Part shown: positions 1 to 64,000 of the stretch, piece by piece | Numbering within the stretch: the stretch's first letter is position 1 | Layout of the letters: each line of letters starts with the position of its first letter | Source of the DNA: an uncultured Pelagibacteraceae bacterium | GTDB taxonomy: Bacteria > Pseudomonadota > Alphaproteobacteria > Pelagibacterales > Pelagibacteraceae | Assembly: GCA_902623495.1 (NCBI GenBank) | Contig: CACNTW010000003.1 | Coordinates: 36,240 to 100,239, forward strand | Direction: 5' to 3' | DNA: 64,000 nt | Position numbers and translations under genes: made by a program | Notes under the pieces: model-generated | Databases searched by the model: none | The model's input: only the letters and a program-made list of their open reading frames with translations | What the model was told of the DNA's origin: nothing

Positions 1-633
1 CTTAAAATTGGTATTCAATGGTTTCTTTCAAAAAGTGGCCCATGTTCTACTTCATTTTTAGAAGCAGGTGGTTTTTGCAAGTCGTCAGAAGACAAAAGCT
101 ATCCGAATATTCAATTTCATTTTTTTCCAGCATTTGTAATCGATCATGGATTAGTTGACCCTGACAGACATGGTTATCAATTACATGCAAGTTTGAATCA
201 ACCTAAAAGTAGAGGACATATTAAATTAAATAGTTCAAATCCATACGATTACCCAAAAATTCAATTTAATTATTTAGAAGATGAATATGATTTAAAAGAA
301 ACAATTAAATGTGTTCGTGTAGCTAGAAAGATTTTAGGTCAAGACTCAATGAAGCCTTATGCTGGAAAAGAGATTGGTCCAGGTGAAAGTGCAACTAATG
401 ATGAGCAAATTACAGAGTATATTAGATCAAAAGCCGAGACAGCTTATCATCCTTCCTGTACATTAAAAATGGGTGTGGACAGAATGGCGGTAGTTGACGA
501 AAAATTGAAAGTTCACGGTTTAGAAAATTTAAGGGTTGCAGATGCCTCGGTTATGCCAGAAATTACAAGTGGTAATTTAAATGCACCTACTTTAATGATA
601 GGTGAAAGAGCAGCTGATTTTATCCTTAATTAG
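1..633 (+). CDS. GMC family oxidoreductase (choline dehydrogenase-like), C-terminal part; gene starts before the window
   Basis: Frame is open from base 1 (LKIGIQWFLSKSGP...IQFHF). C-terminal GMC motifs: AYHPSCTLKMG, VHGLENLRVADASVMP, GNLNAPTLMIGERAAD. The ORF-track start at 193 is internal. Confidence 0.9.
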   Translation, partial: LKIGIQWFLSKSGPCSTSFLEAGGFCKSSEDKSYPNIQFHFFPAFVIDHGLVDPDRHGYQLHASLNQPKSRGHIKLNSSNPYDYPKIQFNYLEDEYDLKETIKCVRVARKILGQDSMKPYAGKEIGPGESATNDEQITEYIRSKAETAYHPSCTLKMGVDRMAVVDEKLKVHGLENLRVADASVMPEITSGNLNAPTLMIGERAADFILN

Positions 634-1102
634 TCTCAAGATATTCTTTATATCTATCTAAACTTTCTTTAGGCCAAGCAATTTTTGGATCATACATTTC
701 ATTATAGCAAATATTTTTGTCTGCAATATTTATCCATGGATCCTTATCTTTTACAAATATATGTGCTTGAGGTGGAAAGTCTTTCGGTTTCAAAAGAGTC
801 TTTGTTCTAACTGTTAATCGTCTAATTGCAAATTCATAATCGGCATAAATATAAACCCCGCATTTTTTACAAAAGTAATGAGTACATTTTTTCCCACTTC
901 CTGCAATCAATTCAGCTTTTAAAAGTTCACCACTAATTTTTAAAGAATCTTCAAAAATACTAGTATTCATTACATAAGATGATCCAGTTAATTTTTTGCA
1001 ATCTAAACAATGGCAGACCTGAGTAAAAAGAGGTTTGCTGTTTATTGAATACTTTACACTCCCACAAATACATCCACCATAAATTGGTTCAAAATCATTC
1101 AT
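626..1102 (-). CDS. GFA/CENP-V family Zn-binding protein
   Basis: GGCICGSVKY, CHCLDCKK and FCKKCG cysteine pattern typical of the GFA family. Confidence 0.85.
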   Translation of the reverse strand: MNDFEPIYGGCICGSVKYSINSKPLFTQVCHCLDCKKLTGSSYVMNTSIFEDSLKISGELLKAELIAGSGKKCTHYFCKKCGVYIYADYEFAIRRLTVRTKTLLKPKDFPPQAHIFVKDKDPWINIADKNICYNEMYDPKIAWPKESLDRYKEYLETN

Positions 1103-1160
1103 TTCTTTAAGAGTATCTTATTAATTATGAAGGTTAAAGTTTTTTTGATATAGGTGCGAT

Positions 1161-2108
1161 ATGCAAACAAACGATAATACAAAAGGTATTTTGTTTATTA
1201 TGACTGGAATGGCCTTTTTTTCCATTCAAGATTCATTAATAAAATTTATTTTTGAAGATATTGCATTATTTGAGTTATATTTGGGAAGAACTTTAATACA
1301 AGCTACTATTCTCATATCTTTTTTTTTAATAACAAAAAAAAAAATTACTCTTAAAACACATTATCCTTTTTTGACTTTAGTTAGGGTTGTTTGTTTCTTT
1401 TTTGGATTTGCTTTTTTTTATATTTCTTTAACTTTTATGTCTTTAGCAATGGTTAGTGCTTTGTTTTTCTCATGTCCTTTCTTTATGTCTATGTTTGCTA
1501 AATTTTTCTTAAATGAAAAAATTGGAATTAGAAGATGGAGTGCAATTGTTGTAGGTTTTATAGGTGTATTAATTGTACTTAATCCAACAATTGAAGAATT
1601 TAATTTTTTCAAATTAGCACCTGTAGGATGTGCACTTTGTTATGCATGCTCAATGACAATTACAAAATATACTTCTGATAAAGACAATATTTATACTCAA
1701 ATGACCTTGCTTTATATTTTTGCTGTTATTGTAAGTTTAATTATTTATCTTGTTAGTGGAGATGGAAAATTTAATAATTTTTCTGATCCTACTTTACAGT
1801 TTATTGTGAGAGAATGGTTTACTAACCCTTCAGCTTCATGGCCATATGTTTTAGTTATGGGAATTGTAGCTTCAATATCATTTTTTTGTGTTTTTTCTGC
1901 TTATAGCATTGCGTCACCATCCATAATTTCATTATTTGAATATTCTTATATAATTTTTGCTATGATCGCTGGTTATATTCTATTTGAAACCATCCCAACT
2001 CCCCGAACTTTTTTTGGAGCAGGAATTATTGTCGCTGCTGGAGTATATATTTATTTCAGAGAAAAGGTTAGAAATCAAATGATAGCTTCCGATACGCCAA
2101 ATAGATAA
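1161..2108 (+). CDS. DMT/EamA family transporter
   Basis: About 10 hydrophobic segments in two repeats; FLNEKIGIRRWSAIVVGFIGVLIV and ISLFEYSYIIFA motifs. Confidence 0.85.
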   Translation: MQTNDNTKGILFIMTGMAFFSIQDSLIKFIFEDIALFELYLGRTLIQATILISFFLITKKKITLKTHYPFLTLVRVVCFFFGFAFFYISLTFMSLAMVSALFFSCPFFMSMFAKFFLNEKIGIRRWSAIVVGFIGVLIVLNPTIEEFNFFKLAPVGCALCYACSMTITKYTSDKDNIYTQMTLLYIFAVIVSLIIYLVSGDGKFNNFSDPTLQFIVREWFTNPSASWPYVLVMGIVASISFFCVFSAYSIASPSIISLFEYSYIIFAMIAGYILFETIPTPRTFFGAGIIVAAGVYIYFREKVRNQMIASDTPNR

Positions 2109-2113
2109 AATTA

Positions 2114-5100
2114 ATGAAAGTTAAATTATTTTTTTTTTTTATTTTTTTTAATCTAATCAATCTAAATAATGCATTAGCAGTTAATTTTAAAAATTATTCT
2201 GAACTAGATAAATGTTTAGATAATTATGTTACATTTACTAATTTTAAATTTCAGCTTAAAAAATGTTTTAAAGATCAGGGCATCAACATCAAAAATGATT
2301 CAATAAAATTAATTGAAAACAAAAGTGGTATTATTAATGATATTATTGATTTAAAACTTCCAGATAAAGAAATTATTGCTAAAAAAAAAAGTTTTAAACA
2401 AAAATTAAATGAAATTTTTAATCCAGATTTAGATAAAATTGCACAAGAAGAAAGTATATTTAATAAAAAGTCTGTATTCTCTGAAAATTATAATGAAGCA
2501 AAAAATTTCAATCTTAATGATAAAGATTTTAAGAAATTAAATGATCATATAAGGAATAACCCTAAAGATATATATGCTCTCACAGAAGACATAAATTATT
2601 TATCATTTGATATGGGTTATTTAGCAGAATTCAAAAGACAAGAGTTGCTTTTAAATATTTATAACTCATTTGATACTATATATTTTAATAGTTTAGCTCC
2701 AGATACAATTATTTCAAATTCTGTATTAGGAAGTCCAAACTTGGGAGTTGCTGCTGCAGTTGGAATAGTTGGATTAGCTGTTGGTGGTGGAGGCGGAGGT
2801 GGAGGTAGTAATTCATCAGATGCGGCCACTATTTCATTTAGTAAATCATCTAGCAGTATCAGTGAATGTGGTACGTCAATTACATTTACAGCAAATTTAA
2901 CTAAAGCTCATACATCTAATGTTTCAATTAATTACAGCACAGGAGGAACAGCAACTGATGGTGTTGATTATAATTTGTCATCAACAAGTTCTACAATTAT
3001 AGCTGGTGGAACTTCTGCATCAATAACATTATCTCCAGTAAATGATAATACTAATGAAACGTCTGAAACAGTTATCGTAACAGCTAGTACAACAGATGTA
3101 ACTTCCACTGGTAACACTAGCACTACTATAACTATTCATGATTATGTTCTGGCTTGTAATTCAACCGCTTATTCTGAAGATACATCGGTTCAAAATACAA
3201 TTAAGAGTAGGTCTGGATGGACCTTGGTAGATCAATCTAGTAACAATGTGCACCCTTATGAATTATTTAATTTACATAAAGCGCATTCTTACAAAAATAG
3301 TGGAGGACAATATTTAACTGGTGAAGGTGAAACAATATTTATTATAGATGATAAATTTACTCCTGCTCATGATACCTATACCAATAAGACTGTTACAGTT
3401 ATTGATGTAACAACCCCAAGTAATAGTTCAACTAATCATGGAGATCATGTAGCTAGCATTGCTGCAGGTGATATCAATGGAACAACTCATGGAGTTGCCC
3501 CAGATGCAGATCTTGTACTTGCATCTTTTGATACAAGTTCTTATGCAAATTTAGCCACTGATTATGATACAGCTAGAATTAATCATGCACCTATAGTTGT
3601 TAATAATAGCTGGGGAATACAACAAGGTTGTGTTGGAGGTTCATGCACAAGTGCATTAACATTTGACGAAGTTAAAACGGCCGCAACTAATAATGGGGTT
3701 ACTATTAGAGAGCAGTTAGCAAATAACTGGGGAGGTTCAGCGGCTGTATCTAGTTACATTACAGCAATGGATAATTTTCAAAACAATGGAGTAATTGTCT
3801 GGGCAAGTTCTAATTATGTAAATGATAGTGATGTTGGTTTAGAAGGAGGATTGCCTGCTTATTTTGATGGGGTACAAGACTCAGTTGATTTATCTGATGC
3901 TTGGTTATCAGTTATGTGGGCAGAATTCACTGGCACATCCTTAACTGGAGCTACAGAGTCTGATTTTAATAGATTAGGTAATCCTTGTGGAAACGCCAAA
4001 GAATGGTGTTTAGTAGTTGATGACCAAGAAATAGGAGCAGCTGGATACGTTGACACTGGAGGAACAAGTCAATGGATGGTTAATGGTGGATCTTCTATGG
4101 GCGCTCCTCAAGTTTCAGGAATGATAGCTTTACTTGGTCAAGCTTTCCCAAATCACACCCCAGAACAACTAACTGATAGGTTATTAGCATCTGCAAACAA
4201 TTCTTGGTTTACACCTTCAGGAAACACAACATTTACTACTCATGGAGCATCAATTAAACACGGCTATAATGATACATGGGGTCATGGTGTTCCTGATCTC
4301 TATGCGGCCTTATCACCAATAACCACAAGTAAGAATCCTTTATCATTTGGTGGTGGAGGTGGATCTGGAGGAGGAGGATCAGGAGGTGGTGGTGGCTCTG
4401 GAAATGCTATGCCTTTTTCAGCAATGAAGAAATATCCAGTTTCACAAACATCATTTACTTCATCTAGCTCACTAGGTAATTCTATTTCTAATGGACTAAA
4501 AAATAAATATACCTACGCCTACGATGCCCTTCATGGTGGTTTCAAATTATATTTATCAGATTTTATAAACGAAGATGATTTAGAAAGCCAAAAAATTGAA
4601 ATTAATTTAAAAGATGAAATTGAAAAATTGAATAGTTTTGAAACCCACAATAAAATATCCAAAAATATGTTCAAAGGAGAATTTTTTAATTTTAAAAATC
4701 AATATAATTACGGTTCAAGCATCACATTAGATAACCCAAGTTTAGCTATTCAAAATACTATTCCAAAAAATAATTTTTATACAAACCCATTTCTATCAGA
4801 AAATAATGGAGTAGGTTTAAATCAGAAAATATATATCTCAGGAAATGATTTATTTTTAAGTTATAATAATTCAAAACTAAATCCTTTAACAAATATAAAT
4901 CATGATATTATTTTACCGTTAGAGACGTTTGCAGTATCATTTAATTTAAACAACAATTTGTTTGAAAAATTTTCACTAACTGCTGGTATATTAAAAGAAA
5001 ATGAAAGTTTTCTTCTCTCTGAGTCTAGTGGAGCCTTTGGATTTGAAAATGAGAGTGTTACAAACTTTTATGGAATAAATTTAATAAAAAATTTTAATAA

Positions 5101-5524
5101 AAATAGTAATTTATCATTCAGCAATACCATTGGTTTTTCAAATTTTAAGAATAATAATAATACTTTTGTTCTAGGATCTTCAGATGTAATGAGTACAAGC
5201 TTCGAAATTGACTATGAAGTAAACAACTTTTTTGGAAATGATAAATTTAATTTAACATTTTCCCAACCAAATAGAGTTGAAAAAGGAGAGATGAATTTTA
5301 GATTAATTGGTCTATCAGATAAAAATGGAATAATACCATTTAAAGATCATAAAATTAATTTAAGTCCTTCAGGAAGACAAAAAGATTTAACTCTAAGTTA
5401 TAAAAAATTTATAAATAAAAATATTAGATTAGGATTAAAGACTATTATAACCGATGATATTGGACATATTAAAGATAGAGATTTAAATACTGAATTTCTT
5501 TTAACTGGGTCTGTAAGTTTTTAA
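2114..5524 (+). CDS. Large exported S8 (subtilisin-like) serine peptidase with Calx-beta-like domain and C-terminal beta-barrel-like region (autotransporter-like)
   Basis: Signal peptide. Calx-beta-like segment (GGTATDGVDY...DNTNETSETVIV). Catalytic D (IFIIDD), H (NHGDHVASIAAG), oxyanion N (WASSN), S (GSSMGAPQVSG). C-terminal beta-strand pattern ending in Phe. Confidence 0.85.
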   Translation: MKVKLFFFFIFFNLINLNNALAVNFKNYSELDKCLDNYVTFTNFKFQLKKCFKDQGINIKNDSIKLIENKSGIINDIIDLKLPDKEIIAKKKSFKQKLNEIFNPDLDKIAQEESIFNKKSVFSENYNEAKNFNLNDKDFKKLNDHIRNNPKDIYALTEDINYLSFDMGYLAEFKRQELLLNIYNSFDTIYFNSLAPDTIISNSVLGSPNLGVAAAVGIVGLAVGGGGGGGGSNSSDAATISFSKSSSSISECGTSITFTANLTKAHTSNVSINYSTGGTATDGVDYNLSSTSSTIIAGGTSASITLSPVNDNTNETSETVIVTASTTDVTSTGNTSTTITIHDYVLACNSTAYSEDTSVQNTIKSRSGWTLVDQSSNNVHPYELFNLHKAHSYKNSGGQYLTGEGETIFIIDDKFTPAHDTYTNKTVTVIDVTTPSNSSTNHGDHVASIAAGDINGTTHGVAPDADLVLASFDTSSYANLATDYDTARINHAPIVVNNSWGIQQGCVGGSCTSALTFDEVKTAATNNGVTIREQLANNWGGSAAVSSYITAMDNFQNNGVIVWASSNYVNDSDVGLEGGLPAYFDGVQDSVDLSDAWLSVMWAEFTGTSLTGATESDFNRLGNPCGNAKEWCLVVDDQEIGAAGYVDTGGTSQWMVNGGSSMGAPQVSGMIALLGQAFPNHTPEQLTDRLLASANNSWFTPSGNTTFTTHGASIKHGYNDTWGHGVPDLYAALSPITTSKNPLSFGGGGGSGGGGSGGGGGSGNAMPFSAMKKYPVSQTSFTSSSSLGNSISNGLKNKYTYAYDALHGGFKLYLSDFINEDDLESQKIEINLKDEIEKLNSFETHNKISKNMFKGEFFNFKNQYNYGSSITLDNPSLAIQNTIPKNNFYTNPFLSENNGVGLNQKIYISGNDLFLSYNNSKLNPLTNINHDIILPLETFAVSFNLNNNLFEKFSLTAGILKENESFLLSESSGAFGFENESVTNFYGINLIKNFNKNSNLSFSNTIGFSNFKNNNNTFVLGSSDVMSTSFEIDYEVNNFFGNDKFNLTFSQPNRVEKGEMNFRLIGLSDKNGIIPFKDHKINLSPSGRQKDLTLSYKKFINKNIRLGLKTIITDDIGHIKDRDLNTEFLLTGSVSF

Positions 5525-5623
5525 AAAATAAATTTTTGTTAATAATTTATTAATATTCTGCGATAAAATTGATAATTTTCTCATTGAAATTATAATTTAA
5601 TAAGATTTAATTTTGATTATATA

Positions 5624-5637
5624 AATTGTTAACAATT
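5624..5637. promoter_or_regulatory. 14-bp perfect palindrome AATTGTTAACAATT, candidate operator
   Basis: Perfect dyad immediately upstream of the RBS (GAGGA) of the 5648 binding-protein gene. No cognate regulator is visible in the window. Confidence 0.3.
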
Positions 5638-5647
5638 AGAGGATAAT

Positions 5648-6877
5648 ATGGCAGAAACAAAGAAAAATAACTTGGGAATTATAATTATTGGAGCAATCAT
5701 CGTGATTGCTGCAATTTTTTATTTTGCGCAACAGCAAACTAAAATTGGGGAAAAGCAAGATATTAAGATTGGAATAATCTTAGGCTTTACTGGACCGATT
5801 GAATCTTTAACACCTGCAATGGCTGCTTCAGCAGAGCTTGCTTTTAAAGAAGCTTCTGATTCAGGATCCCTGTTAAATGGATCAACTATCACAACACAAA
5901 GAGCAGACTCGACATGCGTTGACTCAGCTGCTGCAGTTACAGCAGCAGAAGGGCTTGTTTCAGGTGGAGTAAATGCAATTATGGGAGCAGACTGTTCAGG
6001 AGTAACTGGAGCAATAGCTAAAAATGTTGCAGTTCCAAATGGAGTAGTAATGATATCGCCTTCTGCAACATCACCAGGGTTAACAGACCTTGCTGATAAT
6101 GGTTTCTTTTTTAGAACTGCACCATCTGATGCTAGAGGAGGACAAGTACTTGCGGACATTACTAAAGACAGAGGAGTTAAAAGTATTGCAATAACCTATA
6201 CGAACAATGATTATGGCAAAGGTTTAGCCGATGTTTATGAAGGTGCCATTAAAGCGCATGGAATTAATGTAACTGTGGTTACTTCACATGAAGAAGGTAA
6301 AGCAGATTATGGTGCGGAGGTAGCAACACTAGCAGCTGCTGGTGGTGATGCAGTTGCAGTATTAGGTTATCTTGATCAAGGTGGTGGAATGATCATACAA
6401 GGATCATTAGACTCCGGTGCTTTTGATACATTTGTTTTATCAGATGGAATGATAGGTGACTCGCTAACTGATAGATTTGGAGATAGTCTAAACAAATCAT
6501 TTGGTTCATTACCTGGATCGATGGGTAAGGGAGCTGGATTGTTTGGAGAAGTTGCTAAAGCAGCAGGAATTGACTCTTCAGGACCATATACAGGTGAGTC
6601 ATATGATGCTGCAGCGCTTATGACATTAGCAATGCAAGCAGGAGGTTCTGCTGATAGATCTGTAATCCAAAGCAACATAATGAGTGTAGCAAATTCACCA
6701 GGAGTTAAAATTTTTCCAGGTGAATTAAAAAAGGCTTTAGATTTGCTTGCTGAGGGTAAAGAAATAAATTATGAAGGTGCTACCGCAGTTGAGCTAACTG
6801 ATGTTGGTGAAGCTTTTGGATCTTTTTTAGAGAAAGAAATAAAAGGTGGAAAATTTCAAAATAAAGCTCAAAGATAA
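5648..6877 (+). CDS. HAAT-family ABC transporter substrate-binding protein (LivJ/K-like)
   Basis: IKIGIILGFTGP, MISPSATSP, FFRTAPSD, YTNNDYGKG, YDAAAL motifs of periplasmic binding protein type 1. Confidence 0.9.
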   Translation: MAETKKNNLGIIIIGAIIVIAAIFYFAQQQTKIGEKQDIKIGIILGFTGPIESLTPAMAASAELAFKEASDSGSLLNGSTITTQRADSTCVDSAAAVTAAEGLVSGGVNAIMGADCSGVTGAIAKNVAVPNGVVMISPSATSPGLTDLADNGFFFRTAPSDARGGQVLADITKDRGVKSIAITYTNNDYGKGLADVYEGAIKAHGINVTVVTSHEEGKADYGAEVATLAAAGGDAVAVLGYLDQGGGMIIQGSLDSGAFDTFVLSDGMIGDSLTDRFGDSLNKSFGSLPGSMGKGAGLFGEVAKAAGIDSSGPYTGESYDAAALMTLAMQAGGSADRSVIQSNIMSVANSPGVKIFPGELKKALDLLAEGKEINYEGATAVELTDVGEAFGSFLEKEIKGGKFQNKAQR

Positions 6878-6883
6878 CTAAAA

Positions 6884-6924
6884 TTTTAAAACCCCAGTTC
6901 GATTAACTTGCTGGGGTTTTAAAA
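6884..6924. terminator. Bidirectional rho-independent terminator
   Basis: Perfect 14-bp stem TTTTAAAACCCCAG / CTGGGGTTTTAAAA between convergent genes 5648..6877(+) and 6989..8359(-). Confidence 0.85.
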
Positions 6925-6988
6925 AAGATATTTGTCGGATAAATAAAAAATTAAGCCTATTACTATACCTAAAAGAATATAATACATT

Positions 6989-8359
6989 TTATTGTTTAAT
7001 TATTTTTTCTGGTATTATTCCTTGAGGCCTATATCTCATGATTAAAAGTAATCCTATTCCTATTAATAAAAATCTAAAATATGGAGCGCTTTCAACTAGA
7101 TGTGATCTTATCATGTTAGTTTCTGGAAGATGAGCGGTAAACAAATCAATTAAAAATAAAGATATTGGTGCTGCTTCCACCCACAAAAACCAGACGACAA
7201 ATCCTCCAAGAATAGCACCAAAGTTGTTACCTGTTCCACCTACAATAACCATTACCCATATTACAAAAGTATATCGCATTGGTCTGTAGCTTCCTGGAGT
7301 AAAAAGACCATCATTTGTGACCATCATTGCACCTGCCAAACCTACTATTGCAGAACCTAAGATAAATATAAGCAAGTGCTCTTTAACTATATTCTTTCCC
7401 ATTGCGCTTGCTGCCACTTCGTTATCTCTAATAGCTCTCATTTTTCTCCCCCATGGAGAGTATAAGGCTTTTTGAGTAACAATTAGTAAGATAACAACTA
7501 CTGATAAAAACAAACCAGTGAAACATAGTTTTACAAAAATTGATGATGCATCAATAACTAGTTGATTTAGAATAATTTTTTTCTGAGCAATAGTATTTAC
7601 TAATTCTAGTTTATTTGAGTAGATTTTTTCAATAAAATCCCTAAACCATTGAGTTTTTTGTAAATCAACTTCGTAAGGAGCTGGTCTTTTTAGACCTATA
7701 ACATTTTTTACTCCTCTAGCCAACCATTCTTCATGTTTAATAATTGACACAATTATCTCTGCAATAAGAAGTGTTGCAATAGCAAGATAGTCCGCTCTTA
7801 ATCCTAAAGCAATTTTTCCAATAATAAACGCAAGAGCACCTGCAAGAAAAGCTCCTATAATCCATGACATTAATACAGGTAACCCCATTCCTCCCAAAAA
7901 TCCCGACACAGCAGGATCTACAGACTCTATAGCCTCTATTCCTGGGGTTGCAGTAACTCTAATTAAAATAACTCCAGCTATAATTAGAAAAACTATGAAA
8001 TAATTTCTTATTAATGATTTCTCAAACCTTTTTAAAATAAATCTCGTTATAAATACAATCGCTACAATTATCCAAATACTACCTAAAATATTTAATCCAC
8101 CGACCTGCCATGCTTTTTTAACAGGATCAACGGAGACAAGTACAACCGCTAAACCACCTAAGGCGGTATAACCCATTATACCAAAGTTAATTAAACCAGC
8201 ATATCCCCACTGAATATTTGCTCCTATTGTCATTACTGCTGAGATCAAACAATAATTTAAGATTGTAAGAGCAATTGACCAGGATTGGAAGAGACCAACA
8301 CAAATTATTAATAATAACATTATTATATATGCATAAATTACGTTTTCATAATTTCTCAT
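6989..8359 (-). CDS. livM: HAAT ABC permease (LivM-like)
   Basis: NIQWGYAGLINFG, LRADYLAIATL, SPWGRKMRAIRDNEVAA, VIVGGTGN motifs. Confidence 0.9.
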   Translation of the reverse strand: MRNYENVIYAYIIMLLLIICVGLFQSWSIALTILNYCLISAVMTIGANIQWGYAGLINFGIMGYTALGGLAVVLVSVDPVKKAWQVGGLNILGSIWIIVAIVFITRFILKRFEKSLIRNYFIVFLIIAGVILIRVTATPGIEAIESVDPAVSGFLGGMGLPVLMSWIIGAFLAGALAFIIGKIALGLRADYLAIATLLIAEIIVSIIKHEEWLARGVKNVIGLKRPAPYEVDLQKTQWFRDFIEKIYSNKLELVNTIAQKKIILNQLVIDASSIFVKLCFTGLFLSVVVILLIVTQKALYSPWGRKMRAIRDNEVAASAMGKNIVKEHLLIFILGSAIVGLAGAMMVTNDGLFTPGSYRPMRYTFVIWVMVIVGGTGNNFGAILGGFVVWFLWVEAAPISLFLIDLFTAHLPETNMIRSHLVESAPYFRFLLIGIGLLLIMRYRPQGIIPEKIIKQ

Positions 8360-9366
8360 ATAGTTTTCCCTTTGAAAATACCAGATGGTCTTATTAATAA
8401 AACAATTACCAATATTGAAAATGATACTACAAATTTATAATCTGTTGAAAGAAGTTGCATAAGAGAGTTTGGTTCTAAGCTTGATGGCAACAAATATGCA
8501 ACGAATTTTTTATAAGAATATGTAAGTAAAATTTCAGCAAATGCAATTACATATCCCCCAAAAAAAGCCCCATATGGGTTTCCGATTCCTCCAACAATTG
8601 CTGCAGCAAATATTGGAAGCATATTATTAAAATAAACAAAAGGTCTATAACTTTTATCTAAACCGTATAATACTCCACCTATAGTTGCTAAAATTCCTGC
8701 AATGACCCATGTTATCAAAACAACTCTCTTAGGATCTATACCAGACAATAATGCTAAATCTTCATTGTCTGAATAAGCTCTCATGCTTGTTCCTGTTTTT
8801 GTTCTATTTAAAAACCAAAACATTATTGAAACTACTATTAAAGTTACTATGATTGTTATTGCTTGTGTTGACTTTAAAGTGATACCTTCTGCTAAACCAG
8901 TCATTTCTTTAAATTCTGTTGCTTTAATTATAAACTTTTCACCATCTAAAAATCTTCTATCAGATGGTCCAATGATTATTCTGATTATGGCTTGGGTAAC
9001 AAACATTACTCCAACACTGACCATTGCAAACTGGACTGGGGGACTTTTTTTTATCCTATAATAACTGAAAACAAATTTGTCTATGATTAACATATATAAA
9101 ATCATCATTAAGATTGCGAAAGGAATTGTTAAAAGTGCTGTTGGTAAAACACCTAATCCTATACCTAAGGATTGAAAGTAATATGTTAGAATAACAGTGA
9201 ACATTGTTCCAAAAGACATCATGTCTCCAGTTGCAAAATTAGCAAATCTTAAGACTGCGTAAATTAAAGTAACAAAAATTGCACCTAAAGCTAATTGTGA
9301 ACCATAAGCTAGCGCAGGTATTAATGTATAATTAAAAAGTACAATTATTGCGTTTAAAAAATCCAT
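8356..9366 (-). CDS. livH: HAAT ABC permease (LivH-like)
   Basis: LRFANFATG, TKTGTSMRAYSDNEDLALLSGI, AIVGGIGNPYGA motifs. Confidence 0.9.
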   Translation of the reverse strand: MDFLNAIIVLFNYTLIPALAYGSQLALGAIFVTLIYAVLRFANFATGDMMSFGTMFTVILTYYFQSLGIGLGVLPTALLTIPFAILMMILYMLIIDKFVFSYYRIKKSPPVQFAMVSVGVMFVTQAIIRIIIGPSDRRFLDGEKFIIKATEFKEMTGLAEGITLKSTQAITIIVTLIVVSIMFWFLNRTKTGTSMRAYSDNEDLALLSGIDPKRVVLITWVIAGILATIGGVLYGLDKSYRPFVYFNNMLPIFAAAIVGGIGNPYGAFFGGYVIAFAEILLTYSYKKFVAYLLPSSLEPNSLMQLLSTDYKFVVSFSILVIVLLIRPSGIFKGKTI

Positions 9367-10073
9367 TATGCTCCCAAAAATGATCTACGAACTTCGGGAT
9401 CCTCAAGTAAATCATTACCAGATCCCTCAAATTTATTTTGACCTGTTACCAATACATAGCCTCTATCTGAAATACTTAATGCTTGCTTTGCGTTTTGCTC
9501 AACCATAATAACGGCAACATTTGTTTTTTTAACTTTTATTATATGTTCAAACAATTCATCCATTACAATTGGAGAAACTCCAGCTGTGGGCTCATCTAAC
9601 ATAAGAACTGATGGATCGCTCATTAGAGCTCTCCCAAGAGCGACTTGCTGACGTTGTCCACCAGATAATTGTCCGACGACTTGGGATTTTTTTTCACTCA
9701 AGATTGGAAATAAACTATAAATACTCTCAATTTTACTTTCTAAACTCCCTTCTGTCAAAAAGCCACCGATCTCTAAATTTTCTCTAACAGTTAATTCTGC
9801 AAATACATTTCTTGTTTGTGGAACAAATGAAATACCCTTCTTTACTCGATCTTGAGGATTAATTTTTGAAATATTTTCACCATTCAAAGTTACAGAGCCT
9901 GATTTTAATTTTAATAATCCGAGCATCGCTTTCATAGCTGTTGATTTGCCAGCACCATTGGGACCTAGAATAGCTACTATCTCTCCCCTATTGGCAGCAA
10001 TGGAACATGAACTAATAATATTAGGGCCATCCCCATAACCTGCAGTCATTTTTACTCCTTCAAAGTATGCCAT
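9366..10073 (-). CDS. livF: HAAT ABC ATP-binding protein (LivF-like)
   Basis: Walker A GPNGAGKST, signature LSGGQRQ, LDEPTAG, VEQNA. Confidence 0.92.
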   Translation of the reverse strand: MAYFEGVKMTAGYGDGPNIISSCSIAANRGEIVAILGPNGAGKSTAMKAMLGLLKLKSGSVTLNGENISKINPQDRVKKGISFVPQTRNVFAELTVRENLEIGGFLTEGSLESKIESIYSLFPILSEKKSQVVGQLSGGQRQQVALGRALMSDPSVLMLDEPTAGVSPIVMDELFEHIIKVKKTNVAVIMVEQNAKQALSISDRGYVLVTGQNKFEGSGNDLLEDPEVRRSFLGA

Positions 10074-10861
10074 TAATTTTCTTTTTTTGTTAAGTTTGAC
10101 TTTCCAAGATAACTCTCAATTACTTTTTCATTTTTTTTGACTTCTTCAGATGTTCCTTCAAATAAAACTGAACCATCTGCCATTACTATTACTGGATCAC
10201 ACATTCTGCTTATAAAATCCATATCATGCTCTATCATACAAAAGGTGTAATTTTTTTCTTTATTCAATTTTAAAATTGCAGTTCCTAGATCTTTTAAAAG
10301 TGTTCGATTAACTCCCGCTCCCACCTCATCAAGTAAAACCAATTTTGCATCAACCATCATAGTTCTTCCTAATTCTAATAATTTTTTTTGACCTCCTGAA
10401 AGGTTTCCTGCTCTTTCATTAGCTAAATGTGTTAAATTAAGAAAATCTACAACCTCATAAGCTTTTTCTCTAATAACTTTTTCCTCTTTTTTAACTAGTC
10501 CAGGTTTAATAAGCGCATTTAATAAATTTTCTCCACTTTGATTAGATGGCACCATCATTAAGTTTTCTAAAACTGTTAAGTTTGAAAATTCATGTGCAAT
10601 CTGAAAGGTTCTTAATAATCCTCTGCCAAACAACTCATATGACGGTACATCTGTAATATTTTCATCATTAAATATTACCTCTCCATCATTAGATTTTAAA
10701 TTTCCGGCTATTAAATTAAATAATGTTGTTTTTCCTGAACCGTTTGGGCCAATTATTCCAGTGATTGAACCCGATCTAATATTTAATGAGCAATTGGATA
10801 CTGCTGCTAGTCCTCCGAATAATTTTGTAAGATTATTTACCTGTAAGATATTGTCAGACAT
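10073..10861 (-). CDS. livG: HAAT ABC ATP-binding protein (LivG-like)
   Basis: GPNGSGKTT, LSGGQKKLLELGR, LLDEVGAG, IEHDM. Confidence 0.92.
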   Translation of the reverse strand: MSDNILQVNNLTKLFGGLAAVSNCSLNIRSGSITGIIGPNGSGKTTLFNLIAGNLKSNDGEVIFNDENITDVPSYELFGRGLLRTFQIAHEFSNLTVLENLMMVPSNQSGENLLNALIKPGLVKKEEKVIREKAYEVVDFLNLTHLANERAGNLSGGQKKLLELGRTMMVDAKLVLLDEVGAGVNRTLLKDLGTAILKLNKEKNYTFCMIEHDMDFISRMCDPVIVMADGSVLFEGTSEEVKKNEKVIESYLGKSNLTKKEN

Positions 10862-10862
10862 T

Positions 10863-11636
10863 TTACTTACTTTTTTTTAATCTATTCAAGACGCTATTTG
10901 CTGTTTTATTTAGAGATTTATAAAATCCAAGTTTTCTTAATTCTTTAACAGCTTGTTCATTTAAACCTTTTGGAGTTTGTGAATTTTTAACAAGTACTTT
11001 TAAATCTTTATTTGAATTAATTTTTGCATCCTCAGATAAGGCAATAAATAACGAGGTAATATACTTTTGAGAATCACTTCTACTAATTCCCCTTTTTACT
11101 AACCATTCACTCAGGGTTTGTAGTAATTCGTAAAATGGTGCCATCATTGATGAAGTTGACCAAAAATTTAATGATAAGTTTTCATTTTTTATTTCAACAG
11201 TTGTGCCAAGCTTATTAAAAAAATTTCTAACTAGTTTATCTGGTGGAAAAATTGGTACCGGTCCTTTTCTAAGAGAAATTGGAGGCAAAGGAATTGCTCT
11301 AATAATCTTAGTTTTAACTTTAATATATTTTTTTAATTCAGTCATTTTTATAGTTGATATAAAACTTATTATCGTTTGACCTTTTTTAAATTTTAGTTTT
11401 GGAAGAATAATTTTTCCAATCGTTGGTGTTACTGCTAAAAAAACCCAATTTGATTGATTTATAATATCCTGATTATCAGTAGATATTTTTATCTTTTTAC
11501 TTTTTCTTTTAAGTTCACTTGAAATTTTTGAATTTCTCTTTGAAACAATTATTTTATTAATTTTTAATTTTGATCCCAGTATTCCATTGATTACTGATTT
11601 TGAGATATGTCCTGTACCAATAAATCCGATTTTCAT
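10863..11636 (-). CDS. proC: Pyrroline-5-carboxylate reductase family protein (divergent ProC)
   Basis: N-terminal Rossmann motif IGFIGTG, VFLAVTP, IIRAIPLP. The C-terminal SPGGT-equivalent reads TPKGLN. Confidence 0.7.
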   Translation of the reverse strand: MKIGFIGTGHISKSVINGILGSKLKINKIIVSKRNSKISSELKRKSKKIKISTDNQDIINQSNWVFLAVTPTIGKIILPKLKFKKGQTIISFISTIKMTELKKYIKVKTKIIRAIPLPPISLRKGPVPIFPPDKLVRNFFNKLGTTVEIKNENLSLNFWSTSSMMAPFYELLQTLSEWLVKRGISRSDSQKYITSLFIALSEDAKINSNKDLKVLVKNSQTPKGLNEQAVKELRKLGFYKSLNKTANSVLNRLKKSK

Positions 11637-11669
11637 GATAAACTAAGTGATTATTATCACTAAAATTAA

Positions 11670-12590
11670 TTAATTAGTAAAAAAAGAACCTCTTATTCTT
11701 AGTAATTCTCTTGATAATTTTTTATTTTCTACAAATGGTTTTCTACCATGAAGCCAGAAATAGTTATTTGCGACTACTGAAAAGCCAACTGGTAAAGGCA
11801 TTACAATCTTTTTTTGACTTCCCTCTAAAGAGTCTGATAATTTTTGCAGAAATAGCCCTTGTTCCATATTTTTGGGCTCAGGAAATTGATCTATATAGGA
11901 AATTTGTGGTTTTCCATTTTCGTCTTCTGAAAAAACAGGATGTTCCACCTTGTAATCAATATTTTTACTTTTTGGAGAACCCCATATAAAGTTTTGTTTT
12001 CCAACTTTATCATTAGTTAAACTATCTAAATGTTCCCAATCATCAAGGTGTAACATTGCAGTCTCACCTCCTTGAACATTTTCTTCCTCCATTTTTAGCA
12101 TTAATAACCAATCAGTTTTTTCTTTGACGTAAGTTCCATCAGTATGAAGATCCATATTGGTATATGCTTTTCTAAGATATGAGTCGCTATTGTCCTCATG
12201 TTTAACATGAAATCTTGCATAATATTTTCCAGCCATTGAATCAAAATTTGGATTACCAAGTAAGTGTGTTACAGCTGTTGATAGTTTAATAAGAAAATTA
12301 TTATCAATTTTTTTAGATTTATTTTTAGGTCCTATAATAAAACAACCAGTATCTCTATCTCTTAAAACAGAGTTTATAAATTTTCCAAGCTTTTCCCCCG
12401 TAGAATCATCTAAAGATTTTGCAAGTGTAAATCTAGTAAAAGGTTTATATTCAAGAGCTGTGATATCAAATTTTTTAAAAGGAAATATTAATTTATCTAT
12501 AATTTCATCTTCAATTTTAATATTTATTATTCTTTTGGAATAGTCACTAAATGAAATATCAAACCCTTGAATAGTATCTAAGCTATCCAT
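11670..12590 (-). CDS. csiD: Glutarate 2-hydroxylase (CsiD/GlaH), Fe(II)/2-oxoglutarate dioxygenase
   Basis: EYKPFTRF, GKYYARF, MDLHTDGTYVKEKTDWLLM, LHLDDWEHLD, NNYFWLHGR, RELLRIRG match CsiD; facial triad H-x-D...H present. Confidence 0.9.
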   Translation of the reverse strand: MDSLDTIQGFDISFSDYSKRIINIKIEDEIIDKLIFPFKKFDITALEYKPFTRFTLAKSLDDSTGEKLGKFINSVLRDRDTGCFIIGPKNKSKKIDNNFLIKLSTAVTHLLGNPNFDSMAGKYYARFHVKHEDNSDSYLRKAYTNMDLHTDGTYVKEKTDWLLMLKMEEENVQGGETAMLHLDDWEHLDSLTNDKVGKQNFIWGSPKSKNIDYKVEHPVFSEDENGKPQISYIDQFPEPKNMEQGLFLQKLSDSLEGSQKKIVMPLPVGFSVVANNYFWLHGRKPFVENKKLSRELLRIRGSFFTN

Positions 12591-12595
12591 TATAA

Positions 12596-13102
12596 TTATT
12601 TATTACAAACTCCAATTGAATTTGGTCCACATGTTTCGCCATTGGTCCATGTAGCTCCAATTAAATTTGCTCCATCAAAATTAGCATTGGTCATATTTGA
12701 TGAGGTAAAGTTAGCTTCCATTAAATTTGCATTTTGAAAATTTGCTTCAATTAATGTTGAGCCCATAAAATCAACTCTTGTCATATTTGCTCCTGTAAAA
12801 TTAGCTTTTTCAAAATTTCCACCAACTAGAGTTGACTCATATAAGTTAGCTCTAACAAATGTTGACTCTGGAAAAGTTCCAAATGACAAGTTAGAGGTCA
12901 TCATAATACTTTTATCAAAATTTACTTGTATAAAACTTGCGAATGATAAGTTTGAGTTAGGCAAATAACTACCTTGCAAATCTTGTCCATCTGAAAATCT
13001 ACAGTTAGTATAGTCAACTCCATCAGTTAAAGGATCATCACATGCTGCTTGTGAAATACCTGGTATTAAAATTAAGATCAATAGTAAAATAATTTTTTTC
13101 AT
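12596..13102 (-). CDS. Exported pentapeptide-repeat protein
   Basis: Signal peptide, then A(N/D)Fxx pentapeptide repeats capped by Cys pairs at both ends. Confidence 0.9.
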   Translation of the reverse strand: MKKIILLLILILIPGISQAACDDPLTDGVDYTNCRFSDGQDLQGSYLPNSNLSFASFIQVNFDKSIMMTSNLSFGTFPESTFVRANLYESTLVGGNFEKANFTGANMTRVDFMGSTLIEANFQNANLMEANFTSSNMTNANFDGANLIGATWTNGETCGPNSIGVCNK

Positions 13103-13429
13103 TTATATCGTTAAGCTACTTAATAAAAACATAATGATAGCAGAGAATAAAGTTGGGTAAACTAAATTATTTCTAGTTATTTTAAAAATTATTATTGCCA
13201 AAAGCACGACAATAAATCTAGACAAGTAATTACTTTCAGAAAGTGCACCAGCTGGAAATATTATCATTCTAGAAATTAGAGCAGCTAATGTCGAATACGC
13301 TAAATAATTAAACCACCTATATATTTTAGTATTTTCATCTATTATTTCAGATGTAAAAGCTCCTAAAAACCTTGAAATATAAGTAGCTAAAGACGTAATA
13401 ACTATTATTAAAACAATATTAGCTGACAT
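13103..13429 (-). CDS. azlD: AzlD domain membrane protein
   Basis: Small 4-TM protein directly downstream of AzlC; LATYISRFLG motif. Confidence 0.7.
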   Translation of the reverse strand: MSANIVLIIVITSLATYISRFLGAFTSEIIDENTKIYRWFNYLAYSTLAALISRMIIFPAGALSESNYLSRFIVVLLAIIIFKITRNNLVYPTLFSAIIMFLLSSLTI

Positions 13430-14123
13430 TTTTCTCTCCTATTACAAAAGCAACAGTTCCAGCTATAAACCCACCAATCAAAACACACCAATCAGGGCTA
13501 ATAAGATAAAATAAAGGTCCTAAGATAGCTCCTAAAATAATTGAAACATTTAATTTTATAGACTTCATTACCCCTATCATTGTGCAAGTAAAATAGATTG
13601 GATTAATTATAGCTAGTCCAATCATCATTTCTCTATTTAAAAAATCAGCAGAGTAATAACCTAAGATCGTTGAAAAAATTGCTATCAACCAAGTTGCAGT
13701 CCCAATTCCTATCCAAAAGTCGACTCTATATTTTTTTTCAATTTCTTTATAATTATTTTTAAGTATTAACCACGAAGATACCGCAACAAAATGACATGAA
13801 AGATAATACTTCCACCTTGGTTGGCTTTGATGCTTTAATAATGGCATTAATGATACAGTCATCGGATACAACCTTGCGTTCACTAACCAAACAGCAAAAA
13901 ATAAATTAAGTAATGAAACTCCTATCAAAATCGATTCTGCCATCACAAGTGAACCAGGTAATGCATAAGTTAAAAAGGTAGAAAAAATACTTTCTTGAAT
14001 TGTAAAACCTAAATTTTTTAATAAAGCGCCAATTGCTAAAAAACTTAAACCAAGAGCAATTGCAGGGCTATCGAATTCTTTTGCACAAAGAATTCCTTTA
14101 AAAAAATATTTTGAATTAATCAT
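13419..14123 (-). CDS. azlC: AzlC family branched-chain amino acid exporter subunit
   Basis: YALPGS, LVNARLYPM and multiple TM segments typical of AzlC. Confidence 0.8.
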   Translation of the reverse strand: MINSKYFFKGILCAKEFDSPAIALGLSFLAIGALLKNLGFTIQESIFSTFLTYALPGSLVMAESILIGVSLLNLFFAVWLVNARLYPMTVSLMPLLKHQSQPRWKYYLSCHFVAVSSWLILKNNYKEIEKKYRVDFWIGIGTATWLIAIFSTILGYYSADFLNREMMIGLAIINPIYFTCTMIGVMKSIKLNVSIILGAILGPLFYLISPDWCVLIGGFIAGTVAFVIGEKNVS

Positions 14124-14905
14124 CCGCCTAGGAATAGACGTCCAACATCATCATTTTTAAGTAAATCATTGCCTCTTCCCGCTATTGCAGTTTGGCCAGA
14201 TACTAATACATATCCAATATCAGAAAACTCTAAACCTTTTTTGGCATTTTGCTCAACTAGAATAATTGTTTTCTTCTCATTTTTTTGTAAGTCTCCCAAA
14301 ATTTCAAATACCATATCAATATATCTTGGCTCCAATCCAATAGAAGGTTCATCAACTAATAGAACAGATGGTTTCATTACTAAAGCTCTAGATATTTCTA
14401 ATAATCTTCTTTCTCCACCTGATAATACTTTTGCCGGTTGATTTCTTCTATTTCTTAATCTTTCATATTTATCTAATATTTTTTCTGCTTCTTGATATGA
14501 CTCTTCGGTTTTATCTTTAATAAAACCACCCATTAACAAATTTTCCTCAACAGTCATGTCTGGAAAAACTGAGTTATCTTGCAGAATATAAGCTATACCA
14601 ACTGACTTTAATTTTTCAGCTGGAGTTAAATTTGTTATTTCTTTTCCATCAATTTCTATTTTACCAGAAAAAATATTTGTAAATCCATATATAGAATGAA
14701 GTATTGTTGATTTACCTGCTCCATTAGGACCAATTAAACATAATGATTGTGCTTTGCTTACAAATAAATCAAAATTATGTAAAATCTCCATTTTACCATA
14801 TCCAGCATTCAAATTTTTTATTGTTAAATGAATATCTTCGGAAGATAAGTTTTTTAAATCTTCTGCACCAGGTGCTTTTCCTAAAACTTCATATTGATTA
14901 GACAT
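14120..14905 (-). CDS. livF: HAAT ABC ATP-binding protein (LivF-like), second system
   Basis: GPNGAGKST, LSGGERR, VDEPSIG, VEQNA. Confidence 0.9.
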   Translation of the reverse strand: MSNQYEVLGKAPGAEDLKNLSSEDIHLTIKNLNAGYGKMEILHNFDLFVSKAQSLCLIGPNGAGKSTILHSIYGFTNIFSGKIEIDGKEITNLTPAEKLKSVGIAYILQDNSVFPDMTVEENLLMGGFIKDKTEESYQEAEKILDKYERLRNRRNQPAKVLSGGERRLLEISRALVMKPSVLLVDEPSIGLEPRYIDMVFEILGDLQKNEKKTIILVEQNAKKGLEFSDIGYVLVSGQTAIAGRGNDLLKNDDVGRLFLGG

Positions 14906-15645
14906 TATTGAGCCCCCAAATATGCATCAACTACTCTTTTGTCATTTTTAATCTCTTCTGGAGTGCCATTTGCAAGCATTTTGCCGTGTGCAAGACAAAA
15001 TATGTCTTCAGCTAATTGCATAATTACTCTCATATTGTGCTCAATCACAAGTAATGTTATTCCAAAATCTTGATTAACTTTGATTAGTCTATCAATAATT
15101 CCATTAATTAAAGTAGGATTTATACCTGCTGTTGGCTCGTCTAATAATAGCATTTCTGGCTCATTCATTAGTGCCATTGCAAGTTCTAATAGCTTTTGTT
15201 GTCCAAAAGATAGGTCGCCTGCCCTGAGTTTTCTTTTTTGATACAATCCAACAAAATTAAGTAAGTTTTCTGCTTTTTCTGTGAGCTCTTTTGGAATTTT
15301 AGAGAAAATTTTAAACAAACTTTCATCACTACCTTTGTGACTGATAAGCATGTTATCTACACAATTTAATTTTCCGTAAATTCTAGTTTGTTGAAATGTT
15401 CTTAATAATCCAAGTTTTGCAATTACTGGAACAGGTAATTCTGAAACTTCTTTTCCATTAAACTTAATTGAACCATTATCTATTGGATAAGTGCCAACTA
15501 TTGAATTAAATAAAGTAGTTTTTCCTGATCCATTAGGTCCTATAAGTCCTACTATTTTTCCTTTTTCAACTGACATAGAAATATCAACATTAGCTTTAAC
15601 ACCACCAAATGATTTACTTACATTGTTAACTTCTAGAATACTCAT
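14905..15645 (-). CDS. livG: HAAT ABC ATP-binding protein (LivG-like), second system
   Basis: GPNGSGKTT, LSFGQQKLLELA, LDEPTAG, IEHNM, VVDAYLG. Confidence 0.9.
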   Translation of the reverse strand: MSILEVNNVSKSFGGVKANVDISMSVEKGKIVGLIGPNGSGKTTLFNSIVGTYPIDNGSIKFNGKEVSELPVPVIAKLGLLRTFQQTRIYGKLNCVDNMLISHKGSDESLFKIFSKIPKELTEKAENLLNFVGLYQKRKLRAGDLSFGQQKLLELAMALMNEPEMLLLDEPTAGINPTLINGIIDRLIKVNQDFGITLLVIEHNMRVIMQLAEDIFCLAHGKMLANGTPEEIKNDKRVVDAYLGAQ

Positions 15646-16694
15646 TTTAACTCTACCTGTGCTTTTCGATCAGCTTCATCAACAACTTCACCAAATCTTT
15701 CTGGATATTTTTCTCTTAACCATCCCATTAATCCCTCTGGGAAATAAATTACTATAACTACAATTAAAACTCCTAATGCAACATACTGCCAACCAAGGAA
15801 GAATGTCCAAAAACCCTCTTTAAAAAAATGAAATAAAGTTGCACCGATAATTGGTCCCCATAAAGTTCCTTTACCTCCTAGGATCGCCATTAAAACCATA
15901 AATACACCCATTTCTCTTCCATCAAATGCAACATCAGTTGAGTCGATATAACCAACTAAACCTCCCATTATTCCACCAGCAAGTCCACAAAAGAAAGCTG
16001 AAATCATCCATCCAGTTATTTTGTATTTCATAGTCTCGATCCCCATCGCTTCAGCTTTGTCTTCATTATCTCTGATTGCATTCAGAATTAATCTAAATCT
16101 TGTTGTATAAATTGCTCTTACAGCAATGAAAGTTAGTACGAGTGCTCCAAAACTTAAAAAATAAAAAAATTCGCCTCTTGCCTCAAGACCTCCTATATTT
16201 GGAAACGGAGGAGTGGTAAAGCCCTGTCCAGCTCCAATAATTTCAATACCTCCAGAAATTTCTCCTGCTGCAACTCCTAAACCTAATGTACAAATTGCAA
16301 AATAATGACCTCTTAATCCTAAAATTGCATAACCTATTAAACCTGCAACAATTGTTGGGACTACCGCAGCAACTATAAGTCCAGCTGCCATGCCTTGAAA
16401 AAATTGTGAAGGAGTATGTACAAAAGTTTTTTCACCACCACTTTCAGTCCATTCAGCTAATGGAAAGAACATACCAACTTGAACAGATGCGCAAAGATAC
16501 ATTCCCAAACCATAAAAAAGAATATTTCCAAATGTGTTGTAACCCATTTCACCACCTTGGATATTCCAAGTAGTTGCTAGAACAATTAATACACATAGAA
16601 TTGATAATTGAACTTTAAAAGCTGGAAAAATAAATGGTGCAATTAAACCAAATACCAAAATTCCTATATACAAAATCCAACTATTTTTGTTCAT
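15642..16694 (-). CDS. livM: HAAT ABC permease (LivM-like), second system
   Basis: WNIQGGEMGY, LRGHYFAICTL, AIRDNEDKAEAMG, ILGGKGTLWGP. Confidence 0.9.
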   Translation of the reverse strand: MNKNSWILYIGILVFGLIAPFIFPAFKVQLSILCVLIVLATTWNIQGGEMGYNTFGNILFYGLGMYLCASVQVGMFFPLAEWTESGGEKTFVHTPSQFFQGMAAGLIVAAVVPTIVAGLIGYAILGLRGHYFAICTLGLGVAAGEISGGIEIIGAGQGFTTPPFPNIGGLEARGEFFYFLSFGALVLTFIAVRAIYTTRFRLILNAIRDNEDKAEAMGIETMKYKITGWMISAFFCGLAGGIMGGLVGYIDSTDVAFDGREMGVFMVLMAILGGKGTLWGPIIGATLFHFFKEGFWTFFLGWQYVALGVLIVVIVIYFPEGLMGWLREKYPERFGEVVDEADRKAQVELK

Positions 16695-16863
16695 ATAAAC
16701 TCTCTATTTTATCTCTAAAATCTTTATCAACTGTAAAATAATGTCCATTTTCTTCATGAAGACTAGATCCTGTTGAATGATATTCATCTAAATGTTTTTT
16801 AAATTTTTCAATATCTATTTCTATCAGTTTACCATTATCGTCTTTAATTTTAGCTTTTCTCAC
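16681..16863 (-). CDS. Small hypothetical protein (60 aa) inside the ABC operon
   Basis: Fills the gap between the two permeases and overlaps both neighbours; charged, protein-like composition. Confidence 0.6.
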   Translation of the reverse strand: MRKAKIKDDNGKLIEIDIEKFKKHLDEYHSTGSSLHEENGHYFTVDKDFRDKIESLYEQK

Positions 16864-17753
16864 TTTAAATATTCTCTCTTTCTTGAAAGTTTAAATCTTC
16901 TGTAAACTAAAATTAAAACTAATAATAAAAATACTGAACCAATTCTAAATTCTGTACCAAGAATATAATCCGCAAATTCCTCAAATATTCCAAGTCCCAT
17001 ACCTGACATAGCTACTCCAGGTAAATTTCCTAATCCTGCAACAATCACAATCATAAATGATCTTATAGTGTAAGGTAATCCCATGTATGGATGTATGGTA
17101 AATGTTATTGAAATTAATGCTCCAGCTACACCACATAATGCTGCATTTATTCCAAATGTTGCTGCATAAACTTTTTCAGTATCAACACCTAAAATCTTTG
17201 CGGCTCTTGCATTTTGAGCTGTTGCTCTAATAGCGCGACCTAATTTTGATCTTTTCATATAAACTACCAAACAAATTGCAAAGACAATACTGATAAAAGC
17301 AGAAAATATTTTAGAGTTTGGCAGAACAACATTATTATCAAATAACATAGTTGTTCCATATCCTGAGTTAGCCAATACAACATCTGCACCAAATGCAAAG
17401 TTCATTAACTGCATGAAAAGAATACTAATTCCAAATGTTGCCAATATTGAGATGAACAGATCTCTATCGACAACTTTATTTATAACTAATTTGTAAATTG
17501 CAATTCCAACAAAATACATAATAATAGGAGAAACAATTACTCCCCAGGCTGGATGAATGCCGTAGAGATACATAAAGTATGCAATGTATCCTCCTAAGAT
17601 TACAAGGTCTCCCTGTGCAATGTTTATTATATTCATGACACCCCATTGAAGTGCCATTCCATAAGCGATTAATGCAAAAAGTATTCCAAGTAGAAGTCCA
17701 TCAAGACATGCTTGAATAGTTATCATTGGATATTGAAAGACTAAAAAATCCAT
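16860..17753 (-). CDS. livH: HAAT ABC permease (LivH-like), second system
   Basis: WGVMNIINIAQG, SKLGRAIRATAQN, IVIVAGLGNLPG. Confidence 0.9.
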   Translation of the reverse strand: MDFLVFQYPMITIQACLDGLLLGILFALIAYGMALQWGVMNIINIAQGDLVILGGYIAYFMYLYGIHPAWGVIVSPIIMYFVGIAIYKLVINKVVDRDLFISILATFGISILFMQLMNFAFGADVVLANSGYGTTMLFDNNVVLPNSKIFSAFISIVFAICLVVYMKRSKLGRAIRATAQNARAAKILGVDTEKVYAATFGINAALCGVAGALISITFTIHPYMGLPYTIRSFMIVIVAGLGNLPGVAMSGMGLGIFEEFADYILGTEFRIGSVFLLLVLILVYRRFKLSRKREYLK

Positions 17754-17771
17754 AATTTAATTTTGATTTCT

Positions 17772-17803
17772 ATAAAAAAAAGCCCCCTATTTCTAGGGGG
17801 CTT
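17772..17803 (-). terminator. Rho-independent terminator between the SBP gene and the permeases
   Basis: Minus-strand stem AAGCCCCCTA-gaaa-TAGGGGGCTT followed by a T-run. Such terminators commonly set a high SBP:permease ratio. Confidence 0.85.
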
Positions 17804-17815
17804 AATTATTTTATT

Positions 17816-19054
17816 TTATCTTTCAGACCACTTTGGTACTGGATGTATTAACTCAGCTGAAGCCCATTTTAATGGAGCAACAACTTTATTTTCACACTTA
17901 CCAGCATCATCACACATTACTTGGAAAAGTACCATTGGTTTGTCAACATTTTGACCACCAGGTGCAAATTTAATATTTCCATAGAATGTTTGCATGTTAG
18001 TTGCAGCAAGAGCATCTCTTACTTTTTTCTGATCAAAAGTATTTGCTCTTTCAAAAGCATCTTTAAATACTAACAATGCAGCTGAAGACTCTGCAGATTG
18101 ATATGGTGGATCATAGCCAAATTCTTTTTCAAAATCTGCTGCATATGTCATACCATCTTTAAAGAAATCATCTTTGTAAGTTAATGTTTTATGCCATTGT
18201 GAAGCGCATAGTGCATATTGAGAATTTTTACCGTGTTGTTTCGATAATTTTGCAGCATCACAGTGTGTCATTGCCAACATAGGAACGTCAACTTTCATTT
18301 CTGAAATTTGTCTTATTGCTGTTAAAGCTCCTTTTGTATGACCTGAAACAACCAATACATCTGGCTTCATTTGTTTTACTTTAACTAACGTAGCAGCCAT
18401 ATCATTAAGCTCTTTTGGAAGTTTATCGTCGATTATAATTTCAGATCCAGTTTCTTTAGCTGCATCTAAAATACCTAATCTTACGTCTTGTGAGAATGCA
18501 TCTTGCTCGAAAGCTTGTGCAATTCTTACACCTTTACCACCATTTAACTCAACAGCTGTTCTTATTGCTACATCAAGATATAAGTTTGCTGGTGCTAATA
18601 CCGCAAATAGATATTTGTAACCTTTTGTAAACAAAGATCTAGAAGCACCGTTAGCCTCAACCATTGGTACACCATATTTTTCTGTTACTGGTGCAATCGC
18701 TTTTGTCAAACCTGAACTGTATGGCCCAAGCATGAACTCTACTTTATCTTGTGAGATTAATCTTTCTGCTAGCTGAGCTGCTCTTTTTGGGTTTGATTCA
18801 TCATCGTAATAAATAATGTCAAACTTATAAGTTTTTCCCCCAACTTTTACTCCACCCATACTGTTAATTCTGTCAACGGCCATGTTATAGCCATTTTGAG
18901 TATGAACACCATTAGATGAATACTTTCCAGTTAAAGAGATTGCAGCACCTAGAATTATTTTATCTCCAACAACTTTTGCAAATGATACAACTGAAGTTGA
19001 AAATAATAATGCTATTGCAGAAACAAATGTAATTAAAATGTTTTTTATTTTCAT
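17816..19054 (-). CDS. HAAT ABC substrate-binding protein, second system
   Basis: Signal peptide; IILGAAISLTGKY, IIYYDDESNP, LGPYSSG, YQSAESSAA. Confidence 0.9.
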   Translation of the reverse strand: MKIKNILITFVSAIALLFSTSVVSFAKVVGDKIILGAAISLTGKYSSNGVHTQNGYNMAVDRINSMGGVKVGGKTYKFDIIYYDDESNPKRAAQLAERLISQDKVEFMLGPYSSGLTKAIAPVTEKYGVPMVEANGASRSLFTKGYKYLFAVLAPANLYLDVAIRTAVELNGGKGVRIAQAFEQDAFSQDVRLGILDAAKETGSEIIIDDKLPKELNDMAATLVKVKQMKPDVLVVSGHTKGALTAIRQISEMKVDVPMLAMTHCDAAKLSKQHGKNSQYALCASQWHKTLTYKDDFFKDGMTYAADFEKEFGYDPPYQSAESSAALLVFKDAFERANTFDQKKVRDALAATNMQTFYGNIKFAPGGQNVDKPMVLFQVMCDDAGKCENKVVAPLKWASAELIHPVPKWSER

Positions 19055-19142
19055 TTATTCCCCTTTAATTAATTAATTAATAAAGTTTAAATAAATAACA
19101 AAAATTATTTAATTGCAAGTGGGAGTAGTAACGCAATTTATC

Positions 19143-19757
19143 TTAGTATTGTTGAGTAAATGCAATAATTATAGCTATCAAAATTATCACACAAGCTGAA
19201 ATTGTATTTATAATTTTAGGATTAGCTTTAATCCAAACAATTAATTTATTAGCTAAGATTGCATAACCAACCAAAGATAGAAAATCTAATACGACATAAG
19301 TTGTTATTAAAATAATAAACTGAATAATATAATTAGAATTAAAATCTATAAATTGTGGAAATATAAATGGGAAGAACATCCATGCTTTAGGACTTGTTCC
19401 TGCAACTAAAAAACCATCTTTATAAAACGATAAAAAACTTTTATCTAAAATATCTTTTGTATTTATATCTTTAGGTCTCGATTTATAAATATCGTATGCA
19501 AGATATGTTAAATAAGCGATACCTAACCACTTTAAAGTATTTAATATTGTTGGATTGTCAGACAAAAAGGATCCAATAACAAAAATTACTAAAGTTGCCT
19601 GAATAATATTTGCCGATACATCTCCTAACGCAGTCCAAACACATTTTTGAACACCATAATTCATTGAGTAAGAAATAATTACAATTCTAGGCGTTCCAGG
19701 AGTTATGAACATAAAAATTATGATCTGTAAAAAAAGGATAAAATCTAAGGGAAGCAT
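19143..19757 (-). CDS. LysE/RhtB family amino acid exporter
   Basis: ITPGTP, GIAYLTYLA, AGTSPKAWMFF (NPK-equivalent) motifs; six TM segments. Confidence 0.85.
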   Translation of the reverse strand: MLPLDFILFLQIIIFMFITPGTPRIVIISYSMNYGVQKCVWTALGDVSANIIQATLVIFVIGSFLSDNPTILNTLKWLGIAYLTYLAYDIYKSRPKDINTKDILDKSFLSFYKDGFLVAGTSPKAWMFFPFIFPQFIDFNSNYIIQFIILITTYVVLDFLSLVGYAILANKLIVWIKANPKIINTISACVIILIAIIIAFTQQY

Positions 19758-19763
19758 TTTAAG

Positions 19764-19810
19764 GATAGTCCTAAAAAACCGGGAGCTAAAGATGGCTAGA
19801 TAGGACTATC
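19764..19810 (-). promoter_or_regulatory. Structured 5' leader of the LysE/RhtB gene (hairpin occluding the RBS)
   Basis: Perfect 10-bp inverted repeat GATAGTCCTA / TAGGACTATC around a relatively GC-rich 27-nt interior. The 3' arm on the minus strand contains AGGA, 11 nt before the ATG. Confidence 0.6.
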
Positions 19811-19877
19811 TAAAAGTGATAATATCATAGCCTTAAGTATTTGCATTAAAATAATTTTTGAAATTTGTTGAATTTTG

Positions 19878-20174
19878 ATGAAAAAAAGTCACAGACCCAC
19901 AACCAGAGTTAAAAATCCAGAGCCATCTCTTGATAGTCCAGATTGGGTCATCTGGGCAGCATGGGCAGATAGAATTACTTTTGAGGAAATTGAAAAAAAA
20001 ACTGGTAAGACTGAAGGTGAAGTTATTAAAATTATGAGAAGATCTTTAAAACCATCTTCTTTTAGATTATGGAGAAAAAGAGCAAGTTCACAAAGCATAA
20101 AACACCGAAAAAAATTTGAATACTCAAGAAAATTGATCAAATCAAAGATAAATAAAAACGACTATCTACTATAG
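19878..20174 (+). CDS. TIGR03643/DUF2805 family protein
   Basis: AAWADRITFEEI...EVIKIMRRSLKPSSFRLWRKR is the recognisable family signature. ATG at 19878 preferred over TTG at 19875. Confidence 0.8.
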   Translation: MKKSHRPTTRVKNPEPSLDSPDWVIWAAWADRITFEEIEKKTGKTEGEVIKIMRRSLKPSSFRLWRKRASSQSIKHRKKFEYSRKLIKSKINKNDYLL

Positions 20175-20205
20175 TAATTTATAAAACTAAGATTATATAT
20201 AAGAT

Positions 20206-20460
20206 ATGAAAAATATTATCGTCTACTCTGGACCAATGTGTGGTTATTGTGATGCTGCAAAGCGTTTGCTAACAAGAAATAATTTAAGTTATACCGAAAT
20301 AGATGTATCACTGAAAGATGGTTTAAGAGAAGAAATGACAAAAAAAGCAAATGGTAAAAGAACCATACCTCAAATATTTTTTGATGACTATCATGTGGGT
20401 GGATATCAAGAGTTAAGAGAACTTGAAAAAGCAGGTAATTTAATTTCTAGTTTAAAATAA
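20206..20460 (+). CDS. grxC: Glutaredoxin 3
   Basis: CGYC active site; RTIPQIFF, HVGGY. Confidence 0.92.
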   Translation: MKNIIVYSGPMCGYCDAAKRLLTRNNLSYTEIDVSLKDGLREEMTKKANGKRTIPQIFFDDYHVGGYQELRELEKAGNLISSLK

Positions 20461-20463
20461 ATT

Positions 20464-21327
20464 TTATTTTATCGTAATAGTTACAATAGGTTCCTCAGGA
20501 TAGAATGAACAATGTGAATCTGATTGTCCAGCACAATTACTACCATTATCGCAAACTTCTTGTACACCAAGTGCATTTCTTGTACCAAAAGATATATCGA
20601 TTGTTGGTGGAGTTAATGTGACAGTATAAGGTTTGGCTAAAGCATAAACCAGTTGAACATCATCAGTTGTAACAGAGGATCTCATTGTTGTCATTGCGAT
20701 TGCTGATGAAAGATTAGAAGCTGAGGCTGCATAATCCCAAGTCCAGCCATCATTTTTTGCACAGTTAGCTGTTTCACATTGAGTATAATTGTTACTTGTG
20801 CTTTCGTCTCCCTGTCTACCATCAGTCATATATAAATTCATAGCTGCTTTTGTTCCACCTTCAGCTATTGCTACTTTATGGGTATACTTATCTGTTGCCT
20901 CATCATTTTCATATTGCGCGTCAGTGGTTGCTACAGTAATACAATTATCTGTATCATCAGTTCCACCTGTATCAAGAGCGCTTTCAGATCTAATTATAAA
21001 TTTTCTATCAACTGTGACTCTCATATGAGTATAAGTCTCTCCCAAAGGTAAAAGTGCGGGATCTCCATAATTAGCAGCAGCAGAACCAGCTGCTACAGAA
21101 GCAATGTCTACTTCTTTGTCTCCTGTACCAATAGTTACCGCATCATGACATGCGGCAGCAGTTCCAACATCATCAAAGTCTACAACTGTATAACCAGTGC
21201 AAAGTTCAACTTTTCTCATAATCACTTTATAAACATCAGCATTTCCAGTTGCTGTGGCCGCAATTGCTAGCTTATTAGATAATAAAAATATAAATAGAAA
21301 TGTTGTTAATTTTAAAAATTTTTTCAT
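20464..21327 (-). CDS. Exported hypothetical protein, Cys-containing and acidic/Thr-rich
   Basis: Signal peptide ending AIA; several Cys pairs; start codon overlaps the stop of the upstream barrel gene (TAATG). Confidence 0.75.
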   Translation of the reverse strand: MKKFLKLTTFLFIFLLSNKLAIAATATGNADVYKVIMRKVELCTGYTVVDFDDVGTAAACHDAVTIGTGDKEVDIASVAAGSAAANYGDPALLPLGETYTHMRVTVDRKFIIRSESALDTGGTDDTDNCITVATTDAQYENDEATDKYTHKVAIAEGGTKAAMNLYMTDGRQGDESTSNNYTQCETANCAKNDGWTWDYAASASNLSSAIAMTTMRSSVTTDDVQLVYALAKPYTVTLTPPTIDISFGTRNALGVQEVCDNGSNCAGQSDSHCSFYPEEPIVTITIK

Positions 21328-22163
21328 TAATCAGTCCTTGATATGGTTGCATTGCCATCAAACTCAACCATAATTTTATTATTTCTTTTTACCTTTGTCA
21401 GTAGTTCTCCAGTCATATCTTTATTCTCCCTCCAAATATCTGAACTGATACCATCAGATGCTGTTGATCCTTCTTTTGGAGGATAAACAAACATTAATTT
21501 CACAAAATATTCATCTTCTAAACCAGCTCTATCTTTATCATCATAAGCTAATTCTAACTGCAATGTTGATGATAAAGAAAATTCAGATCCAATTATCAAT
21601 CCTTCAATATCGTTTCTGTTTACGCCATCCCATGAATATGTATTCAAAAATATGTCTGCCCAGTGTAAATAAGGAATCTGAGAAGCTAATCGTAAATCAT
21701 ATCCATCTAAAACTTTTTCTCCGTCCGCATCATCTAATCCAAAATAATTATTATATGCAAATTCTAATACAGCGTTTCTCATTTCCAGACCAATACTTGA
21801 TCTAGCATTTCCTTCATTATCGTAATCTAAAAATAAATTTAATCCAGTAAGTGAAAATTTGTCATCACTAAGAAATCTTTTCCCTAAACCAAAATTTGCA
21901 GTAATTCTCTCATCGTTATTTTTCTCGGTATTGAATAAAGACATTTGGGTAAAATAATTACTATTTTCATTTCTATCTATTTCTCTAACTAACAAGATGC
22001 TGTAATCTGGAGAATGATTTTCTCTTAGATCAATACTTACTTCTGTATCTCCCTCTCCCGGAATTAAGTTTGAAATATACTCAGATACTGAATTTGAAAA
22101 AGCATAAGTAGTTAGAATTATATAACTTAAAAATAAAAATATTAAATTTTTCACAATAAACAC
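21327..22163 (-). CDS. Inverse autotransporter (intimin/invasin-type) beta-barrel domain protein without passenger
   Basis: TANFGLGKRF, GLNLFLDYD, RSSIGLE, VLDGYDLRL, IGSEF strand motifs of the intimin/invasin barrel; protein ends shortly after the barrel. Confidence 0.7.
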   Translation of the reverse strand: MFIVKNLIFLFLSYIILTTYAFSNSVSEYISNLIPGEGDTEVSIDLRENHSPDYSILLVREIDRNENSNYFTQMSLFNTEKNNDERITANFGLGKRFLSDDKFSLTGLNLFLDYDNEGNARSSIGLEMRNAVLEFAYNNYFGLDDADGEKVLDGYDLRLASQIPYLHWADIFLNTYSWDGVNRNDIEGLIIGSEFSLSSTLQLELAYDDKDRAGLEDEYFVKLMFVYPPKEGSTASDGISSDIWRENKDMTGELLTKVKRNNKIMVEFDGNATISRTD

Positions 22164-22199
22164 TATATATGATTTTAAATTTTATTAAGTTTTTTTTTG

Positions 22200-22568
22200 C
22201 TAGTTTTTTGGCTTAAATACTAAACAAACACCATTGTTACAGTATCTTTTGCCTGTAGGCTGTGGACCATCATCAAATATGTGTCCGTGATGTCCCCCAC
22301 ATTTTTTACAATGATACTCTGTCCTAGCATAACCGATATGGTGATCGGTTTTAGTTTCAAATACATCTGGAAGAGATTTAAAAAAAGATGGCCATCCTGA
22401 TCCGCTTTCATATTTTGTTGATGATTTAAATAATTCAGTATCACAGTTAGCACAGTGATATGAGCCCTCTCTTTTTTCATTATTTAATTCGCTTGACCCA
22501 GGAGGTTCAGTTGCTTCTTTAAATAAAATATTTTCTTGTATTGGAGTTAAATTTGAATTTTTTTTCAT
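22200..22568 (-). CDS. msrB: Peptide-methionine (R)-S-oxide reductase
   Basis: YHCANC, KYESGSGWPSF, RTEYHCKKCGGHHGHIFDDGP, RYCNNG. Confidence 0.95.
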   Translation of the reverse strand: MKKNSNLTPIQENILFKEATEPPGSSELNNEKREGSYHCANCDTELFKSSTKYESGSGWPSFFKSLPDVFETKTDHHIGYARTEYHCKKCGGHHGHIFDDGPQPTGKRYCNNGVCLVFKPKN

Positions 22569-23461
22569 TATATAAATTTAGCACATGTTTTATGTAAACT
22601 AGAATGTAATTCTACTAATTTATTAAAATCCACGTTGTATCCACCTCCTAATACTCCACAAATAGGAATTTTATTTGAAAAGAAATTATCAATTACTAAT
22701 TCATCTCTCTTAAATATACCATTATCAGAAATATTTAGTTTGCCCAACCTGTCATTATAGTGAATATCAACTCCAGCAATATAGAAAACAAAATCAAACT
22801 CTTCTTTATTTAAATATTTTAAGTTATTTTTTAAAGTATCGATATATTCTCTATCTTCTAAATTTTCTTCTAATTCAATATCAAGATTACTTATTGATTT
22901 TTTTGCTGGATAATTAACTTTTGCATGCATGCTAAATGTAAAAACTTGATTATCATTTTTAAATATTTCAGAATTACCGTTGCCCTGGTGAACATCTAAA
23001 TCAATAATTAAAATTCTATTTGCTAAACCTCTTGTGGTTAAATATTTAGCTGCTACTGCAACATCATTAAAAACACAAAAACCAGCTCCCTCATTAGATG
23101 TTGCATGATGGCTTCCTCCTGCAGTATTGCACGCAATTCCATAGTTCAAAGCTAGTTTTGTTGCTAGAACAGTTCCTCCTGTTGCCACAAAGGACCTTCT
23201 TACAACGCTATCTACTAAAGGAAATCCAATTTTTCTTATCTCATTATTATTTAATGTTTTGTTCTTTACTTTATAAATGTAATCCTCTGTATGAGCTTGT
23301 TTTAAAGTTGCAATGGAACAAGGTTCTGGCTCATGAAATTTTTCGACTATTTTATTTTTTATTAATAATTTTGCCAATTCTCCAAATTTTTTTATTGGGA
23401 ATTTATTATCATCATTTAGTTTGGCTTCATAATCTTGGTGGTTGACTACTGGTAATTCCAT
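22568..23461 (-). CDS. Histone deacetylase family (Zn-dependent amidohydrolase)
   Basis: GGSHHA, GFCVFND, DLDVHQGNG, AGVD, LGGGY: catalytic and Zn ligands intact. Confidence 0.9.
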   Translation of the reverse strand: MELPVVNHQDYEAKLNDDNKFPIKKFGELAKLLIKNKIVEKFHEPEPCSIATLKQAHTEDYIYKVKNKTLNNNEIRKIGFPLVDSVVRRSFVATGGTVLATKLALNYGIACNTAGGSHHATSNEGAGFCVFNDVAVAAKYLTTRGLANRILIIDLDVHQGNGNSEIFKNDNQVFTFSMHAKVNYPAKKSISNLDIELEENLEDREYIDTLKNNLKYLNKEEFDFVFYIAGVDIHYNDRLGKLNISDNGIFKRDELVIDNFFSNKIPICGVLGGGYNVDFNKLVELHSSLHKTCAKFI

Positions 23462-23476
23462 AATGAATTATAGAGA

Positions 23477-26131
23477 TTATATTTCCCAAGGATTATTCTT
23501 ATTATTGTTAAGGTTATATCTTTTAATTGCTTTTTCTAATATGTTTAATGCAATTTTCTTGTCTTCATAAAGTGTATACAAAGAACTAACGACTATATGT
23601 TTGCTATCTACCTCAAAAAAGTCTCTTAAATTTTTTCGCGTATCACTTCTTCCAAAGCCATCTGTCCCCATTGCTAAAAACTTATTATTTATGTGACTAG
23701 AGATTAATTGTGAATAAGCTCTTACATAATCTGAGGTAGCAATTATAGGGTCATCATTAGAAATAAGTTTTTGTAGATAATTTTGTTTTTTATTTGCAGG
23801 AGACAATGTGTTTTGTCTTAAAACTGATTTAGCATTTTTTTCTAACTCTGAATAACTTGTTATGCTGTATAATCTTGAACCAATTCCATATTCATCTTTA
23901 AGAATTTTAGAAGCTTCGATACATTCTCTAAAGATTGGGCCAGATCCTAATAAATTTATATTAATTTTATCATTTGAATTATCTTTATATAGGTAACCAC
24001 CTTTAATTATTCCATCTTTATTCTTTATATCAATTTTTGGATGAGAATACTTTTCATTATTAACAGTAATATAATAAAATTCATCTTTGCATTCTGTCAT
24101 CATTCTTTTCATTCCTTCATCAAAAATAATTGCTAATTCACTTGCAAAACAAGGATCGTAAGATTTTAAATTAGGAAATGTCGAAGCAATTATATGACTT
24201 TGTCCATCTTGATGCTGCAATCCCTCTCCAGCCAAAGTAGTTCGCCCAGCTGTAGCGCCGATTAAAAATCCTCTCGGCATTTGATCTGCTGCTGCCCAAA
24301 TCAGATCTCCTATTCTTTGAAAACCAAACATAGAATAAAAAATATAAAAAGGCATCATTGGAAAATTATGATTACTGTAAGAAGTGGCTGCTGCTAGCCA
24401 AGAAGAAATTGCTCCTGCTTCATTAATTCCTTCTTCTAGTAATTGCCCTGTTTTAGATTCTTGATACTTTAAAATTGAAGTTGCATCTTCAGGCTCATAT
24501 AACTGACCATCTGGTGAATAAATTCCAATTTGTGAAAATAAGTTTGCCATTCCAAAAGTCCTAGCTTCATCAGCAACTATTGGTACAACTCTTTTTCCAA
24601 ACTCTTTATCTCTCATTATGTTTCCTAAAGACCTTACCAGTCCAGTCGTTGTTGAATATTCTCTATCGCTTTTTTCGAATAAAAAGTTTGAATGTTTTTC
24701 AATTTTTGGGGTTACCAATTGAACTTCTTTAAAACTTCTTTTTGGTAAAGATCCTCCTAAAGCTTCTCTTCTTTTTTTTAAATATTTGATTTCCTCTGAA
24801 TTTTCATCTGGTTTATAAAACTCCATATTTTCTAATTTATTATCTGGAATATCTAATTGAAAACGATCTCTAAACTCTTTTAATGCATCGAGATTTAATT
24901 CTTTTTGCTGGTGGTTTGTCATTTTTGACTCTCCAGCTTTTCCCATTCCATAACCTTTTTTTGTTTTAGCTAAAATGACAGTAGGTTTGCCCTTAGTTTT
25001 AACAGCTGCATTAAAGGCAGCATAAAGTTTTTTAAAATCATGACCTCCTCTTTTTAATTTATCAATTTCATCTTTACTAAGTGAAGAAACCAATTTTAAA
25101 ACTTCTGGATCTTCTGCAAAAAAATTTTTAAGGTTATACTCGCCATCTCTTGCTCCTAAAGTTTGATATTTTCCATCTACAGTTTTAGCAAATCGTTTTA
25201 ATAACAAATGATCTTTATCTTGTTGAAAAATCTTATCCCATTCAGACCCCCAAAGGACTTTTATAACATTCCATCCATTAGCTTTAAAGATTGTCTCAAG
25301 TTCTTGAATTATTTGTCCGTTGCCTCTTACAGGCCCATCTAATCTTTGGAGATTACAATTTATAATAAAAGTTAAATTATCTAATTTTTCTCTTGAAGCG
25401 ATAGATAATCCAGCCAAGCTTTCAGGTTCATCCATTTCACCATCTCCAAATAAACCCCATACTCTTTTATTTGTTTTTAATAAGTTTCTATTTTCTAAAT
25501 ATTTCATGAAACGAGCTTGGTAAATTGCATTAACTAAACCTATACCCATAGATGATGTGGTAAATGTCCAGTAATCTCTCATCAGATAAGGATGACAGTA
25601 TGAAGACAGTCCTTGCTCATTTAATTCTTGTCTATAATGTTCCAAATGGTTTTTTGTTAATCTTCCCTCTAAAAAAGATCTTGCATATATCCCAGTTGTG
25701 CACTGTGATTGATAAAAAATTAAATCAGCCTCATCTCCACCTTTAAAAAAATGATTAAATCCCGTTTCAAATACTTCAGCAAAAGATGCATAACTTGCTA
25801 TATGTCCTCCAAGCCCACCATAATTTTTATTTGCTTTCATAACCATGGTTAAAGCATTCCATCTTAAAATTGCTGTTATTTTTTCTTCAATTGCTAAATC
25901 TCCAGGATAAATTCCTTGATCATATTGTGATATCGTATTTCTGTATGGTGAATATGGAACTGGTGAATATAATACTCTTAAATCTTTTGCTCTTTTCTCA
26001 AGTTTTTCTAAAATTAGTTTGGCACCCTCTCTACCATGATTTTCAACTACTGCATCTAGAGAATCTAACCAATCATTTAATTCTTGATTATCTAATTTTT
26101 GGTTTTGATTAGCTTTAAATTCTTTGCTCAT
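23477..26131 (-). CDS. aceE: Homodimeric 2-oxoacid dehydrogenase E1 (AceE type), orphan copy
   Basis: GGHIASYAS, TPP motif GDGEMDEPES...NCNLQRLDG, YSMFGFQRIGD, GEGLQHQDG, GTDGFGRSD. Likely start MSKEF at 26131. Confidence 0.9.
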   Translation of the reverse strand: MSKEFKANQNQKLDNQELNDWLDSLDAVVENHGREGAKLILEKLEKRAKDLRVLYSPVPYSPYRNTISQYDQGIYPGDLAIEEKITAILRWNALTMVMKANKNYGGLGGHIASYASFAEVFETGFNHFFKGGDEADLIFYQSQCTTGIYARSFLEGRLTKNHLEHYRQELNEQGLSSYCHPYLMRDYWTFTTSSMGIGLVNAIYQARFMKYLENRNLLKTNKRVWGLFGDGEMDEPESLAGLSIASREKLDNLTFIINCNLQRLDGPVRGNGQIIQELETIFKANGWNVIKVLWGSEWDKIFQQDKDHLLLKRFAKTVDGKYQTLGARDGEYNLKNFFAEDPEVLKLVSSLSKDEIDKLKRGGHDFKKLYAAFNAAVKTKGKPTVILAKTKKGYGMGKAGESKMTNHQQKELNLDALKEFRDRFQLDIPDNKLENMEFYKPDENSEEIKYLKKRREALGGSLPKRSFKEVQLVTPKIEKHSNFLFEKSDREYSTTTGLVRSLGNIMRDKEFGKRVVPIVADEARTFGMANLFSQIGIYSPDGQLYEPEDATSILKYQESKTGQLLEEGINEAGAISSWLAAATSYSNHNFPMMPFYIFYSMFGFQRIGDLIWAAADQMPRGFLIGATAGRTTLAGEGLQHQDGQSHIIASTFPNLKSYDPCFASELAIIFDEGMKRMMTECKDEFYYITVNNEKYSHPKIDIKNKDGIIKGGYLYKDNSNDKININLLGSGPIFRECIEASKILKDEYGIGSRLYSITSYSELEKNAKSVLRQNTLSPANKKQNYLQKLISNDDPIIATSDYVRAYSQLISSHINNKFLAMGTDGFGRSDTRKNLRDFFEVDSKHIVVSSLYTLYEDKKIALNILEKAIKRYNLNNNKNNPWEI

Positions 26132-26190
26132 CAAAATAATTATACACAAAAAATTAAAATTTATATCTGTAAAAATTGTCTTAATTTAAT

Positions 26191-27141
26191 TTATTCAATG
26201 ACCCTTTTTGGTTTGCCTGATGCAAAACTTTCAAGATTTTCAATCATTTGATTATAGAAAGTTACATAATTTTCGGCAGTTACGTAACCAATGTGAGGAA
26301 GCAAAAGAGCATTCTGTACGAATCTAAGCTTATGACTTTCAGGTAATGGTTCTTTTTCGTAAACATCTATTCCTGCTCCAGCTATTATATTTGTTGATAA
26401 TGCTATAATTAAATCATCTTCATTAACTATTTCACCTCTTGAAGTATTTACTAAATATGAGGTTTTTTTCATTTTCTCAAATTCTTTAATAGTAATACAA
26501 TCCCTATATCTATCTCCTCCTTGAACATGAATTGACAGAAAGTCTGAATTTTGAATTAAGTCATCTTTGCTACACGGTAAAACGCCAAGCTCTTTGCATT
26601 TATCTAGATTTAAATTTTCACTCCAAGCCATAATTTGCATACCAAAAGCTTTGCCAATTTTTGCAACTTGAGATCCAACTCTTCCCAGTCCTAGTAAGCC
26701 TAAAATTTTACCTTTTAATTCCACACCAATAGTGGATTGCCAATAACCTTGGTACATATTATCTATTTCGGTTTTAAAATTTCTTGCAAGTCCCAAAATT
26801 AATGCCCATGTTAACTCTGGTGTTGGATTACTATTAATATCAGTGCCACAAACAACAATTTTATTTTTTTTGGCTGCTTCTAAATTTACCGATTTATTTC
26901 TCATCCCGCTTGTAACAATTAATTTTAATTTTTTTAAACTTTCTATAAATTTTTTTGTTATTTTTGTTCTCTCTCTCATTATAAAAAGAACTTCAAATTC
27001 TTTTAATTGTTGAATTGCATCATTTTCACCTTCAAATGGCTCATTAAATACCTGAAATTCATATTTTGAAGATAATTTTTTAAGATCAATAAAATCTTTT
27101 GCAATATTTTGATAATCATCGAGTATAGCTACTTTAAGCAT
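26191..27141 (-). CDS. D-isomer-specific 2-hydroxyacid dehydrogenase
   Basis: MLKVAILDDY start (27141), GLLGLGRVG, LVNTSRG, IDVYEKEP, LLPHIGY. Confidence 0.9.
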   Translation of the reverse strand: MLKVAILDDYQNIAKDFIDLKKLSSKYEFQVFNEPFEGENDAIQQLKEFEVLFIMRERTKITKKFIESLKKLKLIVTSGMRNKSVNLEAAKKNKIVVCGTDINSNPTPELTWALILGLARNFKTEIDNMYQGYWQSTIGVELKGKILGLLGLGRVGSQVAKIGKAFGMQIMAWSENLNLDKCKELGVLPCSKDDLIQNSDFLSIHVQGGDRYRDCITIKEFEKMKKTSYLVNTSRGEIVNEDDLIIALSTNIIAGAGIDVYEKEPLPESHKLRFVQNALLLPHIGYVTAENYVTFYNQMIENLESFASGKPKRVIE

Positions 27142-28039
27142 TTTTTTTATTCGAAAGTAATATCCCTGAAATAATAAATATTCCACCGATATAATGATAA
27201 AATAATAATACTTCATCAAATATTATCATTGCAAGAATTGCTGCAAGAATAGGCATTAAGTGTAAATAAATCCCAGCTCTATTAGCGCCTATTAAAGCTA
27301 CACCCTTTATCCAGAAAAAAAAGGAGACGATACCAGGCAACAAAACAACATATGATAAAACAAGAATGAAATTTGTATTAATTATAATTCGATTACCAAT
27401 GTAAATATAATCTATTGCATACATTGGAATAAGAAATATTACCCCAAGCCCAATAACAACTTGAAGTAACGTTATTGGTGATAATCCATAATTTTTTTTC
27501 TTTAAAAGTGCTGAATAAAGTGACCAGGATATCATCGCAAATAATGCAAATAAATCTCCTTTTTCAAAAGCTAAATTTTTAAAGACTTCAAAGTCTGCTT
27601 TGGAAATTATAAATAATACACCTAATAAAGAAAATATAACTCCCAAAACTTGAAATGTATTTGTTTTTTCTATTTTTAAAATTATAGAAAATAAAATTAT
27701 CATAACTGGAACAGTTGAGATCATAAGTACACCTGTAATTACCTGGGTAGTTTTCAAAGAATAAAACAGTGCTGAATTAAAAATACTGACTGCTGTGATA
27801 CCTAGAAAACATAAGAGATAAATATTTTTTAAAATTAATTCCCTTTTTTCAATCATCTCTTTATAAGTAAAAGGTAGTAAAATTAGAAACGCCAGTGACC
27901 ACCTTAATATGTTTAGTGATATTGGAGGTATTTCATTTAAACCTGCTATCTTTCCAACAATAAAATTTCCTGACCAAAACAAAGCTGCTAAAAAAAGCAA
28001 AATAGATGCAATTATGATGTTACTTTTATTTTCAAGCAT
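27134..28039 (-). CDS. DMT/EamA family transporter
   Basis: LFWSGNFIVGK, GDLFALFAMISWSLYS, IGANRAGIYLHLMP. Confidence 0.88.
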   Translation of the reverse strand: MLENKSNIIIASILLFLAALFWSGNFIVGKIAGLNEIPPISLNILRWSLAFLILLPFTYKEMIEKRELILKNIYLLCFLGITAVSIFNSALFYSLKTTQVITGVLMISTVPVMIILFSIILKIEKTNTFQVLGVIFSLLGVLFIISKADFEVFKNLAFEKGDLFALFAMISWSLYSALLKKKNYGLSPITLLQVVIGLGVIFLIPMYAIDYIYIGNRIIINTNFILVLSYVVLLPGIVSFFFWIKGVALIGANRAGIYLHLMPILAAILAMIIFDEVLLFYHYIGGIFIISGILLSNKKNA

Positions 28040-28066
28040 TAAATAGAGTACTATAAAAGATTACTT

Positions 28067-29308
28067 TTAACTAAACCTTATTGAACTGTATGGTTGCAAA
28101 TCTAAATTAGTATTCTCACCTGATATCATTTTAGATATAATTTTTCCTGATATTGCGCCAAGAGTCCAACCTAAATGATGATGACCAAAAGAATAAAAAA
28201 CATTTTTATAGTTTTTTGAAGGCCCTAGAACTGGGAGAAAGTCTGGCAATGTAGGTCTAAAGCCAAGCCACTCATCTTTATGTTCTGGTAGACCATCTAA
28301 CATATCCTTTGCGTTTAATATCAAGTTTTTTATTCTTGATTTAGATGGAGAGTTTTCCAAACCTCCAAATTCCACTGTTCCGACAACACGCAACCCCTGT
28401 TCCATTGGTGTCATTCCAAAACCTCTATTTGCATAAACAATAGGTCTTGAAATTAAATGGTCATAATCTTTGAAGTGAACATGATAGCCTCTTTCAGTAT
28501 CTAAAGGAATATTTTCATGTAATTTATCAGTTAATCTTTTTGAGAATGCTCCACATGCAATTACAAGTTTGTCAAAAATAAATCTTTGCGTTTCTGTTCT
28601 TAAAACAGGTTTTTCTTCGTCAAAATCTATATTTTGAATATTTAATTTTAAAAACTTTCCACCTTTATTTATAAAGTTTTCAAACAATTTTATTAAAATC
28701 TTTCTTGGATTTCTTGCATGTCTAGCGTAATCATAAAAAACTCCACCATGATAAAATGGTTTTAAGTTTGGTTCTAAATCATGAATTTCTTTTTTGTTAA
28801 CCAATTGTTGTTTTACACCTAACTGATCTCTTATTCTAATTTCCAATTCTCTGCTCTTCATATTTTGATCTGTCCAAACATAAAGAATGCCGTTATCTTC
28901 CACTAATCCTTCGAGATCAATTTCATCAAATAATTCATCAAAAGCTGGTAATGATTGATCTAAAATTTGATGCATATTCTTTGCTGTGTGCATCATTTTT
29001 TCTTCTCTACAATTTAAAATAAATCTTGCAAACCAAGGAATCATTTTTGGCACATAATTCCATTTTAATGCTAAGGGGCCTCTTGAACTAATTAACATTG
29101 AGGGAACATCTGCAATTACATCGGGTCTGTTTAAAGGAACAGATGCATAAGGAGAAAAATGTCCAGCATTTCCATATGATGCAGCGCTCCCTGGTTCCTC
29201 TCTATCAAAAAGTGTTACCTGAAAACCTTTTTTTTGTAGAAACAAAGCATTACAAACTCCTTGAATGCCTGCACCAATAATTCCAATTTTTAGATTTTTT
29301 TCTTCCAC
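28067..29308 (-). CDS. FAD-dependent D-amino acid dehydrogenase-like oxidoreductase (DAO family)
   Basis: IGAGIQG, ASYGNAG, ERGYH, WLGFRPTLPDFLP, FGHHHLGWTLG. GTG start. Confidence 0.88.
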   Translation of the reverse strand: MEEKNLKIGIIGAGIQGVCNALFLQKKGFQVTLFDREEPGSAASYGNAGHFSPYASVPLNRPDVIADVPSMLISSRGPLALKWNYVPKMIPWFARFILNCREEKMMHTAKNMHQILDQSLPAFDELFDEIDLEGLVEDNGILYVWTDQNMKSRELEIRIRDQLGVKQQLVNKKEIHDLEPNLKPFYHGGVFYDYARHARNPRKILIKLFENFINKGGKFLKLNIQNIDFDEEKPVLRTETQRFIFDKLVIACGAFSKRLTDKLHENIPLDTERGYHVHFKDYDHLISRPIVYANRGFGMTPMEQGLRVVGTVEFGGLENSPSKSRIKNLILNAKDMLDGLPEHKDEWLGFRPTLPDFLPVLGPSKNYKNVFYSFGHHHLGWTLGAISGKIISKMISGENTNLDLQPYSSIRFS

Positions 29309-29380
29309 ATCTAAAATATATTTTCTTAGAAATACTTATTATATATGATATTTGATCGCGGGTTTATTTAACTTGGATTG

Positions 29381-31531
29381 TTATTTGCCTATAGATATTA
29401 AGGTTAAGTCGTCACTTAGCTTGTTATCCCCAGCAGTATTAATTACTGAATTTGATATATCTGATAACTGTTTGCTAGAATCTGTATTAAAATTTTGTTC
29501 TATAATTTTTAATGAACCATCTATTCCTATTTCTTCACCTGAGCTATTTAAGCTTTCGGATAAACCATCAGTAAAAGCATAAAACCTATTATTTCCTAGC
29601 TTAACTTTGTGACTTTTATAAACAGATTTATCTTTTTGAAGTATTACTCCCATGGGTGGCGAATTACTCTCAAATTGCTCATAATTTCCTGATGATGATC
29701 TAATTATAGCTGGCTGATGACCTCCATTAACCCATCTTAATTCATCAGTCCTCATGTTATATTCTCCCAATATACTAGTAACAAACATGCCTCCAGTTTT
29801 AGTTAAAAATAGATCATTATTCATATGAAACATCATTTCATCTGGATCTACTTGATCTCTAGACATAATCTCAAATAAAGTTGATGCTTTTGCCATTACC
29901 ATTCCGGCATGAATTCCTTTACCTGCAACATCTGCAATAATAAAATAAACACTATCATTGTGAGGATAAAAGCTGAAGAAATCTCCAGAAACTTCTCTAG
30001 CTGCAATATTTATTCCATGTACAGGATAATTTTCTAAATTCCTCTTTGGTAGAAAATTTTCTTGAACTTTCACAGCAAGTTTTACTTCATTTGATATTCT
30101 GTCTCTCCATACTTTCTTTTCAGCTTCACTAGTTTCTAGTTTGCTCATCAATCTATTATAATAAAGTCCAATTACACCACCTGCAGTAAATGGATCTTGA
30201 GGTCCTCTAATTGTTAAATCTCCAGACTCAGATTGTTTTTCTAATATTGTAATTAAATCATGTTCTACAGAAGTTGCATTGTGTTCAGCAATATTCAGAC
30301 CTAGCTCTTCATGTAAAGGACTTACTCTTAAAGGATAGAAGTAATTTAAAATTTTCAATAAAATATATGATCCAAAAAAAGAGAATGCGCCAATAGACAC
30401 AATTCCAATAAACTGTGCTTTAATTTGCTCTAATCTAGTTAATCCAGTTCCAAGTATTTCAAGATCACTAAATAATCCAACTGCTATAGTGCCCCAAACA
30501 CCTGCTGCCAAATGAACTGGTACAGCTCCAACAACATCATCTATTTCAAATTTATTTAAAAATTCATTAACAAAAATTGCTACCACTGCACCAATAATAC
30601 CTACGAAAATTGATGTAACAGAAGTCATCGAATTACATCCTGCTGTAATTGCAACCAATCCTGCAAGTGGTCCAAGAATTACATAGTAAGGATCTGGTTT
30701 TTTAAATAATGCAAATGAAATTCCAAGACCTGTTAATAATCCAAAAGAAGCAGCTAGAAATGTATTTATTAAAATTAGTGGAACTGCCTCATCCATAGCT
30801 CCGTTACTTCCGCCATTAAATCCAAACCAACCAAACCACAAAATTAAGGTTCCCAGAACTGCAAGTGGAAAACTTGACCCTGTAAACTTTCCTTTATTAG
30901 CATCTGAATATTTTCCAATTCTTGGACCCAAAATTAATACTGCTGATAATGCAATCCATCCACCTACTGAATGAACAATGGTGCTTCCTGCGAAATCAAC
31001 AAATCCAATATCTGTCAGCCATCCTGTAGTTTTAACTTGTCCTGTAACAGCAAGTAATTGTCTCGTTGCATCAATGTTATTTAAATAACTAGATGACCAA
31101 GCCCAATGACCAACTATTGGATAAATTATTCCTGTAGCAATAATTGTTATGATTAAATAGCCATTAAACTTCATTCTTTCTGCAACAGCGCCCGATACAA
31201 TAGTTGCTGCAGTTGCAACAAACATTGCCTGAAACACAAAGTAAGTCATGTATTCAGCTCGATCAGTTTTAAAGAAAAATAAATCGGTTCCAAAATAACC
31301 ATTAAAGCTCTTACCAAACATCAAACCGAAGCCAAATAACCAAAAGATAACAACTGCTAATCCAAAATCAGCTGCGTTTTTTAATGCTACGTTAATACTA
31401 TTTTTATGCCTTGATAGTCCTGTTTCCATACACATGAAACCTGCCTGCATTATGAAAACTAAAATTGCGCAGTCTATAACCCAAAGGGTATCAACAAATG
31501 ATTTTACTGATTCCAGATCTACATTCTCCAT
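29381..31531 (-). CDS. Ammonium transporter (Amt) fused via a HAMP-like/coiled linker to a SpoIIE/PP2C phosphatase
   Basis: Amt motifs: MQAGF, FQAMF, SGAVAER, DFAGSTIVHSVGG, LWFGWFGFNGGS, DDVVGAVPVH. Linker GDLTIRGPQDPF...YYNRL. SpoIIE motifs: VSGDFF, ADVAGKG, FTDGLSE, DDLTL. Confidence 0.92.
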   Translation of the reverse strand: MENVDLESVKSFVDTLWVIDCAILVFIMQAGFMCMETGLSRHKNSINVALKNAADFGLAVVIFWLFGFGLMFGKSFNGYFGTDLFFFKTDRAEYMTYFVFQAMFVATAATIVSGAVAERMKFNGYLIITIIATGIIYPIVGHWAWSSSYLNNIDATRQLLAVTGQVKTTGWLTDIGFVDFAGSTIVHSVGGWIALSAVLILGPRIGKYSDANKGKFTGSSFPLAVLGTLILWFGWFGFNGGSNGAMDEAVPLILINTFLAASFGLLTGLGISFALFKKPDPYYVILGPLAGLVAITAGCNSMTSVTSIFVGIIGAVVAIFVNEFLNKFEIDDVVGAVPVHLAAGVWGTIAVGLFSDLEILGTGLTRLEQIKAQFIGIVSIGAFSFFGSYILLKILNYFYPLRVSPLHEELGLNIAEHNATSVEHDLITILEKQSESGDLTIRGPQDPFTAGGVIGLYYNRLMSKLETSEAEKKVWRDRISNEVKLAVKVQENFLPKRNLENYPVHGINIAAREVSGDFFSFYPHNDSVYFIIADVAGKGIHAGMVMAKASTLFEIMSRDQVDPDEMMFHMNNDLFLTKTGGMFVTSILGEYNMRTDELRWVNGGHQPAIIRSSSGNYEQFESNSPPMGVILQKDKSVYKSHKVKLGNNRFYAFTDGLSESLNSSGEEIGIDGSLKIIEQNFNTDSSKQLSDISNSVINTAGDNKLSDDLTLISIGK

Positions 31532-31598
31532 TTCATCCTCTTAAGGTTATATTTATTTTAAAGTTCATAATAGAAAGTAGATGGTCAAAATAGGTTAG

Positions 31599-31844
31599 TT
31601 AATCTTTTTTTTTCCAGATAAAATAAAACAAATAGGGACAAAGTGCTGGAACAACCCCAAACCAAAACCACTCATCCCATCTAAAGCTTTTATCCATCAT
31701 TGGGCTTCTTAAACCATTCCACCAAGTTAAATAACCAATCATTATTATCCACGCTAAACTGGCAGTTGCATAAATTTTAAAGTTTTTTGAAAGGTCTCCT
31801 GAGAAGACCAATTTAACTTGTTCAATATATTTATTGAAGTCCAT
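31599..31844 (-). CDS. Small hypothetical membrane protein (81 aa, two TM, Trp-rich)
   Basis: Two hydrophobic helices; co-oriented between pilE and the Amt fusion. Confidence 0.7.
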   Translation of the reverse strand: MDFNKYIEQVKLVFSGDLSKNFKIYATASLAWIIMIGYLTWWNGLRSPMMDKSFRWDEWFWFGVVPALCPYLFYFIWKKKD

Positions 31845-31853
31845 TTTAATAAT

Positions 31854-32312
31854 TTAACAGTTAGTGTTCTTATCGAGAACTGATTTATGAGTATAAGTCA
31901 TAATGCATGGTTTTGATGTTTCTTGTTCCTCAGTTTTAATTTTGTATCCATCTGAAAAAGCTTCAACACAAAATTCATAGCCTACCTTCTCAACTATAAC
32001 ATCTGCTTCACCTAATAATTCTTTCTCAATTTCATTTGATGGATCTGATTTTCCTGTGATATTACAAGTTTTGGTAAAGAAATAAGTATCGTTATCTGAA
32101 TAATACTCTGACTGAGCTAATGATATTTGCATCATTATATTTTCTGCAGATTTTTTTTTAGATGCTCCAACGTAACCATTGTAACTAACAATTCCTATAG
32201 CTGATATTATTCCTAGTATTGCTACTACCACCAAAAGCTCAATGAGTGAGAACCCAGAGCTTTTAGTAGTCATAAAAGAACTTTTCAAAATAAAAGTTTT
32301 ACTTTTATTCAA
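31854..32312 (-). CDS. pilE: Type IV minor pilin (PilE-like)
   Basis: Class III signal G|FSLIELLVVVAILGII with E5; KSAENIMMQISLAQSEYY helix typical of PilE; C-terminal Cys residues. Confidence 0.8.
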   Translation of the reverse strand: MNKSKTFILKSSFMTTKSSGFSLIELLVVVAILGIISAIGIVSYNGYVGASKKKSAENIMMQISLAQSEYYSDNDTYFFTKTCNITGKSDPSNEIEKELLGEADVIVEKVGYEFCVEAFSDGYKIKTEEQETSKPCIMTYTHKSVLDKNTNC

Positions 32313-32796
32313 TAAGAAGAGTATCGTTTAGTGGATCTTCTCCACTAGCAGTACATGTTGAAACAGTAACCTGACTAGCAGTACTTTTTACATTTGTTCT
32401 GCCTTGCGTATCTGTTGTACAATTAGCTTTTGCATCAAATTTTGCTGCATCAAAAATTGCTGATCCAGAACCACCAGTTGTTCCATATGAGTTTTTAAAT
32501 TCAGATAATGCTAAAGCTGCTGCTTTACTTACTTCTCCAGCAGATGTTCTGCTGCTACAAGTTAATTTATCAGCACCAGCTTTATCTTTCATTGCAGAAC
32601 TCTCTCCAATATTACATTTTTGTAATTCTGCAGCTATGTATTTAACAACTGTTGCATGGTTAGACTTTGCTCCAGACTTTTTCGCACTTGATGTATATCC
32701 AGAATAAGCAACTACTCCAACAGCAGCAAGAATACCGATAATGGCTACAACAACTAATAATTCTATAAGTGTAAAACCTTTATTATTTTTTTTCAT
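32305..32796 (-). CDS. pilA: Type IVa pilin, probable major pilin
   Basis: MKKNNKG|FTLIELLVVVAIIGILAAVGVVAY. RBS AGGA upstream of ATG 32796 (ORF-track start 32862 is too long). First gene behind a dedicated promoter region. Confidence 0.8.
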   Translation of the reverse strand: MKKNNKGFTLIELLVVVAIIGILAAVGVVAYSGYTSSAKKSGAKSNHATVVKYIAAELQKCNIGESSAMKDKAGADKLTCSSRTSAGEVSKAAALALSEFKNSYGTTGGSGSAIFDAAKFDAKANCTTDTQGRTNVKSTASQVTVSTCTASGEDPLNDTLLIE

Positions 32797-32884
32797 AATT
32801 TGTGTTCCTATTTTAAATAAAAAATATGTATATACATAATAATTATATCTCTTGAAAGTCAATATCTATATATGAAATCTATTC

Positions 32885-32919
32885 AAAATGGGTCATTTTT
32901 GTTGATTTCACAGTGAAAT
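32885..32919. promoter_or_regulatory. Two adjacent inverted repeats in the divergent pilA / STAS promoter region
   Basis: AAAATG-GGT-CATTTT (32885-32899) and ATTTCAC-A-GTGAAAT (32905-32919). Confidence 0.35.
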
Positions 32920-32938
32920 TTAATAAATATCAATATTT

Positions 32939-33238
32939 ATGTCATACAAAGTTACAGAAGAAGGCGGAATATCAATTGTTCACCTTGATGGTGAAATTGA
33001 TATGGACGTAACAGAAAAAGCAAAAGAAATTATAATGCCTTTAATAGAGGCAAAAAAAGAAGTTCATCTAAATTTAAAAGAAGTTCAGTATATGGACTCA
33101 TCAGGCATCTCAGTTTTGATTGAAAGTCATCAAAAAGCAACCGAACTTGGAACAAAAGTTATTTTAAAAGATATTAGCAAGTCAGTTTTGAAAGTTATTA
33201 TGATGGCAAAACTAGAACAAATTTTAAACTTAGGATAA
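32939..33238 (+). CDS. STAS-domain anti-sigma factor antagonist (RsbV/SpoIIAA-like)
   Basis: LDGEID and LNLKEVQYMDSSGISVLI with the conserved phospho-acceptor Ser in DSSG. Confidence 0.92.
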   Translation: MSYKVTEEGGISIVHLDGEIDMDVTEKAKEIIMPLIEAKKEVHLNLKEVQYMDSSGISVLIESHQKATELGTKVILKDISKSVLKVIMMAKLEQILNLG

Positions 33239-33241
33239 ATA

Positions 33242-33670
33242 ATGAATAATCTTGCTCAAATATCAGAACAGAGAGATTTTGTCGTAAGTTCATCTAGCCT
33301 TAAAGATGTAAGAAGTTTTTCAAGAGAAGTTTTTGAAAAAGTAAATATTGAACAAGATTTAAAAGACGAATTAGTACTAGCGATAGCAGAAGCAGCCCAG
33401 AATATTGTTAAACATGCTTATCAAGGTGAGGATACTGAGGATAAAATGGAGATAAAAATTTCTTTAGCAAATGGTAATTTAGAAATTGGATTTTTTGATA
33501 AAGGAAGACCAGTTGAAAAAGATAAAATTCGACATAGAAAAATTGATGATATTAAACCAGGCGGACTTGGAACTTTTTTTATTCAACAAATAATGGATGC
33601 AGTAGTATTTAAAGAAGGTGAAAAGCCTTGGATCAACCATTTAATTTTGTCAAAAAAAATAAATTATTGA
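33242..33670 (+). CDS. RsbW/SpoIIAB-like anti-sigma factor Ser/Thr kinase (HATPase_c_2)
   Basis: N-box LAIAEAAQNIVKHAY, G1 DKG, G2 KPGGLGTFFIQQIMD. Confidence 0.9.
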   Translation: MNNLAQISEQRDFVVSSSSLKDVRSFSREVFEKVNIEQDLKDELVLAIAEAAQNIVKHAYQGEDTEDKMEIKISLANGNLEIGFFDKGRPVEKDKIRHRKIDDIKPGGLGTFFIQQIMDAVVFKEGEKPWINHLILSKKINY

Positions 33671-34905
33671 CCTATAATTGCACCAACATTAAAGATCGGT
33701 GAATACATCGCTATCATCAAACCACCAATCATAGTACCCATAAATACTATCATGATGGGTTCAATTAAACTCGACATATTATCTACAGCTGTATCAAACT
33801 CTTCTTCATAGTAAGCCGACACTGATGTAAACATTTCATCCAAGTTACCAGTTTGTTCACCAACTGATATAAGCTGACTAAAAGTCGGAGGGAACACTGG
33901 TTCTTTTAAAAATAATTTTGTTAGAGTATCACCAGAGAAAACACCTTTTTTTACATTTTCCAAAGCTTGAGTAACCACATCATTATTACTTACTTGTTTT
34001 GCAATTTCTATACTCTCAAGCAAGTTTACACCTGCAGAACTAAGATTACCCATAATCAGGGATATTCTTGCAATTAATGATTTTAAAATCATATCTCCAA
34101 ATACAGGCATTTTTAAAACTCTATTGTGCCATTTATATCTTACAGCTGGTATTTTTGTTGTTGTATATTTAAATAAAGCAAAACCAATTATACAAACTAT
34201 AGCTAAAGTCAAACCGCCTGCTCCTCTCATAAAATTACTTGCATTCATAATAACCGCTGTCGGAGTTGGTAAAGCTACTCCCATACCCTCATACATTTCG
34301 GCAAATATTGGAACAACTTTTATTAACATGAAAACCATAACTGTTATAGCAACAACAAACATCACTACGGGATAAGTTAATGCACTTTTGATTTTCTTTT
34401 TTACTTTCTCTCTTTTCTCAAGTGAGTCTACCAATTTAAGTAAAAAAACATCTAACTTACCACTCGCTTCTCCTGCCTTGATTAAGTTTATATAAATATT
34501 ATCAAAAATTTTAGGATACTTTTCAAAACATTTGGATAAAGTTACACCCCCCTCTAAACTTTTTCTTATGTCCTCAATGATTTCTTTCATTGTTGGGTGT
34601 TCAATTTGATCACGTAACATTGATAGAACATTCAAAATTGGCAGGCCTGCTTTAACCATTGTGGCAAACTGTTTTGAGAAAATCATCACATCTTGGGGTG
34701 ATACTTTTTTCTTTCCGAATGAAAAACTGCTTTTTTTACCTTTTTCTTTTGCTGCTTTTTTCTTTTTAGTTTTGACTAAATTTGTGATTATTATCTTTTG
34801 TTCTTTTAACTTATAAGACGCCTCTTCTTGATTAAGAGCTTCTATTTCTCCCTCTATATATTTTCCAGCGGAAATACCTTTGTATGTAAATGTTTCAGAG
34901 GACAT
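33664..34905 (-). CDS. pilC: Type IV pilus inner membrane platform protein
   Basis: Two T2SSF domains; FATMVKAGLPI, AGEASGKLD, ALTYP, VGEQTGNLD, LIEPIMI. Confidence 0.95.
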   Translation of the reverse strand: MSSETFTYKGISAGKYIEGEIEALNQEEASYKLKEQKIIITNLVKTKKKKAAKEKGKKSSFSFGKKKVSPQDVMIFSKQFATMVKAGLPILNVLSMLRDQIEHPTMKEIIEDIRKSLEGGVTLSKCFEKYPKIFDNIYINLIKAGEASGKLDVFLLKLVDSLEKREKVKKKIKSALTYPVVMFVVAITVMVFMLIKVVPIFAEMYEGMGVALPTPTAVIMNASNFMRGAGGLTLAIVCIIGFALFKYTTTKIPAVRYKWHNRVLKMPVFGDMILKSLIARISLIMGNLSSAGVNLLESIEIAKQVSNNDVVTQALENVKKGVFSGDTLTKLFLKEPVFPPTFSQLISVGEQTGNLDEMFTSVSAYYEEEFDTAVDNMSSLIEPIMIVFMGTMIGGLMIAMYSPIFNVGAIIGQ

Positions 34906-34908
34906 TTA

Positions 34909-36657
34909 TTAATCCATTGAAAGAACTCTATCAAACTCCCTGAAATTTAAATCTCCAGTTAATATAAGCTCTCTTCCCATATCTTGCATCGTTCTAAAGC
35001 CTTCATTAGAAGCAATTTCTTTTAGCTCTGGTGTCGTGGCTTTTCTTAAAATTGCTTCTTTAATAGGCTTAGTAACATTTAAAATTTCATAAATACCCAT
35101 TCGACCTTTGTATCCGCTATCTTTACATTTTGCACAACCCTTTCCTTTTTGAACTTTTGCTCTGGAAGCCTGTTCTACTGTAAAACCAAGATCAGCTAAA
35201 GCTTTTGGAGTAATGTCATTATCTGGTTCTCTACACTCTGTACAAGTTTTTCTTGCTAATCTTTGTGCCAAAACCAAACTTACAGCTGCACTAATTAAAT
35301 AATCCGGTGTTCCCATGTTCTGTAATCTTGTGATTGTGCTTGGCGCATCATTTGTGTGAAGTGTACTAAAAACTAAGTGTCCTGTTAGTGCTGCTTTTAA
35401 TCCAATATCAACTGTTTCTTTATCCCTCATCTCTCCAACTAGAATTATCTCGGGGTCCTGTCTTAAAAATGATCTTAAAGCTGTTGCAAAATTAAAACCA
35501 ATATCATCTTTAATTTGAACTTGTCCCACACCATCAAGTTCATACTCAACTGGATCTTCAGCAGTTAATATATTTAAATGGGGTTGAGAAACTTCCTTTA
35601 AAATACTGTATAGTGTTGTTGTCTTTCCTGAACCGGTCGGACCTGTTACAAGTACTAATCCTTGTGTACCATGAATTGCTTTCCTCAAATTTTTTAAATC
35701 TGTTTCTTCAAAATTTAATTGCTCTAAACTTATATCTCCTGCATCTTTATTTAGAACCCTCATTACAATTCTTTCATTTGTAGCTGTTGGCAAAATAGAA
35801 AGACGAAGATCAACAACTTTTCCATCAATTTTAAATGGTATGGCGCCATCTTGTGGAAGTCTTCTCTCTGCAATGTCTAATTTTCCCATAATTTTAAATC
35901 TTGTTACAACTGCACCATAATTAGAGTGCAAAAATTTTTTAAAATGCTCTTGCTCTGTAAGGATACCATCTAATCTATATCTTACTCTTGATGAGAACCT
36001 ATATGGTTCAATATGAATATCAGATACACCAGCTTTAATGGCGTCAGCAACTACAGCTGTACTAAATTTTATAACCTCAGACTCATTTTCAATTGCTTCT
36101 ATATCTTCTTCAGGTTGACTTTCTAAAACTTCTGCTTGTTCATCAACATCATAATCAAACGTTTTAGTTTTTTCAGCTTGGGTTTGTCTAATATCTGAAA
36201 TAGTTTTTTCACCATCTGCTAAAAGTTTATCTACAAAATTTGAGATATCTGAAACTTTTGCGGCATGTAATTCTATATCCATTTTTGTGATGGTTCTTAA
36301 GTTTCTCATCAAACTTAATTTTGAGATATCCGAAATTGCTATATGCAGAACTTTTCCTTCAATTTTAAAAGGTGCTATAAAATTCATATTTATATAATTG
36401 GAGGGAAGCACAGCTTTTAGCTCTTCGGTCGCTTCGATTGTTGATAAATCTACAACATCTAAAGACTGATCATGAACTAATAAATCTAATATTTTTTGTT
36501 CATCTGTTAAATTTAATTCAAACACAGCATCTAGTTGTGATTTATTTCCGTCACTAGAAATTTTTTTTATTTCAGCTAAGTCTTTTCCTGAAATAATATC
36601 TTGATCTATCAAGATATTAATTAAATTAATCTCAGACTCTCTACTTATATTAATCAT
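34909..36657 (-). CDS. pilB: Type IV pilus extension ATPase
   Basis: LDIAERRLPQDG, GPTGSGKTT, AEDPVE, LRQDPEIILVGEMRD, TLHTND, tetra-Cys Zn motif (CTEC...CAKC). Confidence 0.93.
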   Translation of the reverse strand: MINISRESEINLINILIDQDIISGKDLAEIKKISSDGNKSQLDAVFELNLTDEQKILDLLVHDQSLDVVDLSTIEATEELKAVLPSNYINMNFIAPFKIEGKVLHIAISDISKLSLMRNLRTITKMDIELHAAKVSDISNFVDKLLADGEKTISDIRQTQAEKTKTFDYDVDEQAEVLESQPEEDIEAIENESEVIKFSTAVVADAIKAGVSDIHIEPYRFSSRVRYRLDGILTEQEHFKKFLHSNYGAVVTRFKIMGKLDIAERRLPQDGAIPFKIDGKVVDLRLSILPTATNERIVMRVLNKDAGDISLEQLNFEETDLKNLRKAIHGTQGLVLVTGPTGSGKTTTLYSILKEVSQPHLNILTAEDPVEYELDGVGQVQIKDDIGFNFATALRSFLRQDPEIILVGEMRDKETVDIGLKAALTGHLVFSTLHTNDAPSTITRLQNMGTPDYLISAAVSLVLAQRLARKTCTECREPDNDITPKALADLGFTVEQASRAKVQKGKGCAKCKDSGYKGRMGIYEILNVTKPIKEAILRKATTPELKEIASNEGFRTMQDMGRELILTGDLNFREFDRVLSMD

Positions 36658-38222
36658 TATAAAATTCTTGGCGCTATAAATACCAATAATTCATCAAGGT
36701 TATCAGAGTTTGCCTTACCTTTAAAGAGATTACCAATCACAGGTACATTTCCAATACCAGGAGTTTGGTTTTTACTCTGAGAAAGCACGTTTTTCTTAAT
36801 ACCACCAATCACAACAATATCTCCATCTGCAACTAGTAATTTTGTTACAATTTCCATTTTATTGATAGGTGGCTCATCACCTCCGGCTGATCTGTTAGGA
36901 GTATCGTTATTTACTTTAATAGTTAATAGAACGTTTCCATCTCCAATAATGCTTGGAGTGACCTCTAATTTCAATGCAGCTTCTTTAAAAGAAGTAGAGG
37001 TTGTACCATCAGACGTAGTTTGATAAGGAATTTCCTCACCTTGCGTTACAGTTGCTAGCTGGTTATCCAAAGTAAATACTTTTGGATTTGATATTGTTTT
37101 ACCCATTCCCATACTCTCTAATGCTGTTATTTCAGCTTTAAGAACTCCTGTGGGTGTTCGTCTCAAAATTCCGATACCACTTGTAGCGCCAGTAACTGGA
37201 AAATTAGCTATGCTATCTGTTGCTGATCCAAGCCCTGCGGCAGTATCTAAATCAGTTCCAAATGCACTTCCACTACTAGTTCCTGCTGTACCCCCTGATA
37301 TTTTTCCACCTCTATTATAATAGCCGCCTATCCTAGTACCGAGCGCTCTTTCAAAATCTGAGTTAGCTTCGACAATGAATGCTTCAATTAAAACTTGTTT
37401 GGTTCTTATATCTATCTCTTTCACAACTTTATCAACCACATCTAAGTCTTTTTCTTTACCTCTTACTATTATTGACCTTGTAGTTATTTCTTCTGTTATT
37501 TGAATTGGTGTAAAGGAACTATCTCCACCTGCTGATTGTGTAAATAATTCCTCAATTGTCTGTTTAGCTTGAGACGGTGTTATATAATAAAGTCTAAATA
37601 TTTCAGAATATATTGGTTCAACGCTATCTTCCAATTCTACTTTTCTCTTAACTGCCTGAGCTCTTTCAGATTTATAAGTTTCTTGAGCAGTTAAAGTTTC
37701 TGGTGAGTGTATTCTTATTAAATTACTTGCTACATCAACATCTGAAGCAAAATTTTTCATATCTAGTAATGCCTGAAAAGCTTTATCCCAAGGAACATCT
37801 ATTAATTCTGCTGATATTGCACCAGCTACCTCGTCACCAACAAGAATATTTATTTCTCCAATTTTACCCATTAATTCCATTGTTTCTTTGTAATCTAAGT
37901 TTTTAAATTTTAACGTAACTCTTTGTTTCAATAATGGATAATCATCTGGAATGATTAAATAATTTCTTTGCGATTCAGATGATATTTTTTTTCTTTTGCC
38001 TAATTTTCTAGAGTCACCTTCAATAGGTTTTGGTCCCATCTCTAAAGTTTTTGCAACTTCTGACTTTCCAGATGCAACTATGTTTTTATCCTTTATTAAC
38101 GGGGTATTATGCTTAAAGGGTTTGTTGTATTTTTTTCCAAATTGTGAATTTGGACCACAGGCGCTAATAATAAGTACAATAGTAAATAGTAAAACTATGT
38201 TAAAAAACTTTTTAATAATCAT
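36657..38222 (-). CDS. pilQ: Type IV pilus secretin (short, probably lipoprotein)
   Basis: VPWDKAF (N0), QVLIEAFIVEA, ISNPKVFTLDNQLATVTQGEEIPY, LKLEVTP, PGIGNVPVIGNLFK, LVFIAPRIL. Likely start MIIKK at 38222 with lipobox ISA-C. Confidence 0.93.
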   Translation of the reverse strand: MIIKKFFNIVLLFTIVLIISACGPNSQFGKKYNKPFKHNTPLIKDKNIVASGKSEVAKTLEMGPKPIEGDSRKLGKRKKISSESQRNYLIIPDDYPLLKQRVTLKFKNLDYKETMELMGKIGEINILVGDEVAGAISAELIDVPWDKAFQALLDMKNFASDVDVASNLIRIHSPETLTAQETYKSERAQAVKRKVELEDSVEPIYSEIFRLYYITPSQAKQTIEELFTQSAGGDSSFTPIQITEEITTRSIIVRGKEKDLDVVDKVVKEIDIRTKQVLIEAFIVEANSDFERALGTRIGGYYNRGGKISGGTAGTSSGSAFGTDLDTAAGLGSATDSIANFPVTGATSGIGILRRTPTGVLKAEITALESMGMGKTISNPKVFTLDNQLATVTQGEEIPYQTTSDGTTSTSFKEAALKLEVTPSIIGDGNVLLTIKVNNDTPNRSAGGDEPPINKMEIVTKLLVADGDIVVIGGIKKNVLSQSKNQTPGIGNVPVIGNLFKGKANSDNLDELLVFIAPRIL

Positions 38223-38661
38223 CTGCCTCTCTGACTTGATTATTAAAATCAATAATCATAAATTTTCCATCTTCTTTTTTAAAAATTGCTTCAGTCAATC
38301 TTAGATCCACAAGTTGAATTTTTCCTAAAAATTGACCAAGAGTTAAAGTCAAAACTTCACCTCCAGAATTTACTATTGAAATATAACTGTGATCCTTTCC
38401 AGATATAAGACCAGCTAATTTAAAATTATATAAACTAAGTTCGTTCTCTTGTTCATCAGCAGGTATATTTCCGGACATTGAACTTGTACCTTCATTTCCT
38501 GCAAAAGGATCATTTAAAGGAACTTCCTCTTCATTTTCTAATTCTTTAGCTATTTCATTAACTTTATCTAAAACTTCTTGCTTTTGATCGTGACTGTCAG
38601 CTAGTGCTAACGAATTAATTAATGTAAATAATAAAATAAATATTATTTTAAAAAAATTCAT
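38212..38661 (-). CDS. pilP: PilP-like pilus assembly protein
   Basis: Position between pilO and pilQ; NDPF and LxxYxFKLAGLI...GQFLG pattern of the PilP domain; no lipobox Cys. Confidence 0.65.
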   Translation of the reverse strand: MNFFKIIFILLFTLINSLALADSHDQKQEVLDKVNEIAKELENEEEVPLNDPFAGNEGTSSMSGNIPADEQENELSLYNFKLAGLISGKDHSYISIVNSGGEVLTLTLGQFLGKIQLVDLRLTEAIFKKEDGKFMIIDFNNQVREADDY

Positions 38662-39286
38662 TTGGCATTCCTACAATTGTTAATTCACCTTTGGCTACTA
38701 TCGCTCCAGTTGAATCATTTTGTACTACACTTATCGTCTCTTTGTCAAAATTTAACATTTTTTTTTGTTTAGATACTGCTCTTTTAAACTTAATATATCC
38801 AAGGAAATTACCCTTTATTTCGTAATCTACTGGAATTTTATAATAAGAAACCATTTCCATTGTTATATTGTTTTCAGACTGTTGTGCATTTCCAGCTTTT
38901 AAAACTGGTTTAGGTTTTTTTTTCTGTATTTTTGAGATAATTAATCCATTAACAGCTGCGTGCTTGCTCAAACTTTCATACAAACCTTCAACTTCAGCTT
39001 TTGAGTGAAACAAAGTTGAGCTAGCTTCAAATTCAGGTTTTCTTTTTTTTATATTTTTTTTTAAAGTAATTATGTCATTTTCAAACTTATTGATTTCATT
39101 TTCTTTTAAAATTTTATCATCAAATATAGCTCTTCTTTCTTTAACCATTGGACTAAGAATGACATAATAAATAATCAAAAATAAAATTACAGCCCCTACT
39201 CCTATTCCAAATTTAATTAATGTTTTTTTGTCGATGCCTGATAGCTTTTGCTTCAAGTCATCCATTGTCATATTTTTTAAATCCAT
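38648..39286 (-). CDS. pilO: Type IVa pilus alignment protein PilO
   Basis: One TM helix, coiled coil, then YYKIPVDYEIKGNFLGYIKF PilO core. Start at 39286 overlaps the pilM stop (TAATG). Confidence 0.85.
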   Translation of the reverse strand: MDLKNMTMDDLKQKLSGIDKKTLIKFGIGVGAVILFLIIYYVILSPMVKERRAIFDDKILKENEINKFENDIITLKKNIKKRKPEFEASSTLFHSKAEVEGLYESLSKHAAVNGLIISKIQKKKPKPVLKAGNAQQSENNITMEMVSYYKIPVDYEIKGNFLGYIKFKRAVSKQKKMLNFDKETISVVQNDSTGAIVAKGELTIVGMPNEFF

Positions 39287-41001
39287 TATGCACTCTCCAA
39301 AATACAAGCTATTTTAAAGCCCTTCATTGTTTGAGAGCTCTGTTGATCATTAGGCAAGGTCATGCTTGCTAAAGATGCTTGTGAAATTAATTTTTTGTTA
39401 TTTAAATTGCTTATTAACTTTAAAATGTCTTGGTCACTAAAAGCTGTACCTTCTATAACTATTAAGTCTGAACCATTGTAATCAATTGAGCTAAATTTAA
39501 CTCTTTTTGGCACTGCTGAAGCAATTTGAGCTAAAACTCTAAAGCTAATAGTCTTGTTGGATTTTATTGACTGGCTAAGCTCAAGTGCTTTATCCATTAA
39601 ATTTTTTTCTTTGAGATATTTATTTCTCTCTAAAGTCTTTAGCTCATGAGTTTGAATAACTTCCTCATATCCAGCTATCTTTTTATTTAAATCTGTAATT
39701 TGCCAAAATGAAAATCCAAAAAGAACAACATATATTGCAACAACTATTCCAGCAATTCCTTTAAATGCAAAATTTGAAAAAGCTTTAGCTTTTTTTTGTG
39801 CAATCATATTTTCTCTGTTTGGAAGAAGGTTGATATTTTTTACTGCAGTTACAAATTTATAATAACCAAATACATCTAACTTTCTAAAAGCTAATCCCAT
39901 AACTGTTGAAAAATAAGATGGATTACTTAATTTAGTATCATTTTCAATTTGTGCAGGTATCTTAATTCCATCAAATGGATTAAAAAGATTATAGCCAGTA
40001 TTAACCATATTTTTCCTAAAGCTTGCTAAATAATCTTCTACGTTTGGCAGATTAGATGTTACTTTTAAATTCCTAATTCTTTTTTCATATTTTGTTTCAA
40101 AATCCTGAACTGCCTGTTTAACCTGGGTCATATATCTTCTGACCAAAGCATCCATTTCTTCTTGATTATTACTTTCAGATAAAGTTTTTCTATCTTGAGC
40201 TCTAATAAATATATCAGTTATGATTGGATTATTTTCATAAAGTATCATTACATAATTTTCATCAAGTCCAAATTCTAAAACTGCTGTTAAATTTGAATCT
40301 TCAATTGATCCAGCTATTTGATTAATTTGGTCTACTGCAGATTTTAATGCAAAACATTTGACATCAATAATTACAGCGTTTAATCCACCTTTTTTAATAA
40401 TTGCTGTATAACTATTAATGTCTGAAAGTTTTGAGGCAACAAACAAGATATCCATCGTGTTAGCTTTTTCATCTTTATTTATTACCTGATGAAATATTGA
40501 ATACTCTGCTAAGTTATCTGTTAGTTGAACTAAATTTTCCCAAAGTGAATCTGTATCAATAGCTTTTTTCAATTCTTCTTCAGTCATTAAAGGCGCAGTT
40601 ACGACCCTAATGATGGCGCTTGTAACTGGAATTGCTATTGCAGCATTGGTTGTTGATACTTTTGATTTTAATAAAGCTAACTTTAGCTCTTCAGCAATTT
40701 TGTCTTGATTTTCTAAAACTGTTCCACCATCAGGAACTCCTTCAAATTTATGAACATAAAATTTATCTAAGACCCATTGGTTTGCTTTATTGCTGGAAAC
40801 TTGTGCAAGTCTAATTTCGTTTGGTGTCAATTCAACACCTAAAATTTCCTCACCTTTTATTGAGGATTTCCCTAATCTATTTTTTAATAGTTTGCCAAAA
40901 AAACTCTCTTTCTTTTTGCCTGCATCTGGCTTTGGCACAGGTTTATCTGGCGCACCATCTTTACTCTTCTTTTTAAAAAGATTTGCAAAAGGATTTTTCA
41001 T
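39286..41001 (-). CDS. pilM: Fused PilM-PilN protein
   Basis: N-terminal actin-like PilM (ILGVELTPNEIRL, AIAIP, AVLEFG, VMGLAFR), then the PilN signature INLLP (39820-39834), a TM helix, coiled coil and PilN core (VPKRVKFSSI...IEGTA). Confidence 0.88.
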   Translation of the reverse strand: MKNPFANLFKKKSKDGAPDKPVPKPDAGKKKESFFGKLLKNRLGKSSIKGEEILGVELTPNEIRLAQVSSNKANQWVLDKFYVHKFEGVPDGGTVLENQDKIAEELKLALLKSKVSTTNAAIAIPVTSAIIRVVTAPLMTEEELKKAIDTDSLWENLVQLTDNLAEYSIFHQVINKDEKANTMDILFVASKLSDINSYTAIIKKGGLNAVIIDVKCFALKSAVDQINQIAGSIEDSNLTAVLEFGLDENYVMILYENNPIITDIFIRAQDRKTLSESNNQEEMDALVRRYMTQVKQAVQDFETKYEKRIRNLKVTSNLPNVEDYLASFRKNMVNTGYNLFNPFDGIKIPAQIENDTKLSNPSYFSTVMGLAFRKLDVFGYYKFVTAVKNINLLPNRENMIAQKKAKAFSNFAFKGIAGIVVAIYVVLFGFSFWQITDLNKKIAGYEEVIQTHELKTLERNKYLKEKNLMDKALELSQSIKSNKTISFRVLAQIASAVPKRVKFSSIDYNGSDLIVIEGTAFSDQDILKLISNLNNKKLISQASLASMTLPNDQQSSQTMKGFKIACILESA

Positions 41002-41127
41002 ATTTTTATATTTTGAATTTTATCTATATACTCAACTTTTACTAGAATAAAAAGCCCGAGTAGTACATAATGAGTTTTTTTGAAATAAATTAGTAAAAAT
41101 AACTTATATTTATAGTATCAATATTGA

Positions 41128-42144
41128 ATGTTTGAAAAATTAGAAGAACTTGCAAAAAATAATAAGAAAATTTCTGATTTTCACATAAGAGCTGGCGCTC
41201 CACTTGCTTACCGACAAACTGGTGAGATTATTAAGGTTCAAGAAGTAATGGTTACGGCTCAAGATATAAAAGATTTATTATCAATGAACTGTAATGAACA
41301 TGAATTGAATAAATTTGATAAAACTCACGAATTAGATACTTCGGTAACATTAAGTGGATTAAGATTTAGAGCAAACTTTTATAAAACAATTAAAGGCCCG
41401 GCATGCGTTTGTAGAAGAGTGGAAAGTAAAATTCCTGAAATGGATCAATTTAATTTACCTCAGTCTCTTTATGATATTGTCGACTTTCACAAAGGACTAG
41501 TTTTAGTTACAGGCCCAACTGGTTCAGGTAAATCAACTACGCTTGCAGCTATTGTTAATGAAATAAATAAAACAAGAACTGCAAATATTATTACTGTAGA
41601 AGACCCCGTTGAATTTATTCATCAGGATAACAAAAGTATTGTTTCTCATAGAGAAGTTGGAAAACAAACTGAAACATTTGCTGCAGCTTTAAAAGCAGCT
41701 CTTAGAGAAGATCCAGACGTAATTTTAGTTGGAGAAATGAGAGACTTAGAAACTATCAGTCTTGCATTGACTGCTGCTGAAACTGGACATCTAGTTTTTG
41801 GAACTTTACATACTAGTGGTGCTCCAAGTACAATTAATAGAATTATCGATGTTTTTCCTCCTGAGCAACAAGAACAAATTAGAGCTCAAATTTCGACGTC
41901 TCTTAAAATGGTAGTTACTCAAAGGTTATTAAAAACAAGAGATGGTGCTGGTAGAGTTGGTGCTTTTGAAATTATGAAATGTACTGCGCCAATACAAAAC
42001 TTAATTAGAGAAGCTAAAATTCATCAAATTCCTAGTATCATGCAAACTGCAGTAAGAGATGGAATGATAACTATGGAAAAATCTTTAGAGGAATTAGCTA
42101 AAGCAGGGAAAATAGATCCAGGTGCTGCAAGATCAGAACATTAA
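41128..42144 (+). CDS. pilT: Type IV pilus retraction ATPase
   Basis: SDFHI, GPTGSGKSTT, ITVEDPVE, ALREDPDVILVGEMRD, TLHTSGA, PIQNLIRE (AIRNLIRE motif). Confidence 0.95.
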   Translation: MFEKLEELAKNNKKISDFHIRAGAPLAYRQTGEIIKVQEVMVTAQDIKDLLSMNCNEHELNKFDKTHELDTSVTLSGLRFRANFYKTIKGPACVCRRVESKIPEMDQFNLPQSLYDIVDFHKGLVLVTGPTGSGKSTTLAAIVNEINKTRTANIITVEDPVEFIHQDNKSIVSHREVGKQTETFAAALKAALREDPDVILVGEMRDLETISLALTAAETGHLVFGTLHTSGAPSTINRIIDVFPPEQQEQIRAQISTSLKMVVTQRLLKTRDGAGRVGAFEIMKCTAPIQNLIREAKIHQIPSIMQTAVRDGMITMEKSLEELAKAGKIDPGAARSEH

Positions 42145-42736
42145 AGGTTTTACATTACTCGAGTTGCTTGTTGTTATTTCAATAGTAGCTTTGGTTTCGG
42201 CCATAGGTATGCCTAACTTTATGAGTTGGCAAAAAGATAGGGAAGTTAGAACAGCTGCTGAAAAAATTGCAAATGCAATTAATATGGCCAATACGCGTAC
42301 AACAAATGGAAGTCTAGAAATTGTCAAAATTACTTTTGAAAGTACTACATCATCTACTAGTGTTACTACTGTTGGAATTGACAGAAAAAAATTTTCTGAC
42401 AGGATTAATAAAGGTTTAGACGTAAAATGTAAAAATGATGCGAATTGGTTCACTAAAACTATTGATCAGCAAACTTTTTCGGTTGCAACAAACTTGACGA
42501 AAAAATCGTCAATTTGTTTTTCTTTGAGAGAAAAAAATTATGGAACTGATGGTATCTTTAATGGACAGCAAAATATCAACTTAGAAAATTCTTCAAATGT
42601 TACAGATAAATTTATTATGATTTGTCGAAGTGGCTCAAGTTGTCCTGGAAAACATTCATACTTGATTGAATGGACAAGATTTGGAAATGTTAACAAATTT
42701 AAATGGAGTAAAAGTGGTGCTTGGACAAGAATGTAA
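42122..42736 (+). CDS. fimT: Minor pilin, FimT/FimU-like
   Basis: KG|FTLLELLVVISIVALVSAIGMPNF class III signal; first gene of the minor-pilin cluster. Confidence 0.7.
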   Translation: MLQDQNIKGFTLLELLVVISIVALVSAIGMPNFMSWQKDREVRTAAEKIANAINMANTRTTNGSLEIVKITFESTTSSTSVTTVGIDRKKFSDRINKGLDVKCKNDANWFTKTIDQQTFSVATNLTKKSSICFSLREKNYGTDGIFNGQQNINLENSSNVTDKFIMICRSGSSCPGKHSYLIEWTRFGNVNKFKWSKSGAWTRM

Positions 42737-43334
42737 AAAAAATAGATTTGATAAGGGGATAACGATATTAGAGGCTTTAGTATCAACTGCTATAATTGCA
42801 ATTGGATTTATTGCTATTTTTCAGATGGTTCAATATTCAATTCGTTCAATTGATGTATCGGGTGAAAGAACCAAATCCAGCCTTCTAATTTCAATGGTTG
42901 CTGAAGATTTAATATCAGAGAAGAATGCATCATCGCCAACAAGCAAGGTTTCCTTAACTGATTACCTAATTAATCAAGAAAAAAGTGGAAAAACTTCCTG
43001 GAATGCTCCGAGTTGCAATTCTGGATCTTCAACATCTCAAACCTTCACTAATACTGTTGATGCTAAAAAATATAAGTGGGCAAATAGATTTTCTAAAAGA
43101 AGATTAAAATGCAAGGGAGTAGAAAATAAAAAAGAACTTAAAGTATATGACATTTGCAATAATGCCGCTTCTGGTAATGTTTGTACTTACAATAATAATA
43201 AAAATTATAATGGAACAAGGCTTTATGACCAAATGGTAATTGGTCGTATGGAAGTAAATATCAGTACAGGAAGAGTTGATAATCAGGGAAATAAAAAACC
43301 TAAGAAAGGGTATTTATATTTTCAAATTAGATAA
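42714..43334 (+). CDS. pilV: Minor pilin PilV-like
   Basis: KG|ITILEALVSTAI. Start uncertain; GTG at 42714 or 42717 follows GGAG at 42705. Confidence 0.7.
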   Translation: MVLGQECKKNRFDKGITILEALVSTAIIAIGFIAIFQMVQYSIRSIDVSGERTKSSLLISMVAEDLISEKNASSPTSKVSLTDYLINQEKSGKTSWNAPSCNSGSSTSQTFTNTVDAKKYKWANRFSKRRLKCKGVENKKELKVYDICNNAASGNVCTYNNNKNYNGTRLYDQMVIGRMEVNISTGRVDNQGNKKPKKGYLYFQIR

Positions 43335-44170
43335 TGAAAAAACTAAAAAACATATCTGGATTAACTTTAATTGAAATTTTATTAGGTATTGTAATTTCTG
43401 TCATAATGATGGGTGCAATGTTAACATCGTATAATGTTGTAAATAATTCATATTCACAAGTTACCGATAAAGCAAAGATATCTAATCAAGGTAAAGTAGT
43501 TTTGGGGATGATAATGGCTGACATTAGAAACGCTGGTTTTAAATATTATGGTGATACGGTAAAAACTACAAATGAACATGTTCCAATTCTGATTACTAAA
43601 GCGTCAAATTTTAACACTGCATGTGATACAATAGATATTGTTTATGGTGACATGCAATATGATGAAAGCAAAACACCAAAATATACTTTTCAAAGATATA
43701 AAGTTACTTATAGCTGTGAACGTTCAAAACTTCCTGATAAAAGCGCACCTCCATTACCAGGAAATAAATTTCCACCTATCAATGCGTTTGCTGTTTATAA
43801 AACAAAAGTCATTTGGGATGAAACTGGAAGTAATTGGAAAAATCCTAGGACAGATGGAAATGATGCAACTTATGAAAAACAATTAGTTGCAGATTATATT
43901 GAAGATTTAGTTTTTTTACCAATAGATGATGAAGGTAAATTAATAAATCCTCCACCAACGGTAAATAATGCAACAAAAGATAAATTATATAAAATTAAAA
44001 CTGTCGATATAGCGCTTTCTATAAGATCAACAAAAAAATTCTATAGATCTGATAAAGATAGAACTAAGTTTACATTAAATAATCCTCTTAGAAAAAAAAC
44101 TAGGAATGATAAATATTTTAGAGAGACAATAGTTGTAACTGCACATGCAAGAAATATGGGAACGTTATAA
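43334..44170 (+). CDS. pilW: Minor pilin PilW-like
   Basis: SG|LTLIEILLGIVIS and MADIRNAGF (PilW DxRxAG motif). Confidence 0.8.
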   Translation: MKKLKNISGLTLIEILLGIVISVIMMGAMLTSYNVVNNSYSQVTDKAKISNQGKVVLGMIMADIRNAGFKYYGDTVKTTNEHVPILITKASNFNTACDTIDIVYGDMQYDESKTPKYTFQRYKVTYSCERSKLPDKSAPPLPGNKFPPINAFAVYKTKVIWDETGSNWKNPRTDGNDATYEKQLVADYIEDLVFLPIDDEGKLINPPPTVNNATKDKLYKIKTVDIALSIRSTKKFYRSDKDRTKFTLNNPLRKKTRNDKYFRETIVVTAHARNMGTL

Positions 44171-44853
44171 TGATAAATAATAATGAAAAAGGTTTTGCGC
44201 TAGTTCTTTCGTTAGTTTTGATGTTAGTAATGTCATTGATGGGCGGTGCTCTAATTGTGATTTCTGCTGGAGACCATCAAAGCAACAATCGGAGTGATGA
44301 ATATCAACAAACCTTTTATGTTGCAGAAACAGCTCTTCTTGAAGGAGAAAGATATGTGCTCAATCAATCTCTAGGACCTTGGAATATTAGTAATCACCAA
44401 AGGGATATGAGTAAAAGAAATCTTCCTAACAATACAGTAAGTTTTCCGTCTAATATGACCCAAAAAAACTATAATTCCAAATCTATGAGCTCAGATAATT
44501 ACCTATCACAATCAGATACTTGTTATAATTCTTTTCAAGTAAACAAACCAAAAGACTACAAAGTCGTTGTTGCTGAAAGTTGGAACTTTGGAGTAATTCT
44601 GGATGACAGTATAGGTTCAAAAACCATTCCCAAGAGTGAGATCGATAAATTGAAGAAATTTTACTATCAATATTTTATCGAGCAAGTAGGCTCTGCTCCA
44701 TTTAAAGGCACAGGAACAAGTGTGAAAAAAGAAGCTGGAAATACTGGAAGTGATGGTATTGCTTACAGAGTTTATGGATGTGGCATCAAAAAAGAGAAGG
44801 ATGATATAAATTTAGTAGTAGCACTAGAAAGTGTAATTGTTTTACCGAAGTAA
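44170..44853 (+). CDS. pilX: Minor pilin PilX-like
   Basis: KG|FALVLSLVLMLVMSL lacking E5 (PilX/GspK hallmark); QTFYVAETAL motif. Confidence 0.85.
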   Translation: MINNNEKGFALVLSLVLMLVMSLMGGALIVISAGDHQSNNRSDEYQQTFYVAETALLEGERYVLNQSLGPWNISNHQRDMSKRNLPNNTVSFPSNMTQKNYNSKSMSSDNYLSQSDTCYNSFQVNKPKDYKVVVAESWNFGVILDDSIGSKTIPKSEIDKLKKFYYQYFIEQVGSAPFKGTGTSVKKEAGNTGSDGIAYRVYGCGIKKEKDDINLVVALESVIVLPK

Positions 44854-44911
44854 ATATGGCAAATTTGTTTATTAATAAAAAATATTTTAATGTAGTAAGT
44901 AAAATTATTTT

Positions 44912-45445
44912 ATGAAAATATTAATAAAATCTTTTATCATTGTAATTTTATCCATTGTCAGCTCATATTCTGCATGTGATTTAAAAGCTGAATTTGGAGA
45001 AAAAAAAGAAGTTTTTGAAAAACGTGAAATGATAGGAAGAACATTTCCATTAGAATATCCAGAATTAGAAGTTTTTCCTGTATTGGCAGATGACATTTGT
45101 CCAAATCAAAAATTAAAAGATGTCGGTATCGAGTATAGATTTTTAAATAATGAGTTGGTTGCAATTAATTTTGTTGCTCTCAACGATGATAGAAATTTAG
45201 TTTCAGAGAAACTATTATTAATGAATTATGTAAAAAATAATTATAAAAAATTCGACACTGGAAAAAATCCAAAATCATATGAAGGTGTTGAAGTAATTGA
45301 GAAAACAAATTTATTTGTGGTTTACCAAAGAATAACAGGTGATGATGGAATTAAAGATGAACAAATTTATTTATCAACTCCTGAATTAGATGAAAAGTTA
45401 TCGAAGTTTTATGCAGAAAAAGAAATGGAGACGACAAAAAACTAA
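44912..45445 (+). CDS. Exported hypothetical protein between pilX and pilY1
   Basis: N-terminal signal-like segment, two Cys; stop overlaps the pilY1 start. Confidence 0.7.
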   Translation: MKILIKSFIIVILSIVSSYSACDLKAEFGEKKEVFEKREMIGRTFPLEYPELEVFPVLADDICPNQKLKDVGIEYRFLNNELVAINFVALNDDRNLVSEKLLLMNYVKNNYKKFDTGKNPKSYEGVEVIEKTNLFVVYQRITGDDGIKDEQIYLSTPELDEKLSKFYAEKEMETTKN

Positions 45446-48400
45446 TGATGAAATTAAAAAAATTAATATTTAGTTTTTTATTTGTATTTTTAACTACAGA
45501 AAATTTATTTGCTAAGGCTTTACCACCTGGTACTGGAATTGGAGATGTGCCAGCAAACGTTTTGATCTTACTTGATAAATCAGGAAGTATGGGTTGGCGT
45601 ATGAGCGGAGGATTAGCAAGTATGAGATACCCTTACGATGCAGATGCAGATAGCAGTGGTAACATACTTGTTTCTCAATACAACAGGGATGGAGTAAAAA
45701 AATTTCTATACGATACAGCCTCGATGGATACTGGTTTTGGATATAGAGGTGTTTCTGGAAAAGGAAATGCTAGATATGAAGGTAACAGCAACTGCAGAAC
45801 ATCATATTCATACAGTGGAGAAACTTATAACAGTATTTATTATACAACAGCATATTTCGAGAGTGCAGTTGTAGGCATAAGAACTAGCGATGGCAGATGT
45901 ATGGTAAAATATAATATAGGTGGCCGTCCCTATAACATGACAATTAATCCAAGCAATGGAATGCTCTACGTTGGTCATAGTAATGGTTTTAAAACAATAA
46001 ACCTAAACACTAACCAAACTTACAATTGTAGTGTACAATTTAATTTAAGACTTAGTTATGGAACCAAAATAACGGGAGACTATATTTATTACTACCGAAA
46101 TAGTAGAATTTATAGATCTAAGTTAAATACTGGTGGCTCAGCTTGTCCTCAAAATAGTGTTAGCGGAAGTTTTTCTTTCTTTGAAGGTAATTATCTCGGA
46201 TTGGAGAGAGATCCAAATAATTCAAATGTTTTATTTACCCTATCATGGAACCAAAGCAGATTAAAAAAGATCACTATAAATGCCTCAGGTAACGGTGCAA
46301 CTACGAACTGGACAAAAGGAAGAAGAAGTAAGTCAGCGTCAAATTCAAGTAATTTATATTTTTATTACCCTTGGGGTTTAGGTTGGGATGAAAATAATAA
46401 CAGGCTTTTAGGAGCAAATCTAAACAACGGACAAGTTCATGTGCTTGATAATAATGGTGGCTGGATTAAATCTATTGGTGGTGCTCCAAAAACGAGGATG
46501 CAAGCTGCTTATGAGGCTATAGAAGCAATAGTTAAAGACTCATCATTAACTTCAGGTGTAGATTTTGGTTTTGCTTATTGGTCAGCGGGTGCATCTGGAT
46601 TTACAAGATGGCACGGAAATCATAAAACCGGTCAAGGTTTTGCTAGACCATGCACTTATTACAATTGTCTTAAAGTTCCTATATATAAAGGAGGAGCAGC
46701 TCAAATCGCAAAAATGATACGAACCGTCAATCCAGGTGGAGGGACACACTTGGACTCTGCGATGAGAATAGCTTCGAGGTACTATAAGAACAGTACTTTT
46801 TCACCAATAGATAAAAATTCTCCATGTCAAAATTCTTATGTAATCCTAATCGGTGATGGAGAATGGTTTGGTTATACACATAATCGAGGTCTTAAAATTG
46901 TTAAAGATATTTATAATAATAATAAAATTAAAACGTTCGCAATAGCTTTTGGTACTGGAATACGGGCTAGTGGATATAAAAAGTTTGAAGATGTTGCAAA
47001 AGCAGGTGGAACGGAAAAAGCAATTATTGCTACAACTGGTGCCTCTTTAACAGCTCAACTTAAACAAAAAATTGGCGAAATAATTGCAGAAAAACTATCA
47101 TTTACAGCACCTGCAATTACTGCAACTATTCAAGATGGTGGTTCTTTGTATCAAGCTCAATTTGATTACCAACAAAATAAAGAATGGATTGGAACTCTAA
47201 CAAGGACAAAAGTAAATCCAGATGGAAGTATTGATGAAAAAGATGCTGGCAATTGGTCAGCTGCTGAGAAAGTTCCAGCTCCAGGATCAAGAAAAATATG
47301 GAGTGTAATTCCAGGTACAGATTATAAAGCTGACTATAATAACTTTAGAGATACTTATGCAACTGAAATTGGAAATGTTATGGCATTATACGAAAATGAC
47401 ATAATAGACTATCACAGAAAAACTGATACAGCGAGTGGATCAAGTTTACTTAGAAGATGTGCAAACTCAGCAGGAGTTCTTGATGGAACAGACGATGACT
47501 TAAAAGGATTAATTAATTTTGTTAGAGGAACTGATTATTTTGATTATGATGGAGATTGTAATCTTACAGAAAAAAGAACCAAAAGTGGAAAAAATATTTA
47601 TCTAGGAGATATATATCACTCACAATTACTTGTTGTTGGAGCGCCTTCAGCTGATACAGAATTTACAAATACAAATCAGGAAGCATATTTTAGAAAAGTT
47701 AATGGATATGACACATGGAAAAATTCTTTAAATGCGAGGGATCCTATAATTTATGCTGGTTCTAATAGTGGAGTTCTTCATGCATTTGATGCAGAATCAG
47801 GAAAAGAAATTTGGGGATTTGTACCGCCATTAGTTGCTCCGTACTTACCTTTGACAATGAATAATAATCTTAATTTACCAAAAGGTGGTGGATCGAATGC
47901 AATATTTGGAGTTGATGGGTCTATAGTTGCACATGACATGTACTTTAAAAGTCCATTAGATACAGCGAAGAAATGGCATACTATTCTTTTTGTTCCATAT
48001 GGAAGAGGGGGAGCTGGAATGAGTGTGTTAGACGTTACAAATCCAAACAAACCTTTGCACCTATGGTCAATTTTCAATGATAAAATTAATAATAGAGTTT
48101 ACAGAGTGGATCATAATCAGGTTATTTATAATTATGATTATATTTCTAATTCTTATTCACTTGCATCATTTCAAGAAGCTCAAGATGTAACAGATAATTA
48201 CAATGGTGGAGGAACAAAATTAGCTTGTAATTCATCTTTAACTACAAATTGTTATAAAAGCAAAAATTGGACATTCCCTGTTCAAGGTGTTACAAAAAAA
48301 GACCTGTCAGTTATCTATAATGGTAACAATTACACTAATTTTTCAGTATCAACAAATTCAAGCAGCGATACTATAATTACATTTGGAACTGAGATGATAT

Positions 48401-49620
48401 ATGCTGCAGATCCAGATGTTCCTGATGAAACTTCAAGTTTAGGTGTATTTATTAAAGCTGGTGCTAAAGCAACAGGAGTTCAAACTCATCCTGAATATGA
48501 TTATAGTCAATTAGGTGAGACTTGGTCTGATCCAAGAATATTTAGAATACCAAATACTGGTGCTGGTGATACGAATATACTCGATGATATTTATGTTGCG
48601 GTAATGGGAGGAGGATTTGGAACTCAATTTGAAGGTGTCGGTTCAAACTTAACATTAATAAATTTGGAGGATTTTTCAAATCCAGGAAGTTTATATAAGA
48701 GAATACCAATTGAAGACACGGCTGCTAGTGACATAGTTAATTCAGTTCCATCTTCAGTAGTATTAGTAACACCTGATACATCAGTTGGATTAAATTATTC
48801 AGGTGGCTTAGTTTATGTCAGCGACTTAGAGGGTAAAATTACAAAAGTAAATTTAACAAACATGAGCGATGACAATAGTGGAAATACTATTAAAATTTTT
48901 GATACAACTACTTTATTTAATGCAGGTTCATCAAAAGCAAACGGAAGATATATGTATCACGCAATGGATGCTACTATTGGTCAAACGACAAATTCTATGT
49001 GGTTATTCGCAGGTACTGGTGATTATGAGAGAATAAATGATACTACCTCTGGTGTTCAAAACCTGATGATTGGAATTAAAGACGTTGATTATCCTTACTA
49101 TAAAGAAATTGCAACTCCAGCTAAAGCTGACACCATAACTGAATGTAAAAATACAACTGATGACACAACAGGTGCTAAGTGTCCTGAGAATGCTGACAAA
49201 GGTTGGTATATAAATTTAAAAGATTTTGCAAAAGTTACTGCTGAACCAACTGTGTTCCAAGGCCAAGTTTACTTCCCAGTATATGAACCTACTAAATCAG
49301 TAAATAAGTGTAGTTTAGGTGATGCATACATTTGTGGGGTTGATGACGAGTGTGGAACAAACAATTCATCACAACTAAATCAAGAAATGGGCAAAAGTAA
49401 TAAATGTGCATGGGTTGGACAAGGTGTGCTGTCAAAAATTGTAACTTTTGGAGATACATTATTTGCAAATATTGCGGGTAAAGTTGACTGTACCAAAATT
49501 AAAGATGCTAAGAAAAGAAAAGAATGTGAAGATGGCTCGAAAAAAGATTTGATTAATATAAAAGCTGGTTCAGGACAAGTCTCTGGATATAGAAGTTCTT
49601 GGAGACAAAATAACTATTAA
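45445..49620 (+). CDS. pilY1: PilY1 pilus tip adhesin with vWA domain and C-terminal beta-propeller
   Basis: MIDAS [17 protein letters not shown]; PilY1 core [53 protein letters not shown]; follows pilVWX. Confidence 0.9.
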   Translation: [1391 protein letters not shown]

Positions 49621-49633
49621 TAAATATACATTT

Positions 49634-51652
49634 ATGAAAAAGATTTTAATAATTATATTCTTTTTCTTTTCATTCGGCTCTTTAGGTCATGCTACTTGTC
49701 TTAAAACAATAACTGCTGCGCTAACTGAAGTGCAAACTTGTGGGGAAAGTGAAACCTTAACTGTTGAGTCAACTGGTTCAATAGTATTTAGTGGATCTAA
49801 AGCAGTAAGAGCAAATAATGGTGTTGGTGCATCAAATACAACCTTAATCAACCATGGTTTGATAAGTGCAACGGGTGATACCATAAATATGAAAAGCGCC
49901 CCTGGAACAAATAAAATTACTAATTCAGGTACAATAAATACAGCTCAAAATGAAAATGCTAGCAGTAGCATTGCTGTTTTAGTTCAGAAAACAGATGACA
50001 CTGAGATTGTTAATAGTGGAACTATTCATGGTGGAAAATATGCTATACAAGGTCAAGAAACTAGCGATATAACCATTACAAACAGTGGTACTATTTCTGC
50101 AAATAATGGAAGTGCTGCTGCCATTTACCTTACCAATGGTACAAATGCAACAATAACAAACACTGGAACAATTACAAATTTAAGACATGGAATTAGACTT
50201 GGTAAAGGTCATGGCTCATTAAATAATGCTACAATTATTAATTCTGGTTTAATTGCTGGCACAACTCATAACGATAGAAATTCAATATATGTTAGCGATG
50301 ATAACAATGTAACTTCGGGATTTAATTTAATAACAAAAGGAGAAGGACATTATGATGGTAAAATTCTACTTAGCGATCAAAACGGAACAACCGGTGTAAC
50401 ATTTTTCGACTTTACTTTAGATTGTAGTATTTCAAGAGATCAGACCATAGAAATTCATGAAAAACAAAATGTGAGGATAATTAATAATTTATGCGGGAAT
50501 GATACTTATGAAATTCTAGACTCAAATTTAAATCCAGATGCAGATAATTCTGAAACAAATGGATATTTAAGAATTTATGGTGAAGATTTAGATATTGATA
50601 GCCATAATAAAAAATATAGATCGGAAATATTTTTATCTAATTTAAATGATATTTTTAATTCAGTTTCAGAAGAAAAAAAATCTAGTGGATATTATTCTGT
50701 TAAAAAAAGAGACAATATTTATAAAAATGAAACACGTGGTGTAACTGGAGACTTTAAAATCGAAAATGATAACTTTACACCCTTCCTAAGTTATTCAAGC
50801 CAACAAGCAAATTTTAATAATGGAGAGTCTTTAGATAGTGAAAATTTGGCTATTGGTTTAAAAAAAGAAATTGATTATGAGAAATTTAAATTTTCTGTGG
50901 TTTCAATTTTTGGATTAACTCAAAATAAATATTTAGATCTTGAAACTGAAACAAAGCAAACAATTTTAAAAGAAAACCTCGGTCAATTTGCTGCTGTAAA
51001 TTATAAAGCGTCTAAAAAAATAGAAATTGATGACAGTCAAAGTTTAAATATTGAAGTCGACGGAAAATATGGTCTTAGAAGACTTCCAACTTATTTAACA
51101 TCTTTTACAGATGGAGATCTTTCAGTTGATGATGCTGTGGATCAAGTATTATCAGGTGGATTTAATGTTGAGTATTCAAAGTTCTTTGAAAATGGTTTTG
51201 TGCTTAAACCATATACAGGTTTATCTTTAAATCAAACTTTGAGTAAAAAAATTGACATTGTTGCAGATGGTGAAAGAAAAGACATGGCTCATTATATGGA
51301 TGATGATTTGGCAGTAAAAGCTGGTTTAAATATCAGCAAAAATACTGATAATTTTGGCCTAAACTTTAATCTTGAATTTAATGAACAAAATGGACTTAAA
51401 GACAGCCAAGTAAATATTTCTTTAACTAAAGTAATTCAAAATAATATTAGTAAAAAAATAGAAGGTTTACCTATTGATCCAGAGCTAGAAAAATTGTTTG
51501 ATCAATTACAATTAGCTAGAGAAAATGAGAGATTGGCTGAGATAACCGGTAGAGCAGTTGAGGAGAATAGAATAATGAAAGAAATGATTATTCAACTTAT
51601 CAAAGAAAACAATAAGCTCAAAACAGAGAGAAATCTTTTACTAAAAAATTGA
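49634..51652 (+). CDS. Exported autotransporter-like protein: beta-helical repeats, barrel-like region, C-terminal coiled coil
   Basis: Signal peptide; repeated I(T/V/I)N(S/T/H)G(T/L)I units; amphipathic strands in the C-terminal half; final ~70 aa heptad-rich. Confidence 0.6.
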   Translation: MKKILIIIFFFFSFGSLGHATCLKTITAALTEVQTCGESETLTVESTGSIVFSGSKAVRANNGVGASNTTLINHGLISATGDTINMKSAPGTNKITNSGTINTAQNENASSSIAVLVQKTDDTEIVNSGTIHGGKYAIQGQETSDITITNSGTISANNGSAAAIYLTNGTNATITNTGTITNLRHGIRLGKGHGSLNNATIINSGLIAGTTHNDRNSIYVSDDNNVTSGFNLITKGEGHYDGKILLSDQNGTTGVTFFDFTLDCSISRDQTIEIHEKQNVRIINNLCGNDTYEILDSNLNPDADNSETNGYLRIYGEDLDIDSHNKKYRSEIFLSNLNDIFNSVSEEKKSSGYYSVKKRDNIYKNETRGVTGDFKIENDNFTPFLSYSSQQANFNNGESLDSENLAIGLKKEIDYEKFKFSVVSIFGLTQNKYLDLETETKQTILKENLGQFAAVNYKASKKIEIDDSQSLNIEVDGKYGLRRLPTYLTSFTDGDLSVDDAVDQVLSGGFNVEYSKFFENGFVLKPYTGLSLNQTLSKKIDIVADGERKDMAHYMDDDLAVKAGLNISKNTDNFGLNFNLEFNEQNGLKDSQVNISLTKVIQNNISKKIEGLPIDPELEKLFDQLQLARENERLAEITGRAVEENRIMKEMIIQLIKENNKLKTERNLLLKN

Positions 51653-53542
51653 TTTTAAAGATTTAATTATATTAAAATTTGTATTTGAATATTTGTTGAT
51701 CTCAAATGCTTTAAAAAATTTGTGATATTTATTTTTTTGTATCACTGGTAGCTTTAAATAGATCTGTTGAATAGTATCAGATTTTAATATTTTAAATTTT
51801 TTTCTTTTTCCTAATAAAATTAAATACAAATAAAATTTCATAATATTTTTGCTGTTTAAATTGAAAAAAAATTTAATTAATAAAAATAAAAACAAAGGTA
51901 TAAATATCCAAATGTATATTTTAGAAAAGTTAAGATTTAACAATTCTTTGATAAAATTTTTCCGTTCATTATCATCATATGATAATAAATGCTTCGTCCA
52001 TACAAAATCAGCATAATTAAAGTAATAACTCATTTTTTTAAAAAAATTAGATGAAAACAAACTATTTGATGAGAATTGTTCATTTGAAAAAACGTTATTA
52101 AGTGTATTTCTGACATTACTGTCAGGAATTGCTTTGGTCGGATCTATTCTTACCCAACCTTTATCATTTAGCCATACTTCTGCCCATGCATGTGTATCTT
52201 TTTGTTTGAATTTGTAGAAATCTCCTATATCATTTAATTCACCTCCATAATAGCCTGTTACAATTCTACTTGGTATATTTGCAAGTCTTGCAAGAAGAAC
52301 AAAAGTTCCAGCATAATATTCGCAATACCCCTCTTTAAGATCAAAGAAAAAGTTTTCATAATTATTTCCAGAAAAATTTTGAGGACTTAAATTATAATAG
52401 TAAGATCCATCAGAAAATTTTTTAAATAACTTATTTAAAAACTCTGTCGGTGTCGACGTATTGTTTTTTAAAACCCATTTTTGAAGTCTATTTGATATAT
52501 TAGATGGAGTTTTTGTATAATAGTCTTTTAAATCCTCTCCTAAAAAGAAATTAGTTTTATATCTTTTAAAACTTATTTGTTTTTTTCGATCAATTAAATC
52601 TCTGCTAACGTAAATTTGATTAAAATAATCTTCTGATATCTCAATATTATTAGAGATTAATTTTGAATTTTTTAAACTTGGTATCCATTTCTTTTTAAAA
52701 GGTTCTAAAATTATCTGATAGGTTTGATTTAGTTCCCTACCGTCCTTAACTTTAAAAGATGACTTATATTTATCAAATAAATAATAACTTGAAGACGGTC
52801 TCCAGGATTTGTCTTCTTCCATGTAATCAAAAATTTTAACCCTAAAATAGAGCTCATCCTTTTTAAAATTGTTATTTATAAGGGTAAAAACATCTTCTTC
52901 TGAATTTGAAAACTCACTGAAAGATCCAAGATTAATGCTATCTGGAATACCTAAAGAGCTTGATACTGGATTAAATAATCTAAAATTTATTTCTGCACGT
53001 GGGAAAACTAAATAAAAAATAATTATAAAAGGAAAAATACTTAATCCAAAACCTAAATATTTAAATACATTTTTAATATTAAAATCTAGCAACTCCTTTT
53101 GCTGAATTAGATACATATTTATTATGACCAGTATTACGATAGTAAAACTTAATAAAGTGCTTAATATATCTTGGCCTTTAATAAGGCTTGCAACCGATAT
53201 TATTAAACAAATCAAGCTGAATGAAAGTTTGTTATCTTTATTTTTTAATTCTGAAAACTTCATGATCAATAGTATTGCTAAACAGTTTAGGAAAAATTCC
53301 TCTGAAAACACATATTCATTAAAAATAAGCTGAATATAAATCGCGCCTATTGCAATAATACCTAAGATTAAACTTTTTAATTTTATATTAATTTGAAAAA
53401 ATAGAAGATTGAAAATAAATACAACAAACCAAAAAAATTTATTATTTAATGTTAAATCCGCTGATAGTGAAAAAGTGCACAAAATTAAAAGCAGAAAAGT
53501 AAATACTGATAAATTGTAATTCTTAATTTTTAACATCGGCAA
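51641..53542 (-). CDS. Membrane transglutaminase-like protein (DUF3488 + transglutaminase core, TgpA-like)
   Basis: N-terminal TM bundle; LYFRVKIFD; catalytic GYCEYYA (Cys), HAWAEV (His), RIDPT (Asp). Confidence 0.88.
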   Translation of the reverse strand: MPMLKIKNYNLSVFTFLLLILCTFSLSADLTLNNKFFWFVVFIFNLLFFQINIKLKSLILGIIAIGAIYIQLIFNEYVFSEEFFLNCLAILLIMKFSELKNKDNKLSFSLICLIISVASLIKGQDILSTLLSFTIVILVIINMYLIQQKELLDFNIKNVFKYLGFGLSIFPFIIIFYLVFPRAEINFRLFNPVSSSLGIPDSINLGSFSEFSNSEEDVFTLINNNFKKDELYFRVKIFDYMEEDKSWRPSSSYYLFDKYKSSFKVKDGRELNQTYQIILEPFKKKWIPSLKNSKLISNNIEISEDYFNQIYVSRDLIDRKKQISFKRYKTNFFLGEDLKDYYTKTPSNISNRLQKWVLKNNTSTPTEFLNKLFKKFSDGSYYYNLSPQNFSGNNYENFFFDLKEGYCEYYAGTFVLLARLANIPSRIVTGYYGGELNDIGDFYKFKQKDTHAWAEVWLNDKGWVRIDPTKAIPDSNVRNTLNNVFSNEQFSSNSLFSSNFFKKMSYYFNYADFVWTKHLLSYDDNERKNFIKELLNLNFSKIYIWIFIPLFLFLLIKFFFNLNSKNIMKFYLYLILLGKRKKFKILKSDTIQQIYLKLPVIQKNKYHKFFKAFEINKYSNTNFNIIKSLKSIF

Positions 53543-54437
53543 AATATTTTAATATTCGATTTAAAGATTGATTATTGTTGTTTAGGTATAACTCGTGTTT
53601 TTTATGTTTTATTTTCAAGTTCAATTTTTTTTCATAACAATAATTAACTATATAAGATGAGTAATTTAGTAATTTTTCAAATTCAATATGTGGATATTTA
53701 TCTAAATCTAAAATTAGATTAGACAATTTTTCAGTATCACTAAAAGTTTTTACATATTTTTTGTCACTAATTATTGATTTTTTCCATGCAATTTTGGAAA
53801 AACTATCTCCATTTTTAAATTCATCAATACCATCAAATTCATCAGCATTAATGATATTAATTATTTTAAATTCTTTTAATAATTCGTCGCTCGGAAGAAC
53901 TTTTTTTGGATAAATAATTATTTCACTCTTTGGATTAAAAATAACTTTAGTTCTCATCAATCCAAAGGGATAAATCGATTTAAGTGTTATTGGATTAAAA
54001 TAAGATTTACCTCTATAATTACTTTTATAATCTATTTTAAAAAAATTAATTCTGTCAGTAAAATTATAATTACCAACGTTTTTTTTATTGTATTCTATAT
54101 CAATATTAATTTTTTTTTCTTTTGATGAATTTAAGATTTGAAAACTGATTGAATTTATAGTTTCTGCTTCAACTAAATACTCGTCTTTACATATAAAATC
54201 TAGTTTGCTTATATTTTGATGAGAAATAAATATTGATATAAAAAAAACAAAGAAAATTACTATTGAAATTAATAGCCCTGAATTATTTTCATAAAACACT
54301 GAAATTAAAAAGCAGAAAAAGATAAATAAACCTAAGCCTAAACCATTAAAGTTAGGATAAATATAAATCTTAGCTTCTTTTTTTAAATTAAGGAAACTTT
54401 TAAAATTAAAACTAATAGTTTTTGATTGGACTTCCAT
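53523..54437 (-). CDS. DUF58 domain protein
   Basis: IYIYPNFNG, N-terminal TMs, SIYPFGL, IIIYPK, EFDGIDEFKNGD...IAWKKS. Confidence 0.8.
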   Translation of the reverse strand: MEVQSKTISFNFKSFLNLKKEAKIYIYPNFNGLGLGLFIFFCFLISVFYENNSGLLISIVIFFVFFISIFISHQNISKLDFICKDEYLVEAETINSISFQILNSSKEKKINIDIEYNKKNVGNYNFTDRINFFKIDYKSNYRGKSYFNPITLKSIYPFGLMRTKVIFNPKSEIIIYPKKVLPSDELLKEFKIINIINADEFDGIDEFKNGDSFSKIAWKKSIISDKKYVKTFSDTEKLSNLILDLDKYPHIEFEKLLNYSSYIVNYCYEKKLNLKIKHKKHELYLNNNNQSLNRILKYFADVKN

Positions 54438-55315
54438 TAGCCAATGTTTATTTTTTCGAGGATTTCTTTATTAACATAACCAACTTTATCATCTTGGTTT
54501 AAAAACTTTATTCTATGCCTTAAAATATAAGGTATTGTGTCTTTTATATCTTGGTGAGAAACATATTCTTTTCCATGAACAATTGCCCAACCTTTGGCTA
54601 AGTCAATTATTTGCTTCATGCATCTTGAAGAAATATAGATATTTTGTTCTAAAGCTTTAATCGTTTGCTCTATTTCAACAACATATTCAAAAATTTCATC
54701 TTTTACAATTATTTCTTTTTTTTTATCATTAATTTGAGACCAATTAATTGTTTCACTTGCAGAATTTGAAAAAGAGATATTTTTTTTTAACATTAAAATT
54801 TTTTCTTTTTGATCTAAGTCCGACAGTGAATAAGAAATCATAAAACGATCCAATTGTGAATCTGGTAGAGAACTAGTTCCAGAAGTATCCATAGGATTTT
54901 GAGTTGCAATGACAAAAAATGGTTCTGGTAAATTATAGCTATCTCCATCTATTGTAACATTTTTTTCTTCCATTGCTTCTAGGAATGCGCTTTGAGCTTT
55001 TGGACTTCCCCTATTTAGTTCATCTGCCAAAACAATATTTGTAAAAATAGGACCTTTCTGAAATTTTAACTTATCATCTGATAAAATGTTAAATCCTAGA
55101 ACATCACTTGGTAATAAATCAGATGTAAATTGGATTCTTTTAAAGTTAAGTCCTAAGCTTGATGTTATTGCTTTAGCAAATGTAGTCTTTCCTGAACCAG
55201 GATAGTCTTCAATTAAAATACTTCCTTCAGAAATGATTGCAGCTAGAGTTAATTTGATTTTATCTACATTGCCAACTATAGTTTTAGAAGTATTTGATAT
55301 TATATTTTCAAACAT
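54437..55315 (-). CDS. moxR: MoxR family AAA+ ATPase
   Basis: LIEDYPGSGKTT, RIQFTSDLLPSD, LADELNR, FVIATQNP, LPDSQLDRF. Confidence 0.92.
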   Translation of the reverse strand: MFENIISNTSKTIVGNVDKIKLTLAAIISEGSILIEDYPGSGKTTFAKAITSSLGLNFKRIQFTSDLLPSDVLGFNILSDDKLKFQKGPIFTNIVLADELNRGSPKAQSAFLEAMEEKNVTIDGDSYNLPEPFFVIATQNPMDTSGTSSLPDSQLDRFMISYSLSDLDQKEKILMLKKNISFSNSASETINWSQINDKKKEIIVKDEIFEYVVEIEQTIKALEQNIYISSRCMKQIIDLAKGWAIVHGKEYVSHQDIKDTIPYILRHRIKFLNQDDKVGYVNKEILEKINIG

Positions 55316-55329
55316 TTAAATTTTTTTGA

Positions 55330-56094
55330 TTAATAAAAAATTATAGATTGAATATTACTTTCAAAAATTAAATATATCAATGTACCAATAATGATGTAGG
55401 GGCCAAATGGGATCTGAGATGAAAGTTTTTTTGATTTTTTCATTAGACTAGGGATCACAAATAATAAAGCTATTATAGACGATAAAAATATCACAAAAGG
55501 TATTGAGATCCATCCAAACCAGAATCCGATTGCTGATAAAAGTTTAGCATCACCTAAACCCATTCCCTCTTTGTTTCTTAATTGTTTGTAAAAAAAAATT
55601 ATAGACCAAATAATTAAATAACCAAAAATTCCTCCAATTAAAGAATTTATATAGTTTGGGAAAATTGGATTTAAATTTGGGTCAAAAGATTTTATAAAAC
55701 CAATTACCATTAAAGAAAAAGTTAATACATTTGGAATGATGTAATGTTTTAGGTCAATAAAGAAAATTATAATAAAAGATAGACCTAAAATTAAAAAAAG
55801 TAAGGTAGTTAAGCTTATACCAAATAAGTAATAAACAGATAAAAAATAAATAATAGTAATAAACTCGATTAATAAATACTGAGGTGAAATTTTTTTTCTA
55901 CATCTTCTGCATTTGCCGTTTAAAAATAGAAATGAAATTATCGGAATATTATCTTTCCAAGTAATTAATTTTTTACACTTTGGACAAAATGATCTTCCTG
56001 ATACAACCCCTTTACCCATAGGGAGTCTATAAATACAAACATTTGCAAAACTACCCCAAAGTCCCCCGAGAATAATTACAAATATTAAATCCAC
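55330..56094 (-). CDS. pilD: Prepilin peptidase / N-methyltransferase
   Basis: GSFANVCIYRLP, CPKC...CRRC Zn motif, IDLKHY and GMGLGDAKL catalytic Asp motifs. GTG start. Confidence 0.95.
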   Translation of the reverse strand: MDLIFVIILGGLWGSFANVCIYRLPMGKGVVSGRSFCPKCKKLITWKDNIPIISFLFLNGKCRRCRKKISPQYLLIEFITIIYFLSVYYLFGISLTTLLFLILGLSFIIIFFIDLKHYIIPNVLTFSLMVIGFIKSFDPNLNPIFPNYINSLIGGIFGYLIIWSIIFFYKQLRNKEGMGLGDAKLLSAIGFWFGWISIPFVIFLSSIIALLFVIPSLMKKSKKLSSQIPFGPYIIIGTLIYLIFESNIQSIIFY

Positions 56095-56262
56095 AGAAAC
56101 TGATTATAATTTAATGTTTGATGTAATATGAATTAACCCATCAATTACATACTGAACCATTAATACGGCATCCTGAAGGTGGATGTATAAATTAGGTGTA
56201 TTAATTATAATCTCCATTGTTGAAAAATTTACCAAAAATTGCTTAAAATACTAGTTAAATAA

Positions 56263-57552
56263 ATGTTTCTATTTAAATCAAAAAAACCGATCGAACCTAA
56301 AAAAGAAGCTGAACAAGTTAACGTCGACTTAGAGCTTGTCACAAAAATGAATCAAGAATTTGCTTTGTCTCTCGATTTAAACGACACTCTAATGAATGCA
56401 TTGCGGGTAATTATTGCAAGGCTAAATGCAGAAGCTGCAAACATTTTTTTAATAAATGAACAAAAGAAAAAGTTTGAATGTATTGCTTCACTTCATCAAG
56501 ATTATTTAGATGAATACGAATTAGATCTAAAAGATGGTGTTATGGGTAAAGCTGTTCAGCAAAGAAAATGTATTCGTGTAGGAAATGTAAGAAAGGATGT
56601 TAGAGAGATAGCAGAATTTTATTTTGATTTAGATAATAAAACAAATTTTACAACATACTCAGTTTTATGCTCACCTTTGATTGCAGCAAATGAATGTATT
56701 GGAGTTATTCATTGTTTAAATAAGAAAACTCAAGACAAATTATTTATAGAAGATGACAGAAAACTTTTAGAAACACTTTCAGCGCCAGCTGCTTTAGCAA
56801 TTAGAAATGCAAAGATGGCAAAAGAAATGGTCGAAAAAAATAAAATTCAAAAAGAAGTAGAAATTGTTGGAGAAATTCAAAGATCCTTATTATCTAAAAA
56901 TAAAGAGAAAGACTTTCCTATATCTGGAATAAATATCCCTGCCAAAGTTGTTTCAGGTGACTTTTATAATTTTTCCGATTTAGGAGATGGTAAATATGGA
57001 TTTGGTGTTGCTGATGTATCTGGAAAAGGTATTAAATCTTCACTACTAATGTCGAAAGCATCTAGTCTTTATAGATGTTTAAGTAAAACTAATTTTTCTG
57101 CATCTGATTTATTATTTCAATTAAATAATGAGATATGTGAAACTATTTCAAGAGGGATGTTTGTTACTATGTTAATTGGAATATACGATTCAAATAAAAA
57201 AGAACTATTGTTATCTAGTGCAGGTCATGAGCCACCTTTGATTTTGTCTGCTGATGGAACTTTTAGTAATTTCTCAGAAGCTGGCCCTCCACTAGGCATT
57301 ATGCCTAAAACAAAATATCCTGAGCACACTATACCTTTCGAAAATAGCTCAATGTATATTTTTACAGATGGGATTACAGAGATAAAAAATCCAAATGGGG
57401 AAATGTTAGGATCAGAAGGTTTTGAAAATTATATCAAAAAATATCAATCAACTTCGATCAACGATAGACTTAAAACTATGATAGATGATATTTTAGGAGC
57501 AGGTCATGTACAAAAAGATGATTTAACAATTGTTGCTATAGATGGAAAATAG
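56263..57552 (+). CDS. GAF domain-SpoIIE/PP2C phosphatase (RsbU/RsbP-like)
   Basis: GAF with TNFTTYSVLCSPL...VIHCLNK...F...DD; SpoIIE motifs VSGDFY, ADVSGKG, FTDGITE, DDLTIV. Confidence 0.92.
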   Translation: MFLFKSKKPIEPKKEAEQVNVDLELVTKMNQEFALSLDLNDTLMNALRVIIARLNAEAANIFLINEQKKKFECIASLHQDYLDEYELDLKDGVMGKAVQQRKCIRVGNVRKDVREIAEFYFDLDNKTNFTTYSVLCSPLIAANECIGVIHCLNKKTQDKLFIEDDRKLLETLSAPAALAIRNAKMAKEMVEKNKIQKEVEIVGEIQRSLLSKNKEKDFPISGINIPAKVVSGDFYNFSDLGDGKYGFGVADVSGKGIKSSLLMSKASSLYRCLSKTNFSASDLLFQLNNEICETISRGMFVTMLIGIYDSNKKELLLSSAGHEPPLILSADGTFSNFSEAGPPLGIMPKTKYPEHTIPFENSSMYIFTDGITEIKNPNGEMLGSEGFENYIKKYQSTSINDRLKTMIDDILGAGHVQKDDLTIVAIDGK

Positions 57553-58683
57553 CTAATATACCGATATTTGTTCCTGATTATAAATTTTACAACTCATAAC
57601 AATACTCAATCCCAACATAATAGATAATAATGATGATCCACCATAAGACATTATAGGTAATGGCGCACCAACAATTGGTAGCATTCCTAAAACCATTGCT
57701 ATATTAACAAATACATATAAGAAAATTGCCGTAGCAAAACCAAAACAATATAATTTTGCAAAGAAGCTCCTAGAGACTAGCCCAACATTTATTATTCTAT
57801 AAATTAATAATATGTATAAAAATAAAAGTATAATTGACCCAAGAAACCCAAACTCCTCTGAAAAAAGTGTAAATATAAAGTCGGTATGTTTTTCAGGTAA
57901 AAATTCTAAATAACTTTGAGTTCCTTTTAAGTACCCTTTTCCAAAAAAACCACCTGATCCAATAGCTATTTTAGACTGAATTATTTGATATCCAGCTCCC
58001 AAAGGATCTCTATCAGGATTAAAGAAAGTTAAAATTCTAGACTTTTGATAAGGTTTTAAAATGGATATAGCAAAAGGTAATGAGACCAATAATAGCAATC
58101 CCGAATAAACAAAGTATTTAATATTTAATCCTGCCAACCAAATTATAGCAATACCACTTCCTGCAATTAAAATAGAGGTTCCTAAGTCAGGTTGCTGTAT
58201 TACAAGATAACAAGGAATTATTAAAAGTATAATTGGTTGAATTAAAAACTTGATACTTTGAATATCTGAGCTTTGAATTCTATGATAATATCTTGCAAAA
58301 CATATTATCACTGCAATCTTCATTAATTCTGAGGGTTGTAAGTTTAAAAAGTATAAATTAATCCATCTTGTTGCACCAGATGCTGAAATTCCAAAAAATA
58401 AAACTGTTATTAATAAAAGTAGCCCAACAAAATAGAATAAGTAAGCATTTTTGTACCAGGTAGAAACTCTCACAAAAGATAAAACTAAAAATAAACTGAA
58501 AAATACTGATAATCTGATTATATGATTTTTTGTATAAAATGAAAATTTTCCTCCCTCTGTAGAGTAAATCGCAAAAACACTGATTGATCCTATAGCAATG
58601 ATTAATAATATTAATAAATAATCAATTGATTTTAATTTATCTAAAAAACTATAATTGCTAGCTTGTATTCTTTCCCTTAACAT
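57553..58683 (-). CDS. rodA: Rod shape-determining protein RodA (SEDS)
   Basis: GATRWI, LQPSELMK, QPDLGT, GAGYQIIQS, FLPEKHTDFIF, PLPIMSYGGSS. Confidence 0.95.
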   Translation of the reverse strand: MLRERIQASNYSFLDKLKSIDYLLILLIIAIGSISVFAIYSTEGGKFSFYTKNHIIRLSVFFSLFLVLSFVRVSTWYKNAYLFYFVGLLLLITVLFFGISASGATRWINLYFLNLQPSELMKIAVIICFARYYHRIQSSDIQSIKFLIQPIILLIIPCYLVIQQPDLGTSILIAGSGIAIIWLAGLNIKYFVYSGLLLLVSLPFAISILKPYQKSRILTFFNPDRDPLGAGYQIIQSKIAIGSGGFFGKGYLKGTQSYLEFLPEKHTDFIFTLFSEEFGFLGSIILLFLYILLIYRIINVGLVSRSFFAKLYCFGFATAIFLYVFVNIAMVLGMLPIVGAPLPIMSYGGSSLLSIMLGLSIVMSCKIYNQEQISVY

Positions 58684-60632
58684 TATGCTAAATTTGTATT
58701 GCTATTATTAAATTGTTCTCTTAATTTATGTCTATCAATAATTCTTTTTATTAATTTACTTGCGAGTGGCGCAGCTGCTTTACTCCCAGAGCCTCCATGT
58801 TCAATAATAACACTCATTGCATATCTTGGATTCTTATATGGCGCAAAAGCAACATATAATGCATGGTCTCTTTTTTTGTATTCAATTTGTTCAGTATCTA
58901 AATCTAGTTCTCTATCAAGATCAGTAATTCTTCTAACTTGTGATGTTCCAGTTTTTCCTGCAAATTGGTACTTGGGATTATCGTAACGAGATTTATATGA
59001 AGTTCCATATTGCTCATTTGTAGAACCAAACATTGCATCTAATACAAAATTAATATTAGACTTCTTGTGATACATTCTCTGATAATATTCAACATTTATG
59101 TCATCTAAATAATTTCTTTCATGCAAAGGAAAATTAGATTGATCTAATTTAATCTTATTTATTATGTCCTTATAATTTATAGAGTCATCTTTTATGATAT
59201 GAGGTTTTATTTTATATCCTCCATTTGCAATTTGTGCGGTCATTAGACAAAGTTGAAGTGGTGTGGTCTGAATATAGCCTTGTCCAATACCATTAATTAC
59301 CGTTTCCCCTAAATACCAACTTTGCTCTAATGCACGTCTCTTCCATTTAGTATCCGGAACTAATCCTTTTTTTTCATCGTTATAAAGATCTCCGAGCACA
59401 TTAGTCCCAAGCCCGTATCTTTTTGCAATTATTGATAATTTATCAACACCAAGTAATCTCGCCATTTCATAAAAGTATATATCGCAAGATTGTTTGATTG
59501 CATTTCTTAGCTTCATGTACCCATGACCCTCTTTTTTCCAACAATGATATTTTACTCCATATAGTTCATATGGATGCTTATGACCCTTACATCTTATTGT
59601 TTTATTAGGATCTAATATTCCATATTCTAAAGCTGCAAGAGCAACTAATGGTTTAAAAGTAGATCCAGGTGAATAAAGTCCAGCAATAGACTTATTTATC
59701 AAAGGTTTTAAAGGATTATTTCTTATCTCTTTCCAATCTTTCTGATTAATTCCGTGCGTAAATTTATTTGGATCATAGGTTGGGGATGATGCCATCGCAA
59801 CTACTTCTCCAGTATATATATCCATTACGCATATTGAGCCTGCTTTTCCTTTAAGTAGCTCTTGGGCATATTTTTGAATTTCAATATCTATAGTTAAGTT
59901 AACCTTATTACCCTGTCTTTCTTTAATGTAATCTATTTGGCTTATTCTTTTTCCGGATGCATTAACTTCGTATCTTTTAATACCATAGTTACCTATTAAC
60001 ATTTTCTCTTGTGAATTTTCTATTCCGTATTTTCCTACTTTTAGACCTGGAACAAAATTTTCTTTTATCTCTGGTTTTTCAAGATCTTGTGGACTAGCAT
60101 CACCAACATAACCAACTATATGCACTAAATCATTTGCATAAGGATAAAACCTAGATGTCGATAATACAGGTTTTGCACCTTCTAATTCATGTAAATATAA
60201 ATTAATTTTTGAAAATTGTTCCCAAGTTAAATTATCTGAAATTACTAATGTATCCCAAGGTTTTAATCTCTCCTTTTTTTTATATAATTTTTTAACTTGA
60301 AACTGATCTAAACCGATTAAATTTTTAATTTTGAATATTGTTACATCAAAATCATTAATTTCATCTAATATTAAGTGAAGCTGAAAAACTCTATCATTAC
60401 TTGCTAGTACTTTATTAAAGTTATCTACAATTATTCCTCTCTGAGGAGGTGTTTTCCACTCACGTATTCTATTTTTATCAGATAAGATTTCATATTTTTC
60501 TCTATCAGAAATTTGTAAATTATATAATCTTGATGAAATACCTGCAAAAAGTAATATTTTTGCTGCAGCTAGTATAAACATCCTTCTTGTTATAACTCTA
60601 CCCTTTTCTATGTTTCTTCCTCTATTCAACAT
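58683..60632 (-). CDS. mrdA: Penicillin-binding protein 2
   Basis: PPQRGII, RFYPY, SPGSTFK (SxxK), SCD (SxN equivalent), AGKTGTSQ. Confidence 0.95.
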   Translation of the reverse strand: MLNRGRNIEKGRVITRRMFILAAAKILLFAGISSRLYNLQISDREKYEILSDKNRIREWKTPPQRGIIVDNFNKVLASNDRVFQLHLILDEINDFDVTIFKIKNLIGLDQFQVKKLYKKKERLKPWDTLVISDNLTWEQFSKINLYLHELEGAKPVLSTSRFYPYANDLVHIVGYVGDASPQDLEKPEIKENFVPGLKVGKYGIENSQEKMLIGNYGIKRYEVNASGKRISQIDYIKERQGNKVNLTIDIEIQKYAQELLKGKAGSICVMDIYTGEVVAMASSPTYDPNKFTHGINQKDWKEIRNNPLKPLINKSIAGLYSPGSTFKPLVALAALEYGILDPNKTIRCKGHKHPYELYGVKYHCWKKEGHGYMKLRNAIKQSCDIYFYEMARLLGVDKLSIIAKRYGLGTNVLGDLYNDEKKGLVPDTKWKRRALEQSWYLGETVINGIGQGYIQTTPLQLCLMTAQIANGGYKIKPHIIKDDSINYKDIINKIKLDQSNFPLHERNYLDDINVEYYQRMYHKKSNINFVLDAMFGSTNEQYGTSYKSRYDNPKYQFAGKTGTSQVRRITDLDRELDLDTEQIEYKKRDHALYVAFAPYKNPRYAMSVIIEHGGSGSKAAAPLASKLIKRIIDRHKLREQFNNSNTNLA

Positions 60633-61143
60633 TTTTTTGTTTTAAACCTAGTAAATAAATTTGATTAAATAATTTTGCTACTGCTGGATAAATTAAAAAC
60701 GAAAAAAAGGCAGTTGACATTAAAGCTCCATAACTAATACTTCCATCAAAGAAAATTGCTAACACTGTAAAATGAATTGAGCTAACAATTAATATTGCGA
60801 TAAAGAATAGTATCCAATCATAAATTAGATTGGGAACTAAAGTTCTAGCTCTAAAAAAAGATGCAATAACACAAAGTAAAAGATAATTTATTGACGAAAC
60901 TCCAATTGGTAGGTTTTGCACAACGTCATTGATAACACCTGCAAAAAAAATAAGTCCATAACCAAGCATTTCGGGTTTTCTTAAAACCCAATAAAAAACA
61001 ATTAAGTGAATAAAATTGAAAGATATATTAATTTCAAAAATATTAAATGAAAACGAGTAGCCTGTTAAAGCAAAGAAAAATAATAAAATAATTGGAAAAC
61101 CATTTAATAGGTATTGATAAATTTTTATATCTCCTCTGGCCAT
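60622..61143 (-). CDS. mreD: Rod shape-determining protein MreD
   Basis: Multi-TM protein between mreC and mrdA; FYWVLRKP, FFAGVINDV. Confidence 0.8.
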   Translation of the reverse strand: MARGDIKIYQYLLNGFPIILLFFFALTGYSFSFNIFEINISFNFIHLIVFYWVLRKPEMLGYGLIFFAGVINDVVQNLPIGVSSINYLLLCVIASFFRARTLVPNLIYDWILFFIAILIVSSIHFTVLAIFFDGSISYGALMSTAFFSFLIYPAVAKLFNQIYLLGLKQKNVE

Positions 61144-61144
61144 T

Positions 61145-61981
61145 TTACTTATTCACCTGCACATAATTTAGTTGATTTAAGTTACTAAAGAACTTTACAT
61201 ACTTCTTGTTATTTTGAATTATTATTTTCCCAACAGGTATTGTATCTGGAATTATGCCATCTGACCCAGAGGTGTATACAATTTCGTTTTCTTTTATTTG
61301 ATTATCTTTAGGTAAGTACTCTATTTCTGCATACTGATCATTTCCATTTCCTGACAGTATTGCATTAATACCACTTGGCTCAATAATGATAGGGATTTTA
61401 CTATTAAGATCATTAGCAAGTAATACCCTTGAGCTCAAAAAGTTAACATTTACAACTTTTCCGATATAATATAATCGATCCTTTACAGCAGATCCTAATT
61501 TAACTCCATTTTTTTGACCCTTGTTAATTATTAGAGACTTTAAATAAGGGCTTTGTTTATCTAATAAAATTTTAGTTAACATATATTCTTGAGAGTACAA
61601 ATCCCTTTCTTCAATTAACTTTTTCAAAAGAGCATTCTCGGATTTATAAAAAACGACTTCTTTTCTAAGTGAGTCTAAATCAAGATCTTTATCCCTTAAA
61701 ACTGAAAACTCTTCATACATGCTCATATGATCTTGAAAGAGATAATATTTATCTTTCATATATTTGAATGGACTTGATACAACATACGATCCTCTGAATA
61801 TTATGTCTTTTGTGATAGACCTAAATTGATTAACTGGTCCAGTTTTAAAATACTCTAATGACAAAACTAAAATAGATATGATTAATAGAGTAAATAAAGA
61901 AAACTTTTGTCTATTTCCTTTTTTTAAAAATGCTGAACGAATAGCAATAATAAAATCATCTCTACTCGATTCTGTTGACAT
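61145..61981 (-). CDS. mreC: Rod shape-determining protein MreC
   Basis: TM helix + coiled coil; LIINKG, SRVLLANDLNSKIP, VYTSGSDGIIP. Confidence 0.9.
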   Translation of the reverse strand: MSTESSRDDFIIAIRSAFLKKGNRQKFSLFTLLIISILVLSLEYFKTGPVNQFRSITKDIIFRGSYVVSSPFKYMKDKYYLFQDHMSMYEEFSVLRDKDLDLDSLRKEVVFYKSENALLKKLIEERDLYSQEYMLTKILLDKQSPYLKSLIINKGQKNGVKLGSAVKDRLYYIGKVVNVNFLSSRVLLANDLNSKIPIIIEPSGINAILSGNGNDQYAEIEYLPKDNQIKENEIVYTSGSDGIIPDTIPVGKIIIQNNKKYVKFFSNLNQLNYVQVNK

Positions 61982-61986
61982 AATAT

Positions 61987-63018
<1,032 letters not shown>

Positions 63019-63022
63019 TTAA

Positions 63023-64000
63023 CTATATTCCTTTCACTTTTTGATGTTTAATATTTTGAGATGGTGCTTTTTTCTCCCGTTTTATAAGCATTTTATTCAA
63101 TGCATTTAAATATGCGTTTGCTGATGCAACTAAAGTGTCTGTGTCGGCTGATTGACCTACTGTAGTCCTGTCATTTTCTTCAATTTTTACACTAACAGTT
63201 GCTTGAGCATCTGTACCTTCTGTTACTGCATGTACTTGATAAAGAGATAATTTTACATCGTGAGGAAATAATTTTTTTATACATTTAAATATTGCGTCAA
63301 CTGGTCCATCTCCTGTTTCAGTTGTATTTTTAATATCACCATAAACATCTAATGTCATTTCAGCTTTTTGTGGTTCTCCTGTACCAGCAAATACTTTTAA
63401 AGATTTTAAATTAATTGCATTTATTTTATTATCTACAATTAAACTGTCATCAACTAGAGCCACTATATCCTCATCATAAATATGTTTTTTTTTATCAGCT
63501 AAAACTTTAAATTTTCCAAAAGCAGCTTGGATAATATCATCTGTAAGATCTGAATAACCTAAATCGGATAATTTGTCTTTAAAAGCATGTCGTCCTGAAT
63601 GTTTACCCATAACAAGCGAAGTTTTCTTAACACCTACACTTTCTGGAGTCATAATTTCATAAGTTTCTCTATTCTTTAACATTCCATCTTGATGAATTCC
63701 TGACTCATGAGCAAAAGCATTTTTCCCAACTATTGCTTTATTAAATTGAACAGGAAAACCAGTTGCGTTTGAAACAATTTTAGAGGCTTTGCTTATTAAT
63801 TCTGTTTTAATCCCTGTATTATAAGGCATTAAATCATTTCTAGTTTTAATTGCCATAACTACTTCTTCTAATGCAGCATTTCCGGCTCTTTCGCCTATTC
63901 CATTAATTGTGCATTCTATTTGTCTTACACCTTCTGAAACTCCAGCTAATGCATTCGCTACAGCTAAACCAAGATCATTATGACAATGTGCAGATAATAT
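63023..64000 (-). CDS. leuA: 2-isopropylmalate synthase, C-terminal part; gene starts beyond the window
   Basis: Frame is open to base 64000: HCHNDLG, TINGIGERAGNA, NKAIVGKNAFAHESGIHQDG, GKHSGR, GDGPVDA. Confidence 0.95.
   Translation of the reverse strand: MLSAHCHNDLGLAVANALAGVSEGVRQIECTINGIGERAGNAALEEVVMAIKTRNDLMPYNTGIKTELISKASKIVSNATGFPVQFNKAIVGKNAFAHESGIHQDGMLKNRETYEIMTPESVGVKKTSLVMGKHSGRHAFKDKLSDLGYSDLTDDIIQAAFGKFKVLADKKKHIYDEDIVALVDDSLIVDNKINAINLKSLKVFAGTGEPQKAEMTLDVYGDIKNTTETGDGPVDAIFKCIKKLFPHDVKLSLYQVHAVTEGTDAQATVSVKIEENDRTTVGQSADTDTLVASANAYLNALNKMLIKREKKAPSQNIKHQKVKGI

Follow-up and report, generated by a model that had tools for sequence, protein, structure and literature searches.

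STAS proteins are typically the dedicated substrates of PP2C phosphatases of the SpoIIE family, and sequestration of the main sigma factor by an RsbW-like protein has been reported in Chlamydia. The partner switches of Bacillus, RsbU/RsbV/RsbW-sigmaB and SpoIIE/SpoIIAA/SpoIIAB-sigmaF, combine sensor PP2Cs bearing helical linkers, a STAS protein with a phospho-serine motif and a kinase, and are organised in a sigma operon. PP2C sensor phosphatases carry exchangeable sensor domains, which activate them via helical linkers (PMC12143880). The RbaV/RbaW/RbaY switch of the alphaproteobacterium Rhodobacter capsulatus, which uses a receiver-PP2C, has no sigma gene next to it; two-hybrid tests showed no binding of RbaW to a sigma factor and the STAS protein appears dominant, the processes affected being gene transfer agent production and stationary-phase viability, with no pilus link (PMC3999984). 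Vibrio SypA/E is a further precedent for a switch with a non-sigma output or with the STAS protein as output. In Nostoc punctiforme, HmpU/HmpV/HmpW form a PP2C/STAS/kinase switch that is needed for type IV pilus-driven behaviour and whose likely output is the STAS protein itself, by way of a non-sigma effector (Riley et al. 2018, as cited in PMC6495340 and PMC9127174).

Among solved structures, those nearest to the Amt half of the fusion protein discussed below are Sd-Amt1 (Amt-HAMP-GGDEF) and Ks-Amt5 (Amt-histidine kinase), which bind ammonium rather than transport it and in which ammonium activates the output domain (PMC11152129). In SAR11, a 716-aa protein consisting of Amt and a C-terminal phosphoprotein phosphatase, Amt-GI5 (SAR11_0049-0050), was proposed in Microbiome in 2025 to be an ammonium sensor and was found only in SAR11; its cognate transducer and role are not reported in that paper (PMC11796062). 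A STAS/RsbW pair is drawn in the SAR11 pilus-locus figure of a 2026 preprint (10.64898/2026.10.07.757358).

The DNA analysed here, a window of 64 kb, belongs to a Pelagibacteraceae (SAR11) genome of 1.26 Mb that is 93% complete, which places a small caveat on absences. It contains a complete type IVa pilus gene set between an Amt-SpoIIE gene at one end and a GAF-SpoIIE gene at the other (Pfam and NCBIfam), with PilB, PilC, PilQ, PilM/N/O, PilT, PilD and major and minor pilins in one locus. The major pilin PilA (32305..32862, minus strand) matches N_methyl at 1.7e-10 over residues 24-48 of a long ORF, the true start probably being the ATG at 32796, and is accompanied by a PilE-like pilin (31854..32312, minus; N_methyl 1.5e-07, ComP_DUS weak and sub-threshold). 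The PilC platform, the PilB extension ATPase with its MshEN domain and the PilQ secretin occupy 33664..38252 on the minus strand. PilC (33664-34905) matches T2SSF at 6.9e-62 and PilQ matches Secretin at 2e-41, while PilB matches T2SSE at 1.1e-123 in Pfam and TIGR02538 at 1.4e-167 in NCBIfam, the latter with 558.7 bits, below the strict equivalog cut-off of 675.65. A 149-aa ORF at the PilP position, a PilO-like protein (PilO 1.7e-4) and a PilM-PilN fusion (PilM_2 4.8e-19, PilN 2.6e-09) are found at 38212..41001 (minus). The PilT retraction ATPase (41128..42144, plus; TIGR01420 3.4e-124, above the subfamily cut-off) is followed by four minor pilins, a 177-aa ORF, a 1391-aa VWA/PilY1-like protein and a 672-aa ORF (42122..51652, plus); this segment gives N_methyl and PilX_N matches and a weak VWA_2 match, and Pfam and NCBIfam searches assigned the 177-aa and 672-aa ORFs to no family. 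An accessory module of the island, made up of a TgpA-like transglutaminase, a 304-aa ORF and a MoxR AAA+ ATPase (51641..55315, minus; Pfam), precedes the PilD prepilin peptidase (55330..56094, minus; A24_N_bact 2.7e-31, Peptidase_A24 4.1e-21).

The earlier note had described a full partner-switch set spread through these pil genes, and Pfam matches confirm the four genes and their orientations. The STAS protein, of the anti-sigma-antagonist type (32939..33238, plus; Pfam STAS 2.9e-17), exceeds the NCBIfam TIGR00377 cut-off of 53.45 with 72.6 bits. It is a single-domain protein with a conserved phosphorylatable serine: in the motif YMDSSG, Ser54 aligns with the phospho-serine (DSSG/DSTG) of SpoIIAA and RsbV and is the predicted phospho-acceptor. 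The adjacent gene (33242..33670, plus) encodes a 142-aa GHKL serine kinase of the RsbW/SpoIIAB type (HATPase_c_2 8.4e-20), which aligns with RsbW (6m36_A) and conserves the N-box (E..N..H; E50, N54) and the GGLG of the G-boxes. Both genes are under strong purifying selection, with dN/dS of 0.035 and 0.084 for STAS and the kinase respectively; the DSSG of STAS does not vary among 75 orthologues. As had been claimed, the pair is divergent from pilA, with about 142 bp between them if PilA starts at ATG 32796, and convergent with pilC, which the kinase gene overlaps by 7 bp. An AlphaFold model of the STAS-kinase read-through pair reached a pLDDT of 62.6, a low confidence too poor for reading an interface.

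The best PDB matches, RsbV and SpoIIAA for the STAS protein and RsbW for the kinase, place the SAR11 proteins in the families of the Bacillus switches. They nevertheless fall below the NCBIfam equivalog cut-offs for RsbW (52.8 versus 145), SpoIIAB (27.9 versus 135), SpoIIAA (50.3 versus 114.75) and MlaB (24.5 versus 90). In contrast to the Bacillus sigma operons, the SAR11 genes are scattered in the pilus locus, and neither the window nor the genome contains a cognate alternative sigma factor, in keeping with the earlier report of no sigma gene in the 64 kb. Sigma70_r2 has two matches in the genome, an RpoD-like protein of 623 aa and an RpoH-like protein of 299 aa, both on other contigs, and sigma-54 is absent.

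Amt-SpoIIE (29381..31531, minus; Ammonium_transp 6.6e-111, SpoIIE 9.7e-34) is the same protein as Amt-GI5. It lies downstream of, and co-oriented with, the two pilin genes and an 81-aa ORF, which agrees with the placement reported before. The Amt module (residues 17-420) is joined by a HAMP-like or helical linker (about 416-520) to a C-terminal PP2C/SpoIIE transducer domain (526-714), in which SGDF, DVAGKG, TDG and DD can be read. The best PDB matches of the Amt half are Sd-Amt1 (8qj3, 1.4e-117) and Ks-Amt5 (6eu6, 3.7e-84), against 1e-43 to 1e-28 for transporters. The Amt fold retains both histidines of the twin-His pore and the lateral N1/N2 site, E36/N52/D55/T110/S113 corresponding to E29/N45/D48/T104/S107 of Sd-Amt1 (residue list from PMC11152129). 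The alignment extends to query residue 481, across the HAMP region of Sd-Amt1, and Pfam gives no HAMP match in the linker. Judged from these residues and matches, the Amt half is more receptor-like than transporter-like. The output differs from that of the solved receptors, a PP2C feeding into a partner switch taking the place of a diguanylate cyclase or histidine kinase. The fusion was absent from 400 other Pseudomonadota genomes, and tblastn found two ordinary Amt paralogues in the present genome.

The second phosphatase, a cytoplasmic GAF-PP2C/SpoIIE protein (56263..57552, plus; SpoIIE 6e-42, GAF_2 1.4e-10), is divergent from PilD, again as noted earlier. The SpoIIE matches of the two phosphatases are near full-length, spanning 3-189 and 2-190 of the 192 model positions, and SGDF, DV(A/S)GKG, TDG and DD are present in both. 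The GAF protein is 34-42% identical, mostly over nearly the full length, to GAF-PP2Cs of other Alphaproteobacteria, where it is the first gene of a tight operon that continues with RsbW and STAS genes (phosphatase and kinase being sometimes fused) and, downstream, an Mla/MCE-type ABC transporter (MlaE/MlaF/MCE), with no sigma gene adjacent. We know of no description of this operon. On the strength of this homology, the GAF-PP2C is taken to be the ancestral phosphatase of the module. Because the homologous module shares an operon with a transporter, the comparison hints at a non-sigma output that acts directly on a machine. SAR11 differs in that the operon has come apart, the transporter is missing (a search found no MlaE homologue in this genome), sensor phosphatases have been added and the genes stand among pil genes.

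The four signalling genes are the sole STAS, RsbW and PP2C genes of the genome; tblastn with the four proteins found no further copy, nor was a Hanks kinase found. With a single STAS protein, a single RsbW-like kinase, a pair of PP2Cs and no Hanks kinase, the simplest reading is that both phosphatases converge on Ser54. The claim that two inputs meet on one STAS serine is supported in this form, while ammonium does not define the system: among the 34 switch-bearing genomes of Pelagibacterales, the Amt fusion occurs in 11, GAF in 12 and the two together in 8, the remainder having CHASE2- or receiver-PP2C sensors. The majority of SAR11 pilus loci rely on a CHASE2 or a receiver phosphatase, the receiver type being shared with the Rhodobacter switch, and ammonium is therefore an optional, lineage-specific input. 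The conserved SAR11 unit is the pilus, STAS and kinase plus any one of the Amt, GAF, CHASE2 or receiver phosphatases.

The synteny and co-occurrence check that had been proposed for Pelagibacterales strongly favours a link to the pilus. SpoIIE, small STAS and RsbW-like genes co-occur in an identical set of 34 among 121 genomes of the order; the pilus secretin is present in every one of the 34, with the kinase 3.4-18.3 kb from pilQ. A 2x2 table over the 61 complete genomes of the family reads 34/0/2/25 (Fisher p=4e-15, uncorrected for phylogeny). The linkage persists through at least four rearranged gene orders, with proteins 35-40% identical; two of these orders place a STAS gene directly beside a co-oriented pilD, and in every layout examined STAS and kinase are flanked by core pil genes (pilA|pilC, pilD, pilT) rather than placed at the island edges. 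Gene order is also the same throughout the 80 nearest species-level genomes, so these genes have not come together by chance; part of the co-occurrence may stem from their being physically linked on a single flexible island. Random separation of switch and pili was to count against the link. The switch without a pilus was found in none of the 121 genomes, whereas pili without the switch occur in 2 genomes of the family and 10 of the sister family, and the switch is therefore dispensable for assembly.

Our preferred reading, to which we give a probability of roughly 0.55, is a partner-switching module without a sigma factor in the SAR11 type IVa pilus island, whose STAS protein integrates ammonium and an intracellular ligand and whose output is the pilus. 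The features observed are the gene content, the intact catalytic and sensing motifs, selection against change in both small genes, the uniqueness of the set within the genome and its strict association with the pilus, in occurrence as well as in location. In the circuit that we infer, substrate relations and output target included, the RsbW-like kinase would phosphorylate Ser54 of the single STAS protein, and two sensor phosphatases would remove the phosphate: a membrane-bound receptor for ammonium, of the same type as Sd-Amt1 and Ks-Amt5 and coupled to its PP2C by a helical linker, and the cytoplasmic GAF protein. The phosphorylation state would thus integrate external ammonium with an intracellular ligand, and the STAS protein or the freed kinase may contact PilB, PilT, PilM-N, PilC or PilD directly. 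Because the genome has RpoD and RpoH only, direct protein-protein contact is likelier than a dedicated sigma factor. We also infer in which direction ammonium acts: if this protein behaves as the solved receptors do, ammonium would turn the phosphatase on, leaving STAS unphosphorylated with ammonium and phosphorylated when it is scarce. Given that the only serine phospho-switch of the genome sits in the pilus cluster and has an ammonium-receptor-type phosphatase, it probably couples the production or activity of pili to the nitrogen supply.

Were the RsbW-like protein to sequester RpoD or RpoH, the switch would act on global transcription and the pilus locus would be a mere gene location. The kinase belongs to the RsbW/SpoIIAB family, these two are the sole sigma factors available, and a review counts Chlamydia among the organisms with such systems. 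A global regulator would not be expected, however, to be restricted to pilus-bearing strains and to lie invariably within the pilus cluster; in another alphaproteobacterium RbaW showed no sigma factor binding in two-hybrid tests, and in related modules the operon partner is a transporter and not a sigma gene. We consider this explanation unlikely, and equally so one in which the switch hitch-hikes with the pilus while controlling MoxR, the 304-aa ORF and TgpA or an envelope or transport process. TgpA, missing in 11 of the 34 switch-bearing genomes, is a poorer companion of the switch than the pilus (34 of 34), the genome lacks an MlaE homologue, and STAS and kinase keep to the core pil genes. 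In favour of such a function are the confinement of TgpA/MoxR to switch-bearing genomes (TgpA in 23 of 34 and in 0 other family genomes, invariably alongside the pilus locus), the tie of the homologous module to the MlaE/MlaF/MCE transporter elsewhere and the nature of SAR11 pilus loci as flexible islands.

A still smaller chance is given to Amt-SpoIIE being mainly an ammonium transporter, whose phosphatase domain regulates the transporter itself or nitrogen metabolism as a P-II substitute, independently of STAS and pilus. SAR11 does lack P-II (PMC3870248), the pore residues are intact, and not every Amt-PP2C gene is found at the pilus locus, the distance being hundreds of kb in G009, G047 and for one copy in G043. 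Against this, all 11 fusion genomes also have STAS and kinase, the fusion alone occurring in none; SpoIIE-family PP2Cs typically act on STAS proteins, the nearest characterised relatives bind ammonium without transporting it, and two ordinary paralogues are available for uptake.

With the pilus-linked partner switch again preferred, its novelty is narrower than first suggested. Control of type IV pilus motility by a partner switch is already represented by HmpU/HmpV/HmpW, which is likened here by function and not by homology: that system belongs to a sigma-rich cyanobacterial host, lies outside the pil cluster and has no ammonium receptor. The earlier note knew of no described system with this composition, which holds for the assembled circuit, whereas the parts were published separately (Amt-GI5, PMC11796062; STAS/RsbW, 10.64898/2026.10.07.757358). 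By comparative genomics, the Amt-PP2C published as an orphan sensor gains a likely substrate in STAS, a kinase and a pilus link.

The proposal that the pilus acts under nitrogen limitation was a guess, the Sd-Amt1/Ks-Amt5 analogy predicting that ammonium switches the output domain on. In independent field data, enrichment of a SAR11 pilus island was seen in Pacific water poor in nitrogen (PMC12789548), which counts in favour of the preferred reading. Nitrogen limitation left SAR11_0049/0050, the Amt-PP2C genes of HTCC1062, unchanged, which is neutral for a sensor role.

We also note the small ORF between the pilins and Amt-SpoIIE (31599..31844, minus), which encodes a predicted two-helix membrane protein of 81 aa. 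It found no family in a Pfam search and is kept in 70 of 80 related loci; its homologues adjoin PilD in the switch-less pilus loci of G011 and G061.

A Pfam scan of all ORFs between 26 and 61 kb of the window locates the four signalling genes and the pil genes at the positions claimed for them in the earlier note. The gene for an Amt domain fused to a SpoIIE/PP2C phosphatase (Amt-SpoIIE; 29381-31531, minus strand) lies downstream of, and in the same orientation as, two pilin genes and an 81-aa membrane ORF. Divergent from pilA, a two-gene unit encodes a 99-aa STAS protein (32939-33238) and a 142-aa HATPase_c_2 kinase (33242-33670), and the 3' end of the kinase gene converges on the pilC stop with an overlap of 7 bp. 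Beyond pilC are located pilB, pilQ, an ORF in the position of pilP, a pilO-like gene, a pilM-pilN fusion, pilT and four minor pilin genes, followed by genes for a 1391-aa VWA/PilY1-like protein and a 672-aa orphan, a TgpA-transglutaminase/304-aa ORF/MoxR block, and pilD. A second phosphatase gene, GAF-SpoIIE (56263-57552), is divergent from pilD, and the end of the island is placed there since RodA and PBP2 genes come next. The source assembly comprises 1.26 Mb in 31 contigs and is 93% complete; its closest public relatives are Pelagibacteraceae only, all of them single-cell or metagenome genomes.

We read these genes as a partner switch in which two sensor phosphatases act on a single STAS protein and which is functionally tied to the pilus, and we give this whole chain a probability of roughly 0.55. 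The module itself is more certain than the chain, and its target is less so. Signals would pass from the ammonium receptor to its PP2C domain, from there to the STAS/kinase pair, and finally to the pilus.

The STAS protein scores above the cut-off of the NCBI anti-sigma-antagonist superfamily model, and in alignments its YMDSSG segment coincides with the phospho-serine motif of SpoIIAA and RsbV; Ser54 is therefore the predicted acceptor. Aligned with RsbW (6m36_A), the kinase shows conservation of the N-box Glu/Asn and the GGLG lid, and both phosphatases match the SpoIIE model over nearly its whole length, with the SGDF, DV(A/S)GKG, TDG, and DD motifs present. None of the switch proteins reaches the NCBI equivalog thresholds for RsbW, SpoIIAB, SpoIIAA, or MlaB. 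To judge from these comparisons, the STAS, kinase, and phosphatase genes are working genes. Decay to a non-functional state is ruled out by median dN/dS values of 0.035 for STAS and 0.084 for the kinase and by functional motifs that are invariant among 72-75 orthologues. A low-confidence AlphaFold2 model of the STAS-TAA-RsbW read-through, built from a shallow alignment of 12 orthologues with at least 83% identity, gave a mean pLDDT of 62.6 and a pTM of 0.53.

When the four proteins were compared with the whole assembly by tblastn, no further STAS protein, RsbW-like kinase, or PP2C was found; two ordinary Amt paralogues were. The genome contains two sigma-70-family genes, encoding a 623-aa RpoD-like and a 299-aa RpoH-like protein, both on other contigs; sigma-54 was not found in it, and no Hanks-type kinase scored above threshold. 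The four genes are therefore the sole recognisable Ser/Thr phospho-signalling set of this genome, and with two sigma factors only there is no dedicated one to serve as output. Within 29200-34000, promoter-like sites were fewer than in shuffled sequence, and no terminator was detected between the pilin genes and Amt-SpoIIE. Alignment of the pilA-STAS intergenic region yielded a few conserved blocks and no recognisable operator.

The association with pil genes was borne out by co-occurrence and synteny. The 121 genomes of the order Pelagibacterales were searched with SpoIIE, STAS, HATPase_c_2, and Secretin models, counting small STAS proteins (<185 aa) and strong RsbW-like matches (E<1e-15). SpoIIE, small STAS, and RsbW-like proteins occur in an identical set of 34 genomes, all of which also encode a secretin. 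Among 61 essentially complete genomes of the family Pelagibacteraceae, 34 possess switch and pilus, none the switch only, two the pilus only, and 25 neither (Fisher p = 4e-15, uncorrected for phylogeny). Ten genomes of a sister family carry pili without the switch; the switch thus implies the pilus, and the converse is false. The kinase gene is separated from pilQ by 3.4-18.3 kb (median 6.3 kb) in all 34 genomes, and the STAS and kinase genes are in every case enclosed by core pil genes and not placed at the margin of the island. Gene order does not vary among the 80 nearest species genomes as far as their contigs allow it to be followed: Amt-SpoIIE (in one or two copies), orf81, pilE, pilA, then STAS and RsbW, then pilC, pilB, and pilQ.

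In representative loci, the linkage persists through extensive rearrangement at 35-40% protein identity, and the layouts include the following three. The layout of the window is also present in genome G069. In G117 and G013, the RsbW-STAS pair is divergent from a coiled-coil membrane protein and pilD. In G015 and G001, a long STAS gene is immediately adjacent to pilD and co-oriented with it, and the kinase gene converges on pilT. We also note that the long STAS proteins (170-177 aa) possess an acidic tail that is rich in Pro and Glu and has DDDGDKIKFKR as its last residues (positions 20393-21661 in the joined locus L004-L007 of G015; 6632-7930 of L001 in G001), and that the kinase gene of these two lineages lies 30-50 kb off, beside pilT.

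Pfam analysis of the other SpoIIE proteins, combined with a search using full-length Amt-SpoIIE, reveals four sensor classes on one common core. CHASE2-PP2C (659-698 aa) is the commonest, GAF-PP2C is present in 12 of the 34 genomes and Amt-PP2C in 11, and a phosphatase with HisKA-like and receiver domains (538-541 aa) belongs to a sister genus. The Amt and GAF forms are combined, as in the window, in eight genomes only. In G009, G047, and, for one copy, G043, hundreds of kb separate the Amt-PP2C gene from the pilus locus; even there STAS and kinase are present, and no genome carries the fusion without them. The earlier note had proposed an ammonium-responsive switch; the pilus-linked partner switch is supported, ammonium as its defining input is not, and N limitation as the condition of its action is a conjecture. 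With four sensor classes and Amt in 11 of 34 genomes, ammonium is an optional input to a conserved pilus-linked switch. One switch core therefore takes four different sensor modules across strains, and in all four SAR11 classes a helix and then an '(I/V)Q..L(L/F/I)P' segment immediately precede the PP2C fold. CHASE2- and receiver-PP2C examples are located at L005 (G015), L011 (G013), L020 (G115), L019 (G001), and L001-L002 (G001). A second Amt-PP2C paralogue, 54-56% identical to the first and adjoining it, is present in five of the 11 Amt-PP2C genomes. Such tandem copies (743-751 aa) were observed in 23 of the 80 nearest loci (L021-L100) and at 32027-34258 of the joined locus L009 (G069), and there is none in the window. 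Such relatives may possess two ammonium sensors that differ in their properties.

The best PDB matches of the Amt half are two ammonium receptors characterised by experiment, Sd-Amt1 (1.4e-117) and Ks-Amt5 (3.7e-84), and transporters match it far less well (Af-Amt1, 1e-43; AmtB, ~1e-28). The ligands of the N1/N2 sensing site of Sd-Amt1, E29, N45, D48, T104, and S107 (PMC11152129), are kept in Amt-SpoIIE as E36, N52, D55, T110, and S113. The alignment with Sd-Amt1 runs on for ~65 residues after the end of the Amt fold, where Sd-Amt1 has its HAMP region. These matches mark the Amt half as a receptor-type module. A protein homologue search with Amt-SpoIIE covered SAR11 alone, with near-identical matches (at least 90% identity). 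Among 400 sampled genomes of the phylum, the closest relatives of the Amt module are all multidomain proteins of 650-1300 aa, in none of which the PP2C half was matched. This agrees with the published SAR11-specificity of the fusion (PMC11796062). Ammonium binding switches on the output domain in both solved receptors (PMC11152129), and PP2C sensor phosphatases are activated via helical linkers from exchangeable sensor domains (PMC12143880). By analogy, we infer that ammonium would activate the phosphatase and thereby hold the STAS protein unphosphorylated.

Among GTDB species representatives, 403 kinase homologues were counted. Strong relatives in many other alphaproteobacterial families emerged when the class was searched with aligned SAR11 kinases. 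All 16 loci inspected (L105-L120), the closest relatives outside SAR11, encode STAS and a homologue of the window's GAF-SpoIIE (34-42% identity, mostly over nearly its full length, E down to 1e-121) in one orientation, the RsbW-like kinase being a separate protein or part of a fusion with the phosphatase (558-627 aa). The order GAF-PP2C, RsbW, one or two STAS, and MlaE-like permease was observed in 8 of 8 loci with 10-kb flanks and in the short loci that reach far enough. In L116 (8538-14051), the sole locus read further downstream, an MlaF-like ABC ATPase, an MCE/MlaD-like protein, and a lipoprotein come next. No pil genes occur within 10 kb of these operons, and to our knowledge such an operon has not been described. 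MlaB, the STAS protein of the Mla system, binds the MlaF ATPase directly. The operon of L105-L120 suggests a phosphorylation-regulated MlaB analogue controlling an ABC system of the lipid-transport type.

A continuing role of the switch in Mla-type transport is ruled out for the genome of the window, in which neither tblastn nor a custom HMM detected an MlaE homologue. The SAR11 and alphaproteobacterial modules share homologous GAF-PP2C, RsbW, and STAS, whereas the former is dispersed and transporter-less. The relatives in operons together with the absent MlaE are thus the grounds for reading the SAR11 module as what looks like a former Mla/MCE-linked switch that lost its transporter, was scattered among pil genes, and gained new sensor phosphatases. 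This module history and the lack of a spare sigma factor would favour direct protein-level action on a membrane machine, with PilB, PilT, PilM-N, PilC, and PilD as candidates. A more tentative proposal, rather less probable than the chain as a whole, is that the ammonium-receptor phosphatase sets STAS phosphorylation and that STAS directly binds a pilus motor or assembly protein, gating extension by nitrogen supply. The contact would be modelled on that of MlaB with MlaF in the Mla-linked relatives, and in other strains the one switch would be fed interchangeably by CHASE2, receiver, and GAF phosphatases. If true, this would be a post-translational gate on pilus extension, and hence on DNA/nucleotide scavenging or attachment, in the ocean's most abundant bacterium. 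The ancestral operon points to a wider group of partner switches, so far little studied, whose targets are membrane machines and not sigma factors.

SAR11 is the most abundant heterotroph of the surface ocean. Its regulation is poorly understood because its regulators are very few and the canonical P-II/NtrBC system for nitrogen is missing (absence of P-II, PMC3870248), and the locus offers a concrete, testable wiring diagram. The Amt-phosphatase fusion was published in 2025 as 'Amt-GI5', with SAR11_0049/0050 of HTCC1062 as further examples, and was regarded by its authors as a probable ammonium sensor whose cognate transducer could not be found (PMC11796062). This orphan sensor now gains a likely partner. 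SAR11_0049/0050 show no mRNA or protein response to N limitation (PMC3870248), which fits a constitutive sensor. In another 2025 study, a SAR11 pilus island proved enriched where Pacific water is poor in nitrogen, and its authors suggested that DNA is taken up as a nitrogen source (PMC12789548). Partner switches with non-sigma outputs are on record (SypA/E, RbaV/W/Y, HmpU/V/W). Nostoc HmpU/V/W resembles the SAR11 switch in its link to a type IV pilus; as cited in PMC6495340 and PMC9127174, it is needed for pilus-driven motility, with the STAS protein as its output. The earlier note knew of no described system of this composition; the components were in fact already known, and our literature search found no paper in which the Amt-PP2C of SAR11 is linked with the STAS/kinase pair and with the pilus. 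The novelty is the proposed wiring and not the components.

Several other features of the island were observed. The 81-aa ORF (31599-31844), located between the pilins and Amt-SpoIIE, is conserved and has two predicted membrane helices; its homologue adjoins pilD in the switch-less pilus loci of G011 and G061, so it is part of the pilus set rather than the switch. PilM and PilN form a single 571-aa fusion (39286-41001; PilM_2 at residues 55-259 and PilN at 488-566), which related loci also keep; in the switch-less pilus lineage it reaches ~700 aa. At 45445-51652, the 1391-aa VWA/PilY1-like protein, whose sole match is a weak VWA one, is followed by the 672-aa ORF, for which Pfam and NCBIfam hold no family. 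The TgpA-transglutaminase/304-aa ORF/MoxR block (51641-55315) has a nested distribution, in which TgpA is present in 23 of the 34 switch-plus-pilus genomes, each time beside the locus, and is absent from the rest of the family. The block may serve the pilus island as one more accessory, or the switch may act on it.

Follow-up and report, generated by a model that had tools for sequence, protein, structure and literature searches.

SAR11 bacteria are without the usual P-II/NtrBC nitrogen circuitry and their nutrient sensing is little understood, while the Amt receptors characterised so far number two, with a kinase and a cyclase output, respectively. We analysed a 64,000-nucleotide stretch of DNA (hereafter the window) from an uncultured Pelagibacteraceae bacterium that encodes an Amt domain fused to a SpoIIE/PP2C-type protein phosphatase, a member of a gene family abundant in ocean metagenomes. 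This locus raises the question of whether such a fusion is a receptor or a transporter, and to which proteins its phosphatase would signal.

The gene encodes an intact 716-residue protein comprising an Amt domain, a helical linker and a SpoIIE/PP2C domain (Table 1), as the original prediction had described it. It has an ATG start, AAGAGGA just upstream and no internal stops. Pfam assigned Ammonium_transp to residues 17-420 (E 6.6e-111) and SpoIIE to residues 526-714 (E 9.7e-34); the first match scored 371 bits against PF00909 (cut-off 23.2) and spans the full domain, the second scored 117 bits against PF07228 (cut-off 25), and the NCBIfam model TIGR00836 (amt) gave 392.5 bits with a cut-off of 343.3. 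The AF2 model of the whole protein has a mean pLDDT of 79.7. The 67-bp gap upstream of the gene contains a ribosome-binding site alone, and an Rfam search at the gathering threshold found no riboswitch or other RNA element near the gene. In a promoter/terminator consensus scan of positions 29000-33300, promoter-like sites were no commoner than in shuffled sequence, so that the scan does not inform on operon structure. More than 8000 database proteins match the fusion, and the best 120 of these, drawn from many independent contigs, are full length with both domains and reach 90% identity or more. An assembly artefact, a possibility raised with the original prediction, is ruled out by these thousands of independent full-length copies, and the fusion is real.

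Table 1. Features of the window around the fusion gene and the type IV pilus cluster (positions within the window).
Feature	Position	Strand	Basis or context
Amt-linker-PP2C fusion gene (P0001, 716 aa)	29381..31531	-	intact ORF, Pfam, AF2
SpoIIE/RsbU-type PP2C phosphatase domain (aa 494-716)	29384..30052	-	Pfam, Foldseek
Helical linker (aa 421-493)	30053..30271	-	Sd-Amt1 alignment, AF2 secondary structure
Amt receptor-type membrane domain (aa 17-420, 11 TM helices)	30272..31483	-	Pfam, Sd-Amt1 alignment, AF2, Foldseek
Conserved small hydrophobic protein (81 aa)	31599..31844	-	between pilins and fusion gene
Two type IV pilin genes (152, 185 aa)	31854..32862	-	N_methyl motif; between fusion gene and STAS/RsbW pair
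STAS anti-sigma-antagonist-like protein (99 aa, YMDSSG)	32939..33238	+	Pfam STAS, TIGR00377, best PDB match RsbV 6m36_B
RsbW-like serine kinase/anti-sigma-type protein (142 aa, HATPase_c_2)	33242..33670	+	best PDB match RsbW 6m36_A
Type IV pilus machinery	33664..42144		
pilC	33664-34905	-	
pilB	34909-36657	-	
pilQ	36657-38252	-	
pilO-like	38648-39307	-	
pilM-pilN fusion	39286-41001	-	
pilT	41128-42144	+	
Prepilin peptidase pilD	55330..56094	-	adjoins GAF-PP2C gene
GAF-SpoIIE phosphatase (429 aa), second input	56263..57552	+	far pilus-cluster end, adjoins pilD

The Amt motifs singled out by the original prediction were all located (FQAMF 100-104, WFGWFGF 232-238, DFAG 179-182, IVH 185-187, PVH 338-340 and GGS 240-242), and the AF2 model has 11 long helices in this half, the TM count of Amt/Mep/Rh proteins. 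Alignment to Sd-Amt1 identifies the Phe gate as F104/F238, the twin His as H187/H340 and the vestibule pair as W145/S242. We took the definition of the N1/N2 and switch residues from the Sd-Amt1 study (PMC11152129), in which the N1/N2 reference residues are Q22, F25, E29, K44, N45, D48, T104, S107 and Y119. The signature is complete in the fusion (Q29, F32, E36, K51, N52, D55, T110, S113 and Y125), and all ten N1/N2 and switch residues are retained here and in all the fused SAR11 copies that we compared. In the two unfused Amts of the same genome, which are core SAR11 types, Leu replaces Asp48 and Phe replaces Tyr119 (Sd-Amt1 numbering). [quoted passage not shown] The full N1/N2 site and the closeness to Sd-Amt1 and Ks-Amt5 support, at the level of sequence, the assignment of the Amt half to the receptor type.

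A different reading is that the protein is bifunctional, i.e., a working ammonium transporter that also signals, or one in which the phosphatase serves chiefly to adjust ammonium transport by the same protein. Such adjustment, through phosphorylation of the C-terminal region, operates in plant AMT1 and fungal Mep2; no bacterial Amt is known to have a phospho-regulated C-terminal region, which counts against this reading. Every pore residue of the fusion is intact, and the N1/N2-bearing 'cluster 2' includes proven transporters; because plant AMT1 transporters also have the signature, it does not exclude transport by the fusion (PMC11152129). The Asn269 that narrows the cytoplasmic exit of Sd-Amt1 is likewise not conserved, being Leu286 in the fusion, Thr in Ks-Amt5 and Ser in Af-Amt1, so that this position differs even between the two proven receptors. 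However, pore motifs alone are no proof of transport, because Ks-Amt5 has the full set and still failed to carry NH4+ translocation to completion (PMC11152129). Moreover, the genome already holds its two unfused Amts, the nearest solved relatives are two receptors, with the likeness extending to the linker, and a dedicated STAS/RsbW pair co-occurs with the PP2C domain. We regard a transporting role of this kind as rather unlikely and favour a receptor.

In common with such receptors, the fusion carries a C-terminal cytoplasmic transducer on a helical linker, as judged from homology and predicted helices. Residues 416-481 align with residues 399-464 of the Sd-Amt1 chain, which form its HAMP-like linker, and the alignment ends at residue 481; the AF2 monomer has a helix at 422-436, a loop and a long helix at 450-493 that enters the PP2C domain. 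No Pfam match to HAMP (PF00672) was obtained for the whole fusion protein, nor for the linker alone at E values up to 10. The segment can thus be called HAMP-like, as predicted, by its homology to the Sd-Amt1 linker and its predicted helix-loop-long-helix shape, but profile support for a true HAMP domain is absent. In the PP2C half the predicted metal-binding motifs were found at 515-518 (SGDF), 533-535 (ADV), 654-656 (TDG) and 707-709 (DDL), representing the GD, DxxG, DG and DD types, and seven Amt-SpoIIE proteins that are 38-55% identical all have D517, D534, D655, D707 and D708 in common. Foldseek matched the predicted PP2C fold to SiaA-PP2C (6k4e_B, TM 0.85, rmsd 2.6), and sequence matches were RssB, SpoIIE and Rv1364c. 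Judging from these residues and the model, the PP2C module looks catalytically competent. Activation of a PP2C via a dimeric helical linker has been described (PMC12143880). A weakness of such a coupling is that an Amt trimer driving a PP2C dimer would imply a break of symmetry, for which Sd-Amt1 offers only a structure prediction.

Candidate partners of the phosphatase are encoded nearby. The STAS and RsbW-like genes lie 1.4 kb from the fusion gene, between the pilin genes and pilC, so that the set that makes up a partner switch, i.e., a PP2C, a STAS protein with a phosphorylatable Ser and an RsbW-type kinase, is encoded together. Ser54 of the STAS protein aligns with the phospho-serine of RsbV and SpoIIAA (YMDSSG here, YMDSTG in RsbV), and the RsbW-like kinase has the N, G1 and G2 boxes. 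A tblastn search of the genome found one STAS gene, one RsbW-like gene and two PP2Cs, namely the fusion and the GAF-SpoIIE phosphatase. We propose the STAS protein as a candidate substrate of the fusion phosphatase. The genome has two Sigma70_r2 genes, of 623 and 299 residues, which by their size we take to be RpoD and RpoH, leaving no candidate alternative sigma factor for the RsbW-like kinase; we therefore group the switch with the non-canonical, sigma-independent ones. Such a switch is not without precedent, as HmpU/V/W of Nostoc is needed for type IV pilus-dependent motility and has no known sigma target (PMC6495340, PMC8256260).

Across 121 Pelagibacterales genomes, the 34 with a SpoIIE phosphatase are exactly the 34 with an RsbW-like kinase, counts that are not phylogenetically independent; this set includes all 11 fusion-bearing genomes, and pilC is present in every one of the 34. 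Within the Pelagibacteraceae, the RsbW-like gene was found in 34 of 36 pilC-positive and 0 of 25 pilC-negative genomes (Fisher p = 4e-15, phylogeny ignored), and in 33 of the 34 it lies 0.4-9.5 kb from pilC. The order pilins, STAS-RsbW, pilC is the same with or without the fusion, and the 81-residue hydrophobic protein is also found in a genome that lacks the fusion. It could also be that these genes stay close to the pilus genes because a single flexible island transfers them together, and not for a functional reason. Indeed, the neighbouring STAS protein may not be the substrate of the PP2C, or the pocket may sense another small amine, e.g., methylammonium from the methylamine metabolism of SAR11, in which case the proximity to pilus genes would be island hitch-hiking. 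Consistent with this, 4 of the 11 fusion genomes have at least one fusion copy off the pilus cluster, homologues outside SAR11 sit in different neighbourhoods, and SAR11 oxidises methylated amines (PMC3870248). Against it stand the perfect co-occurrence of SpoIIE and RsbW (34/34 genomes) and the N1/N2 ligands, which are identical to the NH4+-binding ones in two crystal structures. In addition, the sole PP2C of G117, a 98% complete genome of another genus, is an Amt fusion, the only one available to its single STAS/RsbW pair 2 kb away, and SpoIIE-HATPase_c_2 fusions exist on Amt receptors elsewhere (Amt-SpoIIE-HATPase_c_2 and Amt-PAS-SpoIIE-HATPase_c_2). A different substrate or ligand thus appears quite improbable, and we retain the pairing of the phosphatase with the STAS protein and of the pocket with ammonium.

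The original prediction had also noted that Pelagibacter is reported to lack P-II proteins and saw in the fusion a possible P-II-independent route of nitrogen sensing. The first point agrees with our search, which found no P-II gene in this 93%-complete genome and recovered P-II in 13 of 14 reference genomes as a control, and with the reported absence of P-II from most SAR11 (PMC3870248). Ammonium would be the natural signal for a P-II replacement, that is, a global nitrogen-status sensor acting on ammonium uptake and glutamine synthetase/GOGAT. However, the fusion is present in just 11 of 121 Pelagibacterales species genomes and, as Amt-GI5, in 6 of 64 gMED single-cell genomes (PMC11796062), and it occupies a variable slot that in other strains is empty or filled by CHASE2-SpoIIE. 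Its conserved neighbourhood is the pilus-linked STAS/RsbW switch and contains no nitrogen-assimilation genes, and its candidate partners keep to the pilus cluster. As an accessory gene on an island, the fusion is unlikely to provide SAR11 with a general nitrogen route, and we consider the replacement of P-II by the fusion very improbable.

Altogether, we think it somewhat probable that the fusion, gated by ammonium, feeds into a sigma-independent partner switch associated with type IV pili. The protein would be a receptor for ammonium that sits in the membrane and signals through its protein phosphatase. We infer that periplasmic NH4+ enters the Amt pore and binds in the lateral N1/N2 pocket (E36, N52, D55, T110, S113), as happens in Sd-Amt1 and Ks-Amt5. 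The resulting change of shape would travel along the HAMP-like pair of helices and the long helix at 450-493 and may turn the PP2C on, by analogy with HAMP pairing in Sd-Amt1 and the linker-controlled PP2C dimer of RsbU. The active PP2C would then strip from Ser54 of the STAS protein the phosphate placed there by the neighbouring RsbW-like kinase. The STAS/RsbW pair would form a partner switch whose output is presumably not an alternative sigma factor, since the genome has RpoD and RpoH alone; most likely it bears on the expression or the activity of type IV pili at some step, because the switch sits inside the pilus gene cluster. The GAF-PP2C at the opposite end of the cluster may provide a second, cytoplasmic input. 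It is tempting to speculate, more tentatively, that in pilus-bearing SAR11 external ammonium acts through the Amt-receptor phosphatase on STAS phosphorylation and, via the sigma-free switch, raises or lowers the activity of type IV pili (DNA uptake or attachment), with strains plugging Amt, CHASE2, GAF and REC sensor phosphatases into the same switch. If true, this would be the first Amt receptor with a protein-phosphatase output and would connect a nutrient directly to pili in the most abundant bacterium of the ocean. Receptor, STAS substrate and RsbW-like kinase would also give a reconstitutable three-protein assay for ammonium sensing, and such a receptor would link nutrient status to the type IV pili of SAR11.

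A Pelagibacterales genome that we take to be that of Ca. Pelagibacter ubique HTCC1062 has two fusion copies in tandem, one of which is 83% identical to the protein described here. An Amt-SpoIIE fusion in SAR11 was noted already in 2007 (PMC2217521), and the SpoIIE domain on two HTCC1062 Amts was pointed out in 2010 (PMC2944026). The HTCC1062 fusions SAR11_0049 and SAR11_0050 are expressed and unchanged under nitrogen limitation (PMC3870248), and such steady levels fit the expectation for a sensor. In 2025 the 716-residue SAR11 protein Amt-GI5, with a PPM domain and a HAMP-like linker, was proposed as an ammonium sensor, with no partner found (PMC11796062), and the proposal was repeated in 2026. 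The idea of a third class of Amt sensor, put forward in the original prediction, is thus not new. Both the fusion and the idea of it as a sensor are in the literature; the present analysis adds candidate partners downstream of it and the exchange of sensor modules from strain to strain. The description of the family as exclusive to SAR11, drawn from a marine single-cell dataset (PMC11796062), is not upheld in wider databases, as a Leptospiraceae MAG (MDX1961127.1) and a SAR324 MAG (MBF0287101.1) encode homologues of 38-43% identity, and longer variants carry PAS, GAF, HK-REC and HATPase_c_2 domains. The SAR324 homologue has a STAS gene 5 kb away, together with an NtrC-type regulator and a branched-chain amino-acid ABC transporter; no STAS/RsbW gene was found within 8 kb of the Leptospiraceae homologue.

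Of the known systems, Amt-GI5 of the genomospecies gMED belongs to the same family and is very probably the same gene. It matches the fusion in length, in its HAMP-like linker and in ending with a PPM domain; by itself it makes up an island of ~2.3 kb, and the core Amts found alongside it have 433 and 466 residues. In contrast to the reports on Amt-GI5 and SAR11_0049/SAR11_0050, the present analysis locates a second PP2C, the STAS protein and the RsbW-like kinase on the contig of the fusion and documents that they occur together. Sd-Amt1 of Shewanella denitrificans (Amt-HAMP-GGDEF; PDB 8qj3, 8qj4, 8qpf; PMC11152129) is similar in its Amt domain, has all N1/N2 and switch residues in common with the fusion and has a homologous helical linker up to the start of the output domain. 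It differs in its output, a diguanylate cyclase instead of a PP2C protein phosphatase, in its exit Asn269 and in the absence of a 12-residue periplasmic loop insertion (residues 147-167) present in the fusion. Ks-Amt5 of Ca. Kuenenia stuttgartiensis (PDB 6eu6; PMC5764959) has the same N1/N2 ligand set, whereas its output is a histidine kinase and its linker is unlike that of the fusion. On the switch side, the nearest kin are RsbU/RsbV/RsbW-type systems, especially the sigma-independent HmpU/V/W of Nostoc, SypE/SypA of Vibrio and SiaABCD of Pseudomonas, whose SiaA is the best structural match of the fusion PP2C. They have in common a PP2C input phosphatase, a single-domain STAS protein with a conserved phospho-serine and an RsbW-like kinase. 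Here, in contrast, the input domain is a membrane Amt receptor, the genome is without a candidate alternative sigma factor, and the module is embedded between pilA and pilC.

The fusion gene is an intact open reading frame with an ATG start, preceded by an AAGAGGA ribosome-binding site. Pfam assigns residues 17–420 of the encoded protein to Ammonium_transp (E = 6.6e-111) and residues 526–714 to SpoIIE (E = 9.7e-34), the protein exceeds the cut-off of the NCBIfam amt subfamily model, and all motifs named in the original prediction could be located at definite positions, which confirmed the observation of an Amt-SpoIIE fusion. Alignment to Sd-Amt1, the Amt-HAMP-GGDEF ammonium receptor of Shewanella denitrificans, places the Phe gate at F104/F238, the twin His at H187/H340 and the vestibule Trp/Ser at W145/S242. 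In the PP2C half, the metal-binding residues D517, D534, D655, D707 and D708 are invariant in seven Amt-SpoIIE proteins sharing just 38–55% identity, and the best structural match of this domain is SiaA, part of the SiaABCD switch of Pseudomonas. The AlphaFold2 model (mean pLDDT 79.7) begins with eleven long membrane helices, followed by a short linker helix (422–436), a loop and a 44-residue helix (450–493) predicted to lead directly into the PP2C beta-sandwich. The linker has no match to Pfam HAMP and may be termed HAMP-like only from its homology to the Sd-Amt1 linker together with its predicted two-helix shape. An assembly artefact is ruled out by more than 8000 protein-database matches; the best 120 of these are full-length proteins with both domains and 90% identity or more, drawn from many contigs, some being titled 'ammonium transporter [Candidatus Pelagibacter sp.]'.

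Among solved structures, the closest relative of the fusion by sequence is Sd-Amt1 (E = 1.4e-117), with an alignment that spans the linker as far as query residue 481, followed by Ks-Amt5, the Amt-histidine kinase receptor of Ca. Kuenenia stuttgartiensis (E = 3.7e-84), and by bona fide transporters with E values of 1e-43 or worse. A fold search returned the same order, namely Sd-Amt1 in its ON and OFF states (46% identity, TM 0.91), Ks-Amt5 (40% identity), then Af-Amt1 and AmtB (24–27%). Two sets of residues define the receptor class: those that bind NH4+ at the lateral sites N1 and N2, and a Lys/Tyr switch (Pfluger et al., 2024, PMC11152129). We reconstructed the Sd-Amt1, Ks-Amt5 and Af-Amt1 sequences from printed alignments, checked their numbering against PMC11152129 and aligned them with the SAR11 proteins. 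The complete N1/N2 and switch signature is present in the fusion (Q29, F32, E36, K51, N52, D55, F56, T110, S113, Y125), and the same full set occurs in each of the ten further fused SAR11 copies that were examined. The genome under study also encodes two Amts without a fusion partner (433 aa and 466/473 aa), which retain the Glu, Lys and Asn; in them the N2 aspartate is replaced by Leu and the switch tyrosine by Phe. The proposal of a receptor-type Amt sensor is borne out by these nearest solved relatives and the full signature, and on sequence grounds we assign the fusion to this type. The single feature not common to the fusion and Sd-Amt1 is the exit-narrowing Asn269, which is Leu286 in the fusion and Thr in Ks-Amt5; since this position varies, the sequence neither affirms nor excludes transport by the fusion.

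A STAS protein and an RsbW-like kinase are encoded close to the fusion. Alignment of the STAS motif YMDSSG with YMDSTG of RsbV places Ser54 at the phospho-acceptor position, and the kinase retains the N, G1 and G2 boxes. Two pilin genes flank the STAS/RsbW pair on one side and pilC-pilB-pilQ on the other. According to tblastn, the genome contains a single STAS gene and a single RsbW-like gene. It encodes just two sigma factors (623 aa and 299 aa), taken from their sizes to be RpoD and RpoH. Other features of the window include a natural PilM-PilN fusion, which the retrieved passages of a 2026 SAR11 preprint also list as a fusion protein, an open reading frame without a Pfam match and one Rfam motif.

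Coordinates of features in the window and at comparative loci (G, genome; L, locus)
Feature	Location	Strand	Remarks
Amt-SpoIIE fusion	29381-31531	-	716 aa
STAS protein	32939-33238	opposite to fusion	99 aa; 1.4 kb from fusion; best solved relative RsbV of complex 6m36
RsbW-like HATPase_c_2 protein	33242-33670	opposite to fusion	142 aa; best solved relative RsbW of complex 6m36
pilD	55330-56094		pilus cluster extends to here
GAF-SpoIIE	56263-57552		adjoins pilD; only PP2C of genome besides fusion
PilM-PilN	39286-41001	-	one 571-aa ORF with PilM_2 and PilN domains
672-aa ORF	49634-51652	+	within pilus cluster, directly after PilY1-like gene
rhtB sRNA motif RF01814	19752-19828	-	77.6 bits, gathering score 55; sole Rfam match in window
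CHASE2-SpoIIE	L032 (G105:C11) 2365-4452		695 aa
Fusion remnant	L029 (G095:C4) 7269-7400		44 residues
Tandem STAS genes	L020 (G041) 16490-17064		precede RsbW-like kinase
Tandem STAS genes	L021 (G089) 15074-15648		precede RsbW-like kinase
Broken pilC	G089:C1:970097-971325		4 TGA and 3 TAA stop codons
SpoIIE-only phosphatase	G041:C1:1165087-1165674		297 aa
SAR324 Amt-SpoIIE neighbourhood	L039/L040 2479-6401

Across 121 Pelagibacterales species genomes, a full-length fusion is present in 11, one of which, a 1,308,759-bp genome that we take to be HTCC1062, has two tandem copies at ~60 kb, presumably SAR11_0049 and SAR11_0050. The fusion adjoins pilins, STAS/RsbW and pilC in 8 of the 11, including G117, a genome of another genus whose proteins are merely 40–50% identical. 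The STAS-RsbW pair stays between pilins and pilC with or without the fusion. The slot of the fusion is vacant in one genome (G049), and in another (G105) a CHASE2-SpoIIE gene lies at the fusion's position beside the same DAO oxidoreductase gene. The sensor module is exchanged between strains and the PP2C output is retained. REC-SpoIIE versions of 537–541 aa occur in other SAR11 genomes.

SpoIIE-domain genes occur in exactly 34 of the 121 genomes and RsbW-like genes in the identical 34, all within the 36 pilC-positive Pelagibacteraceae genomes; neither gene was found in the pilC-negative Pelagibacteraceae genomes (0/25). The association of the RsbW-like gene with pilC gave a Fisher p = 4e-15, phylogeny not corrected for, and the two genes lie 0.4–9.5 kb apart in 33 of the 34 genomes. 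G117 (98% complete) has the Amt fusion as its only PP2C, with its one STAS/RsbW pair 2 kb away; here the fusion is the sole phosphatase available to the switch.

The two genomes with a tandem Amt-PP2C pair adjoining pilins (G041 and G089) both have tandem STAS genes, which may provide one STAS for each phosphatase, yet G069 and G095, with two fusions each, have a single STAS. Directly beside a divergent paralog in G095, a remnant 95% identical to the C terminus of the fusion (aa 673–716) looks like a recombination scar of paralog insertion. Stop codons break pilC in G089 as well as in G025 and G107 (one or two TAA), and decay of the pilus machinery is probably under way in some strains retaining the STAS/RsbW pair. 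Elsewhere in the presumed HTCC1062 genome (G041), a short SpoIIE-only phosphatase is probably SAR11_1218, 'phosphatase, sigB regulator'. SAR11_1218 sits in hypervariable region 4 between pilin genes (PMC2217521).

No P-II gene was found in the 93%-complete genome under study by a search whose control detected P-II in 13 of 14 reference genomes, which favours the suggestion of a P-II-independent route of nitrogen sensing. As a general P-II substitute, however, the fusion is unlikely, because it is an accessory gene and its context is a pilus switch.

From residue identity with Sd-Amt1 and Ks-Amt5, we propose that NH4+ would enter the pore of the fusion and occupy the N2 and N1 sites, as shown for both receptors (PMC11152129). 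By analogy, the linker helices would pair and become rigid; helix pairing in the Sd-Amt1 linker is known as a structure prediction, and RsbU-type PP2Cs are activated via linker-controlled dimerisation (PMC12143880). The PP2C might then strip the phosphate from STAS-Ser54~P, countering the RsbW-like kinase, and unphosphorylated STAS, or the released kinase, may work on a putative non-sigma target tied to type IV pili. One sigma-independent precedent is the Nostoc HmpU/V/W switch, required for pilus-driven motility (PMC6495340, PMC8256260). Both HTCC1062 fusion proteins have been detected by proteomics at levels unaltered under N limitation (PMC3870248), consistent with a constitutive sensor. 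We lean slightly towards the full mechanism, from ammonium receptor through PP2C and the STAS/RsbW switch to a pilus output, the last being its weakest link.

Beyond SAR11, Amt-SpoIIE proteins of 38–43% identity, including those of a Leptospiraceae MAG and a SAR324 MAG, occur in a protein library clustered at 50%, as do Amt-SpoIIE-HATPase_c_2, Amt-PAS-SpoIIE-HATPase_c_2 and Amt-HK-REC-SpoIIE proteins. An Amt receptor carrying both a phosphatase and an RsbW-type kinase domain lends Rosetta-stone support to a partner switch. In SAR324 MAGs, genes for STAS, a cNMP-binding histidine kinase and a sigma-54-dependent response regulator lie at most 5 kb from Amt-SpoIIE, with a branched-chain amino-acid ABC transporter on the other side, a context that looks more nitrogen-related than that in SAR11.

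A 2007 study lists two tandem 'ammonium transporters' adjoining pilin genes in hypervariable region 1 of HTCC1062 (PMC2217521), and a 2010 study points out the SpoIIE domain that they carry (PMC2944026). In 2025, a 716-aa 'Amt-GI5' of SAR11 gMED was modelled with AlphaFold and described as having a HAMP-like linker and a PPM domain, and the authors concluded that it 'points towards an ammonium sensor', the partner not being found (PMC11796062). The ammonium-sensor idea has thus been published before, and the third class of Amt sensor claimed in the original prediction is not new. The 2026 SAR11 preprint, by this group too, depicts an RsbW kinase and an anti-sigma antagonist in the SAR11 pilus locus and again interprets the fused Amt as sensory; its retrieved passages do not link the fusion with this pair. 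Our analysis adds the N1/N2 test with unfused paralogs as internal control, a candidate substrate (STAS) and kinase (RsbW-like), the exact phyletic co-occurrence, the sensor-module swap among strains and the fusion beyond SAR11. Amt-GI5 forms a one-gene island of ~2.3 kb, and the core Amts that accompany it measure 433 and 466 aa (PMC11796062); this trio is also present here.

Follow-up and report, generated by a model that had tools for sequence, protein, structure and literature searches.

Putative partner-switch genes within a type IV pilus island of SAR11 bacteria

The nearest described counterpart of the locus considered here is the HmpU/HmpV/HmpW system of Nostoc punctiforme, a sigma-independent switch for pilus-driven motility (Riley et al. 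2018, via PMC6495340, PMC8256260). As presented in the two latter papers it is composed, like the SAR11 module, of a PP2C phosphatase, a STAS protein and an RsbW-type kinase tied to a type IV pilus; it appears to work independently of a sigma factor, and the STAS protein is proposed there as the output, with its target given as unknown. The likeness is one of architecture. The SAR11 module differs in being embedded in the pilus gene cluster, in the phosphatases that presumably provide its input, which are fused to Amt, GAF, CHASE2 or receiver domains, and in residing in a genome of 1.3 Mb with two sigma factors only.

The Bacillus systems RsbU/RsbP-RsbV-RsbW-sigmaB and SpoIIE-SpoIIAA-SpoIIAB-sigmaF are built from the same three protein families, and have in common with SAR11 the position of the phosphorylated Ser, the N, G1 and G2 boxes of the kinase and tightly spaced STAS and kinase genes. 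Unlike them, the SAR11 source genome possesses no sigB- or sigF-type gene, and its kinase scores below the RsbW and SpoIIAB equivalog cut-offs. Chlamydia trachomatis, with its RsbU-RsbV1/V2-RsbW system, resembles SAR11 in its reduced genome, few sigma factors, lack of sigB and input from a membrane sensor phosphatase and, like some SAR11 strains (HTCC1062/G120), carries two STAS paralogues. Reports place the action of the chlamydial system on growth and on the primary sigma factor (PMC8256260); it is a core system without a link to a pilus island.

Parts of the SAR11 module have already appeared in print. A 716-aa Amt-phosphatase fusion (Amt-GI5 / SAR11_0049-0050) has been proposed as an ammonium sensor for which no cognate transducer was found (PMC11796062), and the abundance, as distinct from the activity, of the HTCC1062 Amt-fusion proteins was unchanged under nitrogen limitation (PMC3870248). 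RsbW (SAR11_0057), both STAS proteins, PilA, PilC and PilB of HTCC1062 have been quantified across growth conditions in a study according to which no protein phosphatase is known in this strain (PMC13198564). In a 2026 preprint the antagonist gene and that of RsbW are shown within the pilus locus, as figure labels only. SAR11_0049-0050 and SAR11_0057 are orthologues of the Amt-PP2C and RsbW described below; none of PMC11796062, PMC13198564 and the preprint connects the parts, which are joined by the present analysis.

The gene pair and the phosphatases of the pilus island

The window, that is, the whole stretch of 64,000 nucleotides that was analysed, contains a 28-kb pilus island in which an Amt-PP2C gene is the first gene (left) and a GAF-PP2C gene the last (right). 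Its features are as follows; here and below, E-values are in square brackets.

29381..31531, minus strand: Amt-PP2C, an ammonium-transporter domain joined to a SpoIIE-type PP2C, 716 aa (PF00909, PF07228)
31599-31844, minus strand: 81-aa membrane protein, co-oriented with pilA
31854-32312, minus strand: second pilin [N_methyl, 1.5e-07], co-oriented with pilA
32305..32796, minus strand: major pilin (pilA-like) [N_methyl, 1.7e-10] with leader MKKNNKGFTLIELL, divergent from the STAS gene
32797..32938, no strand: divergent pilA/STAS spacer, 142 bp, with a conserved element at 32883-32896, TCAAAATGGGTCAT (in the pilA sense ACCCATTTTGA)
32939..33238, plus strand: STAS-domain-only protein of the anti-sigma-factor-antagonist type, 99 aa (PF01740, TIGR00377)
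33242..33670, plus strand: RsbW/SpoIIAB-type serine kinase (HATPase_c_2), 142 aa (PF13581)
33664..41001, minus strand: pilC (33664..34905), pilB (with MshEN domain), pilQ, a pilP-like gene, pilO and a pilM-pilN fusion (T2SSF, T2SSE + MshEN, Secretin, PilO, PilM_2 + PilN)
41128..49620, plus strand: pilT, four minor pilin/PilX-like genes, a 177-aa ORF and a PilY1-like protein of 1391 aa (T2SSE, N_methyl, PilX_N, VWA_2; synteny)
55330..56094, minus strand: pilD, predicted prepilin peptidase (assigned on sequence features and synteny)
56263..57552, plus strand: GAF-PP2C, a GAF-domain SpoIIE-type PP2C, 429 aa, divergent from pilD (PF07228, GAF_2)

Because of its prepilin leader, pilA was taken to start at the ATG at 32796 and not at the TTG at 32862 of the extended ORF. 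The first-pass annotation had placed a STAS gene and a kinase gene between pilA and pilC on the strand opposite to both, with a short divergent region common to pilA and the STAS gene and with a 7-bp overlap of the kinase and pilC 3' ends. The open reading frames bear this out to the nucleotide, the divergent region being 142 bp when counted from the pilA ATG, and the RsbW ATG follows the STAS stop codon after only 3 nt. The second pilin and the 81-aa membrane protein keep their synteny in the best 80 related loci listed, and pilD orthologues occur in all the pilus loci compared. A promoter scan returned no more sites than in shuffled sequence.

Orthologous copies of the pair were taken from these best 80 loci, which are SAG loci. 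Median dN/dS was 0.03 for STAS and 0.08 for RsbW, with 0.03 for each of pilB, pilC and pilT; both genes of the pair are under strong purifying selection. The motifs YMDSSG, EAAQNIVKH, DKG(R/K)(P/A)V and GGLGT(F/Y)F are kept in every copy (75-80 orthologous loci, the best listed). A natural frameshift fusion of STAS and RsbW is present in P0006.

Partner switches are recognised by a single-domain STAS protein whose DS(S/T)G loop contains a phosphorylatable Ser, a GHKL kinase in which the N, G1 and G2 boxes are intact and whose gene adjoins that of the STAS protein, a SpoIIE/RsbU-family PP2C with a sensor domain and a cognate alternative sigma factor of the SigB/SigF type held by the kinase. The first three are all found in this island. 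The STAS protein, the only STAS-only protein of the source genome, matches PF01740 [2.9e-17] and TIGR00377 (72.6 bits, cut-off 53.45). When it is aligned to RsbV (6m36_B) and SpoIIAA (1th8_B) its DSSG falls over their DS(T/S)G phospho-site, which strongly supports Ser54, in the YMDSSG motif present in 75 of 75 orthologues, as the predicted canonical acceptor.

The adjoining kinase is the only HATPase_c_2 match above cut-off in the source genome [8.4e-20, PF13581]. Its alignment to 6m36_A (RsbW) covers the N, G1 and G2 boxes, and E50, N54, D86, G88, G107 and G110 do not vary among lineages which are only 30-67% identical; based upon these alignments an intact GHKL serine kinase is strongly supported. 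Its best NCBIfam matches are the RsbW models, all below the equivalog cut-offs: NF003144 (52.8 bits against 145) and TIGR01924 (45.3 against 155), with the SpoIIAB model TIGR01925 at 27.9 against 135. The kinase is thus of the same superfamily as RsbW and SpoIIAB and an equivalog of neither. Its description as a "minimal" HATPase was a misreading, since 142 aa is the family norm (141 aa in the solved 6m36_A chain; 137-161 positions in the profiles of SpoIIAB and RsbW).

Amt-PP2C [6.6e-111, PF00909; 9.7e-34, PF07228] and GAF-PP2C [6e-42, PF07228; 1.4e-10, GAF_2] are the only two SpoIIE-type PP2Cs of the source genome, and the metal-binding motifs SGDF, ADVxGKG, TDG and DD(L/I)T can all four be read in both translations. 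Amt-PP2C is found, in one or two copies, at the same position in every orthologous locus long enough to include it, while orthologues of GAF-PP2C adjoin pilD in the relatives G126 and G120. These domain assignments make the two proteins likely input phosphatases 1 and 2. With both located at the ends of the island, STAS and RsbW appear as part of a complete partner-switching module and not as a bare pair.

Phosphorylation of the predicted acceptor has, in effect, already been recorded. The supplement of PMC13198564 lists pS54 on AAZ20881 and pS54/pS55 on AAZ20880, which are the two STAS orthologues of HTCC1062, although the paper itself never mentions these sites. The pS54 phosphopeptides map exactly onto locus G120; they rest on one spectrum each, from orthologues 60-71% identical in an organism other than the source. 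Phosphoproteomics of the DSSG peptide, put forward in the first-pass annotation as a check, is therefore positive in existing data, and phosphorylation of Ser54 in vivo is strongly supported for the HTCC1062 orthologues.

Distribution of the switch and of sigma factors

RsbW, pilC and SpoIIE PP2C were surveyed in the same 151 genomes of the family. RsbW was present in 24 genomes, all of them pilC-positive, and in 0 of the 119 pilC-negative genomes (Fisher p 2e-21). In each of the 24 a SpoIIE PP2C was also found, and RsbW lay no more than 10 kb from pilC. Among high-quality family genomes 22 of 58 carry the switch. It occurs in three gene orders, always inside the pilus cluster: between pilA and pilC, as in this window and the best 80 SAG loci listed; adjoining pilD; or split, the STAS gene preceding pilD and RsbW lying beside pilT. 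The best 80 related loci and the best 120 protein homologues all come from close SAR11 relatives.

The kinase, STAS and PP2C come and go as a set, and do so only with pilus genes. The converse does not hold, for in one lineage (G041, G119 and others) the full pilus gene set is present without a STAS-only protein, RsbW or PP2C. Since this SAR11 lineage clearly makes its pili without the switch, the switch is at most a modulator. Its strict linkage to pilus genes is circumstantial evidence for a target other than a sigma factor, and may only reflect inheritance of the island as a unit.

The lineage without the switch also allowed a search for docking sites, in which we took alignment columns invariant in the switch-carrying lineages and changed in the switch-less one. 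No signal of lost constraint was seen in the pilus proteins, with 2-6 such columns per protein, fewer than in a control lineage. Three changes in PilB cluster in its N-terminal LPxx(Y/F) motif, a very small sample.

The first-pass annotation had also held that the pair has no dedicated sigma factor, and a listing across the whole source genome agrees: the sigma-70 family is represented by two genes, RpoD (623 aa) and RpoH (299 aa), in a genome 93% complete, so that a third could lie in the missing 7%. No SigB/SigF-type gene was found in the STAS/RsbW operon or anywhere else in that genome, nor was sigma-54. RpoD and RpoH are likewise the only sigma factors in 14 of 15 complete relatives carrying the switch and in all five relatives checked that are without it; the exception among the carriers, G080, has one extra ECF sigma factor about 680 kb from its RsbW. 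With only these two in the genome and in nearly all carriers, the target of the pair is likely to be non-canonical. The module lacks a cognate alternative sigma factor and for that reason should not be filed as a SigB/SigF regulator; having no dedicated sigma factor, it agrees in this respect with the sigma-independent switches.

SAR11 has very few regulators. Two other routes to the pilus were considered and rejected. Cyclic di-GMP, suggested by the MshEN domain of PilB, is discounted as intermediary, no GGDEF protein having been found in the source genome by regex and Pfam searches, and control of pilA by sigma-54/PilR is discounted in a genome without sigma-54.

Target and inputs of the switch

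We consider it reasonably probable that STAS and RsbW are the core of a partner switch that is sigma-independent, belongs specifically to the pilus island and probably tunes the pilus to nutrient state. RsbW would phosphorylate STAS on Ser54, and the phosphate would be removed by the Amt-fused phosphatase, reading external ammonium, and by the GAF phosphatase in response to a small molecule of the cytoplasm. Pilus output would then be set by how STAS is divided between its free form and its complex with RsbW. By analogy with HmpU/V/W, SypE/A, BtrU/V/W and HsbR/A the likeliest output is unphosphorylated STAS, whose point of action would be the assembly or retraction of pili or the expression of their genes.

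A more specific version, which we offer only tentatively, is that ammonium on Amt acts through the phosphatase on the Ser54 state of STAS, and that unphosphorylated STAS or freed RsbW acts directly on PilB, PilT, PilC or PilM, the pilus motor or platform. If so, the switch would be the missing transducer of the SAR11 ammonium "transceptor", and nitrogen status would gate pilus extension at the post-translational level, and with it DNA uptake or attachment, in a bacterium without PII, NtrBC, sigma-54 or c-di-GMP synthesis.

It is also conceivable, though in our opinion doubtful, that RsbW sequesters RpoH or RpoD until unphosphorylated STAS releases the sigma factor, upon which island promoters could depend. 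RpoD and RpoH are the only sigma factors available to it, and RpoH is a group-3 sigma factor like SigB and SigF. R24 of RsbW, which we take to line up with Arg20 of SpoIIAB, is invariant in all lineages compared; in SpoIIAB this Arg contacts both sigma-F and SpoIIAA. RsbW of Chlamydia has been reported to act on sigma-66 (PMC8256260).

The same idea receives some support from the pilA/STAS spacer, in which the element at 32883-32896 is a conserved block across 68 unique orthologous spacers. It also precedes Amt-PP2C (31585-31598), as it does pilMN in some relatives. Its consensus is ACC(C/T)ATTTTGA, with a TTG 15-16 nt further upstream, and together these loosely resemble sigma-32 promoters (CTTGAAA ... 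CCCCATNT). However, the element is confined to part of one lineage: it was absent from G141 and the pilD-linked loci, and, with the exception of a single weak match in front of the REC-PP2C gene of G012, from the split loci. Nor could a sigma-32 regulon be defined in the source genome for comparison. A strict sigma-32 pattern gave 20 matches, mostly intragenic, and the promoters of heat-shock genes were not recoverable with simple motifs. Moreover, RpoD and RpoH are universal and did not distinguish carriers from non-carriers in the searches made, whereas the switch is optional and always travels with pilus genes.

That RsbW is a general SAR11 Ser/Thr kinase with many substrates, STAS being one of them and the linkage to the pilus incidental, strikes us as unlikely. 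The idea draws on HTCC1062, in which RsbW is the only annotated Ser/Thr kinase yet 1014 Ser/Thr/Tyr sites were found on 555 proteins, with sites on PilA, PilB, a PilO-like protein, PilMN and RsbW (PMC13198564). But some 60% of the high-quality family genomes are without RsbW, which therefore cannot explain core phosphorylation; about 40% of all proteins carry a site, so that sites on pilus proteins are expected by chance; and the characterised RsbW and SpoIIAB act on STAS partners. Finally, the earlier suggestion that the pair controls pilC by antisense or transcriptional interference across their convergent overlap, which is also present, at 4 bp, in G126 and G120, is highly improbable and was rejected, since overlap is ordinary in the source genome (of its 160 convergent gene pairs 83 overlap and 126 lie within 10 bp, the median gap being -4 bp) and the switch does not lie beside pilC in the other gene orders.

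Among the heterotrophs of the ocean SAR11 is the most abundant. It is not settled by what means nitrogen is sensed in this group, which is without PII and NtrBC (PMC3870248), nor what controls its pili. Three separate published observations, an Amt-phosphatase with no partner, a lone kinase with "no phosphatase" and genes labelled in a pilus locus, are joined here into a testable module made up of a kinase, a STAS protein whose phospho-Ser54 has been observed and two sensor phosphatases, all in an optional pilus island. Should its output prove to be the pilus machinery, it would represent a nutrient-to-pilus pathway without a described counterpart in proteobacteria, and would provide a function for partner switches in genomes that lack SigB.

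The STAS/RsbW pair within the pilus island

The 99-aa STAS switch protein and the RsbW kinase are encoded between pilA and pilC, and the genes that concern us in the window are these:

29381–31531, minus strand: Amt domain fused to a SpoIIE-type PP2C phosphatase (Amt-PP2C), 1.4 kb to the left of the STAS/RsbW pair
start at 32796, minus strand: pilin (pilA), to the left of the pair
32939–33238, plus strand: STAS-only protein of 99 aa (PF01740, E 2.9e-17)
33242–33670, plus strand: HATPase_c_2 kinase (RsbW) of 142 aa (PF13581, E 8.4e-20)
33664–34905, minus strand: pilC, to the right of the pair, overlapping the kinase gene by 7 bp
56263–57552, plus strand: GAF-SpoIIE phosphatase (GAF-PP2C), divergent from pilD

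The two ORFs are indeed placed as the first-pass annotation described them, on the strand opposite to the pilin gene and pilC, with the 7-bp overlap. Three nucleotides separate the STAS stop codon from the kinase ATG and, since the prepilin leader MKKNNKGFTLIELL sets the pilin start at 32796, the divergent pilA/STAS spacer is 142 bp. The STAS protein scores 72.6 bits against TIGR00377 [“anti-sigma factor antagonist”, cut-off 53.45]; the top NCBIfam matches of the kinase are RsbW models, far under their equivalog cut-offs. Alignment to the RsbV and SpoIIAA structures places YMDSSG over their phospho-serine loop, and the kinase can be aligned with RsbW [6m36_A] across the N box (EAAQNIVKHAY), G1 box (DKGRP) and G2 box (GGLGTFF). 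It had been called minimal, a term which does not apply since the solved RsbW chain has 141 residues; 142 aa is normal for the family.

Both genes are real and under constraint. YMDSSG, EAAQNIVKH, DKG(R/K)(P/A)V and GGLGT(F/Y)F occur in every copy at 75–80 orthologous single-cell-genome loci, and the median pairwise dN/dS (STAS 0.03, RsbW 0.08) falls in the same range as for pilB, pilC and pilT. Residues E50, N54, D86, G88, G107 and G110 are invariant among SAR11 lineage kinases of 30–67% identity. A 243-aa STAS-RsbW fusion (protein P0006, on a 29.9-kb metagenome contig) stems from a frameshift close to the end of STAS, at its C-terminus; it probably reflects an error of sequencing or assembly, or else a rare variant.

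Genome-wide, one STAS-only protein, one HATPase_c_2 kinase over the cut-off and two SpoIIE phosphatases were found, all within the window; both phosphatases had been passed over in the first-pass annotation. Between their genes lie the pilins, pilC, pilB, pilQ, a pilP-like gene, pilO, a pilM-pilN fusion, pilT, minor pilins, a PilY1-like gene and pilD. The two phosphatases, the likely inputs, thus mark the ends of a 28-kb pilus island with the STAS/kinase pair inside it, and the partner-switching module is complete except for its output.

The island is flanked by genes for a DAO-family oxidoreductase (28067–29308) and rodA (57553–58683), which in the relative G126 (locus L028) adjoin each other just past GAF-PP2C, so that each border of the island falls at a phosphatase gene. 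A MoxR-type AAA ATPase (292 aa), a 304-aa ORF without a Pfam match and a TgpA-like transglutaminase (633 aa) are also encoded within the island, at 51641–55315, between the PilY1-like gene and pilD. This trio lies directly upstream of RsbW-STAS in the relative G050 and is missing from the G126 island. A single 571-aa ORF (39286–41001) encodes PilM and PilN as a fusion, which is retained in relatives (571–847 aa). Outside the island, at 20464–22163, the gene for a 278-aa inverse-autotransporter beta-domain protein precedes a 287-aa ORF that gave no Pfam match.

Distribution among pilus lineages

RsbW, pilC and SpoIIE phosphatase were each searched for in the same 151 family genomes. RsbW homologues are present in 24 and pilC in 32; all 24 RsbW carriers possess pilC, always less than 10 kb from RsbW, and none of the 119 pilC-free genomes has RsbW (Fisher p 2e-21). 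SpoIIE phosphatase occurs in every RsbW carrier (24/24), with just two further matches, fragments in lower-quality assemblies.

In the window lineage and all 80 single-cell loci the series begins with one or two copies of Amt-PP2C, followed by an 81-aa gene, a pilin and pilA; STAS-RsbW comes next, on the opposite strand, ahead of pilC, pilB and the remaining pilus genes. In a second lineage RsbW-STAS adjoins pilD, near a phosphatase fused to CHASE2 or Amt. The third is split: STAS precedes pilD by 7 bp, RsbW is solitary beside pilT (in G012 about 30 kb from STAS), and the phosphatase carries a receiver domain. Its STAS proteins (G012, L122 11633–12166; G058, L124) are 170–177 aa long, the STAS domain continuing into an acidic, proline-rich tail (about 75 residues) with DDDGDDKIKFKR at its end. 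In the fourth lineage, which includes the complete genome G041, pilA abuts pilC and the pilus gene set is full; no STAS-only protein, RsbW or PP2C was found anywhere in the genome. Given this distribution and the switch-less pilus lineage, the module is an optional regulatory add-on, gained and lost as a set and solely together with pilus genes.

The phosphatase sensor domains vary by SAR11 pilus lineage (Amt, GAF, CHASE2 or receiver), with CHASE2-PP2C in G058, G050 and G126 and a HisKA-like, receiver and PP2C protein in G012. In strain HTCC1062 the Amt fusions SAR11_0049 and SAR11_0050 adjoin pilins in hypervariable region 1, and a “phosphatase, sigB regulator” lies between pilins in HVR4, beside a globin gene (PMC2217521).

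Phosphorylation and a proposed mechanism

The 2025 HTCC1062 phosphoproteome paper names RsbW (SAR11_0057), detected as protein, as the sole annotated Ser/Thr kinase, and states that the strain has no known protein phosphatase (PMC13198564). The supplementary tables contain GVIFPVIDSGKNVALNLSNVQYMDSSGISVLIESHQK, phosphorylated at protein position S54 [AAZ20881], and EVHLNLKDVPYMDSSGISIIIESNQR, phosphorylated at S54 and S55 [AAZ20880], each STAS phosphopeptide being a single spectrum from the HTCC1062 orthologue and not from the window's organism (PMC13198564). The STAS, RsbW, PilA and PilB peptides match ORFs of the orthologous HTCC1062 locus exactly and uniquely; the window STAS is 71% and 60% identical to its two STAS proteins, and RsbW 69%. 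The DSSG peptide, for which phosphoproteomics had been proposed, is thus phosphorylated in these orthologues (pS54), although STAS goes undiscussed in the text of that paper (PMC13198564). The same tables, in supplement 2, list RsbW pS2 (81 spectra) and pS76, PilA pT97/pT99, PilO-like pY92, PilMN pS272 and PilB pT543 (peptide QATTPELR, kept as ATTPEL in the window PilB), sites likewise not discussed there (PMC13198564). Enrichment of phosphosites on these proteins is doubtful because about 40% of all proteins carry one.

We propose that RsbW phosphorylates STAS Ser54 and that the Amt- and GAF-fused PP2Cs would remove this phosphate, in a cycle presumably dedicated to the pilus island. The 716-aa Amt-phosphatase has been proposed as an ammonium sensor, with no cognate transducer found (PMC11796062), and we found no paper joining this sensor, RsbW, STAS and the pilus linkage. 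A sigma-independent partner switch for the island is, on balance, the probable model. We infer its output by analogy: HmpU/V/W of Nostoc is a sigma-independent switch for pilus-driven motility, and in such switches (SypE/A, BtrU/V/W and HsbR/A among them) the output role usually falls to the STAS protein. That the switch acts directly on the pilus motor is considerably less probable, and the case which includes it would have to be called unlikely.

Sigma factors, the island element and rival explanations

The main rival, canonical anti-sigma action on RpoH or RpoD, appears rather unlikely. In the genome, 1.26 Mb long and 93% complete, the sigma-70 family is represented by two genes, for a 623-aa RpoD and a 299-aa RpoH, and a search of it for sigma-54 found none. 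Exactly these two occur in 14 of 15 complete or near-complete switch-carrying relatives, the exception (G080) having an additional 187-aa ECF sigma factor, encoded at a distance of about 680 kb from RsbW. The same pair of sigma factors is found in five complete relatives that lack the switch, so that presence of the switch is not matched by an extra sigma factor, and “sigma-less” was an apt description of the STAS/RsbW pair.

Bearing on the rival is an element loosely resembling sigma-32 promoters. The pilA/STAS spacer holds a single GC-rich conserved block (32883–32896), which reads ACCCATTTTGA in the direction of pilA and recurs as ACCTATTTTGA 54–67 nt upstream of the Amt-PP2C start (31585–31598). 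The consensus, ACC(C/T)ATTTTGA when read towards the downstream gene, with TTG 15–16 nt upstream, precedes pilA, Amt-PP2C and in some relatives pilMN; the HTCC1062 copies (L029) lie near 1994, 3878, 3899 and 19867. Of the 106 matches in 1.39 Mb of orthologous loci, 104 are intergenic, and nearly all of these occupy four sites: upstream of Amt-PP2C, pilA or pilMN, or just past the Amt-PP2C 3' end. Every match has the same orientation. This points to shared transcriptional control of island operons by a candidate promoter or operator. Against the rival, the element is missing from G141, from the pilD-linked loci and, but for a single weak match in G012, from those with the split order; it stays an unexplained lead.

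A general-kinase role of RsbW is improbable, being contradicted by its absence from most SAR11 genomes. PilB (34909–36657) bears an MshEN domain, of the c-di-GMP-binding type, yet no GGDEF protein occurs in the genome, which makes a c-di-GMP relay unlikely; the domain may have another ligand or be vestigial. The suggested antisense effect on pilC through the convergent overlap fails, since overlaps are common among convergent pairs of this genome (83 of 160, median gap −4 bp).

The first reading is partly supported and its underlying observation confirmed. Phosphoproteomic data already published, and the natural comparison offered by a pilus lineage without the switch, make the system more concrete.
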